NCBI RefSeq assembly: GCF_044704955.1
Contig: NC_091999.1
Location: 10,726,001-10,790,000, forward strand
Length of the DNA stretch: 64,000 nucleotides
Direction: 5' to 3'
Source of the DNA: Pristiophorus japonicus
Taxonomy: Eukaryota
In this document: in pieces, positions 1 to 64,000 of the stretch
Numbering within the stretch: the stretch's first letter is position 1
Layout of the letters: every line of letters starts with the position of its first letter
Made by a program: the position numbers and the translations under genes
The notes under the pieces: generated by a model
The model's database searches: none
Seen by the model: the letters and a program-made list of their open reading frames with translations, nothing else
Told to the model about the DNA's origin: nothing

Positions 1-1237
1 ATGTTCCCAATGTTGGGGTAGTCCAAAATCAGGGATCACATCTAACGATAAGGGGTAAACCATATCTGACCGAGATGAGGATAAACGTCTTCACCCAGAG
101 AGTGGTGAACCTGTGGAGTTCGCTACCACACGAAATTGTTGAGGCCAATTCACTAAATATATTCAAAAAGGAGTTAGATGTAGTTCTTACTACTCGGTGG
201 ATCAAGGGGTATGGCGAGAAAGCAGGAATGGGGTACTGAAGTTGCATGTTCAGCCATGAACTCATTGAATGGTGGTGCTGGCTCGAAGGTACGAATGACC
301 TACTCATGCACCAGTTTTCTACGTTTCTGATATCCCAAATTTGCAGATGACACTAAGCTGGGTGGCAGTGTGAGCTCTGAGGAGGATGCTAAAATGCTGC
401 AGCTTGATTTGGACAGGTTCGCTGAGTGGAAAAATGCAGGGCAGATGCAGTATAATGTGGATAAATATGATGTTATCCACTTTGGTGGCAAAAACAGCAA
501 GGCAGAATATTATCTCAATGGTGACAGATAAGGGAAATGGGAGGCGCAACGAAACTTGGGTGCTGTGGTACATCAGTCATTGAAAGTTGACATTTTGGCC
601 TTCATAGCGAGAGGATTTGTGTAAAGGAGCAGGGAGGTCTTGCTATAGTTGTACAGGGTCTTGGTGAGACCAAACCTTGAATATTGTGTACAGTTTTGGT
701 CTCCTAATCTGAGGAAGTACATTCTTGCTATTGAGGGAGTGCAGCGAAGATTCACCAGACTGATTCCCGGGATGGCGTGACAGACATATGAAGAAAGACT
801 TGATCGAGAAGGCTTATATTCACTGGGCTTTAGAAGAATGAGAGTGGATCTCAGAAACATGTAAAATTATGACGGGATTGGACAAATAAATGCAGAAAAA
901 TGTTCCTGATGTTGGGGAAGTCCAGAATCAGGGGTCACTCTCTAAGGATAAGGGGTAAGCCATTTAGGACTGAGATGAGAAGAAATATCTTCACTCAGAG
1001 AATTATGAACCTCTGGAATTCTCTACCACATAAAGTTGTTGAGGCCAATATCTTAGATATGTTGAGAAGGGAGTTCGATGTGGCCCTTGCAGCAAAAGGG
1101 ATCAAGCGGTATGGAATGAAAGCAGGAATGGGGTAGTAAAGTTGCATGATCAGACATGATCATATGGAATGGTGGCGCAGGCTCGAGGGGCCGAATGGCG
1201 TACTCCTGCAGGAATTTTCTATGATTCTATGTTTCTA
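1..1237 (+). mobile_element. Two tandem 3' fragments of CR1-clade LINE (RT C-terminus + 3' UTR)
   Basis: Frameshifted RT-end peptides (KFADDTKLGG, LVRPNLEYCVQFWSP, RGHSLRIRG); ends in (TTTCTATG/ATTCTATG)n CR1 tail at ~1217-1240. Confidence 0.9.
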
Positions 1238-2570
1238 TGTTTAAATGGGCGACCACTTATTCTGAAACTATGCTCCAGAGTTCGAGATTCCCGAACTGGG
1301 GAAAAAATCCGCTCTGCATGTACATTGTTAAGCCCCCTCAGAATCGTATATGTTTCAATGGACCACCTCTAAGCCTTCGAAACTCTAATGAGTATATGCC
1401 CAACATGCTCAATCTTTGTTTATAAGACAACCTCTTGATCTCAGGAATCAATCTCATGAAATATCTCTGAACTGCCTTCAATGCAAGTAGATCCTTCGTG
1501 AAATACAGTGGCCAAACTGTACACAGTGCTCCAGGTGTGATCTCACCAATAACCAGTTCAGTTGTAGCATGAGTTGTCTGCTGTTATATTCTATCCCCCT
1601 CACAATAAAGGTCAACATTCCATTTGCCTTCATAATTACTTGCTGTACCTGTATGCTTGCGTTTTTGAGCTTCCTGTACAAAGACCGCCAGAACCCTCTG
1701 TACCACTGCAGTTTGTAATTTCTCCAAATTTAAGATAATAATTAGCTTTTTATTGTTCCGACCAAAGACGATAATCTCACATGTTCGCAAAATATACTCA
1801 ATTGGTCAAATGTTGCCTACTTAATTAGCCTATCTATGTCCCTTTGTAGATTATTTGCTTCCTCCACACAACGTGCACTCCCACTTATTTTTGTATCATT
1901 AGCAAATCCGGTTATATGACACTCGGTCCCTTCATCCAAGTAATTAATACAAATTGAAAATAGTTGAGGCCCCAGCAATGATCCCTTTGTCACCCCACTA
2001 GTTACGGTTTGCCAACCTGAAAGTGACCCATTTATGTCGACTCTCTGCTTTCTGTTAGGCATCCAATCCACTATCAACGCTAATATTTTATCCACAACCC
2101 GGTGAGCTCTTATCTTGTGCAATAATATTTTATGTGGCACCCTATCGAATGCAATCTGTAAATCCAAATATACAACATCTACTGTTTCCGCTATATCCAC
2201 CCTGCCCATTACTTCCTCAAAGAACTGGAGCAAATTTGGCAAACATGATTTCCCTTTCATGAAACCATGCTGTCTCTGCTTGACTACATTATGATTTTCT
2301 AAATGACCTGCCAGTTCTTCATCAATGATGGACCGCAGAATTTTCCCATTGATAGATATTATGCTAACTGGGATATGGTTTCCAGCTTTTTGTCTCTCTC
2401 CTTTCTTCAATAGGAGCATCACATTTGGGGTTTTCCAGTCCACTGGGGCCTCACCAGAATCCAGGGAATTATTGTAGTTTACATGCCCTATCTCTGCAGC
2501 TACCTCCATTAAGACCGTAGGATGCAGGCCATCTGGTAAAGTGGACTTATCCCCATTTAGTCCCATTAGT
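1238..2570 (-). mobile_element. CR1-clade LINE RT fragment
   Basis: ORF 1817..2566: QHGFMKGKSC, VYLDLQIAFDRVPH, SGVTKGSLLGP, FANDTK. Confidence 0.9.
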
Positions 2571-2959
2571 TTGTTCGAAGAGGCAATGACATTTATTTAT
2601 GTTTGCTGCCAGAGATTAGACGTAGATTGTTAGAATGATGGAAAGTTTTGAGCTGATAAATTAGCGACTGCTAAATTTCGACTGCTTTATTATGTTGGGA
2701 TACAGAAATAAATATAATCAATATTGTCTCCATTTTCAAAATCACGTTTTATAATAACATGTTCTCCTTTCGGATTAATGATCCTACGTCACAACGTCGA
2801 TTATTAGCCGATTTGAGGATTTGGTGTTAAACAACCTACTGAATGAAGGAATTTTTTAAGATTTAAATTTCATTTTCTTCCCATTCTTATTCAAAGTCCC
2901 ATCAACTCTCTGAAAGTATCAAAACAAACAGAAACAAGTCGGACTGTTCTCGGCCCTTT

Positions 2960-3260
2960 TAAGAGCTGATATCGCATGGTCACAGCCCTGAGTCAGAGGT
3001 CACAGACCGCACCAAATGGGGCTCGTGAGCTCTGCAGGAAACGACTTTTGCCCCTTGACCCTTAATCAATGGGAGAAACAGCCAATCATGACGCTATAAC
3101 GTGGAAAAGGACTGTGGCGTCATCCACTGCCAGGCACACCGGCAGGCAGCATTGTATGACGTACAGTCCGTCATGTTTGTGTGACGTGATACGTTGTGAT
3201 TGGCTTCCGTTCATGTACATACAATGGCTCGATTGAAATGAATAGTTACGTCAATTTACA
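2960..3260 (+). promoter_or_regulatory. CRE/ATF-, AP-1- and CCAAT-rich candidate promoter/enhancer (inverted paralog at ~45020-45310)
   Basis: TGAGTCA, CCAATCA and several TGACG/CGTCA half-sites within 300 bp; several also present in the paralog. Confidence 0.4.
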
Positions 3261-4069
3261 CGAAAATAATTTCGGTATCTTAATCGATAAAAGAGAGAAA
3301 TATACGGTTGTCGCTAGAAAGGTTGGCGAGGTGCGTATGTGTGAACATTTCTCCCAGAGTACAGCGGGTCGTGTGTCATAGATAGTGGCTTTATCTCTGC
3401 CGGTGTGAACTGTGGGATAGCCGCAGCTCTCCATTGCCTGGACATCAACCAAGCAAACCCGGCAAAAGAAACATTTTTGCCGTGAGAAAAGCAATTCTTT
3501 ACACAGAAGCAGCTGATACTGTGCAATATCTACACGAGTTATTTTAATAGGTAAGTTCGATATGAGTCTCGAAAGAGGAGTTTAAAGGGTGTGAGGAGCG
3601 AGAAGGGAATTTCAGACTGGATGGACTTATTCACTCAATGAAACTTACCGAACCCGCTCTCAGTGGAAACAGGACAGCCAAATAAGATGAGACTAGAGTG
3701 GAGGACGGCCCCGGAAAGCGGGTGTGGGGGAAGAGGGATTTGTGCAAAGACATAATTTAATCCTCATCTGCACCTATTCCCCAACAATTCCTTCCACTCC
3801 CTATTTAAGAGTCGTTAATGTTTTCCTCCCTTAGACAACTGTCCTAATAAACCACAGGACACATCATGCCAGAACTCCAGCAGTTTAGAAGAAAAGGAGT
3901 GCCGCACCAGCAAAAAAGCAGGATGGTACTCAGGTCTGATTAGAAATTTGTGGAGATGTTCTCCTCCCCAGGAGGAGCCTCAGGAATCCGATGAGGCGGC
4001 AAAGGACACGCAGTGAAACTTCAGCGAAACAAGGTGCGAAGGTCTGAGAGACAATGGTGGGAAAGCAGA

Positions 4070-5365
4070 GACAGCGTCTAGAGTAATACAAACAGAGACA
4101 GGGTCCAGTGCATTAATTACTGAGACTGCGTCTAGTGCAATACAAACAAAGACAGGCTCTAGTGCAATATAAACAGAGACAGGGTCTCATGTAATATAAA
4201 CAGAGACAGCGTCTAGTGTAATATCAACAGAGACAGGGTCTAGTGTAATATAAACAGAGACAGGTTCTCGTGTAGTTGAAACAGAGCCAGGGTCTACTGC
4301 AGTAGTAACTGCGACTGGGTCTAGTGCAATACAAACAAAGATAGCGTCTAGTGTAATACAAACGGAGACAGGGCCCAGTGCATTAATTACTGAGACTGTG
4401 TCCAGTGCAATACAAACAAAGACAGGCTCTAGTGTAATATAAACAGAGACAGGGTCGAGTGTAACATAAACAGAGACAGGTCGACTATAATACAAACAGA
4501 GGCACGGTCTAGTGCATTAATAGCTGAGACAAGGTCCAGTGTAATATAAACAGAGATAGGGACTGGTGCAGCGATAACTGAGCAGAGCCTAGTGCAAAAT
4601 CAACAGAGACAGGGTCTAGTGAAATATAAACAGATACAGCGTCTAGTGTAATATAAATAGAGACAGGGTCTAATGTAATATAAACAGAGACAGGGTCTAG
4701 TGCATTAGTAACTGAGACTGGGTCTCGTGCAATACAAACAGAGACAGGGTCTAGTGTAATCTAAACAGTGACAGAGCTTGGCGTAATGTAAACAGAGATA
4801 GGGTCTGGTGCAGCAATAACTGAGCAGGGCCTAGTGCAACATAATCAGAGACAGGGTCTTGTGTAATATAAACAGTGTCAGGGCTTGGTGTAATGTAAAC
4901 ACAGACAGGGTCTGGTGCAGCAATAACTGAGCAGGGCCTAGTGCAACATAAACAGAGGGAGGGTCTAGTATAATATAAAAAGAGACAGGGCCCACTGTAA
5001 TATAAACAGAAACAGGGTCGCGTGTACTACAATCAGAGACAGGATCTAGTGCATTAATAACTGAGACTGCGTCTTTAGTGTAATATAAACAGAGATTGGG
5101 TCTGTTGCAGAAATAACTGAGGGGGGCCTTGTGGAACATAAAGAGCGACGCGGTCTAGTGTAATATCAACAGTGACAGGCTTTGGCGTAATGTAAACAGA
5201 GACACGGTCGAATGCTGTAATAACTGAGATAGGACCTGATTTATTATAAACAGAGCCAGGGCCTCGTGTAATATAAACGGAGACTTGGTCTAGTGTGACG
5301 TAAACAGATATAGGGTCTGGGGTAATATAAACTGTGACAGGGTCCAATGTACGACAAAGAGAGAC
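4070..5365. repeat. 27-bp minisatellite (GGGTCTAGTGTAATATAAACAGAGACA and variants), roughly 45-50 units
   Basis: Visible tandem periodicity; yields repetitive 9-aa spurious ORFs (TLDPVSVYI). Confidence 0.9.
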
Positions 5366-5724
5366 GTGGCAACTTCAACTTAAATCTTGGTGATTCCTTT
5401 GTTTATTTTTAATACCAAGACACAACTGATGAAAGAAGCTCCGTCAAAACAACATGAAAACGCACACATTCCAATTCTGTAGAACAGATGCAGATACAGG
5501 GGGTGTGGATCCGTCTCATGATTCCTACTTAATGACCAAACGTTTGAATCTTGCTGTGAATGCTGCCATTTAAAATATGTCACTGAGCTTTAGTGATATT
5601 TTATAAATTATAAATGATACTATCAATGGAGCACCTTGTTGTGTTGAAGCTAGAGATTTAGGCAAATTGGAACACGTCAGGGAGAGCGTACGGAATACAG
5701 TGACAGACACATACACAGCGTATT

Positions 5725-8000
5725 CACAGAATCATAAATTACGACATACAAGGGTAACCATTCGACCCCTCGTTTTGACAAATAGCGATCCTGGCTATTC
5801 CCAATTTCCGGCATTATGTACATTGCCCTGTAGGTCACGGCTCTTTCAGTGAACATCCAAGTATTTTAAAATTTGATGAGGGTTTCTGCCTCTACCACCC
5901 TTTCTGGCAGTGAATTCCAGATCCCCACCACCCTCTGGGTGAAATTAATTTTCCTCCTCTCCCCTCGAATCCTTCTACCAACCATTTTGATCCCATGCCC
6001 CCTGGTTAATGACCCTCTGCTAAGCGAAATAGATTCTTCCTATCTATTGTATCTCGGCCCCTCATAATTCTATACAGCTAAATTAAATTTCCCCTCTGCC
6101 TCCTCTGGTCGAAAGAAAACAACCCCGGCCTATCCAATCTATCCTCATAGCTAAAACATTTCCTGTCCTGGCAACATCCTTGTAAATCTCCTCTGTACGC
6201 ACTCGAGTGCCATCACCTCTTTCCTGTAATGTGGTGACCAGATCTGTACGCAGTACTCAAGCTATGAGCGAACTAGTTTTGTACACAGTTCGAGCATAGC
6301 TTCACTACTCTTTTATTCTTATGTTATTATGTTCTTATTCTATGCCTCGGCGAATAAAGGAAAGCATTCCATATGCCTTTTGAAGTAACTTATCGGCCTT
6401 TCCTGCAACCATTAAGGATCTGTGGACATACACCCCAGTAACTAGTGTGGTGCTGCAAGGATCAATGCTTGCACACCAAATATTGACAATCTCTATTAAC
6501 GACTTGGAAGAAGGGACTGAGTGTAACGTAGCCAAGTTTGCTGAGGATACAAATGTAGGAAGAAAAGCAAGGTGTCAGGCGGACACAAAAAATCTGCAAA
6601 AGGACATTGAGAGGGAAAGGTATTGGGCAAAAATTTGGCAGATGAAGTATAATGTTAGAATATGTGAGGTCAAGTACGTTGGCAGAAAAAAATCAAAGTG
6701 CAAGTTATTATTTAAGTGCAGAAAGATTGCAAAGTGCCGCAGTACAGCGGGACCTTGGGCTACTTGTGCATGAAACACAAAAGGATAGTATACAGGAACA
6801 GCAAGTAATCAGGAAGGCCAATGGTATCTTGGCCTTTATTGCAAAGGGTATGGGGTATAAAATTAGGGAAGTCTTACTACAGCTAGATAAGGCATTGCTA
6901 AGGTCACATCTGGAATATTACATGCAGTTTTGTTATCCATATTTACGAAAGGATATACATCTTCTGGTGGGAGTTCGGGGAAGGTTCACGAGGCGGATTC
7001 CGGGGATGAGGGGATTGACTTATGAGGAAAGGCTGAGTAGGTTGGGCCTCTACTCATTGGAATTCAGAAGATTGAGAGGTGATCTTATCGAAACGTATTC
7101 GATTATGAGGGGGCTTGACAAGGTGCATGCAGAGAGGATGTTTCCACGGGGGAGACCAGAACAACAGGGAACAATTTTAGAAGAAGTTGTCGCCCATTTA
7201 AAACAGAGACAAGGACACATTTCTTCTCTCAGGGGTTGTAAATCTGTGGAATTCGCTGCCTCAGAGAGCTGTGGAAGCTGGGAGGTTGAATAAGTTTAAG
7301 ACAGAAATAGTTTCTTAAACGATAAAGGAATAAGCGGTTATGGGGAGCGGTCGGGGAATTGGGGCTGAGTCCATGATGAGCCATGGTCTTATTGAATTGC
7401 GGAGCAGACTCGAGCGGCCATATGGCCAACTCTGGTTCCTATTTCTTATATTCTTATGTCCCTCCGTACCTCCACACCTCTCAGTATCCTCTATTTGTTA
7501 TGCGATCAATTGTCTTGTATCACCTTCTCAGTACCATGACCTCACACTTCTTCTGATTGCATTCCATGTTCCATTGTTCTGCTCAACTGACCAGTCCATC
7601 GATATGTTCCTATAGTCTAAAGCTTCCTTCTCACAAGGCCAATGTTTGTATTATCTGCAAACCTCTTTATCATGCACCCTACATTTAAGTATGAATTATT
7701 AATATATAATTACAGACAGCAAGTGATCGGGCACTGATACCCGAGGAGCCCCACTGGAAACACCCTTCCAAACGCAAAAACACTCGCCAACTATTACACT
7801 TTGCTTCCTGACACTGAGCCAATTTTTGATCGAATTTGACAGTCTCCGTTGGATCCCATGGGCTTCTACTTTTTTGTTCAGCCTGTCACGTGGGACCTTG
7901 TTCAAATCATACAGATGACATCAAACACATGGGTCCATCGACAATCCTTGTTACCTTCTCAAAAAATTCAATCAAATTAGTCAGACACGACTTTCCCTGA
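5725..8000. mobile_element. Nested CR1 LINE fragments (minus-strand copy interrupted by a plus-strand copy at ~6435-7458)
   Basis: RT motifs KFAEDT, HLEYYMQF, RGDLIETY; tail TTCTTATATTCTTATG at ~7443-7458. Confidence 0.85.
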
Positions 8001-8259
8001 ACATCGCCGAAACAAAGAGAGAAGTAGAGACACCGACAAAGTCAGAGACAGAAAGAGAACTCGGCAGATAAATTAATTGGTCTACAACTGATTGGTGCAC
8101 ACTATTGTCGGTTCTGAGAGTAGCAAATCCTGTCCCTAGGAAACGCCCCTCAGTCACCTAATCAGTGAAGTCTGCGCCTGATCGACGTTTAATCCTGAAT
8201 AAACGACGAGAATATTGAAAAAAGTCTGCTATTTTATGTCGAACTTTATACAATTTATC

Positions 8260-8692
8260 ATGTGCTCCCCATGTTTGTTCCTGATAATAATGTTCGTGCT
8301 GCCCGGTGAGATACGTTCAACTGGCCAGTTTGAATTCGGTTAGGTTATATTCACGCGCAGAAGTTTTGATACGTTCTCTGATTTGTTGCAGGAATCAATG
8401 GCGAAGATAAGGTGCTCCAGGATCCGCCTGAATTATCGGTGCAGGAAGGACAGAACATAATACTGAGCTGCAGTTACTCGAAATCTGGTTCAACTCTGTT
8501 CTGGTACATCCAGTATTCCGGAGAAGCTCCGAGATATTTACTGAAGAGATATAGCTCAGAAGACGGAGACACATCTCCAGGTTTACCAGACAGGTTCTCT
8601 GCTGATCTGAACACAATAAATAAAGCGGTTCCTTTAAATATCACAGGGTCGCTTGTCTCCGATGCTGCCGTGTATTTCTGTGCCATGCAGCC
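8260..8692 (+). CDS. TCR alpha/delta V segment, apparently functional (leader 8260-8305, V exon 8392-8692)
   Basis: Leader MCSPCLFLIIMFVLP-G|gtgag; acceptor ttgcag|; V exon GINGEDKVLQDPPELSV..LSCSYS..LFWYIQY..DRFSA..DAAVYFCAMQP; both Cys and the Trp present. Confidence 0.92.
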
Positions 8693-8732
8693 CACAGTGC
8701 TGCAGAGAGACAGCGGACCCCGGACAAAAACG
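8693..8732 (+). other. Recombination signal sequence CACAGTG-24bp-ACAAAAACG
   Basis: Heptamer 8693-8699, nonamer 8724-8732. Confidence 0.9.
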
Positions 8733-8753
8733 GATACTCAAAATATCAGTCAG

Positions 8754-8772
8754 TGCTCACCAGAGGGCGCTC
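8754..8772 (+). promoter_or_regulatory. RSS-associated CTCF-binding element
   Basis: TGCTCACCAGAGGGCGCTC vs CTCF core TGGCCACCAGGGGGCGCTA; 21 bp after the nonamer. Confidence 0.75.
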
Positions 8773-9969
8773 TTACACTGATAAACAGAAGCGAAAATTT
8801 GGACTCCACAGTGAAAATCACAGGGACCTTCTTAAAAGGGTGACAAAACACAACTCTGAACAAGAACAGGTGATATCTACTTGTAGAATTTTATTAATTG
8901 ATTTGATCTCGAGTGTTTACTAAAAATGTACTTGATACATGCATTTGGTTCGCATTAATTTACCCTTTATCTTTTGATGCTCTTTTGGTACGTGCCTCAG
9001 TTTACACATCTCCCCTGTTAGTTTCCAGGACCCAGTGTTCGCGGCCTGTAGACAATGTTTATTTGATCAGAATGTGTTGCTGGATCGGAGGCTTTTTATA
9101 CCCAATCAACAGATTTCACAAGGTCGTGACTGTGCTCTTTAAAACAACCCCAAGCACAGAATTCCCCAATGCCCAACGTTTTTCAGAAAGTCACTTCAAT
9201 TCTGGAATGTTTTCTGTCACCATTAACAATCGTGCAGCTTGCGGTTTGCAACAAACAGACAAGGGGATCTCCGCAGCTTCCGATTTGCAACACACAGACA
9301 AGGGGCTCGTTCTCACTCCCTGTCTCAACAATTTTAACCATTCCCCTCTTAAGTCACTGACTGTGGCCCAGTTCAGGGTGTTTCCATTCAGTGCTAACCA
9401 ACTCTCCACCTACCGGCCTGACAGCACCACTTGGGACACATGGAAGTGAGATGAGAGCTTCCTGAGACATGACAGCAAATTATTGACGGTGGGGATTAGA
9501 ACGGCTGTCTCCAAACATCCAAAACACATTTTAGAGAGTGGAGAGCGTCAATTTGGCTACCCTGCATCTGGCTTACGTGGAGAGTTTCTGACAAATAATT
9601 GTAGACCAAACACATTTCATATTTTTTCTCTCTTCCGCAGTGCAGAGATCTTGAGGGTCGTAGGGCTGGAGGAGGGCCCAGAGATAGAGAGGAGCGGGGA
9701 TTTGCAAAAATGAATGTAAATTTTAATGACGAGGCTTTGTCGGACTAGGAGCCAATGTAGGTCAGCGATCACAGATGTGATGGGTGATGGAACTTGGCAC
9801 GAGTTTTGATACGGGCAGCAGAGTTTTGGATGAGCTAAAGTTTACTGCGTGTGCACGCGGGGAGGCTGGCCAGTAGGGCACTGGAATAGACGAGTTCAGA
9901 GGTAGCAAACGCATGGATGGGGTTTGACTGTAAGATAAGCTGAAGTAAGGACGGAGTGAAAATGCCCAG

Positions 9970-11800
9970 GCTAGGATGAAATGTATCCCAGGCTGTTAAG
10001 AGAGGAAAATGATGAAATAGCACGGACCATCATTTTTATAACCTCTCTGGCTGCAGGTGTGGTGCTGGAGGACTGGAGGACTGCTAATGGTGTACCTTTG
10101 TTTAAAAAGGGAGAAAGGGAATGATAGAATAATTACAGGCCAGTAAGCGTAACCTCGGTGCTGGAAAAATTATTGGAAGAAACTTTGAGGGATAGGATAA
10201 ATCTGCATTGAGAAAGATCCAGATTAAACAAGGGCAGCCAGCATCGATTTGTTAAGGCAAGGTCGTGTCTGACTAACCTGATTCATTTCATTTGAGGAAC
10301 TAACAAGGAGGGTCGATCAAGGTAGAACTTTTTATAAAGTGTATATGGATTGTAGCAAGGCTTTTGAGAAGATGCCACATGGCAGAACTGTCATGTATGT
10401 AAACGCCCATGTGATCCATGCCAAAGTGGCAAGTTGTATCTAAGTTTGGCTCAGAGGCAGGAAGCAAACGATAATGATCGTTGTGTACTTTTTGCGACTG
10501 AAAGGCTATTCCCCATGGGGCTCTGCAGGGGTCAGTAATAGGTTCCCTGCCTTTTGTTATCTATATCAATGATTTAGGTTTGAATGTTGGTGTATGAATA
10601 AGAATGTTGTAGATTATACAAAACATTTTCGTGTGGTTGATAATGAAGAAAAAATATGTAAACTGCAGGAATATATCAATGAAATGGTCAGGTGGACACG
10701 ACAGTGGTAAATGGAAGTCAAACATGAGAAGCGTGAGGTAATGCATTTAGGGAGGGCTAGCAAGGCAAATGAATCCACATTAAATGGTAGGATTGTAGAA
10801 GAAGACAGAGACCTTGGAGTGCTTGTCCACAGATACCTGAAGGTAGGAGCCCATGTATAAAAGGTGTTTAAGAAGGCATACAGAATACTTGCCCTTTTTA
10901 GCCGAGGCATAGAATACAGGAGCAGGGAGGTTATGCATAAACTGCATACAACACTAGTTAGCCCACTGCAAGAGTACTACGTCCAGTTCTGGTCACCACA
11001 TTACAGGAACGTGACTGCACTAGGGAGGGTACAGAGGAGATTTGCGAGGATTATGCCTGGACTGGAGAATTTTCGCCATGAGGAAAGATTGGATAGGCTG
11101 GGTTTGATTTCATTGCAGAAAGGAAGTTGATGCGAGACCAAATTGAGGTTAATAAAATGATGGGGGTGGGGGGCTAGATAGTGTAAATAAGCGGACCTAT
11201 TTCGCTTAGTGCTGGGGTCAACAACCAGGAGGCATAGATTTAAATTAATTGGCAGACGGTTTAGAGGGGCTTTGAGGGGGAAAGTTTTCATCCAGTTAAT
11301 CGTGAGGGCTTGGAACACACTACCTGACAGGTGGTAGAGGCAGAAACCCTCACAGTACTTCAAAAGTACTTGGATGTGAATTTGAATTTCTGCAACCTAC
11401 AAGGCTACGGAACAAGAGCTGGAAAGTGGGTGAAGGCTGGATATCTCTTTGTCAGCCGGTGGACTGTGCCGAAATGCTCTCCTTGCGTGCTGTAAATTTC
11501 TATGATTCTATAATTCACTGATAAAGTCTCGGCCATTTTGATGTGCGGTGAGGAGCAATTTATTCACTCACAAGATTGTGAAAATTTGGAATTCTCTAAA
11601 ACAGCGGCATGTGGTTGCTGAATGGTTGAGTATGTTCAAGACAGAGACCTATAGATTATTGGGCAGTAATAGAATCAATAGATGTGGTATTTGCCAGGAA
11701 AGTGGATTTGGTGTGCAGGTTCATCCATGATCTTATTGAATGTCGGAGCTGGCTCAATGGATGGTGTGGTCTACCCCTGCTGCTATTAGTTATGTTCTTA
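9970..11800 (+). mobile_element. Decayed CR1 LINE RT/3' fragments
   Basis: EYYVQFWSPHY, ERLDRLGL motifs; TTCTATGATTCTAT tail ~11498-11511; paralog at ~30420-32230. Confidence 0.85.
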
Positions 11801-12980
11801 CTAAAGTAATTCCATTCTGATGGATTCTTCTAACTTTTTCCAGAACCCTTTCCAACTGTTTATCCGGCGGTCACTCCCTGAATTTCTCTCCCAGTATGTC
11901 TATATGTGTTTCTCGCCCTATCTCTCCCTCAATCTTTTCCAATGTACGTATATCTATTCCTCACTCAGTGTCTCTCAGTTAATGACAGATTTGAAAATCA
12001 AGTCGGAACAGCTCACCTCACGTACTGCAGCCTTTCAAGAAGGCAGCTCATCACCAACTTCTCAAGCATATTTAGGAATGAACAACAGATGTTGGCCCTG
12101 CCATCAACACACCTGTCCCGTGAAATAATAATAACCACGAATGGGCCGCCAGGTAGTGCTCTTTTACAGCGATAGTGTTTTTATGCAGTCAAAATATCCA
12201 AGTGTTCTTTTTGGATTCCATTCCCGGGAGATTACATTCGATTAGCTGACGGTTACTGTGTGGAGGCGAGAGTAGTCAATACTATGTAGCCATTGCAAAC
12301 AGCGCATGACACCTGTATCCCGGCCATGCTGCACCAACATATCTGAAATCTTCCCCCATTCAATTAAAGCCCTTCCCATCCAAAACTCATTTTACGAGCT
12401 CTATTTGAATGGTGGAAAATACTAGTGTTAACACACCTAATCTTCTCAGTCCCATTAGATATAATAGATCTCCATCCTTTCTGCCCCCACTGTATTCTAA
12501 ACCAAGTCCCAGAGGGTGATAGGTCAGTGTTTGGCCCACAGCCCTATCAGGCGGAGGATACTTATGTGCTCTGTTTGGGTGGAGTTACTTTAGTTATCCG
12601 CCGGAACTGCATGAGTTGACGGTAAACTTGGCAGCTTTTGTTCAAGACAATAAATGATAATCTGAGCAACCAGAGCGCGTGGTAGTTAGTATAAAGCGTC
12701 AGCACTTGCAATATTCCTTGGTCCTTAAGTGAGTACCTAACAGAATGTCATCATCATACCTGAAAATTATATCATCGATTGAACATCAGAATATCCCCGA
12801 AGTAATCGAGTTTGCAATAATATTCTTGATCCATCAGGGTAAACTAGGAACGCACATAAACTAGGAAACTGTCATGAATGGAATTGTTACTTTCACGTTT
12901 TTAATTTAGTTGAGTGTTTTGTGCATTCGGTGTTAAAACATATATATCATGATTAATTTTCCACCTCATTTTATCGGAAG

Positions 12981-13288
12981 TTATCAGCAGCGAGGCTGTC
13001 AGCAATCAACCACAGCCGGTGTTTGCACAAGAGGGAGAGTCGATTGAAATCCAGTGTAATGCAAGCACCAGCGGGAGTGAGCGCATCATCTGGTACAGAC
13101 AACTACAGAACCATGCCCTGAAATGTATCATATCTGCTATCCAGGGCAACACCACTGTCGGACGATTCAGAAACTTCATTGCCCCAACAAGAGGTTACAA
13201 CATTCTCGATATGCACAGAACCGCGGTATCAGACGCTGGAGCTGTTCGGCACTGTGAGACAAAGACTGAGCGCTGCAGTACAATACCT
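12981..13288 (+). pseudogene. TCR V segment lacking YYC (in-frame deletion), intact 23-RSS
   Basis: IEIQCNASTSGSERIIWYRQLQ...AVSDAG-AVR, then CACTGTG(13250)-23-ACAATACCT; leader relic near 12805-12838. Confidence 0.85.
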
Positions 13289-13820
13289 CCTGATGGTTTC
13301 TATTAGATAATCACTGCATCGCTGATCTCCTCTGCTGCTGGTTTTGACTGCTCTGTGAGATACATTTCCACTGTCCCAAATCCTCCTGTAATGAAAGGAT
13401 TAATCAGACTATACTCAATGTGTTGACTCCTCTGCGTGGTACAGTAACACAGGCTACATTCTGTAAGGTACGAGTGACATCGAGATTGACTCGGTTACAA
13501 ATACCCAGCGCCAGGAATGTCCCGTTAGAGAGTCACTATCACAAAGGGTTTACGTTTACCTCACTGCCCTCCATAAGGAGGAGAGGAACTTGCTGTTCCT
13601 TAGACCACTGACTTGTCTGGATATAAACCACGCATGAAAAATATACATTTCCAGCCAATCTGAGAACAGCAAATCCACGTGACTGAGACTTTAACTGGGA
13701 GGCGCTGACTTTACTTAACCGCATGTCCAATGTCTTCACTCGGTTTGGGGTCTTGTGATGCGAGCTGTGTGTCGCTTTCTTCCTGACATTGTAATTGCCA
13801 GGATGTATTATTCGGTACAA

Positions 13821-14271
13821 ATGAATCTATTCCCCGTTATTCTGCTGCTGCCAACATGTAGGTACAGGAGCTGAGCTCAATAACCCGCAGTGTTTCTTTT
13901 TATGCAAGTTGCTCCAGTGTTTTATTATCTTAATGTTTTTACAGGTCGGTGTCTCTCGGACCAAATGCTGCAGTTTCCCGCTGTGGTAAGAGTACGGATT
14001 GGTGATTCACTGCAGATTAACTGCAGCTATGATACTCCCAGCTTTTACGCCATGCAGTGGTACAAACATAAATCCAGTCAGGTAATCGAGTGGTTAATAA
14101 GGCAGTTATCGGCTGGCAGGGAGAGTAGGGATCGATTTGAAATGGATCTTTCCACTGCAGACAAACGCGGCCAATTGGTGATTACAAGCACAGTGAGCTC
14201 GGATACCGCTGTGTATTACTGTGTGATAGACTCACACTAATAGGAATTGCTGCAGTCTCTGCACAGATACC
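13821..14271 (+). CDS. TCR alpha/delta V segment, apparently functional (leader 13821-13857, V exon 13945-14232, RSS 14233-14271)
   Basis: MNLFPVILLLPT-T|gtaggt; CRCLSDQMLQFP..INCSYDTPSFYAMQWYKH..DTAVYYCVID; CACACTA-23-ACAGATACC. Confidence 0.9.
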
Positions 14272-16333
14272 TTCCTCTTGTTTACAGTTGCGTAACAGCT
14301 GCAGCAATCTCTCCAATGATGCAGGGCAGGCAAAGTGGGTCAGAGGAAGAGCAGCAGACGGAAGCTGTAGGCGGGGCTGCCACAGGCAGTGTGTCTGCAA
14401 GGGTTGTCTCGACAATTTCCATTTAACAGCGGGTTTCATCAGAGATATTGACAGTCACAACATAAAATGTCTACAGGTGGAGCCAGTCACACAATGGGTG
14501 CAGCCTTTGGTGTGAGGAAAGCATCAGCATTGCCTAATAGTTAGATTATATTCACCGGGCTGGGAACCCTCACAATGATTGTTTTTCATTTTATGCCGGT
14601 GTGTGACGATACACCGAGAGCATTAGCTTCATTCTCCAGTAACTTTCATGTTCACACTGAACTATCCGGTAGATTTTCTCTTGTCGATATTTCTAATGAA
14701 ATAGTCAACGCATTCTAAATGATTGTGAGTGTGATTAGAAAAAACAAATTTCAGCTAATATTTACACATAGAGACCAGGGCAACGCTCCCCGCTGTGTGT
14801 CCCCAGCGCAAGATTAATGGTACCTGAACACGGGTCAACCACACCAGTCTGATTGGTGACTGTGAGTGAAATAAACTGAACATCTACCTTTACATTCAAG
14901 ACGATATATTGCCAGTTTGAGTTAATATCAGGCCGCCTTCATCAGATTGCGTTGGTAATTGTTCGGAGAGGAACATGACCCCTCCCCCAAATGGCTGATA
15001 AAACGGTTCTACCTCTGCCTGAACTCAACATGAGGCGCCTTTCCCCTGTGCTGATATCAATGACATGGGATGAAATATGGTGGTTATTGACACGGGACAA
15101 TCTCCTTATCCGGGTTTCACTCCTGTCTCTATGCGTGTGTCCTTCATTCCAGCAGTAAGCGCATTTTTTCAAATGGCAGCTTTACAAAACGACCCATTCC
15201 TTCCGTGTTATTTGCTTTAATCTTTTCATTATCAGCAAATAATTCTAAAGTGTGGTATGGAGAGATTGTGACGATGAGTTTCTGACAATACAAGGCGTGG
15301 GGAGGAGTGGGGCGGAGGGGGGACGTCTTTGCTGAACTCCATGAACTTAAACACAAATATAACTAGATGCCAAATGTTGATGGATTTAAAGGAATTAAAG
15401 GATCTAAGGATCCCGAGGGCGCAGCGAGATATATACGAGCACGTCGCCTTCTCATGGATATGTCACTGTCACGCTGTTCGGATACTCGGTGAAAACAGAC
15501 AGTGAATGTATCAATTGAGCAGTTTGCAGCGCCCATTTTGGGGAGATGTGTTGCGGTGAGTGTCAAGCCTTGTACATCATCACTTATGTGGACAGATATC
15601 TAATCAGATGAATTGGAGCTTGGAAATTAAAAGCCTCAATCCCTTCCCGGTTATTTTCAAGTCCTTTCCATCCAAAACCAAATACTGCCTTTACTCATTT
15701 TATGGTCTCTATTTGAATGGGGGAAACATACCAGCGTTCAGCCAACTGATCTTGTCAGTCCACATGAGACACAATAGATATCCATCCTTTCTGTCCCCAC
15801 TACATTCCAAAACAACTCCCAGTGAGTGAAATCTCAGTGTCTGACACACTGACCCATCCAGTCCCCTGTCAGAGGGAGTGGAGACCTTGATCCTCCTCTG
15901 ACTGGGCTAAATTAGACCTCTGATCCCAGAGAATGAATGGTCAATGTATGACCCAACAGTACAGCATGAGTTAACGATAACCTTAACTGCTTTTGCTCAA
16001 GAGGATAAATGAGTAAAAGCGATACCAGAGGGTATGTCAGTACGAATAAAGCGTCAGCACTTGCATTATTCCCTAACCTTCAGTGAAGATATAAGTTATA
16101 AGTAGCATCATACTTGGTAGAAAATAAACCAACCGATTGCACATCAGAATAACCCGGAATAAATCGATGTTCCAGTAATATTCTTGATCCACCGTGCGCT
16201 GAAATCAGGAAAACACAGTGAATGAAATTTAAACTTTCAATGTTTTGATTTTGGTGAGTGAATTGTGCAGAAAAGCATTAATCGTTGAAACATATTTCTT
16301 CTTTCTAATTATCTGTCTCTTTTGTATTGGCAG

Positions 16334-16640
16334 TAATGGGCGGCGAGGCTGTGATCCACCAACCACAGCTGATATTTGCACAAAGGAGAATCGATTGAAA
16401 TCCAGTGCAATGCAAGCATCAGCGGCTCTGATGGTATATTCTGGTGCAGATAACTACAGAACCGTCGTCTGAAATTTATCATATTTACCATACTGGACAA
16501 TGCCACAGATGGACGACTCAAATCTTCATTGACCCAACAAGAAGTTAATACATTCTCGATATGGACAGCACCGCGATCTCAGACGCTGTATTTTATTAAT
16601 GTGCAGTGAGATAAAGGCTGGGCGCTCCAGTATAATATCT
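16334..16640 (+). pseudogene. TCR V pseudogene (family of 12981/33360), heptamer deleted
   Basis: Homologous to the 12981 exon; frameshifts and stops; spacer and nonamer retained but CACxGTG missing. Confidence 0.85.
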
Positions 16641-17149
16641 ACTGCAGGTTCCCATCAGAAAATCTAAACATCCTTTCTCTTCTCTCATGAAGGGGTAGAC
16701 TCATTTGTGGTGTACAGTTCCATTCATCGAGAAGTAAAGGATTAATCTGATTTATGGCAAAATGGTAACTCTTTTGGGCTGTGCATTTCCACATGCTCTA
16801 TTCTTCTTGGAAAGGGATGGTCATTCAGACTGAGCTGAATACTATTAATTTAACTTGCTACTCATTTCTGATCATGTTGTAATTAATTTCATTCAGATAA
16901 TAGGTGGCTTTTATCTAATTTATCATGTCCTTGTGTTCCAATCTCTCATTATGCGCTGGCCTTCTATCTCCCCTTTTCTATTGGTTGTGGTTATTTCTAA
17001 TAGTAAGTGAGCATCTATTTCAATGGGAGACTCCCGGACTGGTACGAGAAGTAAATTAACTATTTCCCTGCACTGCCCCACCTCATCTGCTAAAGAGCCA
17101 AACATTGGGTTTAATTCCCGTTCAGTTGTCTTTTGTGAGGAGAACAATT

Positions 17150-17275
17150 TCATTCCATTCCGCGTTCCTCGCTCTGATGTCATGAATTGGAGAACAAAAG
17201 GAGCTCGGAGATGATTCGTTGAATTGGAGAGCTGATTGGATAATACCTGCTGACTCTTCCAGGAATGAACCAATC
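17150..17275 (+). promoter_or_regulatory. Tandem ATTGG/AACAAA promoter repeat upstream of V leader
   Basis: Repeated GAATTGGAGAACAAA / GCTGATTGGAT units; paralogs ~34210-34350 and ~59770-59920. Confidence 0.55.
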
Positions 17276-17376
17276 AGCAACGACACCGGATATTAATCAA
17301 CATCTTCGCAACTCTTGACTAAAATAATTTCAGGTTCACCCGTTCTGTTCAAAATTGCTGCATACTATCTGTAAAC

Positions 17377-17912
17377 ATGTTCGGTGTCACTTTTTACTAA
17401 GCCGTCACAACTGCAGCTCTCTTAACTGGTAAAATGTAAAGTTACACAATGTTCCTCTTCCAAGTGTCATTGACAACCTTTTAACGGTGCTGTCTCTGTA
17501 TTTGCAACGTATTCTGTCAAATGATGATTTAGTTATAATTAAATTATTAAAACATGTTTATATATTTCTGCAGGTGTTAGTGGTGCAGACTCCGTCTCAC
17601 AGCTGCCGGTTACACTGATGCATTTTGAAGGAGACTCGGTGACAATTAATTACAGCTTTTCTACGACTGCTGGATCTTATTCCTTACAGCTCTACCGTCA
17701 GGATAGGAATAAAGATCCCAAAATCCTAATCTACCGTCCTTCCTTTGGGGAAGTTGTCAGGGCACTGGGGCTCGATTTTCTGCATCTCTCGACACTTCGA
17801 AAAGGGAGGGAAACTTCAGCATCGGCGGTCTGCGGCTGACTGACAGCGCGGTGTATTACTGCGGGCTGACAGACACAGTGATAGGAATCGGACGGTGTCT
17901 CATACAATAACA
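17377..17912 (+). pseudogene. TCR V pseudogene of the non-canonical INY/QLYRQ family
   Basis: Leader with TAA stop; exon from 17574 GVSGADSVSQLP..VTINYSFS..LQLYRQ.. frameshift ..DSAVYYCGLT; CACAGTG(17874)-23-ACAATAACA. Confidence 0.88.
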
Positions 17913-18261
17913 CTGCTGCCATCTGACATGGTCAACGGAATAGTGGGCAAAGTGGAGAGAACTTATCGCAGGCGAGTGTCCATGTAAACCAAACAAATTG
18001 ACAGCTAACCAATAAACAATACAGAACTGGTATAAAATGTATTATTAATAATAATAATCTTGCAGTTAATTTCATAATACATTTTGTGGTTGCAAAATGC
18101 TCACAATCTCTGTTCATGTCACTGACACATCAACTTTCAATCTTAATGAAAAGTATATAAAGCAGTTTCAAATTCAGTGTCAGAATCGCACTCAGACCTT
18201 CCGCTCCAATTTGCAGGAGATGAAATAAATGGAGAGATACTTCCAGTAACGTTTAACATTA

Positions 18262-20150
18262 AAACATAGGAACATAGAATATAGATGCAAGAGTAGGACA
18301 TTCGGCCCTTCGAGCCTGCACCATCATTCAACAACATCATGGCTGATCATTCCGTCAGTTCCCCTTTCCTGCTTTCTCTCCATACCCCTTGATCCCCTTA
18401 GCTGTAAGGGCCATATCTAACTCACTCTTGAATATATCCAATGAAGTGGCATCAACAAAATTCTGCGGCAGGGAATTCCACAGATTAACAACTCTCTGAA
18501 TGAAGATGTTTCTCCTCATCTGAGTTCTAAATGGCCTACCCCTTATCCTAAGACAGTGTCTCCCGGTTCTGGACTTTCCCAACATCGGGAACATCCTACC
18601 CACATCTAGTCTCTCGCGTCGCATCAGAATCTTGTAGGTTTCTATGAGATCCCCTCTCATCCTTCTAAAATCCAATGTATAAAGGCCCAGTTGATCCAGT
18701 CTCTCCTCATATGTCAGTCGAACCATCCCGGGAATCATTCTTATGAACGTTCGCTGCACGCACTCAATTGCAAGAACGTCCTTCCTCAGATTAGGAGACC
18801 AAAACTGAACACAATATTCCAGGTGAGGCCTCACCAAGGCCCTGTACAACTGCAGTAAGACTTCCCTGCTCGTTTACTCAAATCAGCTAGCTATGAAGGC
18901 CAAGATACCATTTGCCTTCGTCACCACCTGGTGTACCTGTATGCCAACTTTCAATGACCGATGAACCATGACACGTTGCACCTCCCCATTTCCTAATGTG
19001 CCACCATTCCGAAATTATTTTTTCTTCGCGTTTTTGCCCTCAAAGTGGATAACCTCACATTTATCCACATTATACTGCATCTGCCATGCATTTGTCCACT
19101 CACCTAACTTGTCCAATTCAGCCTGCAGCCTCCTTGCTTCCCCCTCACAGCTCACACCGCCACCAGTTGAGTGTCATCTGCAAACTTGGAGATATTACAC
19201 TCAATTCCTTCATCCAAATCATTGATGTATATTGTAAAGAACTGGAGTCCCAGCACTGAACCCTGCGGCACTCCACCATTCACTGCCTGTCATTCTGAAC
19301 AGGATCCGTTTATCCCGACGCTCTACTTCCTGTCTGCCAACCAGTTCTTTATCCACTTCAGTATATTATCCCCAATACCATGTGCTTTGTGTGGGGCCTT
19401 GTCAAAAATCTTTTGAATGTCCAAATAGACCACATCCACTGGTTCTCCCTTGTCCACTCTACTAGTCACATCCTCAGAAAATTCGAGAAGATTTGTCAAG
19501 TATGATTTCCGCTTCATGCATCCATGCTGACTTGGACCGATCCTGTCACTGCTTTCCAAATGCGCTGCTATTTCATCCTTAATAATTGATTCCAACATTT
19601 TCCCCACTACTGATGTCAGGCTAAACAATCTATAATTAACCGCTTTCTCTCTCCCTCCCTTTTTAAAAGGTGGTGTTAAATTAGCTACCCTCCAGTCCAT
19701 TGGAACTGATCCAAATTCGATAGCTTGTTGGAAAATGATCACCAATGCATCCACCATTTCTAGGGTCACTTCGTTAAGTTCTCTGGGATGCAGACGATCA
19801 GGCCCCGATAATTTATCGGCCTTCAATCCCATCAATTTCCCTAAGACAATTTCCTGCCTAATAAGGATGCCCTTCAGTTCCTCCTTCTCACTATTCCCTC
19901 AGTCCCCTAGTTCTTCCGGAAGGTTACTTGTGTCTACCATAGTGTAGACAGAGCCAAATTATTTGTTCAATTGTTCTGCCATTTCTTTGTTCCCCGCTAT
20001 AAATTCACCTGAATCCGACTGCAAGGGAACTACTTTTGTCTTCACTAATCTTTTTCTCTTCATATATCTATAGAAGCTTTTGCATTCAGTTTTTATGTTT
20101 CTGGCAAGCTTGTTCTCATACTCTAATTTCCCCCCTCTTAATTAAACCCT
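18262..20150 (-). mobile_element. CR1 LINE (RT + 3' UTR) absent from the paralogous block
   Basis: ORFs 18355..18849 and 19323..19835 are CR1 RT; not present between 35400 and 35430. Confidence 0.9.
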
Positions 20151-20234
20151 TTCGGAGACCATAGAGGCGTCAAAACTCTTCAGAACAACGAGGTCTCCCC
20201 TGAAATGTGACCCAGTGAGACTCAGCATCCACCC

Positions 20235-20546
20235 TTAGCGGCTGGCCAGGACGCTGAATGTACCAGAACACATTATGTGCAGCACCGCTGATTTTCAATG
20301 TGCAGGTTAGTATGACATTACTTTGAACTTCAACCATCATTTCAGGAACTGGCTGTTCCACTGTGTCTTGTTGTCTCCATACTGACATGAAATAATAGTG
20401 GTAGTAATTATCCTCACCATCATCACTTGACCAATAATAACATCTGGATTACAGCAGTCAAACGGATAATGGATTTTTAGCAGGAGGCCAATACTTACTG
20501 AGAAGCGATTGTAAATGACCAGGAGCAGTGCGAGACGCTTCCACAT
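20235..20546 (-). pseudogene. 3'-truncated TCR V pseudogene (family of 50276)
   Basis: Leader MWKRLALLLV..|gtaagt; WRQQDTVEQPVPEMMVE..LTCTLK..VFWYIQRPGQP, then homology ends; no RSS. Confidence 0.85.
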
Positions 20547-21107
20547 GATGATACTTGAGTCTGCAACTGCGCAGTCCGGAAATCCTCAGTCGGAGCAGAA
20601 ATATCGACATGGCCCTACTGCACACCTGATTCAAACAATGCCAAACAGGGAACCGAGGAAGCAATCTCTCAAATAGCACAGGCCTACAAAGGAGGGTCAG
20701 AAGGAGACAGCAAATGGATTATTTGTGTGCAGCTGCCGCAGACACAAAATTGATTGAATTCAATTATATGTGTAACCACACAAATTGCACAGTGCCGCTC
20801 AGCTGTACGTGGAGCACATGGGGCAGAAAGGGCGGTGGTTGGGTCGGGAAGTCTATGGTCTAACTGCTTCTGCTTACTGAGCAAGTGACAGGGAATAAAC
20901 CGAGTTTGGGGGAAATGAAGATATTGCGCAGCTTCAGAAATAATAAGCAGCTTTATTCAGTTCTGATCTGTAGCGTTGAAACACGATATCTGGCACATGT
21001 GTTTTATATATAATCAACAAACCCGAAATCCCCACAACGAACTTATTCTGAATAAATTATGCCAACAGAGGACGCCAATATGAAAATGGTCATTAGAGAG
21101 TCAAGTG

Positions 21108-21152
21108 ATGCAAATACCAATGGCAACAGCGATCGAAGCCTCAGTGATGTCA
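21108..21152 (+). promoter_or_regulatory. Octamer (ATGCAAAT) plus TCR-V decamer/CRE (AGTGATGTCA) upstream of V leader
   Basis: Exact matches at 21108-21115 and 21143-21152, about 105-150 bp before ATG 21257. Confidence 0.55.
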
Positions 21153-21256
21153 CAATGGGGCCGCACCCTGCAGTGCGCTCGTGGAACAATGGAACAGGCC
21201 ACGTTTTATTTATCACCTTCTCAATCTCTGCCTCATTCAATTTAAATCTCTGTGAC

Positions 21257-21813
21257 ATGTTGCTAATAATCCTGGCGAGTGTGTTGGACCGTAAATATTG
21301 CATTATATTAAACAACACATGTTAACTGATTGATGCAAACAGGTCGTGCAGGGTATCGGTGCAATTCGTAATCATAAATATTAATATGATGGTCAGCTGT
21401 GTAGATGGGAGAATAAACACACTGGCACAGATAGGCACAAGTGTAGATCGGTGTTGGTTAACTCCCTGTTATTTTACTCCCCAATATTCACAGACGAACT
21501 TTGTACAGATCCAGTAAATCAGTCTCTGTTGACAATTGCTCTGTCAGCAGGGGGTTCATTGAGGTTAGATTGTGAACATACAAAACCGGATATTTGCTAC
21601 ATGGAAATCTATTGGCAGAAACCGGCACAGCACCCAAGCTGGATAATTAGCAAAGTAGCAGCAGTGTAGGGTGTCGAAATCTCTGGTGAACGCTAACTAC
21701 TCTAGAAATACGGTTAATTCAAGATAAGCGGCCTGAGTGGGGTGGATGGGACGGCCCATTACTGTGCCGTGAGGCACTGCATCAGATAAAAGCAAAGGCT
21801 TCGTTCAAAAACC
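21257..21813 (+). pseudogene. TCR V pseudogene with 23-RSS
   Basis: Leader MLLIILASVLD|gtaaat; exon from 21494 ..LRLDCEHTKPDICYMEIYWQKP..TAG..HYCAVR; CACTGCA(21775)-23-TCAAAAACC. Confidence 0.82.
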
Positions 21814-21929
21814 TCAGCGAGTATTAGCAGCTCCATTACTTCATCGTTGTTGTGTTTATCTGTGGATTTAGTTTGATCCCAAAGTCACGGAGACCAAAGA
21901 CTGTCAGGTTGCTCGAGCATCGAGTTGTA

Positions 21930-22255
21930 GTCGTGTACTTCTCTTTGTCCAAATCAGCAGAGAAGCGGTGTGGGAAATCTGGAGAACTTTCTCGGTTCTT
22001 ACAAGCGATATTGAAGTACGAATAGAGAGAGGAAAAACGATCCGAAATGGAGATTCAGTATAACGGTCTGATCTTCCAGAACCGTTAATTCAGACGAATA
22101 AAGGGACACTGGGTCTGCGCTACTCATTCCTGAATCAAAATTTAGAATATCTTAAAAGTCTGCGACTAAATATCACCCATGAAGCACATGCGAATCATTT
22201 AAGCAAAGACACACCGGGCAGGATGACCATTATCATCAGTAAGTAATATGGGAGC
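21930..22255 (-). pseudogene. Decayed, truncated TCR V (family of 8260)
   Basis: Leader relic ..MIMVILP-G|gtgtgt; exon start GMSSADPVS..ELTVLEDQTVIL, SPDFPHRFSADLDK. Confidence 0.75.
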
Positions 22256-22485
22256 AGAAGATATCTGGTTTAGAGTTCGACAGAACATAGCAACGTTTTG
22301 ATGCTATGTTGATCCTTATCATTTGGAATTAAAGGGTAAACTGAACCAGGGGCAGGCTTCACATATTTGCAGACTGAGGGGCGGTTTCCAGGGTCAGTGT
22401 TATAAATCACATAGCGCTCTGTTAACGGCACAGGTGGTGAGCGATTAGCTCCACCCCAACCCGCACCCCCACCCCGGACCGGACA

Positions 22486-22524
22486 GGTTTCTGTACGTTC
22501 TCTGCTGATCTTTGCCGCACTGTG
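22486..22524 (-). other. Orphan near-consensus 23-RSS CACAGTG-23-ACAGAAACC with no V exon attached
   Basis: Paralogous to the RSS at 38239-38277, but the upstream flank is unrelated to a V. Confidence 0.8.
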
Positions 22525-23891
22525 TAACCGTACGACATGGGCTTTATTCTATCTTCATCAAAAACCCCTTTAAATACAGTTATATTTCCCAGTGCCACAG
22601 GTTGCACTGAGTAAATTGAGCAACTTTCCGATAGGAATATCTAACCGATGATGAGGGAGTATGCCCTCCAATTGTGCTGCTGGTAAACGGGACCGAAGGA
22701 ATTAATTGACTGACAGCGTTTTAATTCCGCCCCTGCTTCAGCTCATAGTCCGATTAAACCCTCATCCATGCCTTTGATACCTCTAAGCTAGACTATTCCA
22801 TGCTCCACTGACCGGCCTCCCAGGGTGCACCCACCGTAAACGTTAGCTCATCCAAAGCTCTGCTGCCTGTATCATAACTCGTGCCAAGTTCTGTTGAGCC
22901 ATCACGTCTGTGCTCGCTGACCTACATTGGCTCCCAGTCCGACAACGCCTCGTGTTTAAAATTTACATTCATGTTTGAAAATCTCCACATTGTCTCGCTC
23001 CTCTCTATTTCTGGGCCCTCCTCCAGCGCTCCCAGCCTCAAGATCTCTGCACTGTGGAAGAGAGAAACAAGATGAAATATGTTTGGTCGACAATTATGTC
23101 AGAAAGGCTCCACATAAGCCCGATGCTGAGTAGCCAAATTGAAGTTGTATGCACTCTAAAAGAATTTTTGGATGTTTGGAGTCATACGTTCTCATCCCCA
23201 CCCTCAATAATCTTCTATCATGTCTCAGCATGCTCTCACCGCACTTCCTTGTGTCCTCAGTCGTGCTCTGAGGCCGGTAGGTGGGGAGCTGGCTACCAGT
23301 GAATAATAACACACTGAGCTGTGCCACAGTCTGTGCCCTAAGAAGGGAATGGTTAAAATTTTAGAGACAGGGAGTGGGAACGAGTCGCTTGGCTGTGTGT
23401 TGCAAACCGGAAGCTGCGGGATTGTTAATGGTGACAGGAAAGATTCCAGAATTAAGAGACTTCCTGAAGGACGTTGGAGATTGGGAGAACTCTGTGCTTG
23501 GGGCTTGTATGGAAGAGGGCAGTAACGACTTTGTGAAATCTGTTGATTGTGTATAAACAGACTCCGACCCAGCAACATACTCTGATCAAATAAAGTCTGT
23601 GTACAGGCCACAATCACAGGGTCCTGGAAACTAACAGAGGAGATGTATAAACAGATGCACAATACTGGTGGTTGGTTCTGAAAGAGCATCAAATGATAAA
23701 GTGTAAATTAAGGCGACAGAAGTGGATTTATAAGTTAATTTTAGTACAAATACGAGTTTAAATCACTTAATAAAATTCTACAAGTGGACCTCACCCCTTC
23801 TTGTTCAGAGTTGTGCTTTGGCACCCTTTTAAGAAGGTCCCTATGACTCTCACTTTGGAGGTTAAGTTTTCACTTCTGTTTATCAGTGTGA

Positions 23892-23910
23892 GGGCGCCCT
23901 CTGGTGAGCA
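23892..23910 (-). promoter_or_regulatory. RSS-associated CTCF-binding element
   Basis: Reverse complement TGCTCACCAGAGGGCGCCC, 23 bp beyond the nonamer. Confidence 0.75.
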
Positions 23911-23933
23911 CTGAGTTTGGAATTCTCAGTATG

Positions 23934-24406
23934 AGTTTTTGTACGGGGTCTGCTATATCTCTGCAGTAGTGTGGGCTGCATGGCACAGAAATACACGGCG
24001 GCATCGGAGACAAGCGTCCCAGCGATATTTAAACGAACCGTTTTATTCATTTTGTTCATATCAGCAGAGAACCTGTCTGGGAAACCTGGAGATTTGTCTC
24101 CGCCTTCTGAGCTATATCTCGTCAGTAAATATCTCGGAGCTTCCCCTGGATATTGTATGTACCAGAACAGAGTCAAACCAGCTCTCGAGTAACTGCAGCT
24201 CAGTATTATGTTCTGTCCTTCCTCAACCGTTAATTCAGACGGATCCTGGAGCACCTTATCTTCACCATTGACTTCTGTAACAAATCAGAGAATGTATCAA
24301 AACTTCTGCGCGTGAATATAACTCATGGATCTCAAGCTTGCCATTTAAACGTGGACTCACTGGGCAGCACGAACATTATTATTAGGCAGAAACATGGGGA
24401 GTACAT
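23934..24406 (-). CDS. TCR alpha/delta V segment, apparently functional (leader 24406-24361, exon 24274-23974, RSS 23973-23934); inverted duplicate of 8260
   Basis: MYSPCFCLIIMFVLP|gtgagt; KVNGEDKVLQDPSELTV..LSCSYS..LFWYIQYPG..DAAVYFCAMQP; CACACTA-24-ACAAAAACT. Confidence 0.9.
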
Positions 24407-24664
24407 GATGAATTGTATCGCGTTCGACAGGAAATAGCAGAATGTTCTCAATATTCTAATCGTTTACTCAGGATTCAACGTTGGTCGGGCGCAGACTTCA
24501 CTGATTGGGTGATTGTGGGGCGTTTCCCAGGCACAGGATTGGCTAGTCTCTATGAACCGACAATTGTGTGAACCAATCAGTTGCGGACTAATTACTTTCT
24601 TTGCCGATTTATTTTTCTGTCTCTCTCTGTGGCTATGTCTCGACCTCTCCCTTTTCGGGGGATG

Positions 24665-27020
24665 TTAAGGTAAGGTCGTGTCTGACTAACTTGATTGAAT
24701 TTTTTGAGAAGGTGACAAGGATTCTAGAGCAACCAGTATGTTCGATGTCGTCTACATGAATTTTAGCAAGGATTTTGAAAAGGTCCTACGTGGCAGGCTG
24801 AACAAAAAGTAAAAGCCCATGGGAGAGTGGCAAATTGGATCAAAAATTTGTTCAGTGGGAAGAAGCAAATTGTAATAGTTGGCGAGTGCTATTTGGATTG
24901 GATGGTTGTTTTCAGTGAGGTTCCACCGGGCTCAGTGCGCGGTGACTTGCTGGCTGTAATATATATTAATACTTTATGCTTAAATGTAGGGTGCATGATA
25001 AAGAGGTTAGCAGATGATACAACTACTGGCCTTGTGGTTGACAGTGAGTAACAAAGCCTTAGACTGTCGGAATATATCGATCAATTGGTCAGTAAAATGG
25101 AAAATGGAATGCAATCGGGAGAAGTGTGAGGTCATGCGATTGGGGAAGTACAACAAGAAAATGGATCGCATAACAAATGGAGGATACTGAGAGGTGTGGA
25201 GGTGCGGAGGGATATAAGAACGTGAGGGGGTTACCTTATGATGATAGATTGAGTAGACTGTGTCTTTACTCGTTGGAGTTCAGAAGGATGAGGGGTGAAC
25301 TTATGGAAACATTTAAAATAATGAAAGGGATAGACACGATAAAGGCAAAGAGGTTGTTGCCACTGGTAGGTGAGACGAGAACTAGGGGGCACAGCCTCAA
25401 AATATGGAGGAGCCAATTTAAAACCGAGTTGAGAAGGAATTTCCTTTTCCAGAGTGTTGTGAATCTGTGGAATTATCTGCCCACGGAAGCAGTTGTCGCT
25501 ATCTCATTGAATGTATTCAAGTCACAGATAGATAGATTTTTAACCGATAAGGGAATTAAAGGTTACGGGGAGCGGAAGGGTAAGTGGAGCTGAGTCCACG
25601 GCCAGATCAGCCATGATCTTCTTGAATGGCGGAGCAGGCTCGAGGGGCTAGATGGCCTACTCCTGTTCCTAATTCTTATAACATAAGACATAGGAACAGG
25701 AGTAGCCCATGTGACCCCTCGAGCCTGCTCTGCCATTCAATCAGATCATGGCTGACTTGATCATGGACTCAGCCCCACTTCCCCGCCTGCTCCACATAAA
25801 CCCTTAACCCCTTATCATTTAAAAAACTATTTCTGTCTTAAATGTATTCAATGTCCCAGCTTCCACAGCACTCTGAGGCAGCGAATTAAACAGATTTACA
25901 ACCCTCTGAGAGAAGAATTTCTCCTCATCTCTGTTTGAAATGGGTGGCCCCTTATTCGAAGATCATGCCCTCTAATTCTGATTTTCCCCATCTCTGCATC
26001 CACCTTGTCAAGCCCCCTCATAATCTTATACGTTTCGATAGGATCACCTCTCATTCTTCTGAATTCCAATGAGTAGAGGCCCAAACGACTCAAACTTTCC
26101 GCATAAGTCAACCCCGTCATCTCTGGAATCAACCGAGTGAACCTTATCTGAACTACCTCCAGAGAAAGTATATCCTTTCTTACATATGGAAAACAAAACT
26201 GCACGCAGTATTCCAGGTGTGGCCTCAGCAATATCTTCTATAGCTGTAGTAAGACTTCCTTGCGTTTATACTCCACCTGCTTTGCAATAAAGGCCAAGAT
26301 AACATTGGCCTTCCTGCTCATTTGCTATACCTGCATACGATCCTTTTGTGTTTGATGCAAAAGTACCCCAAGTCCCGCTGTACTGCAGCACTTTGCAATC
26401 TTTCTCCATTTAAATAATAACTTGCCTTTTGATTTTTTCTGCCAAAGAGCTATGGCAGAACTGTATACAAAACGAGTTAGTCCACAGCTTGAGTACTGCA
26501 TAAAGATCTGGTCACCACATTACAGGAAATATGTAACTGCATTCGACAGTGTACAGCGGAGGTTGCCAGGACTGGAAAAGTTTTAGCTATGGGGAAAGAT
26601 TGGATAGGCTGGTGTTGTTTTCTTTCGACCAGAGGAGGCTGAGGGAGAATGTAATTAAGGTGTATAGAATTATGAGGAGCCTAGATATAGTAGATCGGAA
26701 TGACCTACTCCCTTAGCAGAGGGTCAATAACAAGGGGGGTTAGGATCAAAGTGGTTTGTAGAAGGATTAGAGGCAAGATGAGGAAAAGTAAATTCACCTA
26801 GAGGGTGGTGGGGGTCTGGAACTCACTACCAGAAAGGATGGTTGAGGCAGAAACACTCATCACTTTTAAAAAGTACTTGCATGTTCACTGAAAGAGCCGT
26901 GACCTACAGGGTTGTGTACATAATGCCGGAAATTGGGAACAGGCAGGATATCTATTTGTCAACACGATGGATTTAATGGCCACCCTTGTATGTTGTAATC
27001 TATGATTCTATGATTCTACC
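24665..27020. mobile_element. Cluster of nested CR1 LINE fragments on both strands
   Basis: RT motifs in ORFs 24827, 25177 and 25896; tail-to-tail junction at ~25680. Confidence 0.85.
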
Positions 27021-27524
27021 GTGTCTGTGTGTGTCGCTCTCTTCCGTTCGCTCTCCCTGCTGTGTTCCAAGATGCCTGAATCTCTAGCTTCAACACAACA
27101 AGGTGCACCAATGATAGTATCAGTTATAATATATAAAACATAACTAAAGCTCAGTAACATATTTAAAATGGCAGCACTCACAGCAAGATCTAAACGTTTA
27201 TTCATTGAGCAGGGATCATGAGACGGTTCTATACCATCTGTATGTGCCGCGGTTCGTCAGAGTTGGAATCTATGTCTTTTCATGTTGTTTTGACCGAGCT
27301 TCATTCATCAGTTGTGTCTTGGATATTAAAAATAAATAAAGGGAATCAACAAAATTTAAGCTGAAGTTGCCATTAACGCCGGGTTTTTTCTCTTTCTTCA
27401 CTGAAGTGTATAATAATAATAGTAAAAAAAAAACCCATGAACAATGTGTCATAATCGTTCAACAACATCGACCTGTAGTTCGAGAATTCCGTGTTTCCTC
27501 AGGCAGATGGCTGTTTACCTCATT

Positions 27525-27543
27525 TCGCCACCAGAGGGAGCTC
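27525..27543 (+). promoter_or_regulatory. Stand-alone CTCF motif
   Basis: TCGCCACCAGAGGGAGCTC. Confidence 0.65.
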
Positions 27544-27729
27544 CGGCATGCGCCTGCGGTTTCACTGCAGCAAATCAGTCGCAAGATCACAAGTTTATGG
27601 AGGATGAGTAACGCCGTTCGCCCAACCATAATTTAATCTTCCAGAAACACGACACACTAAAAGATGCTTTATTTGTTAATCGATGCGTATTAATCTTGAT
27701 ATTCAACGTGATTTGCGTAACAATCACAG

Positions 27730-30700
27730 AAAGTTATCATGCAGTTACAGCAAGCTTTGGAAGACAAATGGTATATTAATCTTTATTGCAAGGTGTTAGA
27801 GGATAAAAGTTAGGAAATCTTGCTGCAAATAAATTGAGTCTTGGTGACACCATACCGGGAGTACTGTGTTCAGTTTTGTTCTCCTTATTGGAGAAAGGAA
27901 ATACTTGCCATATGGTCAACGACGGTTCCCTAGATGCAATTCCTCTAAAGAAAAGGCTCTTCTATGAGAAGAGGTTTCATGGAATTATATTCTCTGCCGT
28001 TTAGAAGAATGAGAGGTGATCTCATTGAAACGTATGAGATTTTTAGAGATCTTGATTTGATAGATGCTGGGAGCTTGTTTCCCTTGCCTGGAGAATCCAG
28101 AACTAGGGTTCATAAGAACATAAGAAATATGAGCACGAGTAGGCCATTTGGCCCCTCACACCTGCCCCACCATTCAATAAGATCATTGCTGACCTGATCA
28201 TGTGCTCAGCTCTACGTCCCTGCCTGCTCCCCTTAACCCATCACTTCCTTATCGCCCCAAAATATGTCTATCTTCATCTTAAATATATTCAATGTCCCAG
28301 CCTCCACAGATCTCTTGGGCAGAGAATTCCACAGATGCACAACCATTTGAGAGAACAATTCCTCTTCATCTCAGTTTTAAATGGGCGCCACCTTATTCTG
28401 AAACGATGGATTCAAGTTTGAGATTTCCCCAGAAAGGAAACGTTCTCTCTGCATCGACATTGTCGAGACCCATCAGTATCTTTTTAATCTCAAAAAGATA
28501 AAGTCTCATTATTTTGAACTCCAATGAGTCTAGGCCCAACATGCTCAACCTTTCTTCATCTTCATCTCAGGAATCAATCTCGTGAACATTGTCTGAACTG
28601 CCTCCAATGCAAATATATCCCTCCTTAAATAAGGAGACGAACACTGCACGCATTACTCTAGGTGTGGGCTCACCAGTAATCAGTACAGTTGTAGGAGGAA
28701 TTCTCTGCTTTTATACTCGACCCCCTTGCAATAAAGGCCAACATTCAATTTGCCTTACTGCCTATTTGCTGTAACTGCATACTAACCTTTTATGCTTCAT
28801 GCACATGGACGCCCAGGTCCCTCTGCACTGCAGCATTTTGTAATTTCATCCATTTAAATAAGAATTTTCTTTTTTATTATTTCTGCCCAAGTGGATAACC
28901 TCACACTTTCCCACATACTCCATAGTCTCAGAGTCTTTGCGGAACCGGTAACAATATCCTCTCACGGGTGGTTGTGGTTGCTAATGCTGATGGGGAGGAT
29001 GTGAATAACCTTGGCAGTGGGGTGGGAACCCGAGAGTAGATTCAGAAGGGAGATAACCAACGATGGAATTTGATAGCAGTAAATGTGAAAATTAAATTGT
29101 AGGCAGGGGAAACAAAGGCTGGAAAATAAATGGTGTTTGGCACCGGTGTATACTCAAGAGAAGTGTGTACGGAATAATGCAGATGAGATGAGAGCACACA
29201 TATAGACAGTTGGGAGTATGATATTATAACTATTACTGACAAATGGTTGAAAGAAGGGCAGGTATGTCAGCTCAACATTGCTGTTTACTGGGTTTTCAGA
29301 GGTGACAGAAAGGGAGATAAAAAAGGAGGAGGGGTTGCAGCATGGATTAAAAATTCAATTACAGCTGTTAGGAGCGAAGATATGCAGAAGGATCATCAAG
29401 TAAGACCATATGGGTTGAATTTAAGAACGAAAAAGGGGCAATTACACTGCTGGGAGTGCACTGTAGACCCTCAAATAGTCAGCGAGAGACAAGAGCAAAA
29501 CGTGCAGGCACATTTCTGAGAACTGCAAAAACTATTGGACAGTAATCTTAGGGGATTTCTCCTACCCTCATATTAACTGGGATAGATTAAGTGTGAAAGA
29601 TATAGAATTTGCAGACTTTCAAGAATGCATTCAGGGGAGTTTTTTTAGCCAGTGTGCAGCAAGCCGAGGAAGGGCGGGTTCTTCACTTAATGTTATCGAA
29701 CGAAGCTGGGCAAGTGGAAGGGATATTTTTGGGAGAGCATGATGGTGATAGTGATCAAAATTCAGTTAGATTAGGGTCGTAATGGAAAAGGACAAAGATA
29801 GACAAGGAATAATAATTCTCAATTGGGGGCAAGCCAAAGTTGATTGGAAACAGCTAATTGAAGGTAAATCATTGTCAGAGCAGTGAGAGGCATTCAAGGT
29901 GGAGATCCTGAGAGCAAGAATGTTCCTTTAACGAAAAAGAGTGGGACTAGCAAATCTTGAGCACCCGTGATGTCAAGCAGCGTACAGAGAAGGATAAAGA
30001 AAAAAAGGGACGTTTATATCAGATACCCTGTGCTAAATATGGCAGAAAACCTGGAGGAGGAAAGCAAGTGCAGGGGAGAAATTAAAAAGGAAATTAGGAA
30101 AGCAATGAGATGAAAAAAAGTTTGGCAGGTAAATCTAGGAAAAGTCAAAGAAATTGTTGAAATACATTAAGAGCAATAGGATAAAAAAAGAGTAGGACCT
30201 TTTGGAGACCATAAAAGTAATCTGTATGTTGAGATGGATGCCGTGGGTGTGATTCTTAATGAATACTTTGCGTCTGTTTTCACAACATAGAGGGGTGAAA
30301 CAGACATACAATCAGGGAGGACGAGTGTGAAATATTAATTAAACTTAAATAAACACAGCGAGAGAGGAATTGTTAACAGGTTTAGCAGCTTTGAGAGTGG
30401 ATCAATACCCAGGCTCGGGTGAAATGTATCCCAGACTGTAAAGAAAAGCACATGTGGAAATAGCAGAGACTCTGACCATCATTTTCCTAACCTATCTGGC
30501 TACAGAGAGGACTGGAGGACTGCTCATGGTGTACCGTTGTTTAAAAAGGGAGAAAGGGACAGACAGAATAATTACATGCCAGTAAGCCTAATCTCGGTGG
30601 TGGTAAAATTATTGCAAGAAACTTTGAGGGACAGGACACATCTTCATTGAGAAAGACACGGATTAATCAAGGATAGTCAGCATGGATTTGTTAAAGGCAG

Positions 30701-32230
30701 TTCGTGTCAGACTAACCTGATAAAATTTTTCGAGGAAATAAGAAGAAGTTTCAATCAGGTTCATAGTTTTGATGTAGTGTATAAGGATTCAAGCAAGGCT
30801 TTTGATAAGGTCCCACATGGAATACATATCACAATAGTAAACGCCCATATGATCCCAGCCAAAGTGGCAAGTTGGATCCAAGTTTGGCTCAGAGGCAGGA
30901 AGCAAACCGTAATGCTCGTTGGGTGTTTTTTGTGACTGAAAGGCTGTTTCCAGTACGGTTCCACAGGGGTCAGTAGGAGGTCCCTTGATTTTTGTGGTAT
31001 AATCGATGACTTAGATTTGAATGTAGGGCCTATTATTAAGAAGGTTGCAGATGATACAAAATATTCGTGTGGTTGATAATGAGTTAAAAATATGTAACCT
31101 GCAGGAATATATCAATGAACTGGTCAGGTGGAAACGACAGTGGCAAATGGAATTCAAACCTGAAAAGCGGGAGGTTATGCATTTGGGGAGGTCTAACAAG
31201 GCAAGATAATACACATTAAATGATAGGAGACTGAGAAATATAGAGGAACATAGAGAACTTTGAGTACATTTCCATGGATCCCTGAAGATAGCAGCCCAAG
31301 TATATAACATGGTTAAGAAGGCATATAGAATACTTGCCTGATTAGAAGGGATACAGGTACTTGCGTTATAGCATAAAATTTATAAAACACTCGTTACGCC
31401 ACAGCCAGAGTACTGCGTAAAGTTGTGGTCAGCACATTACATGAACGTGATTGCACTCGAGATGATACAGAGGAGATTTGTGAGGATGCTACCTGGATTG
31501 GAGCGTTTTCGCCATGAGGAAAGATTGGGTAGGCTGGGTTTGATTTCTTTGGAGAAAGGAAGTTGAGGGGAGACGGTATTGAAGTGTATAAAATGAACGG
31601 GGCCTAGATAATTTGAATGGGCGCACCTATTTCGCTTAATGGAGGGGTCAACAACCCACAGGCATAGATTTAAATTAATAGGCAGAAGGTTTCGAGGGGA
31701 TTTGAGGGGGAATGTTTTCACAAACTTAGTTGGTTTGAACTCACTGCCTAAAACGTGGTAGGGGGAGAAACCCTCATAGCACTTAAAAAGTATTTGGATG
31801 TGCTTTAGAATTTTCGAAACCTAACAGGCTACGGACCAAGTGCTGGAATGTGGGTTAAGGATGGATAGCTCTTTGTCGTTCGACGTGGAAACAATGGGCC
31901 GAAATGGCCTCTTTTCGTGCTTTAAGTTTCTATGATTCTATGATTCTATGATAAGGGCTCAGACATTTAGGTCTGCACTGAGGAGCAATTTCTTCACTCA
32001 GAAGGTTGTGAAACTTTGGTATTCTCGACCCCAGAAGCCTGTGGATGCTGAATGGTGGACTATGTTCAAGACTGAGATCTATAGATTATTGAGCAGTAAT
32101 GGAATCAAGGGATATGGGATTTGGGCGGGAACGTGGATTGATGTGCAAGTTCAGCCATGATTTTATTGAATCCAGGAGCTGGCTAGATGGGAGGTGCAAT
32201 CTTCCCCTGCTCCTAATTCTTATATTCTTC
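27730..32230. mobile_element. CR1 LINE fragments, including a long decayed plus-strand EN-RT copy (~29040-31950)
   Basis: DRKGDKKGGGVA (APE endonuclease), QHGFVKG, VADDTK, TTCTATGA tail at ~31927-31950. Confidence 0.85.
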
Positions 32231-33171
32231 GTAAAGCAATTCCATGCATGTGGATTCTTCTAACTTTTCCCAGAGCGCTATCCAACTGTTTATCCCGCGG
32301 TCTCTCACTGAATTTCTCTCCCAGTATCTCTATCTGTGTTTCTCGCCCTATCTCTCCCTTAATCTGTTTCACTGTACCTATAACTATTTTTCTCCCTCTG
32401 TCTCTTAGTTAATGACAGATTTGAAAAGCAAGTAGGAAGACGTCACCTCACGTACTGCACCATTTCAAGAAGGCATTGACGCCCCTCTCCCTTGAAATAA
32501 TAAAAACCCCGAATGGGCAGCCAGATAGTGCTCTTTTATGTCAATAGTTTATAAGCAGTTAAAATATCCAGGTGTTTTTTTTTCGGATTCCTTTCCTGGG
32601 AGATGGCATTCGATTAGCTGACGGTTACTTTTGTGGAACGCCAGTGTAGTCAATACTGTGTTGCCATTGCAAACAGCGCATGACACCTATATCCTGCCCC
32701 TGCCACAACAACATATCTCAAACCTTCCCGCATTCATTTCAAGTCCTTCCCATCCAAAACTCACTTTATCGCCTCTATTTAATGGTGGAGAAGTATTAGC
32801 TTTAACCCAGCTAACTGTGCAGTCCCGTGAGATATAATAGATATCCGTTCTTTCTGCCCTCAAAAGTTTTCGAAACCAAATCCGAGTGGGAGATAGGTCA
32901 GTGTTTACCCCACTGCCCACTCATACAGAGGAGCCCACTGCTCTCTGTTTGGGTGGAGTTACTTTAGTTAACTGCCAGTACAGCATGAGTTAATGGTTAA
33001 TTTGGCGGCTTTTGTTCAAGAGGAGAAATGATAAACTGTGCAACCAGAGGGCGTTGGAATAAAGCGTCAGCACTCGCATTCTTCCCTGGCACTCAGTGAG
33101 GAAATATAAGATACTTACCATCATACCTGAAAATCATATCGTCGACTACACCTCAGCATAACCCCGAAATA

Positions 33172-33687
33172 ATGGAGTAATCCAATAATATTCTTGATTC
33201 AGTTGGATAAACTAGGAACTTGCATAAACTAGGGATTCGTCATGAATGGAATTATAGTTTTCACTTTTCTGATTTTAGGTGAGTGTCGATGTGCTGAAAA
33301 GCATTCGCTTTTAAAAATAATTTATTGTGTTTAATTTTCCACCTCCTTTGTATCTGCAGTTTTCGGTAGCGAGGCTGTGATCCACCAACCACAGCAGGTG
33401 TTTGCAGTAGAGGGGGTATCTATTGGAATCCCGTGCAATGCAAGCACCAGCGGCTCTGATGGTATATTATGGTACAGCCAACTGCAGGACCGTGGCCTGA
33501 AATTTATCATACCGTCTATCCTGGCCAACGCCACTGAAGGACGATTCAAATTCTTCAGTGAAGCAATACAAAGTTAAGAAGTTAAAACATTCTCGTTATG
33601 GAGAGCAATGCGGTCTCAGAGGTTGGAGCATATTCGTGTGCAGTGAGGCACCGTGAGAGAAAGGCTGGGCGCTCCAGTACAATATCT
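33172..33687 (+). pseudogene. TCR V pseudogene (family of 12981) with 23-RSS
   Basis: Leader ATG GAG TAA; exon from 33360 EAVIHQPQQVFAVEG..PCNAST..LWYSQ..stop..AYSCAVR; CACCGTG(33649)-23-ACAATATCT. Confidence 0.85.
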
Positions 33688-34491
33688 CCTGCAATTTCCT
33701 ATCAGACAATCTTAGCACCCTTCCACAACTCTCCTGAATGGGTAGTCCCCTTTTTTGTGTAAAGTTCCATTCATCCAGTAAGGAAACGGTTAATCAGAAC
33801 TTCTTGCAAGATTTTGACTCATTCCTTCTGTACAGTTTGACAAGCTCTATTCATCGTGCAAGGGAAGGGTTCATCACACTGACCTGAACTCCATTAATGT
33901 TCTCCTGCTAATTATTTCTCTTCATATTGTAATTCATTTCTCTCATATTATAGGTGACTTTTGTCGGATTTACAACATCCCTATGTTCAATTCCCTCAGG
34001 ACTGACAGGCGTTCTATATCCCGCTTTCTATTGGCTATGGCTAGTTCTAATAGTAAGTGAGCAATTCTTTTAATGGGAGTGGCCTTTACAGATACGAGAA
34101 GAGCATTTACTATTTCGCTTCACTGCCTCCATCTCACCTGTTAAAGGACCGACATTGGGTTTAATTTCCGTCCAGTTCTCTGTTGTGAGAACAATTTCAC
34201 TCCATTTAGCGCTGCTCGCTGTGATGTACTGCATTGGAGAACAGAGGAACAGTTAGCCGATTGGATCAATTGGAGAACAAAGGAGCTGTGAACTGATTCG
34301 ACGAATTGCAGAAGAAAGGACCCGTGACCTGATTCGATATCACCTGCTGACACGGTCAGGAAACTCTTTTTGGTTTGAAATGAACAATCGGCAAAGACAC
34401 CGGATATTAATCAACAAATTCCCAAATCTTGGCTAAAACGATTTCAGGTTCAAATCGTTCTGTTCCAATCCGCAATCAACTCTCTGTAAAT

Positions 34492-35054
34492 ATGTTGGGT
34501 GTGGCGTTTTTATTAAATTTACACAGCTGCAGCAGCTCTCTTAACTGGTAAAGTTTACAAGTTGCACAATCTTCTTCTTCCAGGTGTCATTGAAATACTT
34601 ATAATGTTGTTTTCTCTCTATTTCCAATGTATTCTGTCACGTAATGATTTAGTTATAACAAAGTGATGAAAAAAGGTTAAAGTTCTGTATTTCTCAATTT
34701 CTGCAGCTGTTAGTGGCGGAGACTCGATCTCACAGGGGCTGGTTACCGCAACGCAGTTTGAATGAGACGTGTTGACAATTAATTACAGCTTTTCGACCAC
34801 TGATCATTCCCATTTTTTACAGCTGTACCGGCAGAATGGCGAAAAAGGACCCACAATCCTAATCTATATCCTATCGTACGGGGATGTTTTCACAACAGAT
34901 GGCATGCCTGCTCAATTTTCCACATCTCTCGATACTTGGCAATGTGAGGGGAATTTCACCATCGGCGACTTGCGGCCTTCTGACAGCGGGGTGTATTACT
35001 GCGGGCGGAAACTATCACAGGGGCAGGAACCGAAGGGAGCCTCGTACAAAAACG
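34492..35054 (+). pseudogene. TCR V pseudogene of the non-canonical INY/QLYRQ family
   Basis: TGA in FR1; LTINYSFSTTDHSHFLQLYRQ..DSGVYYCGRKL; CACAGGG(35016)-23-ACAAAAACG. Confidence 0.88.
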
Positions 35055-35477
35055 CTGCCGCAATGTGACAAGTTGAATGGGACAGTGTGAAAAGTGGGGA
35101 GAAACGGGGACTGTCAGTAGGATTTGCAGGAGAGTGTCCATCTAAAGCAAACAAATAAGTAGCTATCCAGCTTACAATCCAGAACTGGAATAATGTTTAT
35201 TATTAATAATAATCTTGCTGTTACTATCATAATAATTGTTTGATGGACAATGCTTCCAATCCATGTTCATATAATGGGCACCTCAACTTTCAATCTTAGT
35301 GAAACAGGTGTAAAACCAGTTCTCATTCAGTGTCAGAAACGCAATCAGACCTCACACTCCATTCATCAAGAAAATAAGTTAATGGTGGGGGCAGTTCAGG
35401 AATAAATTTAGAAATCATTTGAGAGTTTCAAAAACATCAGAACAATGCGGCCTCCCCTGAAATGTGACACACAACCC

Positions 35478-35786
35478 ATATTTTGGCGGCTGCACGGGGT
35501 GCTGATGGTAGCAGCGCAAATAATGTGCAACACCACTTGCTTTCAAGGTTCGTGTGACATTACATTCCCTCTTCAACCGTCATTTCCGGAACTGGCTTTT
35601 CTACTGCCTCTTGGAGGTCTACTTCTGACATAAAATAATAGTAATAGCCATTATCATCACTTTCATCACTTGGTCAATAATAACATCTGGGTTGCAGCAG
35701 TCTGGGGAGAATGGATTTTTACTGGGAAGGAAATGCTTACTGAGAAGTTATATAATGACGAGGAGCGATGTGGGATGGTTCGACAT
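35478..35786 (-). pseudogene. 3'-truncated TCR V pseudogene, paralog of 20235-20546
   Basis: Leader MSNHPTSLLVII..|gtaagc; similar truncation point and same downstream flank (GTCACATTTCAGGGGAG). Confidence 0.78.
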
Positions 35787-36722
35787 CATCCTCCCTGAGT
35801 CTGATACACTGCAGTCTGGAAAATCCTCTGTCGGGACGGAAATACAGATCCCCGCTCCACTGTACTTCTGATCCAAGCAATGGCGAAGAGGGAGCAGCGG
35901 CAGCAATTTATCCAATAACATAAGGCGGGTCAGAGCAAGAGCAGCAAACGGAAGCTGTGGGCGGGGCAGCCGCAGTAACACAATTGAGTGAATTCAACTC
36001 TCTGTGCACCTGCAGAGTCTGCGCAGCGCCAATGAACTGCAATCGCAACTGATGCAGTTGAAAGGTTGTTGGCAGGGTGGAGAAGTCTGTGGCCAAACTG
36101 ATCCTGCTCACTGAGCAAGTGACTGGAAATAAATAGAGTGGGAGGGACAAGAAGTGATTGCACAGCTTCAGAAATATTCCTATTTAACCAGCTCAATACT
36201 ACAGTTTTGAGACACAATATCTGCCACAGGTGTTTTATATGTGATCCACAAAACTTAAATCCCCTCAATGACTTCAGCTTAAATCGAATTTAACAAAATC
36301 CGCCGGTAGTCGGCGCCAAACTCAAGCTTGGTAATTAGAAATTCACATGATGCAAACATCAAAGCCAACAAAGACCGCAGGCAAAGGAAGTCATAATGGA
36401 GTCGCCCCTGCAGCGTGTGGGTTGAACGGTGAGCTGGACTGGCGGCGGGTTACCTCTCCCACTTTCTCAATCTCTGCCTCAAGTTACTGCGAGTGATTCA
36501 ATCAGACTTATTTCTCATAATACTGGCGGCTGTGAAGTAAGTACTGAATTATATGAAAAACCCAGGTTAGCAGACTGATGCAAAGAATTTGTGCAGGCAA
36601 TCTGAACTATCCATACAATGAATAGCTGGGTTCATGTGAGGTTACATACGCACACACAGATCGACAAAAATTGTAATCGACACTGTGTCAGCTCCTGTTC
36701 TACTGTCTTCCTTTCTTCACAG

Positions 36723-37038
36723 GCGATTATGTACGAAACCAGTAGCTCAGCCTCCAGTGACAATAGAGGTGTCATCAGGGTGTTCGGTGCAGTAAGATTG
36801 CGAACATACAACCCCGGATATTGACATCGTACAATGATGCCGGCAGAAACCGTCAGAGCATCCAAGCACAATAATTAGAAAATATCCGCACTATTGGGAG
36901 TCGAAACATCAGGAAAATAATCAGCGGCTGCAAGCAAGTGCAGCAAAAACATTTACCTAATTGTGCAGGACGGGCGGTCAATTACAATGCAGTGAAATAG
37001 AGCGTCAGATAAAAGCTAAAGCCCCAGACATAAATCTC
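36723..37038 (+). pseudogene. Highly decayed V, paralog of 21257
   Basis: Homologous exon (GATTGCGAACATACA, GGCAGAAACCG) and RSS spacer TCAGATAAAAGC. Confidence 0.7.
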
Positions 37039-37054
37039 AGCATGTATTTATAGT

Positions 37055-37570
37055 TTCATAAGAACATATCAACATAAGAAATAGGAGCAGGATTAGGCCA
37101 TACGGCCCCTCGAGTTTGCTCTGCCGTTCAATAAAATCATGGCTGATCCGATCATGGACTCAGCTCCACTTCCCCTCCCGCTCCCTGTAACCCCTTATCC
37201 CCTTATCGTTTAAGAAACTGTCTACTTCTGTCTCAAATTTATTCGATGTCCCAACTTCCACAGCTCTCTGTGGCAGCGAATTCACTGATTTACAACCCTC
37301 TGAGAGAAGAAATTTGTCCTCATCTCTGTTTGAAATGGGCGGCCACTTATTCTAATATCATGCCCTCACGTTCTATTCTCCACCATCAGTGGAATCATCC
37401 TCCCTGCATCCAGCTTGTCAAGCCCCCGCATAATCTTATGTTTCGATAAGATCACCTCTCATTCTTCTGAATTCCAATGAGTAAAGGCACAACCTAATCA
37501 TCATTTCCTCTTAAGTCAACCCCCTCATCGCCCAGAATCAACCTCGTGAATATTCTCTGAACTGCCTCCA
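37055..37570 (-). mobile_element. CR1 LINE 3' fragment
   Basis: CATAAGAA tail repeats and the CR1 3' UTR seen elsewhere in the window. Confidence 0.85.
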
Positions 37571-37659
37571 AACATGTGCTCTTTCGTGCTTTTCTGTTTT
37601 GGCTCAGTTTGATCAGAAAGTGATGGAGACCAAATTCTGTCAGGTTGCTAGATGAAGTC

Positions 37660-38033
37660 CGTACTTGCATTCGTCTTCTTATCCTTGTCCAAAAATGCAG
37701 AGAATGATCTGGGAAATGCAGCGAATTATCACCCTGCCCCGAGCGATATCTTCTCTGGAAGTATCTCGCTGCTTACAGGGGTGCTGATGTAGCAGCAGAG
37801 GGAGGACAAACTCTCAGATCTGGAGAACCTACAGCTGAGTATTATGGTCTGTTCTTCTAACCGTTAGTTCAGACTCCTCGGACACTGAGTCTACGCCCCA
37901 GGTTCCTGTAACAAAACACAGAAAGTGTGAAAATTCATGTAGTGTACATAACCCATGAAACACATACTGAGCATTTCAACATAGACTCACTGGGCAGCAT
38001 GACAATTGTCAGCAAGGAACATGGATAGTACAT
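37660..38033 (-). pseudogene. Decayed TCR V (family of 8260), paralog of 21930-22255
   Basis: Leader MYYPCSLLTIVMLP|gtgagt; exon GTWGVDSVSEESELTV.. with frameshifts. Confidence 0.75.
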
Positions 38034-38238
38034 GGGGAGGAGCCCTTCTTAGAGTGGGACAGAAAATAGCAAATTTTTAATAAAATGTTGGATCTTCTCG
38101 TCTGTTATTAAAGAATAAACTGAGATCCGGAGCAGGCTTCCCTTCTTGGGAAACTGAGGGGGCGTTCACAAGGACAGTATTATAAATCACCCAGCGCTCT
38201 GATAACGGCAGAGGAGAGGAGTCTTGAGGCCCCCGGAT

Positions 38239-38936
38239 GTTTTTTTTACTGTCTCTGCCGATCTTTGCTGCACTGTGTCATCACTGCACAGAAATAGGTG
38301 GCGGCGTCTGTTGCTCATGCGTCACAAGCATTCAGTACACTGCGCTTCTCTGCTGAACTGAACCGAGCCTTGATCCTGCTCTGATCGCTGGTATCAGATG
38401 CCACGTGCTGCATGGATCGCCTCGGGTATTGTCTGTACCATTGCAGGATCGGTCCTGCTACTATCATGATGCAGGTCAACGATGCAGTTTCTCCCTCGTT
38501 TAAAACCACTGACTTTGGAAAATGCGATACGTCTTCTCTACCTGTGGCACCTAAGAGAGGTATGTAGATATTAATATGATATAAAATAACATCATGCGAT
38601 ATAATATATCATATCAGAAGTAGATATAATATAATAGAATATGCATTGAATTATCATGTCATATAAGTAATGCAATGTAAAAATATAGTATAATTTTATA
38701 ACGTAATAAAGTAGAATAGAACATAATATAAACTAATACAATATAGCATAATACAGCATAATATAATACAACATAATAAAATACAAAATAACATAACATA
38801 AAATAATAATATATAAACAATAATACATACATTTAAAATGTAAAATATTTCCAACAGATGGATTGTGACCACACAGGCAGGAAGGGGAGAGTAAGACATT
38901 CGGGAAGATCATCACGAAAGTAAAGTCCAGCTTCAT
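38239..38936 (-). pseudogene. TCR V with a single in-frame TGA and a 23-RSS
   Basis: Exon 38550-38278: GATGREDVSHFPKSVVLNEGETASLTC..LQWYRQYP..ACDA*ATDAATYFCAVM; CACAGTG-23-AAAAAAAAC; probable leader ~38870-38936; AT-rich microsatellite intron. Confidence 0.85.
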
Positions 38937-39236
38937 GTCGGATCCTTTTGACTTGTGTAAAGTAACTGCCAGCAGAACTACGCTGAGACTAGTTCCTGGA
39001 GAAGGCAACGCTGTTGCGTATCAATCTGAGCCGAATATCCCACTGTTCCCGGCACAAACCGGCCTCTGGAACTCCAGGGGTGAAGCTGTGAGGGAGGCTC
39101 GGGGCTCAGCATTGATGGGGGTTGGGGGACGGGGACTGTGCATGTGTCGGGACATCCGCGAGTGATTCTGAATGAAATAGGCAGAGTGAGAGCACAAATA
39201 GTGAACAATGTCTGCGAGTTCAGCTCAAAGAGGGCC

Positions 39237-39255
39237 CTGTCACCAGATGGCGGTG
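39237..39255 (+). promoter_or_regulatory. CTCF motif upstream of the 38.9 kb V promoter
   Basis: CTGTCACCAGATGGCGGTG. Confidence 0.55.
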
Positions 39256-40575
39256 ACTGACCATTGTTTCCCACGCGGGTCACGTTTCATCAGCACATAC
39301 AGAAAGATTTGATTTTGATATTAATTAATAGGAAATTCCTCCTCACCTTTCACATTTATGGTCACTTATTTTACATCGTCCACTTACAGTTGAACAGTTC
39401 CACACATTACTTGACTGTAAATGAGCTTGTCAACTCAAGTTGATAATTTTGATAAATATATTTCTCATTATTAATTACAATTCAGAATGCGTTGGTCTTG
39501 TGTTATATTATCCAACATCTGATTTCACCCTCAAAATGTAACCCCAAATCAGTGATGAAGTTGATTGTAGCTAAAATAATTACTCTGGAAATCCTTTTGC
39601 GAGCCTGGAAATAACAGTTCTTTTCGAGAAGTCGAGTTACATTGTTCGTAAAGAGTATGGCATTATTGAGGTAATTTCCTTGCACATGTATTGTCTGTGT
39701 TGTACAGCTGAATGCTGCAATTAAACAAACGGCGCTAAAAGATATTAAATCAGTTTGACCTGTCAATGTGAATATCGCTTGTATAGCGACTCTAGATACT
39801 GGCGAATATCCGACCGGTTCTCCGCTGCATTCCTTGCACATGTGGGGCATTTATCCCGCTCTCTTTTAAATTCACCGCCAGCTATTTAAACATCACTTGT
39901 GAAGTATTTATGTTCTTCATTGTCCCTTCTTATGTACAATACTTTGCACTTTTCTAGAAAAAGTTACATCTACCATAATCGTCTTTAGTTTTCCTGTCTC
40001 GCGTGGATGAGTCCATTCATCTGGATCGCTACTCTTAATTTCTCCCCATGTATTGTGCAGCCGCTGAAGCCTGATCAGTGTATCTGTCTGATACATGGAC
40101 CACCCCAGTCACCAACAGAATTGGAGACGCTTTAATCCCTTTTGTCTGGACAGGTTTTGAACGCAGAATACCACAGCATGATAGGATTGCTCCGGACCCA
40201 TTACCAGGACCCACTAAATTGAAGAGAAACCAATCGCTTCTGACGTTTACAAAGTGACACCAGACCAAATATCGGGCGCGTCGGTGAGAAACTCGTCAGG
40301 CATCTGTTTATTCGATACAGAAGAAGCTCGTTATAAGGATCAGACACCTTTGCGAGTCGCTGGCAAATTATAACATCAGTTATAGATCTGACCTAGCATA
40401 CAGACATATTTTCAGACAATCGATATCGCTAGAATTTGCAGAACCAATACCTTGTATTAAAATAGGTCGAATTGGGACATTCAGATTCTTATTTCCATGT
40501 AACTATTCAGACTTAAGAAGACTGGATTGGAATATAAACCTGTTGAACGTGTTGCGTGTTTGTCGTTTTTAGCAG

Positions 40576-40885
40576 GAGACTGTGGTGAGGACGGAACATC
40601 CCAAACCGAGCAGGTGACGGCGGCGGAGGGACAGTCTGTTCAAATGCAGTGCTATGTGACCACCAGCAGCAGCGATATGGCTTTGTGATACCGGCACCGG
40701 AATTTACAGTCTCCGCCTGTCAGACTAATACAACCGATGAGTGGCGACGGTTCGATTTGTTTGTTGACAAAAAGGAGTGGTTATATTATTTTCGGTGTGC
40801 TGAAAACCGCGGCTTCAGACTCCGGGCTGTTTACTGCACGAAGATCCGCACTGAGACAAACGGTGATACATCCTGTACAACAACT
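40576..40885 (+). pseudogene. TCR V pseudogene
   Basis: GDCGEDGTSQTEQVTAAEGQSVQMQCYV..AL*YRH..TAASDSG; damaged RSS CACTGAG(40849)-21-ACAACAACT. Confidence 0.8.
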
Positions 40886-42118
40886 CTCATTCCTCTCAAT
40901 CATCGCGATCAGGATATGTATTCTAATTATCTTGTGTCTCCCTTTGTAAAACAAAGATTCAGAATTGCATTATTGTAATTTAGTGTCATCTGACAAAGAT
41001 ATACACGATTAAAGTAATGGTGAATGACCGGATTTAGTCAGTAACCGTGATTTGACTGGGATACATCAAATATGGTGGCCTCATATTATTAAATAATCAT
41101 TTAGGAAGCTTCAGGGATGGCCAATAAATCCTGGCCCTGCCAGCGACGCAGGCATCCAGCGAAGGAATTCAAAATAAGTTTGTATAACAGTATATGGCGT
41201 TTTCAGTTGTATTATTTAGTGTTACTTCAAATGAAATAAATGTAAATGGAAGTTACTACAATATTTAGATCTGCGGGGGTTTAATATCTCCCTGCAGTAA
41301 ACATCTTCTTCACAGTAAATAAATAGGAAAGCAATCCAAATAATTCTGGGAGAGAATAATTCGTTTGACAAATTCGACAAATACACATTTATCCGAAACC
41401 ACCACCAGCTAGCGCGCCTGTCCATCAGGAATTTTCACGTTGATACAGAACTTAAAGCACAATCAAAAAATTGCCGGTTCTCTTTGTCTAAGACAATGAA
41501 AGCATCGAGACCGGAGATCATATGAACCTTATAGTAACGAGGTAAGTATTCACTTAAAGGAGTAAAGGAGGAGTAAAATGTAAGAATTCAGATTCTGAAA
41601 GTTTGGAACAAGCTGGAAAATCCTATGATTCCAAGATCGCGATGACTATTTCAGATTGAAATGCGACACAGATCAAATCTTTGTGAGCAATTTAATCTGT
41701 TGTTGCACATTGCTGTCAGAGGCATTCCAGGTTCAAGAGTTAGTTGTTTTGAGAGACAGCCAATCCACGCCTGGGACTGGGAATGACGTTAGGTGACAAC
41801 ATTCCATAATAGGCCGATTGGTGAGAATGTCGCCCATCAGTGGCACGCTGTATGGGGCTAATATAAAGCTTTCCCCTCACATCCCCGTCATCATCATTAA
41901 AATTCTGGGATTCGGCAGCACGGTCCAGTGTGGAAATCAGACCGTAATTGATCCGCTTTTGTCCACCTTTATCGTCATGAACAAGAACCTCCGCAAGGAC
42001 CAATTTCCAGTTCGATGGTGCTGTTGATGTTGTATGAGTTTATTTATCCGATCAGACGCCTTGGCTTTAGCAATTTATTATTACCTTGTTTTAATGAGTG
42101 ACATTGTTTTTTTCACAG

Positions 42119-42439
42119 CCGTTCGGTGCGAGGATTAGAGCTCACATACTCAGCATTTAGTGTTTCGGGGAGGACAACGGGCTGAACTGGACTGCCAGCT
42201 CTCCTTTTGTGCTATGGATACAGCAGCTTGGTACAAACAAGTACTGATAGGGCCGCCAACATTTACCTGCTCCATATACCAGGGGAATGAGACCACAGGG
42301 CACTACAAACTGTCCTTTGACTGAGCGAAGAAGTCCAACTCCACCTCGATAGATGGCACTGTGAGCAGAGACGCCGGAGTGTATCACTGTGTGGTGCAGA
42401 CACGGTGAGGGAAAGAGCGGCTCCAGCAGCACAATATCT
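42119..42439 (+). pseudogene. TCR V pseudogene (two stops) with 23-RSS
   Basis: ..GQRAELDCQLS..AAWYKQ..DAGVYHCVVQ; CACGGTG(42401)-23-ACAATATCT. Confidence 0.85.
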
Positions 42440-42644
42440 TGTTTGTTGTCGTCTTTCTGCTGCAACATAAAGCTTTCCCCGAATCAAGTCCTTTCGAGAT
42501 GCCAGTGTTGTACAGAAATCGCACTTTCACATGTTTAAACATCCACCTGGTAAAATTATTAAATTTTTTAGCTGTAACTGTCAACATATTGCATCGAACC
42601 GTATTAACTAAGGTTTTCTATGTTTGGTTGTACAATACAGAGTG

Positions 42645-42705
42645 AATAGATCGATAGACCGATAGATAGGCAGATAGATAGATGGATAGGCAGATAGATA
42701 GATTA
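42645..42705. repeat. (GATA)n microsatellite
   Basis: Visible tandem repeat. Confidence 0.85.
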
Positions 42706-42789
42706 GTCCAGGATTCCCATATCCACCCATTTTATTACATTCTCCTTGGATGTATCTTCAGTTTAATTCTTATTCCTGCTTTGGCAGCA

Positions 42790-43110
42790 GCTCCTTGTCA
42801 CTTGTGGGAGTTGAAATATCGATGTATTGGGAAACCGAAAGACAAACCATATTGATTCATTACAAAATTACATTCACTACAAATGACATTGCATTGTGGT
42901 ACTGACAGTTCACCAATCAATCTCCCTAGTATCCCAGCTCCACATTCAGAAAGGAAGTAGTTCAGCTCAAGTTTAAAGTGCCTATGGACCGTGAGAAATT
43001 CTGCACCACTCTCACCATGAACGCGGCGGGGCTATCAAATGCCATGGTGTATTGCACTGCAGTGAGACAAGGTAAAACAAAGAGGTGAGGAGCCTGTATC
43101 AGAACTCACT
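42790..43110 (+). pseudogene. Highly decayed V relic
   Basis: IALWY*QFTNQSP and AMVYCTAVR, followed by degenerate CAAGGTA-23-ATCAGAACT. Confidence 0.55.
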
Positions 43111-43309
43111 CATCACGGGGACTGCGGAGACCACAGGTGGCAGGATCCAGTGCGATACAAGTACAATCAGCAAGGGGGTACTTCAGATAAGTAAAGGACT
43201 TCATCAGTGCTATTAGTTTTAACAGAATAAAAATGAGAATCATTGTTTAGTTGAAAATGCAAGTTTTCTTTTCACAATTTCACAAAATTACCCCCTGATC
43301 CAGGCAGAA

Positions 43310-43845
43310 GCTTAACTTACCCCGTGCTGTGCTTGCCCTGGGAGTCTTTATTTCGATAGTACAGAGGGTGGTGGGCGGGGGACGGGGGGGAATGGTGGGG
43401 AGTGGTTACTGTGTATCTAACCCGTGCTGTACATGCCCTGGGAGTGTTTGATGGGACAGTGTAGAGGCAGGTTTACTCTATATCTAACACGGGCTGTACC
43501 TGCCCGGGGAGTGTTTGAAGGGACAGTGTTGAGGGAGATTTATCTGAATCAAAAGCCTGCTGTACCTGCCCTGCGAGTATTTGATGACAGAGTGCAGAGG
43601 GAACTTTACTGTGCATCTAACTCGTGCTTTACCTGTCCCGGGAGTTTTTGATCGGACAGTGTAGAGAGAGCTCCATTCTGTATGTAACTTGTGCTTCACC
43701 TGCCCTGGGAGTGTTTGAGTGGCCAATGAAGTGGGAGCTTTACTCTGTATCTAATCTGTGCTGTACCTGTCCTGGGAGTGTTTGATGGGACAGTGTAAAT
43801 TGAGCGTTACTATCTATCTAACCCATGTTGTTCCTGTGTGGGATT
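43310..43845. repeat. ~67-bp minisatellite (CTGTACCTGCCCTGGGAGTGTTTGATGGGACAGTGTAGAGGGAGCTTTACTCTGTATCTAACCCGTG)
   Basis: About 7 tandem units; resembles a repeat common in shark genomes. Confidence 0.85.
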
Positions 43846-44144
43846 GTTTTATATAAAATGTTGATGAACTTGATGAGGAATTTATGTTGATTTTGTTTTG
43901 ATTCAACTTTCAAATTAATCGTCAAGACCGAAACATTAATCACCTTTGATTCATGCAGTTACTGTGCTTGGTCTCCGTATTGGATGATTAGGAATGTCGA
44001 ATCACTTCCATTTTTACGAAATTAACATTTCATAGTCATCAATAGTGATATTATTGACGTGAAGTCTATCTAGTTTATGCAAATGAACGCGTATTTGTGT
44101 TGGTGACCTGAGCACAGTAAATCACTAAAACATGACATTTCAGA

Positions 44145-44485
44145 ATAATTGTAAATAGCGAGGTCGCAAAAGCAGGACAATAAAATGGCAGAAGTTACAG
44201 TCATAATCTTAACAAAATAATAACAGGAATAACCTGGCATAATAATAATCCAGAATAATCATGCAGCAGTGTTCTTTATAAATTGAGAATTAATGTATCA
44301 CAGAGCGGATTCCCTCTGCCTCCTGTCACCACTGGATGGTGCTCCAAAATCTCATATGTGCCCAACACTTACAGATCCAAGTTTCACGGTTTCAGGGGTG
44401 AAAGCTGGGGATTTCCGGAGACACTTCTGTGCCTTATCACCGCACATAGGTTTGTATTTTGGGCAAGAGTCTGTACACAAAAAAT
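44145..44485 (+). pseudogene. Highly decayed V relic
   Basis: FR3-like SFTVSGVKAGDFRRHFCALSP followed by CACATAG(44443) and an A-rich nonamer-like tract. Confidence 0.5.
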
Positions 44486-44614
44486 AGGTGTTAGACAGCT
44501 GGACAAGAGAATGAAAGTGAACCCGCAATGTTTCTCTATTTCATGGTCCAATGTCACTGCGAGGTCCGATGGGGGAGGGTAGCAATTCTTCAATCCAACA
44601 GACAGTTGTGTCGA

Positions 44615-44945
44615 TCTTACACTAGGCCCTGTATCAGCTTTTACTGCACAAGACATGTATCTATTTATATTACACAAATCCCTGTCTCAGTTGTTCCTCT
44701 GCTAGACCATGTTTCTATTTATATTACATTAGATCCTGTCGCTGTTTATATGACACGAGGCCATGTCTCTGTTTATATTCCACTGACAGTGTCTCAGTTA
44801 TTACTGTACACGACTACGTCTCTCTTTATATTACATTGGATCCTGTCGCTGTTTATATTACGCCAGACCCTATATCTGTTCACATCACATTGGACCAAGT
44901 CTCTATTTATATTACACGAGGCCCTATCTCTGTTGATATTGAAAT
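44615..44945. repeat. Inverted partial copy of the 27-bp minisatellite
   Basis: TGTCTCTGTTTATATTACAC.. units. Confidence 0.8.
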
Positions 44946-45699
44946 AGGTCCTACACCTCACCAACTTTTCCAGCGACAACTGTATATTTTTCGCTTTTAG
45001 CGATTAAGATACTGAAATTATGTTCGTGTAAATTGACATGTAAATTTCAATAGAGCCATTTTATGTAAATGAACGGAAGCCATTCACAACGTGTTATGTC
45101 ACACAAACATGGCGGACTGTACGTCACAAAATGTTGCCCGCTGGTGTGCCCAGCATTGGATGACGCCACAATCCTTTTCCACGTTACAGCACCATGATTG
45201 GCTGTTTCTCCCATTGATTCAGGGTAAGGGGTCACGGGCCGTTTGTTGCAGAGCATAGAGTCCCATTTAGTCAGGTCTGTGACCCCTGACGAAGGTCTGT
45301 GACCACGGGATATCAGCTCTTCAAAGTGCCTAGCGCCGCCCGAGTTGTTTCTGTTAGATTTGATACTTGATGGGAATTTGAATAAAATAGGAATGGGAAG
45401 AAAATTAAATTTAATTCTTTAAGTATTCCATCATTCAGTATGTTGCTTAACAGCAAATATTCATATTGGCTAATAATCGACATGTGAAGTAGGATCATTT
45501 ATCTAAAGTCGAACATGTTATTGTAAATGTAATTTTGAAAATGGAGACAATATTGATTTTATTTATTTCTTGATCCCAGCATGATAAACAGTAAGAATAT
45601 AGCAGCAGGTAATTCATCCGCTCAAGCCTTTCCATCATTCTAAAAATCTACTGCCAATTTCTGGCAGCAAACAGAAATAAATTCCATTGCCTCTTACAG

Positions 45700-48520
45700 C
45701 AAACTAATGGGACGAAATGTGGATAAGTCCCCTTTATCCCGATGGCCTGCATCCTATGGTCTTGAAGAGGTTGGCTGCAGAGATAGTGGATCCAATGCTT
45801 GTAATCTACCAAGATTCCCCGGATTCTGGCGAGGCCCCAGTAGACTGGAAAACCGCAAATCTGATGCACCTATTTAAGAAAGGAGAGAGACAGAAAGCAG
45901 GAAACTATATCCCAGTTAGCCTAATATCTGTCATTGGAAAAATGCTGCAGTCCATCATTGAGGACGTAGTAGCAGGTCTTTTAGAAAATCAGAATGCAGA
46001 AAAGCAGCGGCAGCATGGTTACATGAAAGGGAAATCATGTTTGACGAATTTGCTCCAGTTCTTTCAGGAACTAACGAGCAGGGTGGATATAGAGGAACCA
46101 GCAGATGTCGTGTATTTGGATTTCCAGAAAGCATTCAATAAGATGCCACATAAAAGATTATTGCACAAGGTAAGAGCTCACGGGGTTCGGAGTAATATAT
46201 TAGCGTTCATAGTGGATTGGACGACTAACAGAAAAGCAGACAGTCGAGATAAATGGGTCATTTTCAATTTGACAAAGAGTAACTAGTGATTTGCCAAAGC
46301 GATCAGTGCTGGGACCTCAACTATTTACAATTTGTATTAATTACTTGGATGAAAGGACCGAGTGTCATATAACCAAATTTACTAATGACACAAAAATAAG
46401 TTTGAAAACAAGTTGTGTATCGGAAGCAAATAATCAACAAAGGAACATAGATGGGGTAATTTATTAGGCAACAATTTGAAAAATTGAGTATATTGTGGAA
46501 AAATGTGAGGTTATCCACTTTGGTAGGAAAAATGAACAGCTAATTATTATTTTAAATTTGGAGAGAATAAAAAATGCAATGGTACAGAGGGATCTGTGGA
46601 TCTTTGTACAGGAAACTCAAAAACGCTAGCATGCAGGTACAAGTAATTAGTAAGGCAAATGCAATGTTGGCCTTTATTGTAATGGGGATAGAATATAAAA
46701 GCAGAGAAGTCCTGCTACTACTGTACAGATTATTGGTGAGACAACACCTAGTGCATTGCGTAAAGTTTGTTCTCCTTATTTAATGAAAGATACATTTGCA
46801 TTGGAGGCAGTTCAGAGATGTTTCACGAGATTGATTCCTGAGATGAAGGGGTTTTCTTCTGAAGAAAGTTGAGTAGGTTGGTCATGTACTTATTGGAGTT
46901 CCGAAGATAGAGGTGTTCTATTGAAACGTATACGATTCTGAGGGGACTTAACACAGTACATGCAGAGTGGATAGTTACCCCAGTGCGGGTATCTAGAATT
47001 CGGGGGCATAGGTTCAGATAAGGGGTCGCCCCTTTAAACATAGAAACATAGAAAATAGGTGCAGGAGTAGGCCATTCGGCCCTTCGAGCCTGCACCACCA
47101 TTCAATATGATCATGGCTGATTCTGAAACCTCCGTACCCCATTCCTGCTTTCCATCCATATCCTTGATCCCTTTAGCATTAAGGGCCACATGTAAGTCCC
47201 TTTGAATATATCCAACGTACTGGCCTCAACAACTTCCTGTGGTAAAGAATTCCACAGGTTCACAATTCTCTGAGTGAAACAGTTTCTCCTCATCTCGGTC
47301 CTAATTGGCTTACCACTTATCCTTAGACTGTGACCCCTGGTTCTGGACTTCCCCAACATCGGAACATTCTTCCTGCATCTAACCTGTCCAATCCCGTCAG
47401 AATTTTAAATGTTCTTCTCAATTCAAGTGAATAAAAGCCTCTTCGATGCAGTCTTTCTTCATATATCACTCCTGCCATTCCGGGCATCAGTCTGGTGATC
47501 CTTCGCTGCACTCCCTTAATAGCAAGAATATCCTTGCTCAGATTAGGAGAACAAAACTGTACACAATATTCAAGGCTTGGCATCAGCAAGGACCTGTACA
47601 ACTGCAGTAAAACCTCCCTGCTCCTATACTCAAATACTCTCGCTATGAAAGCCAATATGCCATGTGACTTCTTCACCGCCTGCTGTACCTGCATGCCAAC
47701 TTTCAATGACGGATGTACCATGACACCCAGGTCTCGTTGCACCTCTCTTTTTCATAATCTGTCAAAATTCGGAAAATATTCTGGCTTCCTGTTTTTGCCA
47801 CCAAAGTGGATAATCTCACATTTATCTCCATTATACAGCATCTGCCATGCATTTGCCGACTCAACTAACCTGTCCAATCAACTTGCAGCCTCTTAGCATC
47901 CTCCTCACAACTCACACGACCACCCAGCGGAATGTCACCTGCAAACTTGGAGATATTACATCCGCATCCTTCCTTTAAATAAATAATGTAAATTGTGAAT
48001 AGCTGAGGACCCAGCACTCAAACCTGTGCTACCCCATTAGCCATTCTGAAAAAGACCCGTTTATTCCTACCCTTTGTTTCTTGTCTGCCAACCAGTTCTC
48101 TATCCACATCAATACATTAGACCCAGTACCATGTGCTTTAATTTTGCACACTAATCTCTTGTTTGGAACCTTGTCAAAAGCCTTTTGAAATTCCAAATAC
48201 ACCACATGCCCGGATTCTCCCTTGTCCACTCTACTAGTTAAATACAAAGTAAGGAGGAATTTCTTCTCTCAAGAGGTCGCGAATCTTTTGGATTCTCTAC
48301 CTCAGAGAGTTGTGAAGTGTCGTTCATTGGATTTATTTAAGGTGGAGATATACCGATTTTTGAACGATTAGGGAGTCAATGGTTATGGGGATCGGCCGTG
48401 GAAGAGGGGTTGAGGCCAGAATCAGATCTGCCATGATATTTTTGAATGTCGGAGCAGGCTCGAGAAGCCAAATGGCCGACTCCTGCTCCTATTTCTTATT
48501 TTCTGATGTTGTTATGTTTT
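45700..48520. mobile_element. CR1 LINE fragments; inverted paralog of ~330-2570
   Basis: ORF 45717..46286 RT; same nested junction at ~47040 as at ~1237. Confidence 0.88.
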
Positions 48521-49099
48521 CCTTACTTAATAAGTCTCGTGAGGTCGCTGAGGATCCCAGGATTTATTGGCCATTCCGCAGATTCCCCTTGATAAGCTGA
48601 TGGTGGTCCTATTTCTTGGACTGCTGTATTTCTGCTCTTTACACCGTTTGATACAATTGACTGGCTTACTCGGCCACTTCACCGAACAGTCAAGAGATAA
48701 TTATGTTGTGTGTGGCACCGGAGTCCCATAAGGGACAGAGGCGGATAAAGCGGCAGTTTTCCTGCCCATTTAAGAACACTGGTGATGTAGTTGGGGTTTT
48801 ACCACAATCCGAGTTTCCGGATCATTTTTACCAACAACTGCTTCTTATTTATTTGTAAAACATTTGAATTCAAATTTCTAAACTAGCATAGTAGAAGTTG
48901 AACAAGCACACTCTAGATTATTAGCTCACACCTCGGGATTATTTGTTGAGTAAGAGAAGCAGCACACTACTACACGCCTTAAAACTTCATTTTCTTTGCA
49001 TCAACCAATCGATATGACAGTGTCAAGAGTAATATAAACAGAGAGTTGGTTTAGTGCAGCCATAACTCAGACAGGCACAAATGTAATGTAATACGAGAT

Positions 49100-49445
49100 A
49101 TTTAGAAAGAGACAGATGGAAAGAAATAGATAGAGAAACAGATTGAAATGAAGAGAATGGAAGAGAGTAAGAGATAATGAGAGAGTGAAACAATGCGAGA
49201 TTGAGACAGAGAGAGATACAGAGCGAAGAACAGAGAGAGTGAGAGCGAGAGAGATACAGAAAAAGGGACATTGTGAGAGACAGAGAGACAGGTAGACAGC
49301 GAGATAGGCAGACAGAGACACGAAGAAAATGAGATACATACAGTGAGAATCAGATGGAGACGAGAGACACAGAGATAGTGAAAAAATAGAGAGTTACATA
49401 GAGTGACAGAGAAAGGACCACAGCGAGAGAAACAGATAGATGAGC
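49100..49445. repeat. (GA)n-rich low-complexity tract
   Basis: Purine-rich GA/GACA repeats. Confidence 0.8.
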
Positions 49446-49750
49446 TGAAGCAAAGGTTTTACATCGTTAAACTAAAAAAAGGAAGAAGAGATATCAAATA
49501 ATTATGAATAAAGACTGGATACAAAGGGTGAGATGGGACAGGCATGCAAAGAAAGGGCATTGAAAGAAAATGTGCCACAGATGCCGTTGCGCTGTGTATT
49601 TCTATTTCAAATATGCTTTAAATTCACCAGCTAATTACACCAGTGACCGTCACCGCTTCTTGTTAAGAATTGTGTTTTATTTGACTTTTAAGAAAGTCCC
49701 TGTGAGTCTCACTGTGGTGGCTGAATTATTGCTTCTGTTTATCAGCGTGA

Positions 49751-49769
49751 GAGCGCCCTCTGGTGAGCA
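49751..49769 (-). promoter_or_regulatory. RSS-associated CTCF-binding element
   Basis: Reverse complement TGCTCACCAGAGGGCGCTC, 21 bp beyond the nonamer. Confidence 0.75.
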
Positions 49770-49790
49770 CTGACTGGAATTCTCAGTGTG

Positions 49791-50276
49791 GGTTTTTGAC
49801 GGGCTCTGCCATATATCTGCACCAGTGTGGGGCTCATGGCACAGAAATACACGGCGGTGTCTGAGATCAAGGCCTTGCTGATCGTTAGCTCGGTAATCTT
49901 AGTCGTTTTATGAAACACAGAAGAGAATCGGTCAGTGAAGTCGGGGTTTCGATTTACTGTCGTTCCAAAAAGGTAAAACACGTACTGAGGGTTCTGCCCG
50001 TGGTGCTGACTGTACCAGAACACAGAAGGGTTAGCATAGCTGGTTTTCAAGGTGCAGTTTATTGTCACATTCCTTTCCTCTTCAACCATCATTTCGAGAA
50101 CCGACTGTTCCACTGTGTCTTGTTGGCTCCATTCTAAAGAAAAATTATAGTAATTGTCATCATCACATTATCATATTACCAATAATAACATCAGGGGCAG
50201 AATTATTATTTATTCAAAGGAAATACTGACTGAGAAGTGATATAATGATGAAGAGCGGTGCGAGACGGTTCCACAT
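49791..50276 (-). CDS. TCR alpha/delta V segment, apparently functional (leader 50276-50231, exon 50133-49830, RSS 49829-49791)
   Basis: MWNRLAPLFIIISLL|gtcagt; KWSQQDTVEQSVLEMMVEEERNVTINCTLK..VFWYSQ..DTAVYFCAMSP; CACACTG-23-TCAAAAACC. Confidence 0.9.
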
Positions 50277-50784
50277 GATGCTCCCTGAGTCACGAACTCT
50301 GCAGCCCTGGAAAATCTCTGTCGGAGCAGCAACACAGATCCCTGCTCCACTGCACTGCTGGTCCAACCAATGTGAAGCAGGGAACAGCGACAGCGATCTC
50401 TCCAATTACACAGGTGAGGCAAGGCGTGGCAGAGCGACAGCAGCAAATGGAAGCTGTGGGCGTGGCTGTCACGTGCAGTGTTTTCAGAGGTAGGATCCAT
50501 CTGTGAGACACGAATTGCAAAATGATTACATTATTCGACTGTTACCGAAATCTTCAACAGTGAAGTCGGTTAAAACTAGGTGCTGAATTCAGCGATGGGA
50601 AAGAGAACAAAACTGTAAGGAAAAGTATAACATTAATGAGCTGAAATGTGCAATCAAAAGGAATTTTATCCTAATTTATATTGAATAATATAATTGCGGA
50701 TTGACCACTGTCCTTTGACTGAACTGGCCATTTTCGGAACCGATTTGACTGTTACCCAATCTATTCACACTTTGCTCAGAGAGG

Positions 50785-51100
50785 AGAAGTTGTACGAGAG
50801 CGGGACTTTTCCCCATACTCTGGCACTCAGCACAGCAATAGGTTCCGGTATCCACAAACTCTGCATGGCCGAAGCCCAGTGTGCTCAGACTTTGATCCCC
50901 GTTGGTACGGATCTTAAACCGGATTTGATCGCGTTCTGATTTGAATCCACAATGGATGTATCTCGGGGCCGTGCTCACTAGCCGGCTGTACCAATAGATG
51001 TTGTCGGTCTTGCTCATCCCACGCTGGATTCTGACAGGATTTCCTTCCACTGCCAAGTCTCAGGCAGGTAGAGAATTCTTAGCCAAACTCGGTGCAACTT
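50785..51100 (-). pseudogene. TCR V pseudogene (Cys23>Arg, stop in FR1, degenerate RSS)
   Basis: AVEGNPVRIQRGMSKTDNIYWYSR..DTGTYCCAE; CAGAGTA-22-ACAACTTCT. Confidence 0.75.
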
Positions 51101-51833
51101 TCGACAAAATGTAATAATTTCCTGGAATGTACAGCATAGAAACAGCTCATAGAATCAGAGAACAATTGGGAGGAAATAGAGAAGAGAAAGAGTTAAAGAA
51201 ATTTCGAAATGAACAGGGTTCGAAACATAGGTGGAGGAAAAGAAAGTGAAACTACGAAAGAAAGAATGAGAAAGACAAAGAGACAAAGCCCTGCAATAAT
51301 GAGAGTGCAGAGGACAGCAAATGAGAAAAGGGTGAAAGCGAAGTGAAAGAACGTGATAAGTAATGAGAGAAGGACAACACTAACACGTAAAACATCTTCT
51401 TTGCTTTACATTCCCTCACATTTCAGTTCCGCCTATTTAGACAGTTGAATTGTCTGAAACAATAGTCTCAACTAATAAGCCGCTGGAAACCACCCAATCG
51501 ATGAACTCACACTTTACTCTGACCGTTATCCAGACTGTGTGAAATCCTCAGATTCACCGTCAGAGGGCGCCGGGGACACATGTTTCACTCCATTATCTCC
51601 CGGAAATTCTAGAGACAAATCTTGCTGCAACACTGCCCAAGGCAGCCCCGCCCACAGCTTCCATTTTCCGCTCTCGCTCAGACCCACGTTGCCAGCCTTG
51701 TGTTATTGGAGAGATTGCTACCGCTGCTCCCTGTTTGCATTGGTGGGATCAGCTTTGCACTGGCGCGGCGATCTGTAATTCTACTCCCACAGAGGATTTC
51801 CCGGACTGCAGAGTTACAGACTGAGGGAGCATC

Positions 51834-52376
51834 ATGCGGAACCGCCTCACAGCACTCCTCATCGTTATATCACTTCTCAGTAAGTCTTTCCTTGTCATTA
51901 AAAATCCATTTTCATCTGGACTGCTGTAACTCAGCTGTTATTATTGGTAAAATGATGTTGATGATTATGTTGATTGGGATTATGGTGATGCTGATGATGA
52001 AGATGGTGATGATTACAATTATTTTATGTTAGAATGGAGCCACGAAGACACAATGGAACAGCTGGTCCCGGAAATGACAATTGAAGAGGAAAGTAATGTC
52101 ACACTAACCTGCAATTTGAAAACAGGCGATACTGCCCCTTATGTGTACTGGTACAGTCAGCACCCCGGGAAGCAGCCATAGTACGTGCTTCACCTTATCG
52201 GAGGGGATGTACACAGGAACACTGACATCACTGATGGATTCTTCTCGACATTTACTAAAATTACCAAGATTACTGTGCTCACGATTGGCAAAGCCCTGAT
52301 CTCCGACACCGCCGTGTATTTCTGTGCGATTGAACCCACACAGCTGCAGAGTTATTGTGGATCCCTAACATAAACT
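51834..52376 (+). pseudogene. TCR V with a single TAG (52179-52181); family of 50276
   Basis: Leader MRNRLTALLIVISLL|gtaagt; exon from 52033 ..LTCNLK..VYWYSQHPGKQP*YV..DTAVYFCAIEP; CACACAG-24-ACATAAACT. Confidence 0.9.
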
Positions 52377-52397
52377 CACGCTGAGAGTTCCAGTTGC

Positions 52398-52416
52398 TGC
52401 GAACCAGAGGGCGCTC
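52398..52416 (+). promoter_or_regulatory. RSS-associated CTCF-binding element
   Basis: TGCGAACCAGAGGGCGCTC, 21 bp beyond the nonamer. Confidence 0.68.
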
Positions 52417-52689
52417 TCACACCGATAATCAGAAGCAATAATTCAGCCTGCTCAGTCATTATCACAGGGAGATTCTTTAAAGCCGACAAAACTAAACCAA
52501 CGACGAGTCTGCCATTCGGCTTCTGTCTTCATGACAGCGTCGGAGTGACACAATCTCCATGATTTAGGTCTTAAAATACATGTTCCATCGGGGAAAGAAC
52601 AAACCATCGAGTGTTTGCAAATCAGAACCTAAAAATGTTGCAAATTAGAGATAGGAGGAAACGTGTTTCATGCAGAATCATCAGTGCCA

Positions 52690-53000
52690 TCGATTTACCA
52701 ATAATAACACCTGGGTCACAACAGCCCGGGGGAGGATGGACTTTTTTCTGGGACTGCAATATCACTGCGAAGTGATATAATGATGAGGAACGGTGCGAGA
52801 CGGTTTCGCATGATGCCTCTGAGTCTGGATTTCTGCAGTCTGCGGAATTCACATTCGGAGCAGAAATAAAGATGTTCGCCCAACTGCATTGTTAATCCAA
52901 CCAATGTTAAACAAGAAACGGCGGGAGCAATATCTCCAGTAATTCAGGGCAGGCATGGTGGGTCAGAGTGTATGGAGCAAATGTAAGCTGTGAGTGGAGC
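52690..53000 (-). pseudogene. Orphan promoter + leader (52811-52766) of the 50276 family, no V exon
   Basis: MRNRLAPFLIIISLR|gtgata with homologous intron start; no V exon follows. Confidence 0.7.
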
Positions 53001-53099
53001 TGGTAAAGTGGGAGGGAGAATAAATAAATAGTCACCTGACCCCTGCGTCTGATCCATCTGCACCTCATCTCATCCCATTCTGCTGAAACATGTCAGTCA

Positions 53100-54100
53100 T
53101 AGAAACATAAAACATAGATACAGAGAAAATAGATGCAGGAGTAGGCCATTCGGCCCTTCGAGCCTGCACCACCATTCAATGAGTTTATGGCTGAACATGC
53201 CACTTCATTACCCCATTGCTGCTTTCTTGCCATAGCCATTGATTCCCGTAGTAGTAAGGACTACATCGAAGTCCTTTTTTAATATATTCAGTGAATTGGC
53301 CTCAACAGATTTCTGTGATAGAGAATTCCACAGGTTCACCACGCTCTGGATGAAGAAGTTTCTCCTCATCTCGGTCCTAAATGGTTTACCCCTTATCCTT
53401 CGACTGGGGCCCCTGGTTCTGGACTTCCTCAACATTGGGAACATTCTTCCTGCATCTAACCTGTCTAAACCTGTCAGAATTTTAACGTTTCTATGAGATC
53501 CCCTCTCATTCTTCTGAACCCCAGTGAATACAAGCCTAGTTGATCCAGTCTTTCTTGATATGTCAGTCCCGCCATGCCGGGAATCAGTCTGGTGAACCTT
53601 CGCTGCACTCCCCCAATAACAAGAAAGTCCTTCCTCAAGTTAGGAGACCACAACTGTACACAATACTCCAGGTGTGGCCTCACCGAGGCCCTGTACAACT
53701 GTAGCAACACCTCCCTGCACCTCTACTCAAATCCCCTCGTTATGAAGGCCAACATGCCATTTGCTTTCTTAAATGCCAGCTGTACTTGCATGCCAACCTT
53801 CAATGGTTGATCTACCATGACACCCAGATCTCGTTGCACGTCCCCTTTTCCTAATCTGTCACAATTCAGATCATAGTCTGTCTCTCTCTTTTTACCACCA
53901 AAGTGGATAACCTCAGATTTATCCACATTATACTTCATCAGCCATGAATTTACCCACTCACTTAACCTATCCAAGTCACTCTGCAGCCTCATAGCATCCT
54001 CCTCGCAGCTCACACTGCCACTCAACTTAGTGCCATCCGCAAATTTGGAGATACTACATTTAATCCCCTCGTCTAAATCATTAACGTGCAATGTAAACAT
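53100..54100 (-). mobile_element. CR1 LINE 3' part
   Basis: ORFs 53208, 53474 and 53723 (KFADGTKL, HLEYCVQLWSP). Confidence 0.9.
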
Positions 54101-54714
54101 TATTCCCAATTTCATTCATATAACAGGTGGCATTTTTATAATTTACCATATCGTTGTGTTCAAATAACCCAGGACCGGCTTGCTGTCTTTATTAACCTTT
54201 ATATCACCAGTGGGTAGATCTAATGGTCAGTGAGCAGCTCCTGCAGTTGGAGCCCCTTCTGATACGTGTACAACAGTAACTGTTTCCCTTTCCTGCCCCA
54301 AATTGATGGATTGCACCAGATTAGAGAATTGAGACGCCGTTGCATCTGAAAACAGTGAGCGATTTGCTGTCGAAACAACGTGAAATTTATATTTCTATCC
54401 GTTCAAGGACCTGTACTCATCAGTTCAAGGCGGCAGCAAATAGATTGCACCGAGGGAATGTGGCTGTGCTGATTGTGTCCAGAAAGGGAAGCAAGATATG
54501 AAAAACAACCTATGACTCAGGAATGAGTGCGTGCAGCTTGTTATATGATCTTCTGGAATTGTTTGACGGATTGTTAAAAGTGTTGGCGCATTGCTGAGAT
54601 GGAAGGAATCCAATTCTGGAATAGTTTGCATCGAGTCTGTTCCTCATTCATCTCAAAATATTGACAACTGAACATACATAAATATCCTCCTCAAGATATC
54701 AAGCATTGTGTGCC

Positions 54715-55005
54715 CGTCTGTGTTTATTCTGGTATGTGTGTCTGTGTGTGTTTGAGCGTGTGTCTATGTATTTTTCTCTGTTTCTGTGCATTTCTGAGTG
54801 TGAGTGTGTGTGTGTGTGTGTGTGCCTATGAGTGTGTGCGGGAGAGAGAGAATGTGGTTGTGTGTTTGAGTGTGTGAATGGGTGTGCATGTGTGCCTGTG
54901 TGTGTTTGCGTGTGTGTGTATGTCTATGTGTATGAGTTTGTGTGTGTGTCTGCGTGTGTGTGTGTGTTTGAGTGTTCCTGTGGCTGTGCCTGTGGTAATG
55001 TGTTT
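54715..55005. repeat. (TG)n degenerate microsatellite
   Basis: Visible dinucleotide repeat. Confidence 0.85.
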
Positions 55006-55244
55006 TTTCCTCCAATGCTCTGCATGATGCTTGTATTTGACAGAAGGGTGCGCATCTGATTACTTGTTAAAGAACTAGCATCTCAAGCAAAGTACAAATA
55101 AATATACGTCAATAAGCTCCAAATATGTCAAACATTGTGTGTATTTTTGTTAATGTTGGTATGTGTGTGTAACCTATATTATTATGACTGCAACTATTAA
55201 TGGGACGCATTGACGGCAGGAATGTCTTCACTTATTACCTTAAA

Positions 55245-58200
55245 AACATAGAAACATAGAAAATAGGTGCAGGAGCAGACTATTCGGCCCCTCGAGCCGA
55301 CCACTCCTTTCAATATGATCACGGCTGATCATTCAGCCACTGTACTCAACCCCAGCCTTCTCTCCATACGCCCTGATCCATTTAGCCGTAAGGATCTAAT
55401 TCCCTTTTGAATAGGTCCAATGAACTAGACTCAACAAACGACTGTGGCAGAGAATTTCACAGGTTCACAACTCTTTCGATGAAACAGTTTCTCCTCATCT
55501 CGTCCTATGAGGCTTACCCCTTATCCTTAGACTGTGTGCACTGGTTCTGGACTTCCCCAACATCGGGAACATTCTTCCTGCATCTAACCTGTCCAGTCCC
55601 GTCAGAATTCTTTATGTTTATAAATTCCAGTGAGTATAAGCCTAGCCGATCCAATCTTTCCTCATATGTTAGCCATCCCGGGAATCAGTTTGGTTAATCT
55701 TCGCTGCACTCCCTCAAAGGCAAGCACGTCCTTCCTCAGATTAGGAGACCAAAACTGCACACAATACTCAATGTGTGACCCCACCAATGCCCTATACAAC
55801 TGCAGTAAGACCTCCCTGCTCTTATACTCAAATCCTCTCGCTATGAAGGCCAGTATGCCATTTTCTTTCTTCACCGCCTGCTGTACCTGCATGCCTACCT
55901 TCAATGACTGAAGTACCATGACATCCAGGTCTAGTTGCATCTCTCCTTTCACTAATCTGTCACCATTGAGATAATAATCTGCCTTCCATTTTTTGCCAGC
56001 AAAGTACATAACCTCACATTTATCCGCATTATACTGCATCCGCCATGCATTTGCCCATTAACCTAACCTGACCAAATGCCCCTGGAGCCTCTTAGCATTC
56101 TCCTCGCAGCTCGCACTGCCACCCAGCTTAGATTCATCTGCAAACGTTGAGATATTACATTCAATTCCTTCGTGCAGTTCATTAATGCATTTTGTAATTG
56201 CTGGGCTCCCATCACTGAAACCTGCGGCCCCCCACTCGGCACTGCCTGCCATTCTGGCAAGGAACTGTTTATTCCCATTCTTTGCTTCCTGTCTGCCAAC
56301 CATTTCTGTATCCACTGCAATAAATTATCCCCAATACCATGTGCCTTAATTTTGCACACGACTCTCTTGTGTGGGGCTTTGTCAAAAACCATTTGAAATT
56401 CCAAATACACCACATCTACTGGTTCTCCCTTATCTACTCAACTGGTTACATCCTCAAAAACCTCTACAAAATTTGTCAAGCATGTTTTCCCTTTCATAAA
56501 TTCATGCTGTCTTGGACGGATCCTGTCACTGCTTTCCAAATTCGCTGCTATTACATCTTTAATAATTGACTCCAGCATTTTCCCCACCACCGATGTCATG
56601 TTAACTGGTCTATAATTCCCTATTTGCTCTCTCCCTCCTTTTTTAAAAATTGAGTTGATATTAGCTACCCTCCAATCCATTGGAACTGATCCAGACTCCA
56701 TGGAATATTGCAAAATGCATTTAATATTTCCAGGACAACTTCCTTAAGTACTCTGTGATGCACACTATCAGCCCCCGGGGAATTTATCGCCCTTCAGTCC
56801 CTTCAATTTCCCTAACTCCATTTCCTGTATAATAAAGATTTCCCTCAGTTCCCCCTTCTCGCTAGACCCTCGGTCCCCTAGTATTTTAAGGGCGTTATTC
56901 GTTCTTTCATTAGTGAAGACAGAAACAATGTAATTGTTTAATTGGTCTGCCATTTCCTTGTTCCCCATTATGAATTCATCTGATTCTGACCGCAAGGGAC
57001 CCTCATTAGTCTTTACTCAACTTTTTCTCTTCACGTATCTTTTGACGCTTTTGCAGTCAATTTTATGTTCACTGCAAGCTTACACTATTTTCCCCCTCGG
57101 AATTAAACCGTTATTCCTCCTCTGCTGAATTCTAAATTTTTCCCAGTCCTCAGGTTTGCTGCTTTTTCTGGCCAATTTGTATACCTCTTCCTTGGATTTA
57201 ACACTTTCCCTAATTTCCGTTGTTAGCAACGTTTGAGCCACCTTCCCCGTTTTAATTTTACTCCAGACATGGAAGTAAAATTGTTGTAGTTCTTCCATGT
57301 GATCTTTAAATGCCGGCCATTGCCTTTCCAGCTTTAAATATCATTCGCCAGTCTATCGTAGCCAATTCACGTCTCATACCGTCGAAGTTTCCATTCTTTA
57401 ATTTCAGGACACTATTCTCTGAATTAACTGTGTCACTCTCCATCTTAATGAAGAATTCAAGCATTTTATGGTCACTCTTCCCCAAGGGGCCTTGCACGAT
57501 CAAATTGTTAATTAATCCTCTCTCGTTACACAAGACCCAGTCGAGATGGCCTGCTCGCTGGTTGGTTCCTCAACATAATCGTCTAGAAAACCATGTCTTT
57601 TACACTCCAGGAACTCCTCCTCCACAATATTGCTGCCAGTTTGGTTACCCCAAGATTAAGGTCACCCATGATAGCTGCTGTATCCTAATTGCACACTTCC
57701 CAAATTTCCTGTTTCATGCTGACCCCAATCTCCCTACTACTGTTTGGTTGTCTGTACACAACTTCCACGAACGTTTTCTCCCCTTTGGTATTTCGCAGCT
57801 CTACCCATATAGATTCCACATCATCCCTGCTAATGTCCTGCCTTACTGTTGCGTTAATTGCATCTTCAACCTGTAACGCTACCCGCCCCCCACTCCTTTT
57901 CCTTCTGTCTATCCTTCCTGAATATTAAATACCCCTGGATGTTGAGTTCCAAACCTTATTTACCCTAGAGCCATGTCTCCGTAACCCCAATTACATCATA
58001 TCCGTTAACAGCTATCTGCGCAGTTAATTCATCCACCTTATTACGAATGCTCCTCGCATTGAGACTCAGAGCCTTCAGGCTTGTTTTTTTAACACTCTTT
58101 GTCCTTTTAGAATTATGTTGTAATCTGGCCCTTTATGCTTTTTGACCTTGATTTGATTGCTTCCACTCTTGTTTTTCTCCTTCCTACCTTTTGCTTCTGC

Positions 58201-58650
58201 CCGCTTTTGACTTCCCTCTGCCTCCCTGCATTGATTCCCATCCCCCTGCCATTTTAGTTTAACCCTCCCCAACAGCACTATCAAACATTCCACCGAGGAC
58301 ATCGGTTCCAGTCCTGCCCAGGTGCAGACCGTCAGGTTTGTACTGGTCCCACCTCCCCCAGAACTGGTTCCAATGTCGCAGAAATCTGAATCCCTCACCG
58401 TTGCACCCTTCCTCAAGCCACATATTCATTTGAGCTATCCTGCGATTTCTACTCTGACGAGCACATGGCGCTGGTAGCAATCCTGAGATTACTTCCTTTG
58501 AGGTCATACTTTTAAATTTATCTCCTAGCTCCCAAAATTCAGCTGATCCCGTTTGTTATCTATATGGTTGGTACCTATATGCACCACGACAGCTGGCTGT
58601 TCACCCTCCCCTCCAGAATGCGCTGCATCCGCTCCGAGACATCCTTGACC
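55245..58650 (-). mobile_element. Long decayed CR1 LINE with ORF1 esterase, endonuclease and RT remnants
   Basis: VVVHIGTNHI and WDQYKPDGLHL (SGNH-esterase ORF1), LGKSDH (APE), RT motifs, CATAGAAA tail. Confidence 0.9.
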
Positions 58651-58938
58651 TATTGTCTCCGGCTCCATATTGAGAGCGCGGCAGAGGTAGAATGCATGTA
58701 AAAGACAGAGAGAAGGAGACCGAGAAGGTTGGCGAGAGAGATCCTGCAGCAATTGGTCACAACTAACATTCATTGGTGCAAAGCTGAATACAGTTCTGAG
58801 AGACCAGACAAGCCTTTCCGTGGGAAACACCACTCAGTTTGTCAATAAGTGAAGCCTGTCCTGATTTGGGTTTAATCTTTAATATTGCACATATTTAGAA
58901 CATTCTATTATTTTTTTTCGGATTCTAAACCAGACACC

Positions 58939-59414
58939 ATGTACTCCCCACGATCCTTATTGATAATAATGGTCGTAATGCCCGGTGAGTCTATGTTTAA
59001 ATGATCAGTGTATGATTCATGCTTTAAATTCACTCCCAGACTTAGGACGCATTCTGTATTTTGTAACAGGAATGAATGGCGAAGATTCAGTGTCACAGGA
59101 TCCGTCAGAATTAACGGTTCAGGAAGGACAGGCCATAATACTCAACTGCAGTTACTCCACATCCGAACCTATCCTTACCTCTTCTGGTATATCCATCATC
59201 CCGGGAAAATTCCGAGATATTTACTGAAGAGAGACGGCAAGCGGCAGCGGGATCAGTCTCCACATCTTCCAGACCGGATCTCTGCTGATTGGGACCAAGA
59301 CAAGAAATCGGTTTCATTAAATGTCTCCGGGTCTTTCCTCTCTGAATCCGCCGTATATTAATGTGTGCTGCGCCCCACACTGTTACAGAGATACAGTCAG
59401 CTCGTACAAAAAAA
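58939..59414 (+). pseudogene. TCR V pseudogene (family of 8260); frameshift + TAA; 23-RSS, no CTCF cassette
   Basis: Leader MYSPRSLLIIMVVMP|gtgagt; GMNGEDSVSQDPSELTVQEG..LNCSYS / LFWYIH..ESAVY*CVLRP; CACACTG(59376)-23-ACAAAAAAA. Confidence 0.9.
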
Positions 59415-59769
59415 CAGGAATAGATAATACTCTCAATTAATCAGATCTGTGATCGAGATTGTGAACTAACAATGAGACTTAAACCAAAATATACAGACTA
59501 GTTTCGTCAAATGACGAATTTCTCTGCTGTAGACTCTGTGAAATTCTATGTAAGCTGCTTCTAATGGTGAGTGAGCAGCTCTTTTAAATGGAACCTCCGT
59601 CACTGATACCAGCATAATATTAACTGTATCCCTTCACTGCCTCCACGACACATACTGACTTCGTTAAAAGGCAATATTGGGTTTAATTACCTGTTAAAGG
59701 ATCAACATTGGCTTTAATCCCCAGGCACTTCTCTGTTGTAAATATTTTACACTGCTTTCCCTGCTGACG

Positions 59770-59920
59770 CTTTGCAGAACAAATGAGCTGTGAGCTGATT
59801 GGATGAATTGGAGAACAAAGCACAGTGAGCAGATTGGTTGACTATGGGAACAAAGGGCTGTAAGATGATTGGATGAATTGGAGAACACAGGACAAGTGAG
59901 TTCATTGGATATCACCTGCG
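59770..59920 (+). promoter_or_regulatory. 35-bp tandem promoter repeat (ATTGG boxes, AACAAAG, terminal E-box CACCTG)
   Basis: Units start at 59790, 59825, 59860 and 59896. Confidence 0.6.
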
Positions 59921-60036
59921 AACTCTGTCAAGAACGATCCAGTCAGCAGAGAAGCCGGATATTAGTCAACCTCTGCCTACTCTTGACGAAAAACAATTTC
60001 AGGTTCAACCCGTTCTGTTGAAATCCGCAATCCAGC

Positions 60037-60980
60037 ATGTTGGATGTTACTTTTTATTTGTTCGTCACATCTACAACTCTCTTAACTGGTAAGTTCACAA
60101 TTTGCACAATACTGTGTTGCACATCTGCATTATCCATTATATTTAATCGGTCACTATCCTAAACAGAAGAATATCAATAGATTGATCTGAAGTGAAGATG
60201 AACATTAGGATTCTCCTTGACTCACCGCTGAGAACTGTTTGGGAAAACTCGCCAAAATCTCCCAATGAATGAAAGCGCTTGAGTTCAGATGAGATTACAG
60301 GCTAGTGACAGGCAGATTCATCAGGCCCGCCAGGACCAATGATGGACTTTGACAGACACTGGGGTCTTAAACCCGCAGACCATTTGCAGTTTTACCTTCA
60401 CATCACAAGATATGAAGGAGAGGAACTGATCCCGCTGAAGGTTCATAAAGGGAAGATTTATTCAGCCGATGCACGCACCTTCCCGAAGCAGCCTTTGAGT
60501 TGTGTGGAAATATAATTCTGGTTAATTGCCCAGAGTTACTTCTCAGGCAAGTGTTGGGGGTGACGGAATCATTATGGGTGATAGACACAATGAAGTGACA
60601 CTGTTTAATTTAGTATCACTCTGGGCTCTTGCAGGACATTGTCGAGGAGACTCCGTTTCACAGACACCGGCTGGAAGGAGAGTAAGTGAAGGAGACGAGG
60701 TTCAGTTGCACTGTAATTACACAGCTACAAGCGGGAGCGCTGCTGACCTATTCTGGTACCGTCAGTATCCCAGCGGATCAATAGAATATCTGCTGCACAT
60801 TAACAAATATACCGAGCAAAAAGTGAGACCTCCAGGGGACCGTTTTTCAGCGAAGCTCAATGATTTGAGACGAACCGTCCCACTGAATGTGTCTGAAACA
60901 CAATTGACAGATTCCGCGGTGTATTACTGCGCACTGAGCCCCACAGAGACACGGCGCAGGGCTGGACATGTACAAAAACT
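60037..60980 (+). CDS. TCR alpha/delta V segment with intact V exon 60635-60941 and RSS 60942-60980; probable leader 60037-60088
   Basis: MLDVTFYLFVTSTTLLT-G|gtaagt is in phase with ttgcag|GA: GHCRGDSVSQTP..LHCNYT..LFWYRQYP..DSAVYYCALSP; CACAGAG-23-ACAAAAACT. Confidence 0.85.
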
Positions 60981-61159
60981 GTCAGAGCGTCGCTCAACTT
61001 ATCAGCCCATCAGGGGAACATTGTGACCAGGGGCAAGTCTGAGATTGGCACTGTATTTTTGATTCGGTATTTTACTACGAATTCTCATCTGCAGTCACGT
61101 TTACTGATAAACAATACAGCCTATTGGTACATAAGTGAAAGGGAAGGCAAGAAAGCAAG

Positions 61160-61560
61160 AAGAAATATATTGCATTTATACAACATCTTTCACGACCTCG
61201 GGCCGCCGGAAGCCTTTTACAATGATTCCACTATATTTTAATCGTGCAGTCACTGTTGTAATGTAGGAAACATGGCAGCCAATCGGTGCATAGCAAGATC
61301 ACATATTGAGCAATATTTAATGATAGTCTGGTTTTAGTGATGTTGATTGAGGGATAAATATTGAACAGGACACAGGGGAGTACGCCTCTGCCCTTTTTCG
61401 TAATAGTGGCATTGGGTTATTTTACAAATACCTGAGAGAGCAGACGGCATTAACATCTCATGCGAAATAATTCTGTATTCCCCGACTTATGCATTGAAGT
61501 ATCAGCCGAGATGATATGCTCAAGTCTCTGTACTGAGCCATGAACCCTCAACAGCTAACA
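61160..61560 (-). mobile_element. DeuSINE-type (SacSINE-like) SINE remnant
   Basis: TTGCATTTATA..CTTTCACGACCTC..GTCACTGTTGTAATGTAGGAAAC resembles this family (recognised from memory, not searched). Confidence 0.55.
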
Positions 61561-61630
61561 CCGAACACATTCAGATTCGACCTTGTTTAGTAACTCTAGC
61601 ACGTCGGTATCTTTAGTAATAATAAATATT

Positions 61631-61672
<42 letters not shown>

Positions 61673-62234
61673 ATGCAGATCGATGAGTGAAATTACATTA
61701 TGGTGGGAACCTGGCTGACAACAGACAGGCAGATTTAAAACGGCCTCTATGGGCCTCGGTTCCTGTCACTGAGCAGGGCAACAAGTTTGTATCAGGGTTA
61801 CCTCAATGCAACAACACACAGAAAGGAATCACTGGAATCGGGAAATGCAACCATAAATGTTACAGTAAAATGAAGCTAATGCTCTCGATGAGTCGTCAAT
61901 GGCCAGCATAAAATAAACCAACACTCAATAAAGTCATTGGCTCAGGTCTGGTGAATATAATCCCACAATTAAGCAAAGCTCAAGTTTTCCTCACAATAAA
62001 GTCTGCAATAACTGGGCGACTGGCTCCACAGGTCGATTCTTTAGGATGTGCCTGCCAATATCTCTGATCAAATCCACGATCAACTGGGAATGATAGAGAC
62101 AAGCCTTGCCGAAACAATGCCTGTGGCAGCCCCGCCCACAGCTTCCATTTTCTGCTCTCGTTGTGAACCGCCTTGCCTGCCCTGTGTTTTTGGAGAGATT
62201 GCTGCAGCTGTTACGGAACTGTAAACAGGATGGA

Positions 62235-62679
62235 GGTTTCTGCAAAGTGACTGCTGCATTTCCTCTCAGTGTGTGACTCTATCGCACAATAATACACAGC
62301 GGTATCCGAGCACTTCGAGCGCTCAATTACCAATTGGACGCGTTTGTCCCCAGTGGAGTGATCCAAATCGGTCTGTGCTTCCTTTGCCATGCGATGCTCG
62401 CATTTTTACCCACTCGATTCGCTGACTAGATCTCTGTGTATACCAGTGCATGGCGTAAATGCTGGACGTGTCATAGCTGCAGTTTATCAACACTGATTCA
62501 CCCCTTCGGAATGTTATCGCAGCGGGAGACTGCAGCAATTGGTCCGAGAGACATCGACCTGTAAAAATATTCAGATAATAAAAAACTTGAGCAAAGCAAA
62601 TAAAAAGCACTGTGGGTTATTGAGCTCAGCTCCTGGACCTACATGTTAGGAGCAGCAGAATAACGAGTAATAGCTTCAC
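62235..62679 (-). pseudogene. TCR V pseudogene, inverted paralog of 13821
   Basis: ATG>GTG leader; CRCLSDQLLQSP..INCSYDTSSIYAMHWYTQ.. frameshift ..DTAVYYCAIE; CACACTG-23-GCAGAAACC. Confidence 0.88.
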
Positions 62680-62764
62680 TTGTACCGAGAAATACTTCGT
62701 TGGGAATGCAATGTGAAGAATAACGCGTCTCACAGCTCGCCTCAGAAGACTCCGAACCGAATCA

Positions 62765-64000
62765 AAGAGCTGCAGGTACCCATTTATGGAAGTGAGACAA
62801 TGGTTACAGCAATGGAAGGCAGAAGGGCCTGATTGGACAAATCCCGCGAGTTGTCGCATAAAAGGAGCAGGACCAGGTGGTGCCTGGATCCTGACCAGTC
62901 AGTTGATCGAGAACAGGGATAGACTGGGAAAGAATTGGAAAAGTTAAAAGGAAAATTGAAGAATCAGGACAGAGAAGCTAGTGTCACAGTCAGGAATGAT
63001 ACCTCAGTTCAGTTGCTGAGGTTGGGGTAGATTCCGCAGGTGAGGGAGGGTAACTATCGGGATGCCGCTCCTCGACTACACATGTCGTTTCTCTTGGACC
63101 CTTACTTCAGGAAATGGGTGGCCATGCCCTTATCGAGGCATGTGTGGAATGGCAGCGGGTGATTGACACAGGGTCTGTCAGACAAATGAAGGTTGAGGTG
63201 CTCCTGGAGGAAGGCAATTCCCCTCTTCAAAAGCAGTATGCCATCACCCCAGTTTCACAAAGAACAGTTACTGAACAGTCGGAGATGAAAGCAGAAGCTT
63301 GTTCAGAAGCATTTAAAGTTTGTGCAGTAAATGGCTGTCTCAGAACTGATGAGATGTTCAGTGAAAAGCTCAAATGTGGAAGTTATAATCATGCTCTTAA
63401 AGGATGCGAAATAGAAGTTTTGAGCGTTGCAAATGTCAAGAGAGGAAATTACAGTGGTTCCGAAGGGTGAACTGAGAGAAGGACTGGGACACTCGACTGA
63501 CTATTCAATATTTCCGTCATCCTTTACTCTGTGTTGTTACGCTTCTCTCACAAAGCAGAGAACATTGTTAAAAACTGTGCAGAGGGCAACAGACTTGGTC
63601 GAAGGCACCGATTGCGTGTTGACATTTCTGAATGCAAACAGCATGGAATTCAGTCGAAATCATCAAAAATTGAAAGTTGACGTTTAATTGAAAATGGATA
63701 TCGAGATCACAGACCACCGGACTTTAAAATGGCATACCGATAATTTGAATCTACAGCAACCATATTTTGACCCCAATCATGCTGCTATTTGGAAGAAGGA
63801 AATGTGGAAATTGAGTACAAGATTTCAACAGCTAAAGAGTTTGAATCAAGGAATCGTTGTGGACATTAACCATCACAGTACTCAAATCGAGAACGTTCGC
63901 ACAACTTTGGACCAGCATGGACATGTAAGCTGGTGGGCGTTATTGTTGGATGGCGCCCGATGGCAACAGGCGCGATGGACACAATGATACACCCTGACTT
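62765..64000 (+). mobile_element. Heavily deleted endogenous retrovirus/LTR-element remnant (gag-, protease-, pol- and env-like pieces)
   Basis: VIDTGS (aspartic protease motif), PLQKQYAI (RT N-terminus-like), coiled-coil + SWWALL env-TM-like ORF 63688..63987. Confidence 0.55.

What the first reader, a model, noticed from the sequence alone, without database searches (positions are those of the whole stretch)
8665..8875. RSS+CBE 3' cassette apparently swapped between V families (chimeric V genes)
Seen: 8260 and 24406 belong by leader, FR1 and FR2 to the family of 58939. From GCCGTGTATTTCTGTGCCATG in FR3 onward they instead match the different 50276/51834 family, through the RSS, the CBE and ~100 bp of flank (..CTGATAAACAGAAGC..CACAGGGAC.TTCTTAAAAG..). 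Family-mate 58939 has a different FR3 end, an ordinary 23-RSS, no CBE, and is a pseudogene. Inference: recombination or gene conversion in FR3 moved a portable RSS+CBE module onto another V family. The recipients remain intact.
Basis: partly seen in the sequence, partly recalled or inferred. Interest (0 to 1): 0.7.

Follow-up and report, generated by a model that had tools for sequence, protein, structure and literature searches.

The report
Ancient chimeric shark TCR V family
In this shark-like T-cell-receptor alpha/delta locus, 27 V genes join the front of one gene family to the tail of a very different one (last codons, a cutting signal with an unusual 24-base spacer, and a predicted CTCF site), likely through a single very old crossover followed by ordinary duplication rather than a module that keeps moving.

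Summary
Observation confirmed, interpretation partly. The window lies in a TCR alpha/delta V array. Across 1.66 Mb, the family of 8260/24406/58939 shares promoter, leader, intron and exon body, but 27 members end like the 50276/51834 family (47 of 47) and 22 end like 58939. The switch maps 38-27 bases before the heptamer (8655-8666). Quartet sites separate the families in the exon body (about 60 versus 3-4) and not in the tail (1-3 each), so recombination is needed. One event suffices: the tail then follows each subfamily and no recent swap is seen. Skate and smooth-hound genes have the same chimeric protein end, so the event is likely very old. The 58939-type end looks ancestral, not a simple loss. 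'Portable module' is not shown. CTCF binding, expression and rearrangement are untested. The scan noted this shared tail and motif before on other DNA of this locus.

The parts
8260..8305 (+). Leader exon of chimeric V gene 8260 (family A, subfamily A1); 58939-type
   Evidence: 46-nt leader, GT donor; alignment
8392..8692 (+). V exon of 8260, open frame ending YFCAMQ; inverted relative to the J-alpha segments
   Evidence: J orientation
8655..8666 (+). Inferred crossover interval in FR3 (last 58939-type site at -38, first 50276-type site at -27 from the heptamer)
   Evidence: family-level informative sites; single-gene interval 8649-8672
8693..8732 (+). RSS of 8260: heptamer 8693-8699, 24-bp spacer, nonamer 8724-8732
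8757..8770 (+). Predicted CTCF-binding element, 24 bases after the nonamer
   Evidence: motif match; binding untested
8771..8890 (+). 3' flank shared with the 50276/51834 family; fades at about +150 to +200 with no sharp border
23974..24406 (-). Chimeric V gene 24406 (A1), leader and exon open; same orientation as J-alpha
23934..23973 (-). RSS of 24406, 24-bp spacer, heptamer CACACTA
23894..23907 (-). Predicted CTCF-binding element of 24406
49753..50276 (-). V gene 50276 (family B, subfamily B1), open; spacer 23 bp in this copy; CTCF motif 49753-49766; likely donor-type tail
51834..52414 (+). V pseudogene 51834 (B2), in-frame stop in FR2, 24-bp spacer, CTCF motif 52401-52414
58939..59414 (+). 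V pseudogene 58939 (family C): same 5' family as 8260, YYCAL-type end, 23-bp spacer, no CTCF motif

Best explanation
8260, 24406 and 25 other V genes of this TCR alpha/delta locus carry a 58939-type promoter, leader and exon body joined in FR3 to a 50276-type tail, likely because one ancient unequal crossover in the conserved stretch before the D-x-A-V-Y motif made a hybrid gene that was then multiplied by ordinary duplication. Shown: the mosaic, its 12-base breakpoint interval, the copy numbers, and the tight link of a 24-bp spacer with a CTCF motif at +64. Inferred: one event; direction from the 50276 family onto the 58939-type body; an age before the shark-skate split. Predicted by analogy with mouse proximal VH genes: CTCF bound 24 bases behind the nonamer stalls loop extrusion or opens the signal, raising use of a signal that the extra spacer base would weaken.
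For: Locus census: 5' family splits 27 cassette / 22 plain, family B 47 of 47 cassette. Breakpoint -38/-27. 5' tree holds A+C together (95/97) apart from B (100/100); tail tree mixes A and B subfamilies in a star. Quartet sites: exon body about 60 for A|B against 3-4; tail 0.5-3 for every split. Four-fold sites A1-B1 0.42 in the body, 0.88 in the last nine codons. The tail is not more constrained than the exon between subfamilies (A1-A2 0.63 tail vs 0.72 exon; B1-B2 0.75 vs 0.74) yet A1-B1 is 0.78 vs 0.47. One origin is not rejected: A is one side of a branch against C (78/54); AU for A as a clade in the tail tree p 0.14 and 0.51; with other species p 0.36 and 0.43. Direction: the 58939-type end (YYCAL, 23 bp) is shared with most other families, bamboo-shark relatives and unnamed relatives about 50% identical; its post-nonamer flank matches no other family. 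Age: little skate P0111 and Mustelus P0025 have an A-type body with a CAME end and group with A (94/75).
Against: Support for A as one lineage is weak (78/54; 94/75), and AU tests also fail to reject A1+B1 as a clade (p 0.40, 0.30). A1 is closer to B1 in the tail (0.78) than to A2 or A3 (0.63, 0.72), and quartets with A2 lean to A1+B1 (83%), which may mean a second transfer. An unnamed cassette-type protein P0145 fell with bamboo-shark plain-type genes (87/71). The C spacer is 0.60 alike to both A and B, so an origin of the tail near the A/C stem is not excluded. Spacer length read through gene models is 23 in skate A, P0145 and bamboo-shark B, 22 in Mustelus, and 24 only in one unnamed protein. 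30 of 74 cassette genes are inverted relative to J and are not less often intact (14/30 vs 26/44, p 0.35), which fits a linear scanning role poorly. CTCF binding is motif-only.
Confidence: 0.68

Rival explanations
1. The tail was transferred more than once (repeated gene conversion), for example re-imported into the A1 stem from a B1-like donor, or homogenised across both families within this lineage, which would also explain why every subfamily here has 24 bp while skate and bamboo-shark genes read as 23.
For: A1-B1 is the closest inter-subfamily pair in the tail; A1 stem is 0.13-0.14 in 5' trees and about 0.05 in the tail tree; 83% quartet lean; P0145 placement; 5'-truncated B fragments with an intact tail exist as possible donors.
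Against: Each subfamily is one side of a branch in the tail tree, with the minimum number of changes; one origin is not rejected in four AU tests; all A subfamilies start matching B at the same place, median -37 to -44; no recent family-crossing copy among 298 ends.
Confidence: 0.17
2. Reverse direction: the tail arose in the A/C lineage, family B captured it, and the 58939 type later replaced its own end from a donor that no longer exists.
For: Root of the tail tree is unknown; no B gene with another tail survives to show B's history; C spacer is modestly similar to the cassette spacer (0.60).
Against: Needs two events and a vanished donor; the C end has the states shared with outgroup families and fish relatives; the A/C internal branch is about 0.01, too short for the many FR3-end and spacer differences to arise in place.
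Confidence: 0.11
3. No recombination: the tail is ancestral to A, B and C, kept by strong selection, and lost in C.
For: B and A+C appear as sisters in the protein tree (80/89, weak); FR3 end and RSS are under known constraint (PMC10322711 section 7).
Against: Linker and flank diverge between subfamilies as fast as the exon; promoter and intron of A and B do not align at all while their 3' flank does; the long A-B branch leaves about 60 sites in the body and none in the tail.
Confidence: 0.04

Closest known systems
RSS-associated CTCF-binding elements of mouse/human proximal IGH V genes (PMC6746451, passages; VH81X CBE work seen only through review PMC7930373, passages)
   Same: CTCF motif at a fixed distance behind the nonamer, same strand as the V gene, restricted to particular V clades, kept better in intact genes (34/40 vs 21/34).
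   Different: TCR alpha/delta locus of a cartilaginous fish; 24 bases from the nonamer rather than 17-19 (or 48); linked to a 24-bp spacer; spread through the array in both orientations (35 minus, 29 plus strict sites) instead of over 98% one way; carried across families by recombination.
Mouse Tcra/Tcrd V-region CTCF sites (PMC5859386, passages)
   Same: Same locus type, many V-linked CTCF sites.
   Different: Mouse sites lie mostly upstream of V promoters or between genes; here they lie 3' of the RSS.
Birth-and-death V-gene arrays with unequal crossover and germline gene conversion (general knowledge, recalled; no call)
   Same: Hybrid genes formed at a conserved framework stretch, then expanded by duplication.
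   Different: Parents are only about 30% identical in protein and the piece exchanged is mostly regulatory.
Elasmobranch TCR alpha/delta translocon linked to IgH clusters (PMC12227049, abstract and section 6)
   Same: Translocon V-D-J-C beside many C1-set clusters on the same contig; TCR-type V exons dispersed further along it.
   Different: The parts read do not treat RSS spacers, CTCF motifs or chimeric V families.

Membership tests
TCR alpha/delta V gene | Leader exon, intron, V-set exon with Cys23, Trp41, Cys104 and open frame | tested here: met
   (8260, 24406, 50276)
TCR alpha/delta V gene | Linked J-alpha array with 12-bp RSS, D-delta/J-delta and C-alpha | tested here: met
   22 J at C23:9.645-9.683 Mb, one J at 9.729 Mb, D with 12/23 signals at 9.737 Mb; weak PF09291 hit at 9.58 Mb (E 0.41); best named homologues are TRAV/TRDV
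TCR alpha/delta V gene | Fish V-alpha end: T8G9 and RSS at position 15 from Cys (PMC10322711) | tested here: met
   true of A, C and 50276
TCR alpha/delta V gene | 23-bp spacer RSS | tested here: not met
   24 bp in 61 of 66 good A/B signals; one base off, reported to reduce cleavage moderately to strongly (PMC7753069 passages)
TCR alpha/delta V gene | Rearranged and expressed | not testable with these tools
   no run could be laid on the gene
RSS-associated CBE (IGH type) | CTCF consensus at fixed distance 3' of nonamer, V-gene strand | tested here: met
   61 strict sites at +62 to +66; 63 of 68 good 24-bp signals vs 3 of 97 good 23-bp signals, lenient match
RSS-associated CBE (IGH type) | Single orientation towards the recombination centre | tested here: not met
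   35 towards, 29 away
RSS-associated CBE (IGH type) | CTCF occupancy and effect on V usage | not testable with these tools
   needs ChIP and repertoire data
Portable (repeatedly moving) cassette | Defined 3' border | tested here: not met
   A-B homology ends at +95 to +200, as does A1-A2, A1-A3 and B1-B2 homology
Portable (repeatedly moving) cassette | More than one independent transfer | tested here: inconclusive
   AU tests reject neither one nor two events; weak lean to A1+B1

The most novel reading that the evidence does not exclude
The tail is a selected regulatory unit: a deliberately weakened 24-bp RSS whose use depends on the adjacent CTCF site, the 'weak signal plus impediment' design proposed for mouse Igh (PMC11153149, abstract), already present in shark TCR alpha. 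Capturing it changed how a V family is recruited and drove the chimera's success, possibly through more than one transfer.
Probability: 0.2. Interest if true: 0.75.

Novelty: new variant of a known kind. Interest (0 to 1): 0.45.

Why it matters
It shows that the cis-signals thought to set V-gene usage (RSS plus a CTCF site) can be moved between V families only 30% identical by one crossover in FR3, leaving the germline antigen-binding loops CDR1 and CDR2 untouched. It gives a natural experiment: A and C genes share promoter and body but differ in the tail, so their usage in thymus repertoires would test the CTCF site and the 24-bp spacer directly. About a quarter of the catalogued V ends keep a spacer that breaks the 23-bp rule. 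Without function data it remains an old, well-resolved hybrid in a duplicating array.

Tried and rejected
A single-protein homologue search at near length found nothing. A metagenome scan for the FR3-end/RSS pattern gave 0 matches. Supplements of PMC10322711 gave no V sequences in the 11 of 19 files searched; one file is a scan and seven were not searched, and they may hold bamboo-shark V usage. Group D looked like a third family carrying the tail but is 5'-truncated B fragments. The intact fraction of cassette families against all others (40/74 vs 44/224) was rejected as evidence because the test is tuned to A/B/C exon geometry (it scores 0 of 25 in family f3). The higher conservation of the CBE core than the linker (0.94 vs 0.835) is partly circular, since genes were picked for having the motif. 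A vs C intactness (18/27 vs 7/22, p 0.022) counts non-independent duplicates. The first genome pattern search had a gap one base short and was redone. No structure or complex prediction was run; neither bears on the question.

Full report
Setting. The window is G000:C23:10,726,001-10,790,000 of a 5.9-Gb genome. It holds at least 11 V exons on both strands. On the same contig lie 22 J segments at 9.645-9.683 Mb, one J at 9.729 Mb, a D with 12/23 signals at 9.737 Mb and a weak C-alpha domain hit at 9.58 Mb. J and C read on the minus strand, so minus-strand V genes join by deletion and plus-strand ones, such as 8260, by inversion. The closest named homologues are shark gene models and TRAV/TRDV proteins. 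I read this as a cartilaginous-fish TCR alpha/delta locus (inference; layout as in PMC12227049, abstract and section 6).

Observation. 8260 and 24406 match 58939 at 0.66-0.72 from promoter to FR3, and 50276/51834 near chance. From the last 27 exon bases to +150 they match 50276 at 0.79-0.96. Permutation of informative sites gives 9 and 1 of 1000.

Census. I tiled 1,664,000 of the 1,734,000 bases of C23:9,956,001-11,690,000. Of 384 V-like clusters, 298 reached the 3' end and were catalogued; 86 were dropped. Clustering 5' and 3' parts separately gave family A (58939-type front, cassette tail; 27 genes), C (same front, 58939-type tail; 22) and B (50276-type front; 47 of 47 cassette tail). No B front with a C tail was found. 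Family-level informative sites switch from C-like to B-like between -38 and -27 from the heptamer, window 8655-8666; a few B-like sites at -83 to -68 lie in a variable loop.

Recombination is required. The 5' tree unites A and C (95/97) apart from B (100/100). The tail tree is a star of A1, A2, A3, B1, B2. Quartets give about 60 sites for A|B in the body and 0.5-3 for any split in the tail. Four-fold sites between A1 and B1 are 0.42 in the body and 0.88 in the last nine codons, the latter on few independent sites. Constraint does not explain this: between subfamilies the tail diverges as fast as the exon, and A and B promoters and introns do not align.

One old event, not a moving module. A is one side of a branch against C over 600 bases, weakly (78/54). 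Each subfamily stays together in the tail tree and A as a clade is not rejected (p-AU 0.14, 0.51), but neither is A1+B1 (0.40, 0.30). All A subfamilies begin to match B at the same place, and the match ends at +95 to +200, where homology between subfamilies of one family also ends. So the 3' limit is decay, not a border. Against a single event: A1-B1 is the closest pair in the tail, one quartet leans 83% that way, and the unnamed P0145 fell outside A, though holding it with A is not rejected (p 0.36).

Direction and age. The C end (YYCAL, 23 bp) has the states of most other families, of bamboo-shark relatives P0020 and P0032 and of unnamed relatives about 50% identical to A. Its flank after the nonamer matches no other family. 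B-type genes of bamboo shark and horn shark end in YFCAM. The simplest history is B tail onto a C-type body. Little skate P0111 and Mustelus P0025 have an A-type body with a CAME end and group with A at 94/75 on 84 columns, so the hybrid likely predates the shark-skate split. P0145 reads through into codons that fit the CTCF motif at the same distance from the heptamer (back-translation, inference).

The tail. Of 190 V ends with a good RSS, 68 have a 24-bp spacer and 63 of these have the motif at +58 to +70; 3 of 97 with 23 bp, 2 of 19 with 22 bp and 0 of 6 with 25 bp do (lenient match); 108 ends with a poor RSS were set aside. By strict match, 64 of 232 motifs in the tiled DNA are RSS-linked, 61 at +62 to +66 and 3 at +81 in another family. 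In A and B, 61 of 66 good signals are 24 bp; in C 0 of 15. All 23 J signals found are 12 bp. An exact pattern search found 13 genome matches, 12 in this array and one at 66.96 Mb. Read-through of gene models suggests 23 bp in skate A, P0145 and bamboo-shark B, 22 in Mustelus and 24 in one unnamed B2-type protein, so whether 24 bp is ancestral is open.

Mechanism. Formation: unequal crossover in the short stretch before the conserved D-x-A-V-Y motif, where A-B identity is already 0.64-0.75, keeping frame and the T8G9/position-15 V-alpha end (PMC10322711, passages and section 7). Then duplication and inversion. Function, by analogy only: mouse proximal VH genes have a CBE 17-19 bases behind the nonamer (PMC6746451, passages), whose loss cuts usage (review PMC7930373, passages); Igh is proposed to use weaker RSSs modulated by such impediments (PMC11153149, abstract); a one-base spacer change lowers recombination (PMC7753069, passages). 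Mouse Tcra/d sites lie mostly upstream of promoters (PMC5859386, passages). In favour of function: the strict motif is in 34 of 40 intact and 21 of 34 broken A/B genes (p 0.033). Against simple scanning: 30 of 74 A/B genes are inverted and no less intact (p 0.35).

Literature. Searches (listings only) showed no paper on this chimera, on RSS-linked CTCF motifs or on 24-bp spacers in shark TCR alpha; subscription papers are not held. Nurse-shark passages (PMC5931798) do not treat RSSs. Earlier notes of this scan report the shared tail and the motif on other stretches of this locus; my reading was written before I saw them and they are not independent support. Their excerpts do not mention the 24-bp spacer.

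Verdict. Real, well resolved, probably one ancient hybrid. New variant of known kinds (array recombination; RSS-linked CBE). Interest 0.45.

Noticed in passing
G000:C23:11383917(-), 11407149(+), 11420270(+) (L152, L154, L113): Three pseudogenes join a 50276-family promoter/leader (-770 to -400) to an exon of another family (f6): a second chimera, with the join in or near the intron.
   Followed up: partly
G000:C23:10612627, 11175474, 11368434, 11437978: 5'-truncated B fragments (last ~120 exon bases plus tail) with RSS and CTCF motif kept, each about 1.6 kb behind a family-f2 gene.
   Followed up: partly
G000:C23:9962207, 10127450, 11477339, 11671395: Family f14 has its own CTCF motif at +81 from the heptamer with a 23-bp spacer and unrelated flank: a second, independent RSS-linked motif.
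   Followed up: partly
L173, L177-L180 (C23 19-67 Mb): Decayed copies of the 58939 family, some beside a 60910-type V, are dispersed far along the contig; one B-like tail with RSS and CTCF motif lies at 66.96 Mb.
   Followed up: partly
L166-L167 (C23:9687111 minus, 9690478 plus): Two CTCF motifs of opposite strand just upstream of the J-alpha array, a position like the mouse TEA site.
   Followed up: no
family f8, e.g. G000:C23:10404467: Ten V genes with a long 3' end (CKAQY...) and mostly 22-bp spacers.
   Followed up: no
L174-L176 (contig C645, 1.03-1.08 Mb): Broken A3-, B1- and B2-type V genes with the tail on a separate contig.
   Followed up: partly
window 4018-5390, 43339-43876, 44656-44946: Minisatellites of 27-bp and 67-bp period.
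   Followed up: no

Follow-up and report, generated by a model that had tools for sequence, protein, structure and literature searches.

In the 64-kb stretch of shark DNA analyzed here (the window), four V genes carry a CTCF-type motif 21 to 23 bp past the nonamer of their RSS, on the sense strand of the V gene. We estimate at about 50% the probability that each of these sites is a CTCF-binding element (CBE) kept by selection, within a cassette of about 150 bp shared by some of the TCR alpha/delta-type V genes and spread with them by duplication. The preliminary description of this DNA knew of no comparable report in sharks, and indeed our literature search found no published description of a CTCF-type motif beside shark TCR V RSSs.

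What is understood about how RAG reaches hundreds of V segments evenly comes chiefly from the mouse Igh locus, where RSS-side CTCF sites stall cohesin and present the RSS. We know of no work that tells if such control was a refinement made in mammals or goes back to the way antigen-receptor loci were first built. An RSS-linked CTCF cassette that is family-wide in the TCR locus of a cartilaginous fish would push the question to the base of the jawed vertebrates, and RSS-side CTCF control may be older and wider than thought.

RSS-linked motifs in the window

The window contains 11 V-like exons, five of which are intact (V1, V2, V4, V7 and V9); no J, D, C or boundary element was found within its 64 kb. 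The relevant features are given below, with bit scores that all depend on an approximate, JASPAR MA0139-like CTCF matrix (maximum, 28.3 bits).

About 8260-8305, + strand: V1 leader exon, read with its splice sites off the alignment of paralogues
8392-8692, + strand: V1, intact TCR alpha/delta-type V exon of family A (open reading frame and FR3 YFC motif)
8693-8732, + strand: V1 23-type RSS from the RSS scan (heptamer CACAGTG, 24-bp spacer, nonamer ACAAAAACG)
8754-8772, + strand: V1 CTCF-type motif (core 8758-8770), 18.2 bits, 21 bp past the nonamer
8778-8838, + strand: rest of the V1 cassette, with the GATA-like block CTGATAAACAGAAGC (8778-8792) and then another block of conserved sequence reaching about 8838; 66-84% identity between families
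About 14222, + strand: V2, intact V exon
23892-23910, - strand: V4 CTCF-type motif, 18.3 bits, 23 bp past the nonamer, differing from that of V1 only by T to C at degenerate matrix position 18
23934-23973, - strand: V4 RSS, read from the sequence (heptamer CACACTA, 24-bp spacer, nonamer ACAAAAACT)
23974-24275, - strand: V4, intact V exon of family A, inverted paralogue of V1
49751-49769, - strand: V7 CTCF-type motif, 19-mer identical to that of V1, 21 bp past the nonamer
49791-49829, - strand: V7 23-RSS from the RSS scan (heptamer CACACTG, 23-bp spacer, nonamer TCAAAAACC)
49830-50140, - strand: V7, intact V exon of family B, identified by PDB matches
52030-52336, + strand: V8, family B pseudogene with an in-frame stop (GKQP*YV)
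52398-52416, + strand: V8 weakened CTCF-type motif, 10.8 bits, with C to A at position 5 and G at position 4 (T in the intact copies)
59072-59414, + strand: V11, family A-like pseudogene with a frameshift and TAA in the Y-x-C motif; RSS present
About 60930, + strand: V9, intact V exon

TCR alpha/delta V domains are the top single-chain PDB matches of V1. This gene and V4 lie within an inverted segmental duplication of about 4 kb, with the inverted repeat at 90%, and V7 and V8 stand head to head, joined by an inverted repeat. V1 and V7 share 34% amino acid identity, and the closest named relative of V7 is from Heterodontus francisci (74%). The protein-homologue search, in an index almost without shark V genes, gave two matches for V1 and none for the V7 tail. 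Eleven metagenome-contig loci (24-37% identity) were set aside as having no bearing on sharks; three of them (L001-L003) look like mammalian TRAV host contamination, and some loci are possibly human. No RNA runs with the stretch were found, the runs retrieved being DNA contigs only.

The core (C/A)ACCAGAGGGCGC, as the 13-mer MACCAGAGGGCGC, occurs exactly at 8758-8770 (+), 23894-23906 (-), 49753-49765 (-) and 52402-52414 (+), and the 19-mer is separated from the nonamer by 21 bp at V1, V7 and V8 and by 23 bp at V4. These data bear out what had been noticed before, namely the core in four V genes at a distance of 21 to 23 bp and on the V sense strand, with three of the five intact genes (V1, V4 and V7) among its carriers; the positions 8754, 23892, 49751 and 52398 originally given for it are ends of the 19-bp matrix windows. 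With at most one mismatch, the window has six sites versus 0.06 expected, a number reached in none of 100 shuffles; two one-mismatch core sites lie away from V genes (27529+ and 33042+).

The sites of V1, V4 and V7 reach 18.2 to 18.3 of 28.3 bits with the JASPAR MA0139-like matrix and qualify as CTCF cores. All four genes had been described as carrying a near-consensus core, which holds for these three but not for the V8 pseudogene, whose motif scores only 10.8 bits because the C at the nearly invariant matrix position 5 is lost. The 13-mer departs from CCASYAGRKGGCRSY only at the first C, matrix position 4 being T instead of C in every strong copy; the other informative positions of the CTCF core are matched, and the variation among intact genes falls only at degenerate positions. 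Scored with the same approximate matrix, the whole window holds seven sites of at least 14 bits versus 0.8 expected.

The strand of the motif is the V sense strand in all four copies, while the V genes themselves lie on both strands; in particular, the motifs of V1 (+) and V4 (-), separated by 15 kb, point toward each other. No CTCF-like site was found within 200 bp of the RSS in the intact V2 and V9 or in the other families (V2/V10, V3/V5, V6 and V9), the 3' flanks of which are conserved or diverged. Past the nonamer of V11, neither the cassette nor the CTCF motif is present.

On the promoter side, the approximately 800 bp upstream of the V1, V4 and V7 leaders contain no match of at least 9 bits, so that none of these V genes shows a promoter-side CBE candidate at that threshold; nearby upstream CTCF motifs occur only at V8 (51554+, about 350 bp) and V6 (39237+, opposite strand). 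High-affinity and insulator CTCF sites have an upstream motif bound by ZF9-11, a 10-mer located 2 to 7 bp upstream of the core (PMC12885311). For this 10-mer (CTGCAGTTCC/CAGCTGTTCC), the best ungapped match in the linker of V1, V4 and V7 is 4 to 5 of 10, the same as at random positions. The conserved TTCCAG of the linker is similar to the 3' half of the 10-mer, whose full length, however, matches no better than at random positions, and this candidate was rejected.

The preliminary description had likened this layout to the RSS-associated CBEs of mouse proximal VH genes, and the likeness extends to the core motif, its strand (V sense in both) and its location less than 100 bp 3' of the RSS (PMC5859386 Table 2; PMC10293834). 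In the mouse proximal Igh VH genes (VH5-2/81X type), as here, a near-consensus core lies within 100 bp 3' of the V 23-RSS (PMC5859386 Table 2; PMC10293834), and the motif points from the V gene to downstream DNA. Moreover, the mouse CBEs, too, accompany many genes of certain V families and are absent from others (PMC5859386 Table 2; PMC10293834). Different from mouse VH, the shark locus is of the TCR alpha/delta type, one cassette is common to two strongly diverged V families, both strands bear V genes and motifs, the window has no IGCR1-like partner or recombination centre, and the shark sites are predicted from sequence.

The V array of mouse Tcra/Tcrd is likewise CTCF dense, with 144 bound sites in 1.8 Mb compared to about one strong motif per 9 kb in the shark, where motifs are predicted; the mouse sites are mainly on the promoter side, whereas the shark site is 3' of the RSS. 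At mouse Tcrb, two Trbv genes are reported to have a CTCF site near the RSS, so that RSS-side sites do exist at a mammalian TCR locus (PMC5859386 Table 2). They are exceptional there, most sites being at promoters, in contrast to the family-wide shark cassette, estimated at about 30 copies.

One cassette in two V families

The four sites are copies of one cassette of about 150 bp, comprising the end of FR3, the RSS, the linker, the CTCF motif and the GATA-like block. Between families A and B, exons share 43 to 46% of their nucleotides and 34% of their amino acids, versus 84 to 100% for the 19-mer (V1 and V7: 100%, versus 46% in the exon), and the similarity stops about 70 to 130 bp past the 19-mer. 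Coding family and flank family are uncoupled, since the A-type V11 is without the cassette and the B-type V7 and V8 have it. The constant spacing and shared orientation of the four sites represent a single evolutionary event, one inherited cassette and not four; as all sites descend from it, position and orientation carry no independent weight.

CTCF sites are able to multiply by means of carrier repeats, such as the rodent SINE B2. In both cases, the motif is copied together with carrier DNA, but in the shark the copied DNA is 3' flank of the V gene itself and not a transposon. A transposon-borne CTCF site was rejected for the window, where blastn matches of the cassette lie only behind V1, V4, V7 and V8. 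An RSS-plus-CBE cassette exchanged or retained between V families would be a new route by which recombination efficiency evolves apart from the coding region.

In contigs from two DNA runs of one sample, placed on the window at a likeness of at least 80%, the motif is covered to about 30 times the single-copy depth, which suggests about 30 further copies of the cassette genome-wide. These would provide about 30 candidate sites, together with natural CBE-plus and CBE-minus V genes within one family.

We looked for constraint by sliding 19-column parsimony over the four copies of the cassette. The motif windows were the best among the noncoding ones, with three changes versus about 8.6 expected; V8, a pseudogene, accounts for two of them, and the third is at degenerate position 18. 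With four copies, this excess corresponds to about P = 0.03, before correction for the choice of window. Furthermore, only one of nine noncoding CpG columns of the cassette is kept in all four copies, and it is the one inside the core; the other eight show decay to TG/CA, in a window with an observed/expected CpG ratio of 0.58. Two pseudogenes are affected, with a weakened motif in V8 and none in V11.

Among the paralogue variants listed (40 of 95), none falls within 8750-8770, and the 19-bp matrix window has a single listed variant, T>C at position 18. Many variants occur in the RSS spacer, the linker and 8793-8817, while the heptamer and nonamer are as clean as the motif; the cassette blocks 8778-8792 and 8818-8866 are equally free of listed variants. 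This listing was built from clipped local matches and favors conserved pieces, and it supports only that, among the variants listed, none in the core is shared by more than roughly 15% of the copies. Taken together, the comparisons give signs of constraint on the motif, with other blocks of the cassette about equally conserved among paralogues.

Functional readings of the motif

If the element works as the RSS-associated CBEs do at mouse proximal VH genes, CTCF would bind the motif with its N terminus at the motif's 3' side, pointing away from the V exon. Cohesin extruding from the 3' side of the motif would then stall, and the adjacent RSS would be held at the loop base. That V segment would thereby meet a recombination centre more often, or, failing that, the V array would be anchored and partitioned. 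CTCF occupancy, cohesin stalling and an effect on V usage are what we infer by analogy with that system. Since the element lies beyond the RSS, it would be lost upon deletional joining and could be active only before rearrangement. As V genes and motifs are on both strands, many of them would be unable to face one recombination centre.

Control by RSS-adjacent CBEs, which the preliminary description had proposed, is in keeping with the architecture and with the signs of constraint; on the other hand, the four sites go back to one inherited cassette, and their mixed strands give no evidence of the VH-type array in which all CBEs converge on one recombination centre. As a whole, the earlier interpretation is partly supported.

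It is possible to hypothesize that the motif is a passenger, a CTCF-like string that arose once in an ancestral V 3' flank and was kept uniform by duplication and gene conversion, the RSS being selected and the motif functionless. The copies are homologous across the entire cassette, V1 and V4 belong to the same inverted duplication of about 4 kb, the separate coding and flank histories of V11 and of V7/V8 fit tract exchange, and the paralogue variants listed (40 of 95) spare other cassette blocks as they do the motif. However, conversion should even out the whole tract, yet the spacer, the linker and 8793-8817 vary around a constant core, the sole CpG surviving in all copies is inside that core, changes are confined to degenerate matrix positions or pseudogenes, and tails of Callorhinchus and Heterodontus, as back-translated, have a compatible core at the same offset despite diverged linkers. 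We consider a mere passenger unlikely.

To a similar, low degree we credit the view that the site does bind CTCF but only for general architecture or insulation, separating V units or compacting the array, and is not tied specifically to presentation of the RSS; its closeness to the RSS would then be a by-product of its place of origin. Strong CTCF motifs without an RSS link are numerous in the window (27525+, 39237+, 51554+ and 21059+), the RSS-linked motifs face both ways, with the convergent V1/V4 pair fitting local loops better than one scanning direction, and mouse Tcra/Tcrd and Igk have many V-region CTCF sites that are not RSS adjacent. Yet the spacing of 21 to 23 bp from the nonamer and the same offset in distant relatives exceed what an insulator needs, although inheritance could also explain them.

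It seems quite improbable that the cassette is a composite element for other factors (of the GATA family on the TGATAA block, or a promoter or enhancer of germline or antisense transcripts) with an incidental CTCF likeness, since, even though families and paralogues alike preserve the second block CTGATAAACAGAAGC and the third block to 8838 and the upstream ZF9-11 motif of CTCF is not detectable, the 13-mer equals the CTCF core at all informative positions but one 5' C and varies only where the matrix is degenerate.

Possible counterparts of the motif in other cartilaginous fishes

Cross-species data were obtained by back-translation of read-through gene models, with Heterodontus, Callorhinchus, Leucoraja and Chiloscyllium among their sources, and of ORFs, which does not fix third codon positions. 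The best CTCF-compatible back-translation lies 70 to 73 nt past the Cys codon, compared to 72 for V1 and 71 for V7 of the window. The strong cases, with 18.7 to 23.2 bits at best, are Heterodontus francisci XP_067869992.1, Callorhinchus milii A0A4W3IEI1, one JGI ORF and one Logan ORF; in shuffled tails, at least 18 bits is reached with a per-window frequency of 4e-4 and at least 22 bits with one of 5e-5. The read-through models of Heterodontus and Callorhinchus, like the two ORFs, would allow the motif at an unchanged offset. The linker peptide of Callorhinchus has none of its eight residues identical, and its core is still CTCF compatible. The homologous place looks degraded in Chiloscyllium GCC20494.1, in a second Callorhinchus model and in ENA/Logan ORFs. 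The top back-translation match of the skate model P0008 was discarded as an artefact that overlaps the nonamer codons; this model ends in VSAH, where the core would begin. Overall, these tails hint at deep conservation within cartilaginous fish.

A broader reading, which we regard as doubtful, is that RSS-coupled CTCF elements are ancestral to TCR alpha/delta V genes, with the same offset in chimaeras, sharks, probably skates and possibly teleosts, among which Dissostichus, Xiphophorus, Danionella and Scortum were flagged; mammalian Tcra/Tcrd would later have switched to promoter-side sites, and Igh would have retained or re-used the RSS-side ones. In that case, CTCF/cohesin-guided presentation of the RSS to RAG would date to, or before, the split between cartilaginous and bony fishes. 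An origin in the jawed-vertebrate ancestor, named at the outset beside convergent evolution, is a possibility that depends on back-translated read-through peptides, and compatible traces in chimaera, skate and perhaps teleosts, obtained in the same way, would add to the argument for the base of the jawed vertebrates. As for the extrusion barrier formed by CTCF, loops between convergent motifs in lamprey indicate that it is older than the jawed vertebrates (bioRxiv 10.64898/2026.10.19.759930).

CTCF-type motifs behind the V exons

Eleven V-like exons are present in the window, and five of them (V1, V2, V4, V7, and V9) are intact. V1 and V7 each have a leader exon, splice sites, and an intact V exon; among single-chain PDB entries, both match TCR alpha and delta V domains best, and their named protein relatives are TCR alpha V regions, the nearest one of V7 being a Heterodontus francisci model (74% identity). 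The RSS with a 23-bp spacer found on the V genes fits a TRA/TRD locus.

The window scan revealed exact matches of the 13-mer (C/A)ACCAGAGGGCGC at 8758-8770 (+), 23894-23906 (-), 49753-49765 (-), and 52402-52414 (+), and matches with one mismatch at 27529 (+) and 33042 (+), while dinucleotide-preserving shuffles gave a mean of 0.06 matches and never six. The sites were then scored with an approximate, JASPAR MA0139-like matrix (maximum possible, 28.3 bits), and the coordinates of the preliminary description turned out to be the ends of the 19-bp matrix windows. Seven sites in the whole window reach at least 14 bits, versus 0.8 expected.

CTCF-type sites behind V exons
8754-8772, +, behind V1 (family A), 18.2 bits
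23892-23910, -, behind V4 (family A), 18.3 bits
49751-49769, -, behind V7 (family B), 18.2 bits
52398-52416, +, behind pseudogene V8 (family B), 10.8 bits

Each of these sites lies behind a V exon and its 23-type RSS, on the V sense strand, with a gap between nonamer and 19-mer of 21, 23, 21, and 21 bp, respectively. The exact matches and measured gaps thus bear out the preliminary description, which had placed a co-oriented core 21 to 23 bp past the nonamer of four V genes, and three of the five intact V genes (V1, V4, and V7, the others being V2 and V9) do carry the motif, as it had stated. That the core is near consensus in all four genes holds for V1, V4, and V7 (18.2 to 18.3 bits), but the fourth is a weakened copy in pseudogene V8, which is devoid of the nearly invariant C of matrix position 5. 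At matrix position 4, the three intact copies feature T, the consensus being C.

Four more strong motifs, none adjacent to an RSS, were observed.

CTCF-type motifs without an adjacent RSS
27525-27543, +, 21.5 bits
39237-39255, +, about 450 bp upstream of pseudogene V6, opposite strand, 18.5 bits
51554-51572, +, in the gap between the head-to-head V7 and pseudogene V8, about 350 bp upstream of the latter, 15.4 bits
21059-21077, +, 14.9 bits

A cassette common to two V families

Comparison of family A with family B showed how similarity is distributed around the motif.

A-versus-B nucleotide identity by region
Intron and upstream DNA: unalignable
V exon: 43-46% (34% amino acid)
FR3 end: 74-79%
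RSS: 67-89%
Linker: 48-83%
CTCF 19-mer: 84-100% (V1 identical to V7)
25 bp after the 19-mer: 80-84%
Following 40 bp: 66-83%
About 85 bp or more past the motif: similarity drops off

It follows that two otherwise very different V families have in common a module of about 150 bp, made up of the FR3 end, the RSS, the linker, the CTCF core, the GATA-like block CTGATAAACAGAAGC, and a further short block. Since the cassette is shared, the fixed distance and the co-orientation are inherited, and the sequence comparison indicates that the four sites are one evolutionary event, not four. That the cassette is a dispersed repeat was ruled out, as within the window it occurs behind the V1, V4, V7, and V8 exons only. 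Two of its blocks, one at 8778-8792 (CTGATAAACAGAAGC, containing a GATA-type TGATAA) and one at 8818-8838 (ending in TTCTTAAAAG), are kept between families and among paralogues, with counterparts at matching places behind V4, V7, and V8.

A family-A-like pseudogene, V11 (59072-59414, +; frameshift, TAA in the Y-x-C motif), missed by the FR3 pattern scan, has a 23-RSS, and its cassette homology ends at the nonamer. V2 (14228-14556, +) and pseudogene V10 (61950-62278, -) are inverted paralogues, whose 3' flanks are as alike as their exons (78%) and lack a CTCF-like site; the pair thus offers a uniform-divergence contrast to the cassette families. Furthermore, a repeat at 41-866 has copies near 18355-19164, 47412-47877, 53110-54048, and 55672-56144 (several hundred base pairs, 77 to 86% identity, both orientations); this repeat, probably a transposable element, is not related to the V cassette.

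When parsimony changes of the four cassette copies were summed in sliding 19-column windows, only the coding FR3 end surpassed the motif, whose windows hold 3 changes versus about 8.6 expected from the non-coding average of the cassette. Two of these three changes are in pseudogene V8, and the other affects matrix position 18, at which both T and C occur often; the deficit (P of about 0.03 before allowing for window choice) is suggestive only. Of the nine non-coding cassette CpG columns, only that of the core is kept in all four copies, the others showing TG/CA decay (window CpG observed/expected, 0.58). Moreover, the core is strong in intact V1, V4, and V7, weakened in V8, and absent from V11, a trend in the right direction over five genes.

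Copies elsewhere in the genome and in other fishes

Contigs from two DNA runs, both of a single sample that is probably the one behind the assembly, were aligned on 8600-8900 with at least 80% likeness. Their summed depth over the motif is 250 to 340, versus about 8 to 10 for V1's own contig, which corresponds to about 30 copy-equivalents of the cassette by contig depth; it peaks at about 500 to 575 over the FR3 end and dips to about 90 to 150 over the linker. The loose-end consensus sequences represent paralogues with the canonical ACAAAAACC nonamer and a family-B-type linker, followed by the same core. Among the best-supported 40 of 95 variants of these roughly 30 paralogues, taken from clipped local alignments that hide divergence, none falls in 8750-8770, and the 19-mer contains a single one, T>C at position 18. 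In the same set, the heptamer (one variant) and the nonamer are as variant poor as the motif, and variants abound in the spacer, the linker, and 8793-8817. The core is therefore one of several conserved blocks, 8778-8792 and 8818-8866 being equally free of variants in that set.

A HMMER search with the V7 ORF, extended through the RSS, retrieved relatives whose gene models or ORFs likewise run through this signal. In the V7 frame the core encodes HQRAL (71 nt after Cys), and in the V1 frame it encodes SPEGAL (72 nt). Cross-species scores are best-case back-translations of peptides, with one third of the bases unknown.

Best-case cores in relatives
Heterodontus francisci XP_067869992.1: SAEGAL, 18.7 bits, 72 nt after Cys
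JGI metagenome ORF: QQRA, 23.2 bits, 71 nt after Cys
Logan ORF: SADGAL, 19.6 bits, 72 nt after Cys
Callorhinchus milii A0A4W3IEI1: RQGAP, 22.4 bits, 71 nt after Cys

These tails appear compatible with a CTCF core at the V1/V7 offset; in shuffled tails, best-case scores of at least 18 and at least 22 bits occur in 4e-4 and 5e-5 of windows, respectively. In A0A4W3IEI1, none of eight linker residues matches V7, and a single nucleotide step separates every residue of RQGAP from its counterpart in HQRAL, at matrix positions that tolerate change. Weaker or degraded versions at the same offset are found in Chiloscyllium punctatum GCC20494.1 (HEKA, 14.1), a second Callorhinchus model (15.2), and three unnamed ORFs. 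The Leucoraja model ends in ...VSAH, directly before the core; the best-case match of this skate model overlaps the nonamer codons and was rejected as an artefact, and best-case scoring can mislead.

Teleost read-through V models (Dissostichus eleginoides, D. mawsoni, Xiphophorus maculatus, Danionella, and Scortum barcoo) also present a best-case forward CTCF motif 64 to 81 nt after the Cys codon; read-through tails with such a motif are P0021, P0102, P0154, P0065, P0098, P0106, P0007, and P0048. At least 19 bits in the 60- to 85-nt zone is reached by 14 of 62 scorable tails, cartilaginous fish included, versus 0.7% of shuffled tails. RSS-adjacent CTCF sites may be widespread on fish TRA/TRD V genes, a lead only, the third codon positions being unknown. 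Metagenome contigs L001-L011 were left out as probable mammalian, possibly human, host DNA (three looked at).

Possible role of the putative site

CTCF stalls cohesin most strongly when its N terminus faces the approaching complex. The putative site would thus stall cohesin arriving from the downstream side, and the stalled cohesin would leave the RSS at the loop base. It is possible to hypothesize, at a probability of about 0.5 and on the basis of the sequence, that selection maintains this CTCF site and that the site serves as an RSS-linked barrier to extrusion or as an anchor; within this reading, a specific RAG-scanning role, proposed by analogy, is possible, though less likely than not.

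The analogy is with mouse Igh, where RSS-associated CBEs accompany dozens of proximal VH genes and are oriented convergently with IGCR1 CBE1, and where the VH5-2 CBE raises rearrangement about 50-fold together with recombination-centre contact (PMC10293834). At TCR beta, only "2 near RSS" CTCF sites are reported (PMC5859386), and CTCF-linked loop extrusion is already present in lamprey (bioRxiv 10.64898/2026.10.19.759930). The element kind is known from mouse Igh; what is new is its occurrence at this type of locus and in this taxon, the modular form of the cassette common to V families, and the two-way orientation. The preliminary description was aware of no report in sharks, and our full-text searches, with subscription journals thinly covered, likewise found none that describes CTCF sites next to the RSS in antigen-receptor loci of fishes or sharks.

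It is equally possible that the putative site loops or insulates V units locally, or that it takes part in diffusion-type synapsis of the kind seen at mouse Igk. The shark motif resembles that of mouse VH genes in being forward, on the V sense strand, and directly past the RSS; different from a simple VH model, the motifs face both ways because the V genes do, which argues against a plain transfer of that model. In particular, V1 and V4 lie tail to tail inside a segmental duplication of about 4 kb whose copies are inverted (5406-9593, +, and 23097-27331, -; 82 to 90% identity), and their motifs (8754+ and 23892-) converge over a distance of 15 kb, with V2, V3, and an orphan RSS (22486-22524) between them. 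V7 (-) and V8 (+), also an inverted pair, stand head to head and have divergent motifs. The strong motifs without an RSS link, at 27525+, 39237+, 51554+, and 21059+, speak against such a transfer as well.

What the first reader, a model, noticed from the sequence alone, without database searches (positions are those of the whole stretch)
22486..22730. Orphan 23-RSS cut off at the heptamer beside an inversion breakpoint: candidate germ-line RAG scar
Seen: minus-strand CACAGTG-23-ACAGAAACC is paralogous to the RSS of the V at 38239-38550 as part of a long duplicated block. Homology ends within 1-2 nt of the heptamer and the V body is replaced by unrelated DNA. An oppositely oriented nonamer-like TCAAAAACC lies 33 nt away (22558-22566), and the inverted duplicate of 5375-9960 starts about 200 bp further on. 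Established: RAG cuts exactly at the heptamer border, and sharks carry germline-joined Ig genes attributed to RAG activity in germ cells. Inference: a fossil signal-end joint that may have driven the inversion. No convincing partner heptamer is visible, so it is not a clean signal joint.
Basis: partly seen in the sequence, partly recalled or inferred. Interest (0 to 1): 0.7.

Follow-up and report, generated by a model that had tools for sequence, protein, structure and literature searches.

The report
Fused remnant of two TCR genes
This lone recombination signal is what is left where the start of one shark-type T-cell-receptor V gene was fused to the end of another and then copied eight times; the fusion was likely an ordinary old deletion, and a cut by the RAG enzyme in germ cells is possible but less likely.

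Summary
The orphan 23-RSS (22524→22486) is real. The DNA replacing the V body is not unrelated: it is the promoter, 5'UTR and first four leader codons (MSYG) of a second V family (A). Two bases follow, then the RSS and 3' flank of family B. The junction exists in 8 copies, 84.5–96.2% identical and forming one clade, so it is an old germ-line event. The two bases are GA in 6 of 8 copies, as at the B coding end (7 of 8), so the break likely lay 2 nt inside B's coding flank, which a RAG signal end would not keep. The A leader has CAC at the break (13 of 14), but it scores below the median random CAC. The chance that at least one of 33 lineage breakpoints falls this near a heptamer is 0.50. The 'partner nonamer' occurs in 2 of 8 copies, at chance frequency. 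The inversion breakpoint is ~193 nt away, arose in the other copy and has no RSS. RAG origin stays open (~0.25): the locus holds a germ-line V–D-joined NARTCR-like cassette. The scan has unchecked notes on germ-line-joined Ig genes in this genome, none on this junction.

The parts
22486..22524 (-). Orphan 23-RSS of V family B lineage (heptamer 22524-22518, nonamer 22494-22486); near-consensus in this copy and its sister, decayed in the other 6 of 8
22525..22526 (-). Two junction bases (TA here; GA in 6 of 8 copies, likely ancestral), likely the last 2 nt of the B coding end
22527..22538 (-). First four codons (Met-Ser-Tyr-Gly) of the leader exon of V family A; ATG at 22538-22536
22539..22724 (-). 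5'UTR and proximal promoter region of V family A (63-77% identical to A members)
22558..22566 (+).
22716..22718 (.). Position matching the inversion junction of the 5-13 kb paralogue; this copy is the ancestral, unbroken side
22725..23056 (+). High-copy repeat fragment, truncated at both ends (L2-type LINE by recalled motif; the name comes from no call)
21870..22485 (-). 3' flank of the B-lineage RSS, including a decayed fragment of a further V pseudogene (22055-22397); closest to lineage C copies that lost V and heptamer
38239..38550 (-). Family B V pseudogene with RSS (comparison paralogue; its coding end ends in GA)

Best explanation
The orphan RSS is the surviving 3' end of a chimeric V pseudogene, in which the promoter and first four leader codons of a family-A TCR V gene are joined to the RSS and flank of a family-B V gene, likely by an ordinary (non-RAG) germ-line deletion that broke B two bases before its heptamer. 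Shown: the two parental parts, the junction, and one origin followed by duplication into 8 copies across about 1 Mb of a TCR-alpha V array. Inferred: A lay upstream of B in the same orientation; one deletion, repaired by end joining or a replication template switch with little microhomology, removed both V bodies; the copies then decayed neutrally. The window copy still has a promoter and a near-consensus RSS facing about 96 12-RSS J segments in deletional orientation. It would therefore be able to rearrange non-productively in T cells (untested).
For: The left side matches family A up to leader codon 4. The right side groups with lineage C and family B. GA at -2/-1 is in 6 of 8 copies and in two of the three basal branches; it matches 7 of 8 B coding ends, so this model needs no extra mutation or insertion. 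Lee 2000 reports little evidence of TdT activity in shark germ-line joints, so GA is unlikely to be N addition. The A-leader CAC is a poor cryptic RSS: median 23rd percentile (12-RSS model) and 30th (23-RSS model) of all CAC sites in the locus; true RSSs score at least 12.5, these at most -5.7. The array is full of truncations: 33 hand-counted lineage breakpoints within V exon..RSS give P=0.50 that one falls within 3 nt of a heptamer. The RSS is not conserved across copies: 5 of 9 nonamer and 2 of 7 heptamer columns vary. No reciprocal product was found in 1.44 Mb.
Against: The A-side break falls exactly before a CAC (13 of 14 A genes); a random site does so 1.6% of the time, or 4.6% within 0-2 nt. 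3 of 33 breakpoints lie within 3 nt of a heptamer against 0.69 expected (P=0.031; 0.14 without the orphan). Germ-line RAG activity is likely in this same locus: 1 of 11 NARTCR-like cassettes is V-D joined with both RSSs gone. The direct parents are extinct in this genome, so their exact ends are inferred from paralogues 63-79% identical. No surviving A-then-B tandem was found.
Confidence: 0.7

Rival explanations
1. Germ-line RAG hybrid joint. RAG cut B at its heptamer and A at the bare CAC of leader codon 5 (same orientation). The A surrogate coding end was joined to the B signal end with two added bases, directly or through a two-step route via a fused RSS.
For: The A break is flush with a conserved CAC and the heptamer is intact. 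Head-to-tail hybrid joints and RSS/cryptic-RSS deletions occur in mouse B cells (PMC5339680). 23RSS signal ends joined to upstream surrogate coding ends occur in mouse Tcrd (PMC4995090). A germ-line hybrid joint is cited for horned shark IgH (PMC2193153). A germ-line V-D join lies in this locus.
Against: It needs two non-templated bases that equal B's own coding end (1 in 16) where TdT activity is reported low. GA is not a P addition of the A end. The CAC has no nonamer at 12 or 23 nt and scores below the median. Off-target joining mostly uses convergent CACs, and the upstream class is attributed to prior RSS fusions.
Confidence: 0.13
2. Germ-line RAG signal joint. B's RSS was joined head-to-head, with one base between, to a cryptic heptamer CACCGTA on the opposite strand of the A leader.
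For: In 6 of 8 copies a CAC starts 1 nt from the heptamer on the + strand. It scores at the 80th-96th percentile of CAC sites under the 23-RSS model. RSS/cryptic-RSS signal joints that delete V-kappa DNA are documented.
Against: That CAC exists only because of the G at -2, and all 14 A genes have C there. It needs a private C-to-G change plus a 1-nt insertion equal to B's last base. The best nonamer match sits at a 25-nt spacer, and the pair would be 23/23-type. Scores of at most 5.4 are far below true RSSs (at least 12.6).
Confidence: 0.06
3. A single RAG cut at B's heptamer was joined to a non-RAG break in the A leader through the shared AC, followed by a C-to-G change in the stem lineage.
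For: AC is shared across the heptamer border by A and B. The stem branch of the orphan clade is 0.14 changes per site.
Against: It needs a specific transversion that recreates B's base. Nothing in the data favours it over direct inheritance of GA.
Confidence: 0.06
4. The junction drove the neighbouring inversion.
For: Only proximity, about 193 nt.
Against: The inversion junction is derived in the other copy, has microhomology with a CR1-type repeat and has no RSS. All 8 orphan copies keep the unbroken A promoter across that point.
Confidence: 0.02
5. Assembly or somatic artefact.
For: None found.
Against: 8 copies, 84.5-96.2% identical, with a resolved tree.
Confidence: 0.01

Closest known systems
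Germ-line-joined NS4 Ig light-chain genes of nurse shark (Lee et al. 2000, PMC2193156; passages read)
   Same: Inherited junction at an RSS border in a shark antigen-receptor locus.
   Different: Those are 12/23 coding joints with both RSSs excised. Here the RSS is kept, the coding body is lost, the partner is a V leader without an RSS, and 2 nt of coding flank appear retained.
Germ-line hybrid joint in horned-shark IgH (as described in Lewis and Wu 2000, PMC2193153; parts 1-2 of 3 read; the original Kokubu 1988 paper not seen)
   Same: An RSS placed next to a new partner sequence in the germ line.
   Different: That event is between bona fide D-segment RSSs and is an inversion. Here it would be a deletion using a bare CAC in a TCR V array.
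Somatic RSS/cryptic-RSS deletions at mouse Igk and Tcrd (PMC5339680, passages and section 8; PMC4995090, passages)
   Same: A signal end joined to a neighbour or to a CAC-defined surrogate coding end, deleting V DNA.
   Different: Somatic, in lymphocytes, mostly at convergent CACs, and without retained coding bases on the signal end.
deltaRec and kappa-deleting element (search listing only; mechanism recalled)
   Same: A non-coding element with an RSS upstream of the J segments that could delete intervening DNA without making a receptor.
   Different: No sign of conservation: the RSS is decayed in 6 of 8 copies. No rearrangement or transcript evidence.
Truncated or chimeric V pseudogene relics of tandem V arrays (general knowledge; about 30 other lineage breakpoints here)
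   Same: A V body lost by deletion, with the remnant amplified by segmental duplication.
   Different: Both ends fall at RAG-suggestive positions, and the two halves come from different V families.

Membership tests
RAG signal joint | Two heptamers fused head to head | tested here: not met
   The window copy has AACCGTA. In 6 of 8 copies a CAC lies 1 nt away, but it depends on a G absent from 14 of 14 A genes.
RAG signal joint | 12/23 pair with a nonamer at the right spacing | tested here: not met
   No 12-spaced nonamer; best nonamer at 25 nt; score at most 5.4 versus at least 12.5 for true RSSs.
RAG hybrid joint | Signal end intact and flush, with no coding bases carried along | tested here: inconclusive
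   The heptamer is intact, but the 2 adjacent bases equal B's coding end (GA in 7 of 8 B genes and 6 of 8 copies). They could be N bases at 1 in 16.
RAG hybrid joint | Partner end is the coding end of an RSS or cryptic RSS in the same orientation | tested here: inconclusive
   The break is flush with CAC in 13 of 14 A leaders, but the site scores at the median 23rd/30th percentile of random CACs.
RAG hybrid joint | RAG cleaves the partner site | not testable with these tools
   Needs a cleavage or plasmid recombination assay.
RAG transposition of a signal end | 3-5 bp target-site duplication and a second RSS-terminated end | tested here: not met
   No second end or reciprocal junction in 1.44 Mb; the rest of the A gene is absent. 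A later loss cannot be excluded.
Germ-line (inherited) rearrangement | Junction shared by diverged paralogous copies | tested here: met
   8 copies, 84.5-96.2% identical, one clade 98/97.
TCR alpha/delta V array of a cartilaginous fish | V-set exons with 23-RSS, a 12-RSS J array and a C exon; NARTCR-like cassettes | tested here: met
   Pfam V-set. Closest named proteins are from Callorhinchus (47-48%). PDB hits include TCR delta and alpha V. 96 J-linked 12-RSSs and a C-type exon at C23 9.58-9.68 Mb. 11 V-D-J cassettes (the NARTCR label is recalled). The delta C region was not fetched.
deltaRec-like deleting element | Conserved RSS that rearranges to J in T cells | tested here: not met
   RSS decayed in 6 of 8 copies. 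Rearrangement was not testable.

The most novel reading that the evidence does not exclude
An ancient germ-line RAG off-target event, a hybrid or cryptic signal joint between a V 23-RSS and a bare CAC in another V's leader, deleted two TCR V genes and was fixed and amplified eightfold. Together with a germ-line V-D-joined NARTCR-like cassette and two more heptamer-flush rearrangements in the same locus, RAG would have been remodelling a shark TCR locus, not only Ig clusters, in germ cells.
Probability: 0.25. Interest if true: 0.62.

Novelty: new member of a known kind. Interest (0 to 1): 0.3.

Why it matters
If ordinary, it is one of about 30 truncation lineages in a fast-turning V array, and it shows that a break near a heptamer is weak evidence for RAG. 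If RAG-made, it would be a fossil of off-target RAG cutting in germ cells at a TCR locus. That would extend germ-line RAG activity from canonical Ig joins to cryptic sites and bear on Lewis and Wu's proposal that RAG reshaped receptor loci. My searches found no report of a germ-line RAG junction in a shark TCR locus, but most subscription papers on shark TCR are outside that library. The stronger lead is the V-D-joined NARTCR-like cassette outside the window.

Tried and rejected
Divergent V FR3 as the flank: rejected, because it aligns to the A promoter and leader.

TE insertion with target-site duplication at the junction: rejected, because X has only 9 matches genome-wide and the repeat starts at about 22725.

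J-side signal joint from an inversional V-J event: rejected, because X matches a V promoter. X was not separately aligned to the J region; the genome search gave no hit there.

Reciprocal junction: a motif search over 1.44 Mb found none.

Surviving A-then-B tandem: I compared the coordinates of A, B and C copies and found none adjacent in the needed order.

Sequencing runs: no RNA holder listed. The DNA holders are one sample, possibly the assembly source. Their contigs cover 22406-22532 and 22503-22785 without differences, but none has 31 nt on both sides of the junction. I did not count them as support.

Protein homologue search (longer proteins only) gave 3 hits and no full-length shark TCR.

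The automated census missed the orphan because of a 27-nt flank indel; one search placed it at -1; I entered -2 by hand. Rows dropped before the count of 33: families seeded by repeat-containing queries (16, 18, 19, 21), diffuse decay ends and duplicate ends in families 0, 1, 7, 9, 14 and 24, and the NARTCR-like V-D join, which is treated separately.

The promoter tree used 2 of about 20 fragment copies and a shortened L048. The flank tree used 3 of 9 B members.

The region C23 9.695-9.82 Mb, the likely delta D-J-C, was not obtained. No supplements were read.

Full report
Setting. The window is G000:C23:10726001-10790000, inside a large array of V exons with 23- or 24-spacer RSSs in both orientations. 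A C-type exon lies at C23 9.58 Mb on the minus strand, with 96 J-linked 12-RSSs just above it. Eleven V-D-J cassettes of NARTCR type (label recalled) are scattered among the V genes. Family A is V-set, its nearest named proteins are from Callorhinchus, and its PDB hits include TCR delta and alpha V domains. I read this as the TCR alpha/delta locus of a cartilaginous fish; linkage of NARTCR with that locus is described in PMC12227049 (passages).

Observation. The RSS at 22524-22486 is real and well above chance: 6 matches in the window against 0.10 expected. It aligns with the RSS and flank of the V at 38239-38550 up to 22525-22526. The whole junction occurs in 8 places between C23 10.25 and 11.25 Mb, all in one orientation. 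The copies are 84.5-96.2% identical and form one clade (98/97), sister to lineage C, which lost V and heptamer to a repeat. The junction is therefore one old inherited event, not a somatic or assembly artefact.

What replaced the V body. The 190 bp beyond the heptamer (X) have one non-paralogous genomic match, at C23 5.50 Mb, beginning at the junction. That site is the promoter and leader of another V gene, with leader MSYGHLVILCLVF. A search with that gene returned 14 family-A genes and about 20 promoter-plus-leader fragments. X aligns to them from 22724 through the first four leader codons and forms its own lineage within the family. The structure is thus A promoter and four codons, two bases, then the B RSS and flank.

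The two junction bases. They are GA in 6 of 8 copies and TA in the window and its sister. With outgroups, G is found in two of three basal branches, so GA is likely ancestral. B coding ends finish in GA in 7 of 8 members, and also in the outlying member L024. All 14 A genes have C at the first of these positions. The reading that needs no extra step is that B supplied GA, so B broke 2 nt inside its coding flank. RAG produces a blunt signal end at the heptamer (PMC5339680), which would carry no coding bases. N addition could mimic GA at 1 in 16, but Lee et al. saw little evidence of TdT activity in shark germ-line joints.

For RAG. The A side stops exactly before CAC in 13 of 14 A genes, which happens at 1.6% of random sites. 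That is hybrid-joint geometry. It has precedent in mouse lymphocytes and, between real RSSs, in the horned-shark germ line. In 6 of 8 copies a head-to-head CAC also appears 1 nt from the heptamer, at the 80th-96th percentile of CAC sites. One of 11 NARTCR-like cassettes (C23:9973452) has V fused to D, with both RSSs and about 370 bp gone and both ends trimmed. That is the form of a germ-line coding joint in this same locus, although this cassette is also the most diverged (78%). Two other boundaries sit at heptamers: a tandem array of a 62-bp RSS-containing unit and a deletion ending at +1 through ACGG microhomology.

Against RAG. Scored with models trained on 96 12-RSSs and 101 23-RSSs of this locus, the A-leader CAC ranks at the median 23rd and 30th percentile of about 46,000 CAC sites, with no nonamer. 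The head-to-head CAC exists only because of the G that A genes lack, and its best nonamer is 25 nt away. Of 33 hand-counted lineage breakpoints in the V-exon-to-RSS interval over 1.44 Mb, 0.69 are expected within 3 nt of a heptamer. P is 0.50 for at least one, 0.031 for the three seen, and 0.14 once the ascertained orphan is removed (dropped rows are listed under Tried and rejected). Off-target RAG joining mostly uses convergent CACs. Each RAG reading needs one unsupported extra step. My weighting, about 0.7 ordinary and about 0.25 RAG in total, is a judgement from these numbers and was not computed in a call.

The inversion. The inverted paralogue (window 5-13 kb type, 4 copies aligned) shares sequence up to about 22716-22718. 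It then continues into a CR1-type repeat matching window 30404 onward, with about 4 nt of microhomology. In the orphan copies the A promoter runs unbroken across that point, and the repeat is unbroken across 30404. The inversion is thus derived in the other copy, lies about 193 nt from the heptamer and shows no RSS. The repeat names L2 and CR1 are recalled from protein motifs seen; the high copy number of the L2-type piece is shown.

How it works now. The element appears to be decaying: 5 of 9 nonamer columns and 2 of 7 heptamer columns vary, and only the window copy and its sister keep a strong RSS. That RSS faces the J array in deletional orientation behind a V promoter. It would be able to rearrange non-productively, in the manner of deltaRec (recalled; search listing only). 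This is untested.

Literature seen: PMC2193153 parts 1-2 of 3; passages of PMC2193156, PMC12227049, PMC4995090 and PMC7768089; passages and section 8 of PMC5339680. The rest were search listings only. No supplements were read. Searches found no germ-line RAG junction reported for a shark TCR locus, within a library that lacks most subscription papers. Earlier scan notes report germ-line-joined Ig genes elsewhere in this genome; I did not check them. There were none near this place or with these words.

Verdict. The feature is real and germ-line, and it is now anatomically resolved as a two-family V fusion. It is most likely an ordinary deletion. The inversion link is refuted, and a RAG origin remains a minority possibility. 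Interest 0.3.

Noticed in passing
G000:C23:9973452 (minus; L175): NARTCR-like cassette with V fused directly to D and its 3' 12-RSS. The V 3' RSS, the D 5' RSS and about 370 bp are missing, V is trimmed by about 10 nt and D by about 4 nt. 1 of 11 cassettes. Candidate germ-line V-D coding joint in a TCR locus. A search for 'NARTCR' plus 'germline-joined' gave 1 paper, where the phrase refers to ratfish IgM.
   Followed up: partly
G000:C23:10396644-, 10495839+, 10846928-, 11052355+ (related copies near 9.97 and 10.11 Mb): One V family is followed by a tandem array of a ~62-bp unit (23-RSS plus ~23 bp) whose boundary is at or within 3 nt of the heptamer. Several copies are perfect RSSs with no V in front.
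   Followed up: partly
G000:C23:10651578-10652058 (minus): Young V pseudogene (93-95% to paralogues) with a deletion from about -44 to heptamer +1 through ACGG microhomology; could be slippage or an open-and-shut RAG lesion.
   Followed up: partly
G000:C23:10245378-10245421 and 10245749-10245793: 44-bp inverted copy (97.7%) of a V end plus heptamer plus 21 nt of spacer at the start of the neighbouring V; ends at -16/+28, likely a template switch.
   Followed up: no
C23 17-64 Mb, C3770, C1724, C3501 (L063, L065-L067): About 20 near-identical fragments of the family-A promoter and leader, cut at the leader end by a repeat in the 4 examined, dispersed far from the TCR locus.
   Followed up: no
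G000:C23:5500136-5500620 and about 5.516-5.522 Mb: A family-A V pseudogene and two further RSS-like sites (one 12-spaced) about 4 Mb from the C exon, on the opposite side from the main V array.
   Followed up: no
window 8693-8732 and many paralogues: Two large V families carry 24-nt spacers in many copies.
   Followed up: no
G000:C23:11189028 and 11189455: Tandem duplication of the D segment region in one NARTCR-like cassette.
   Followed up: no
window 4063-5365, 44610-44950, 43406-43852: Minisatellite arrays; the 4-5 kb array abuts the left end of the inverted block.
   Followed up: no
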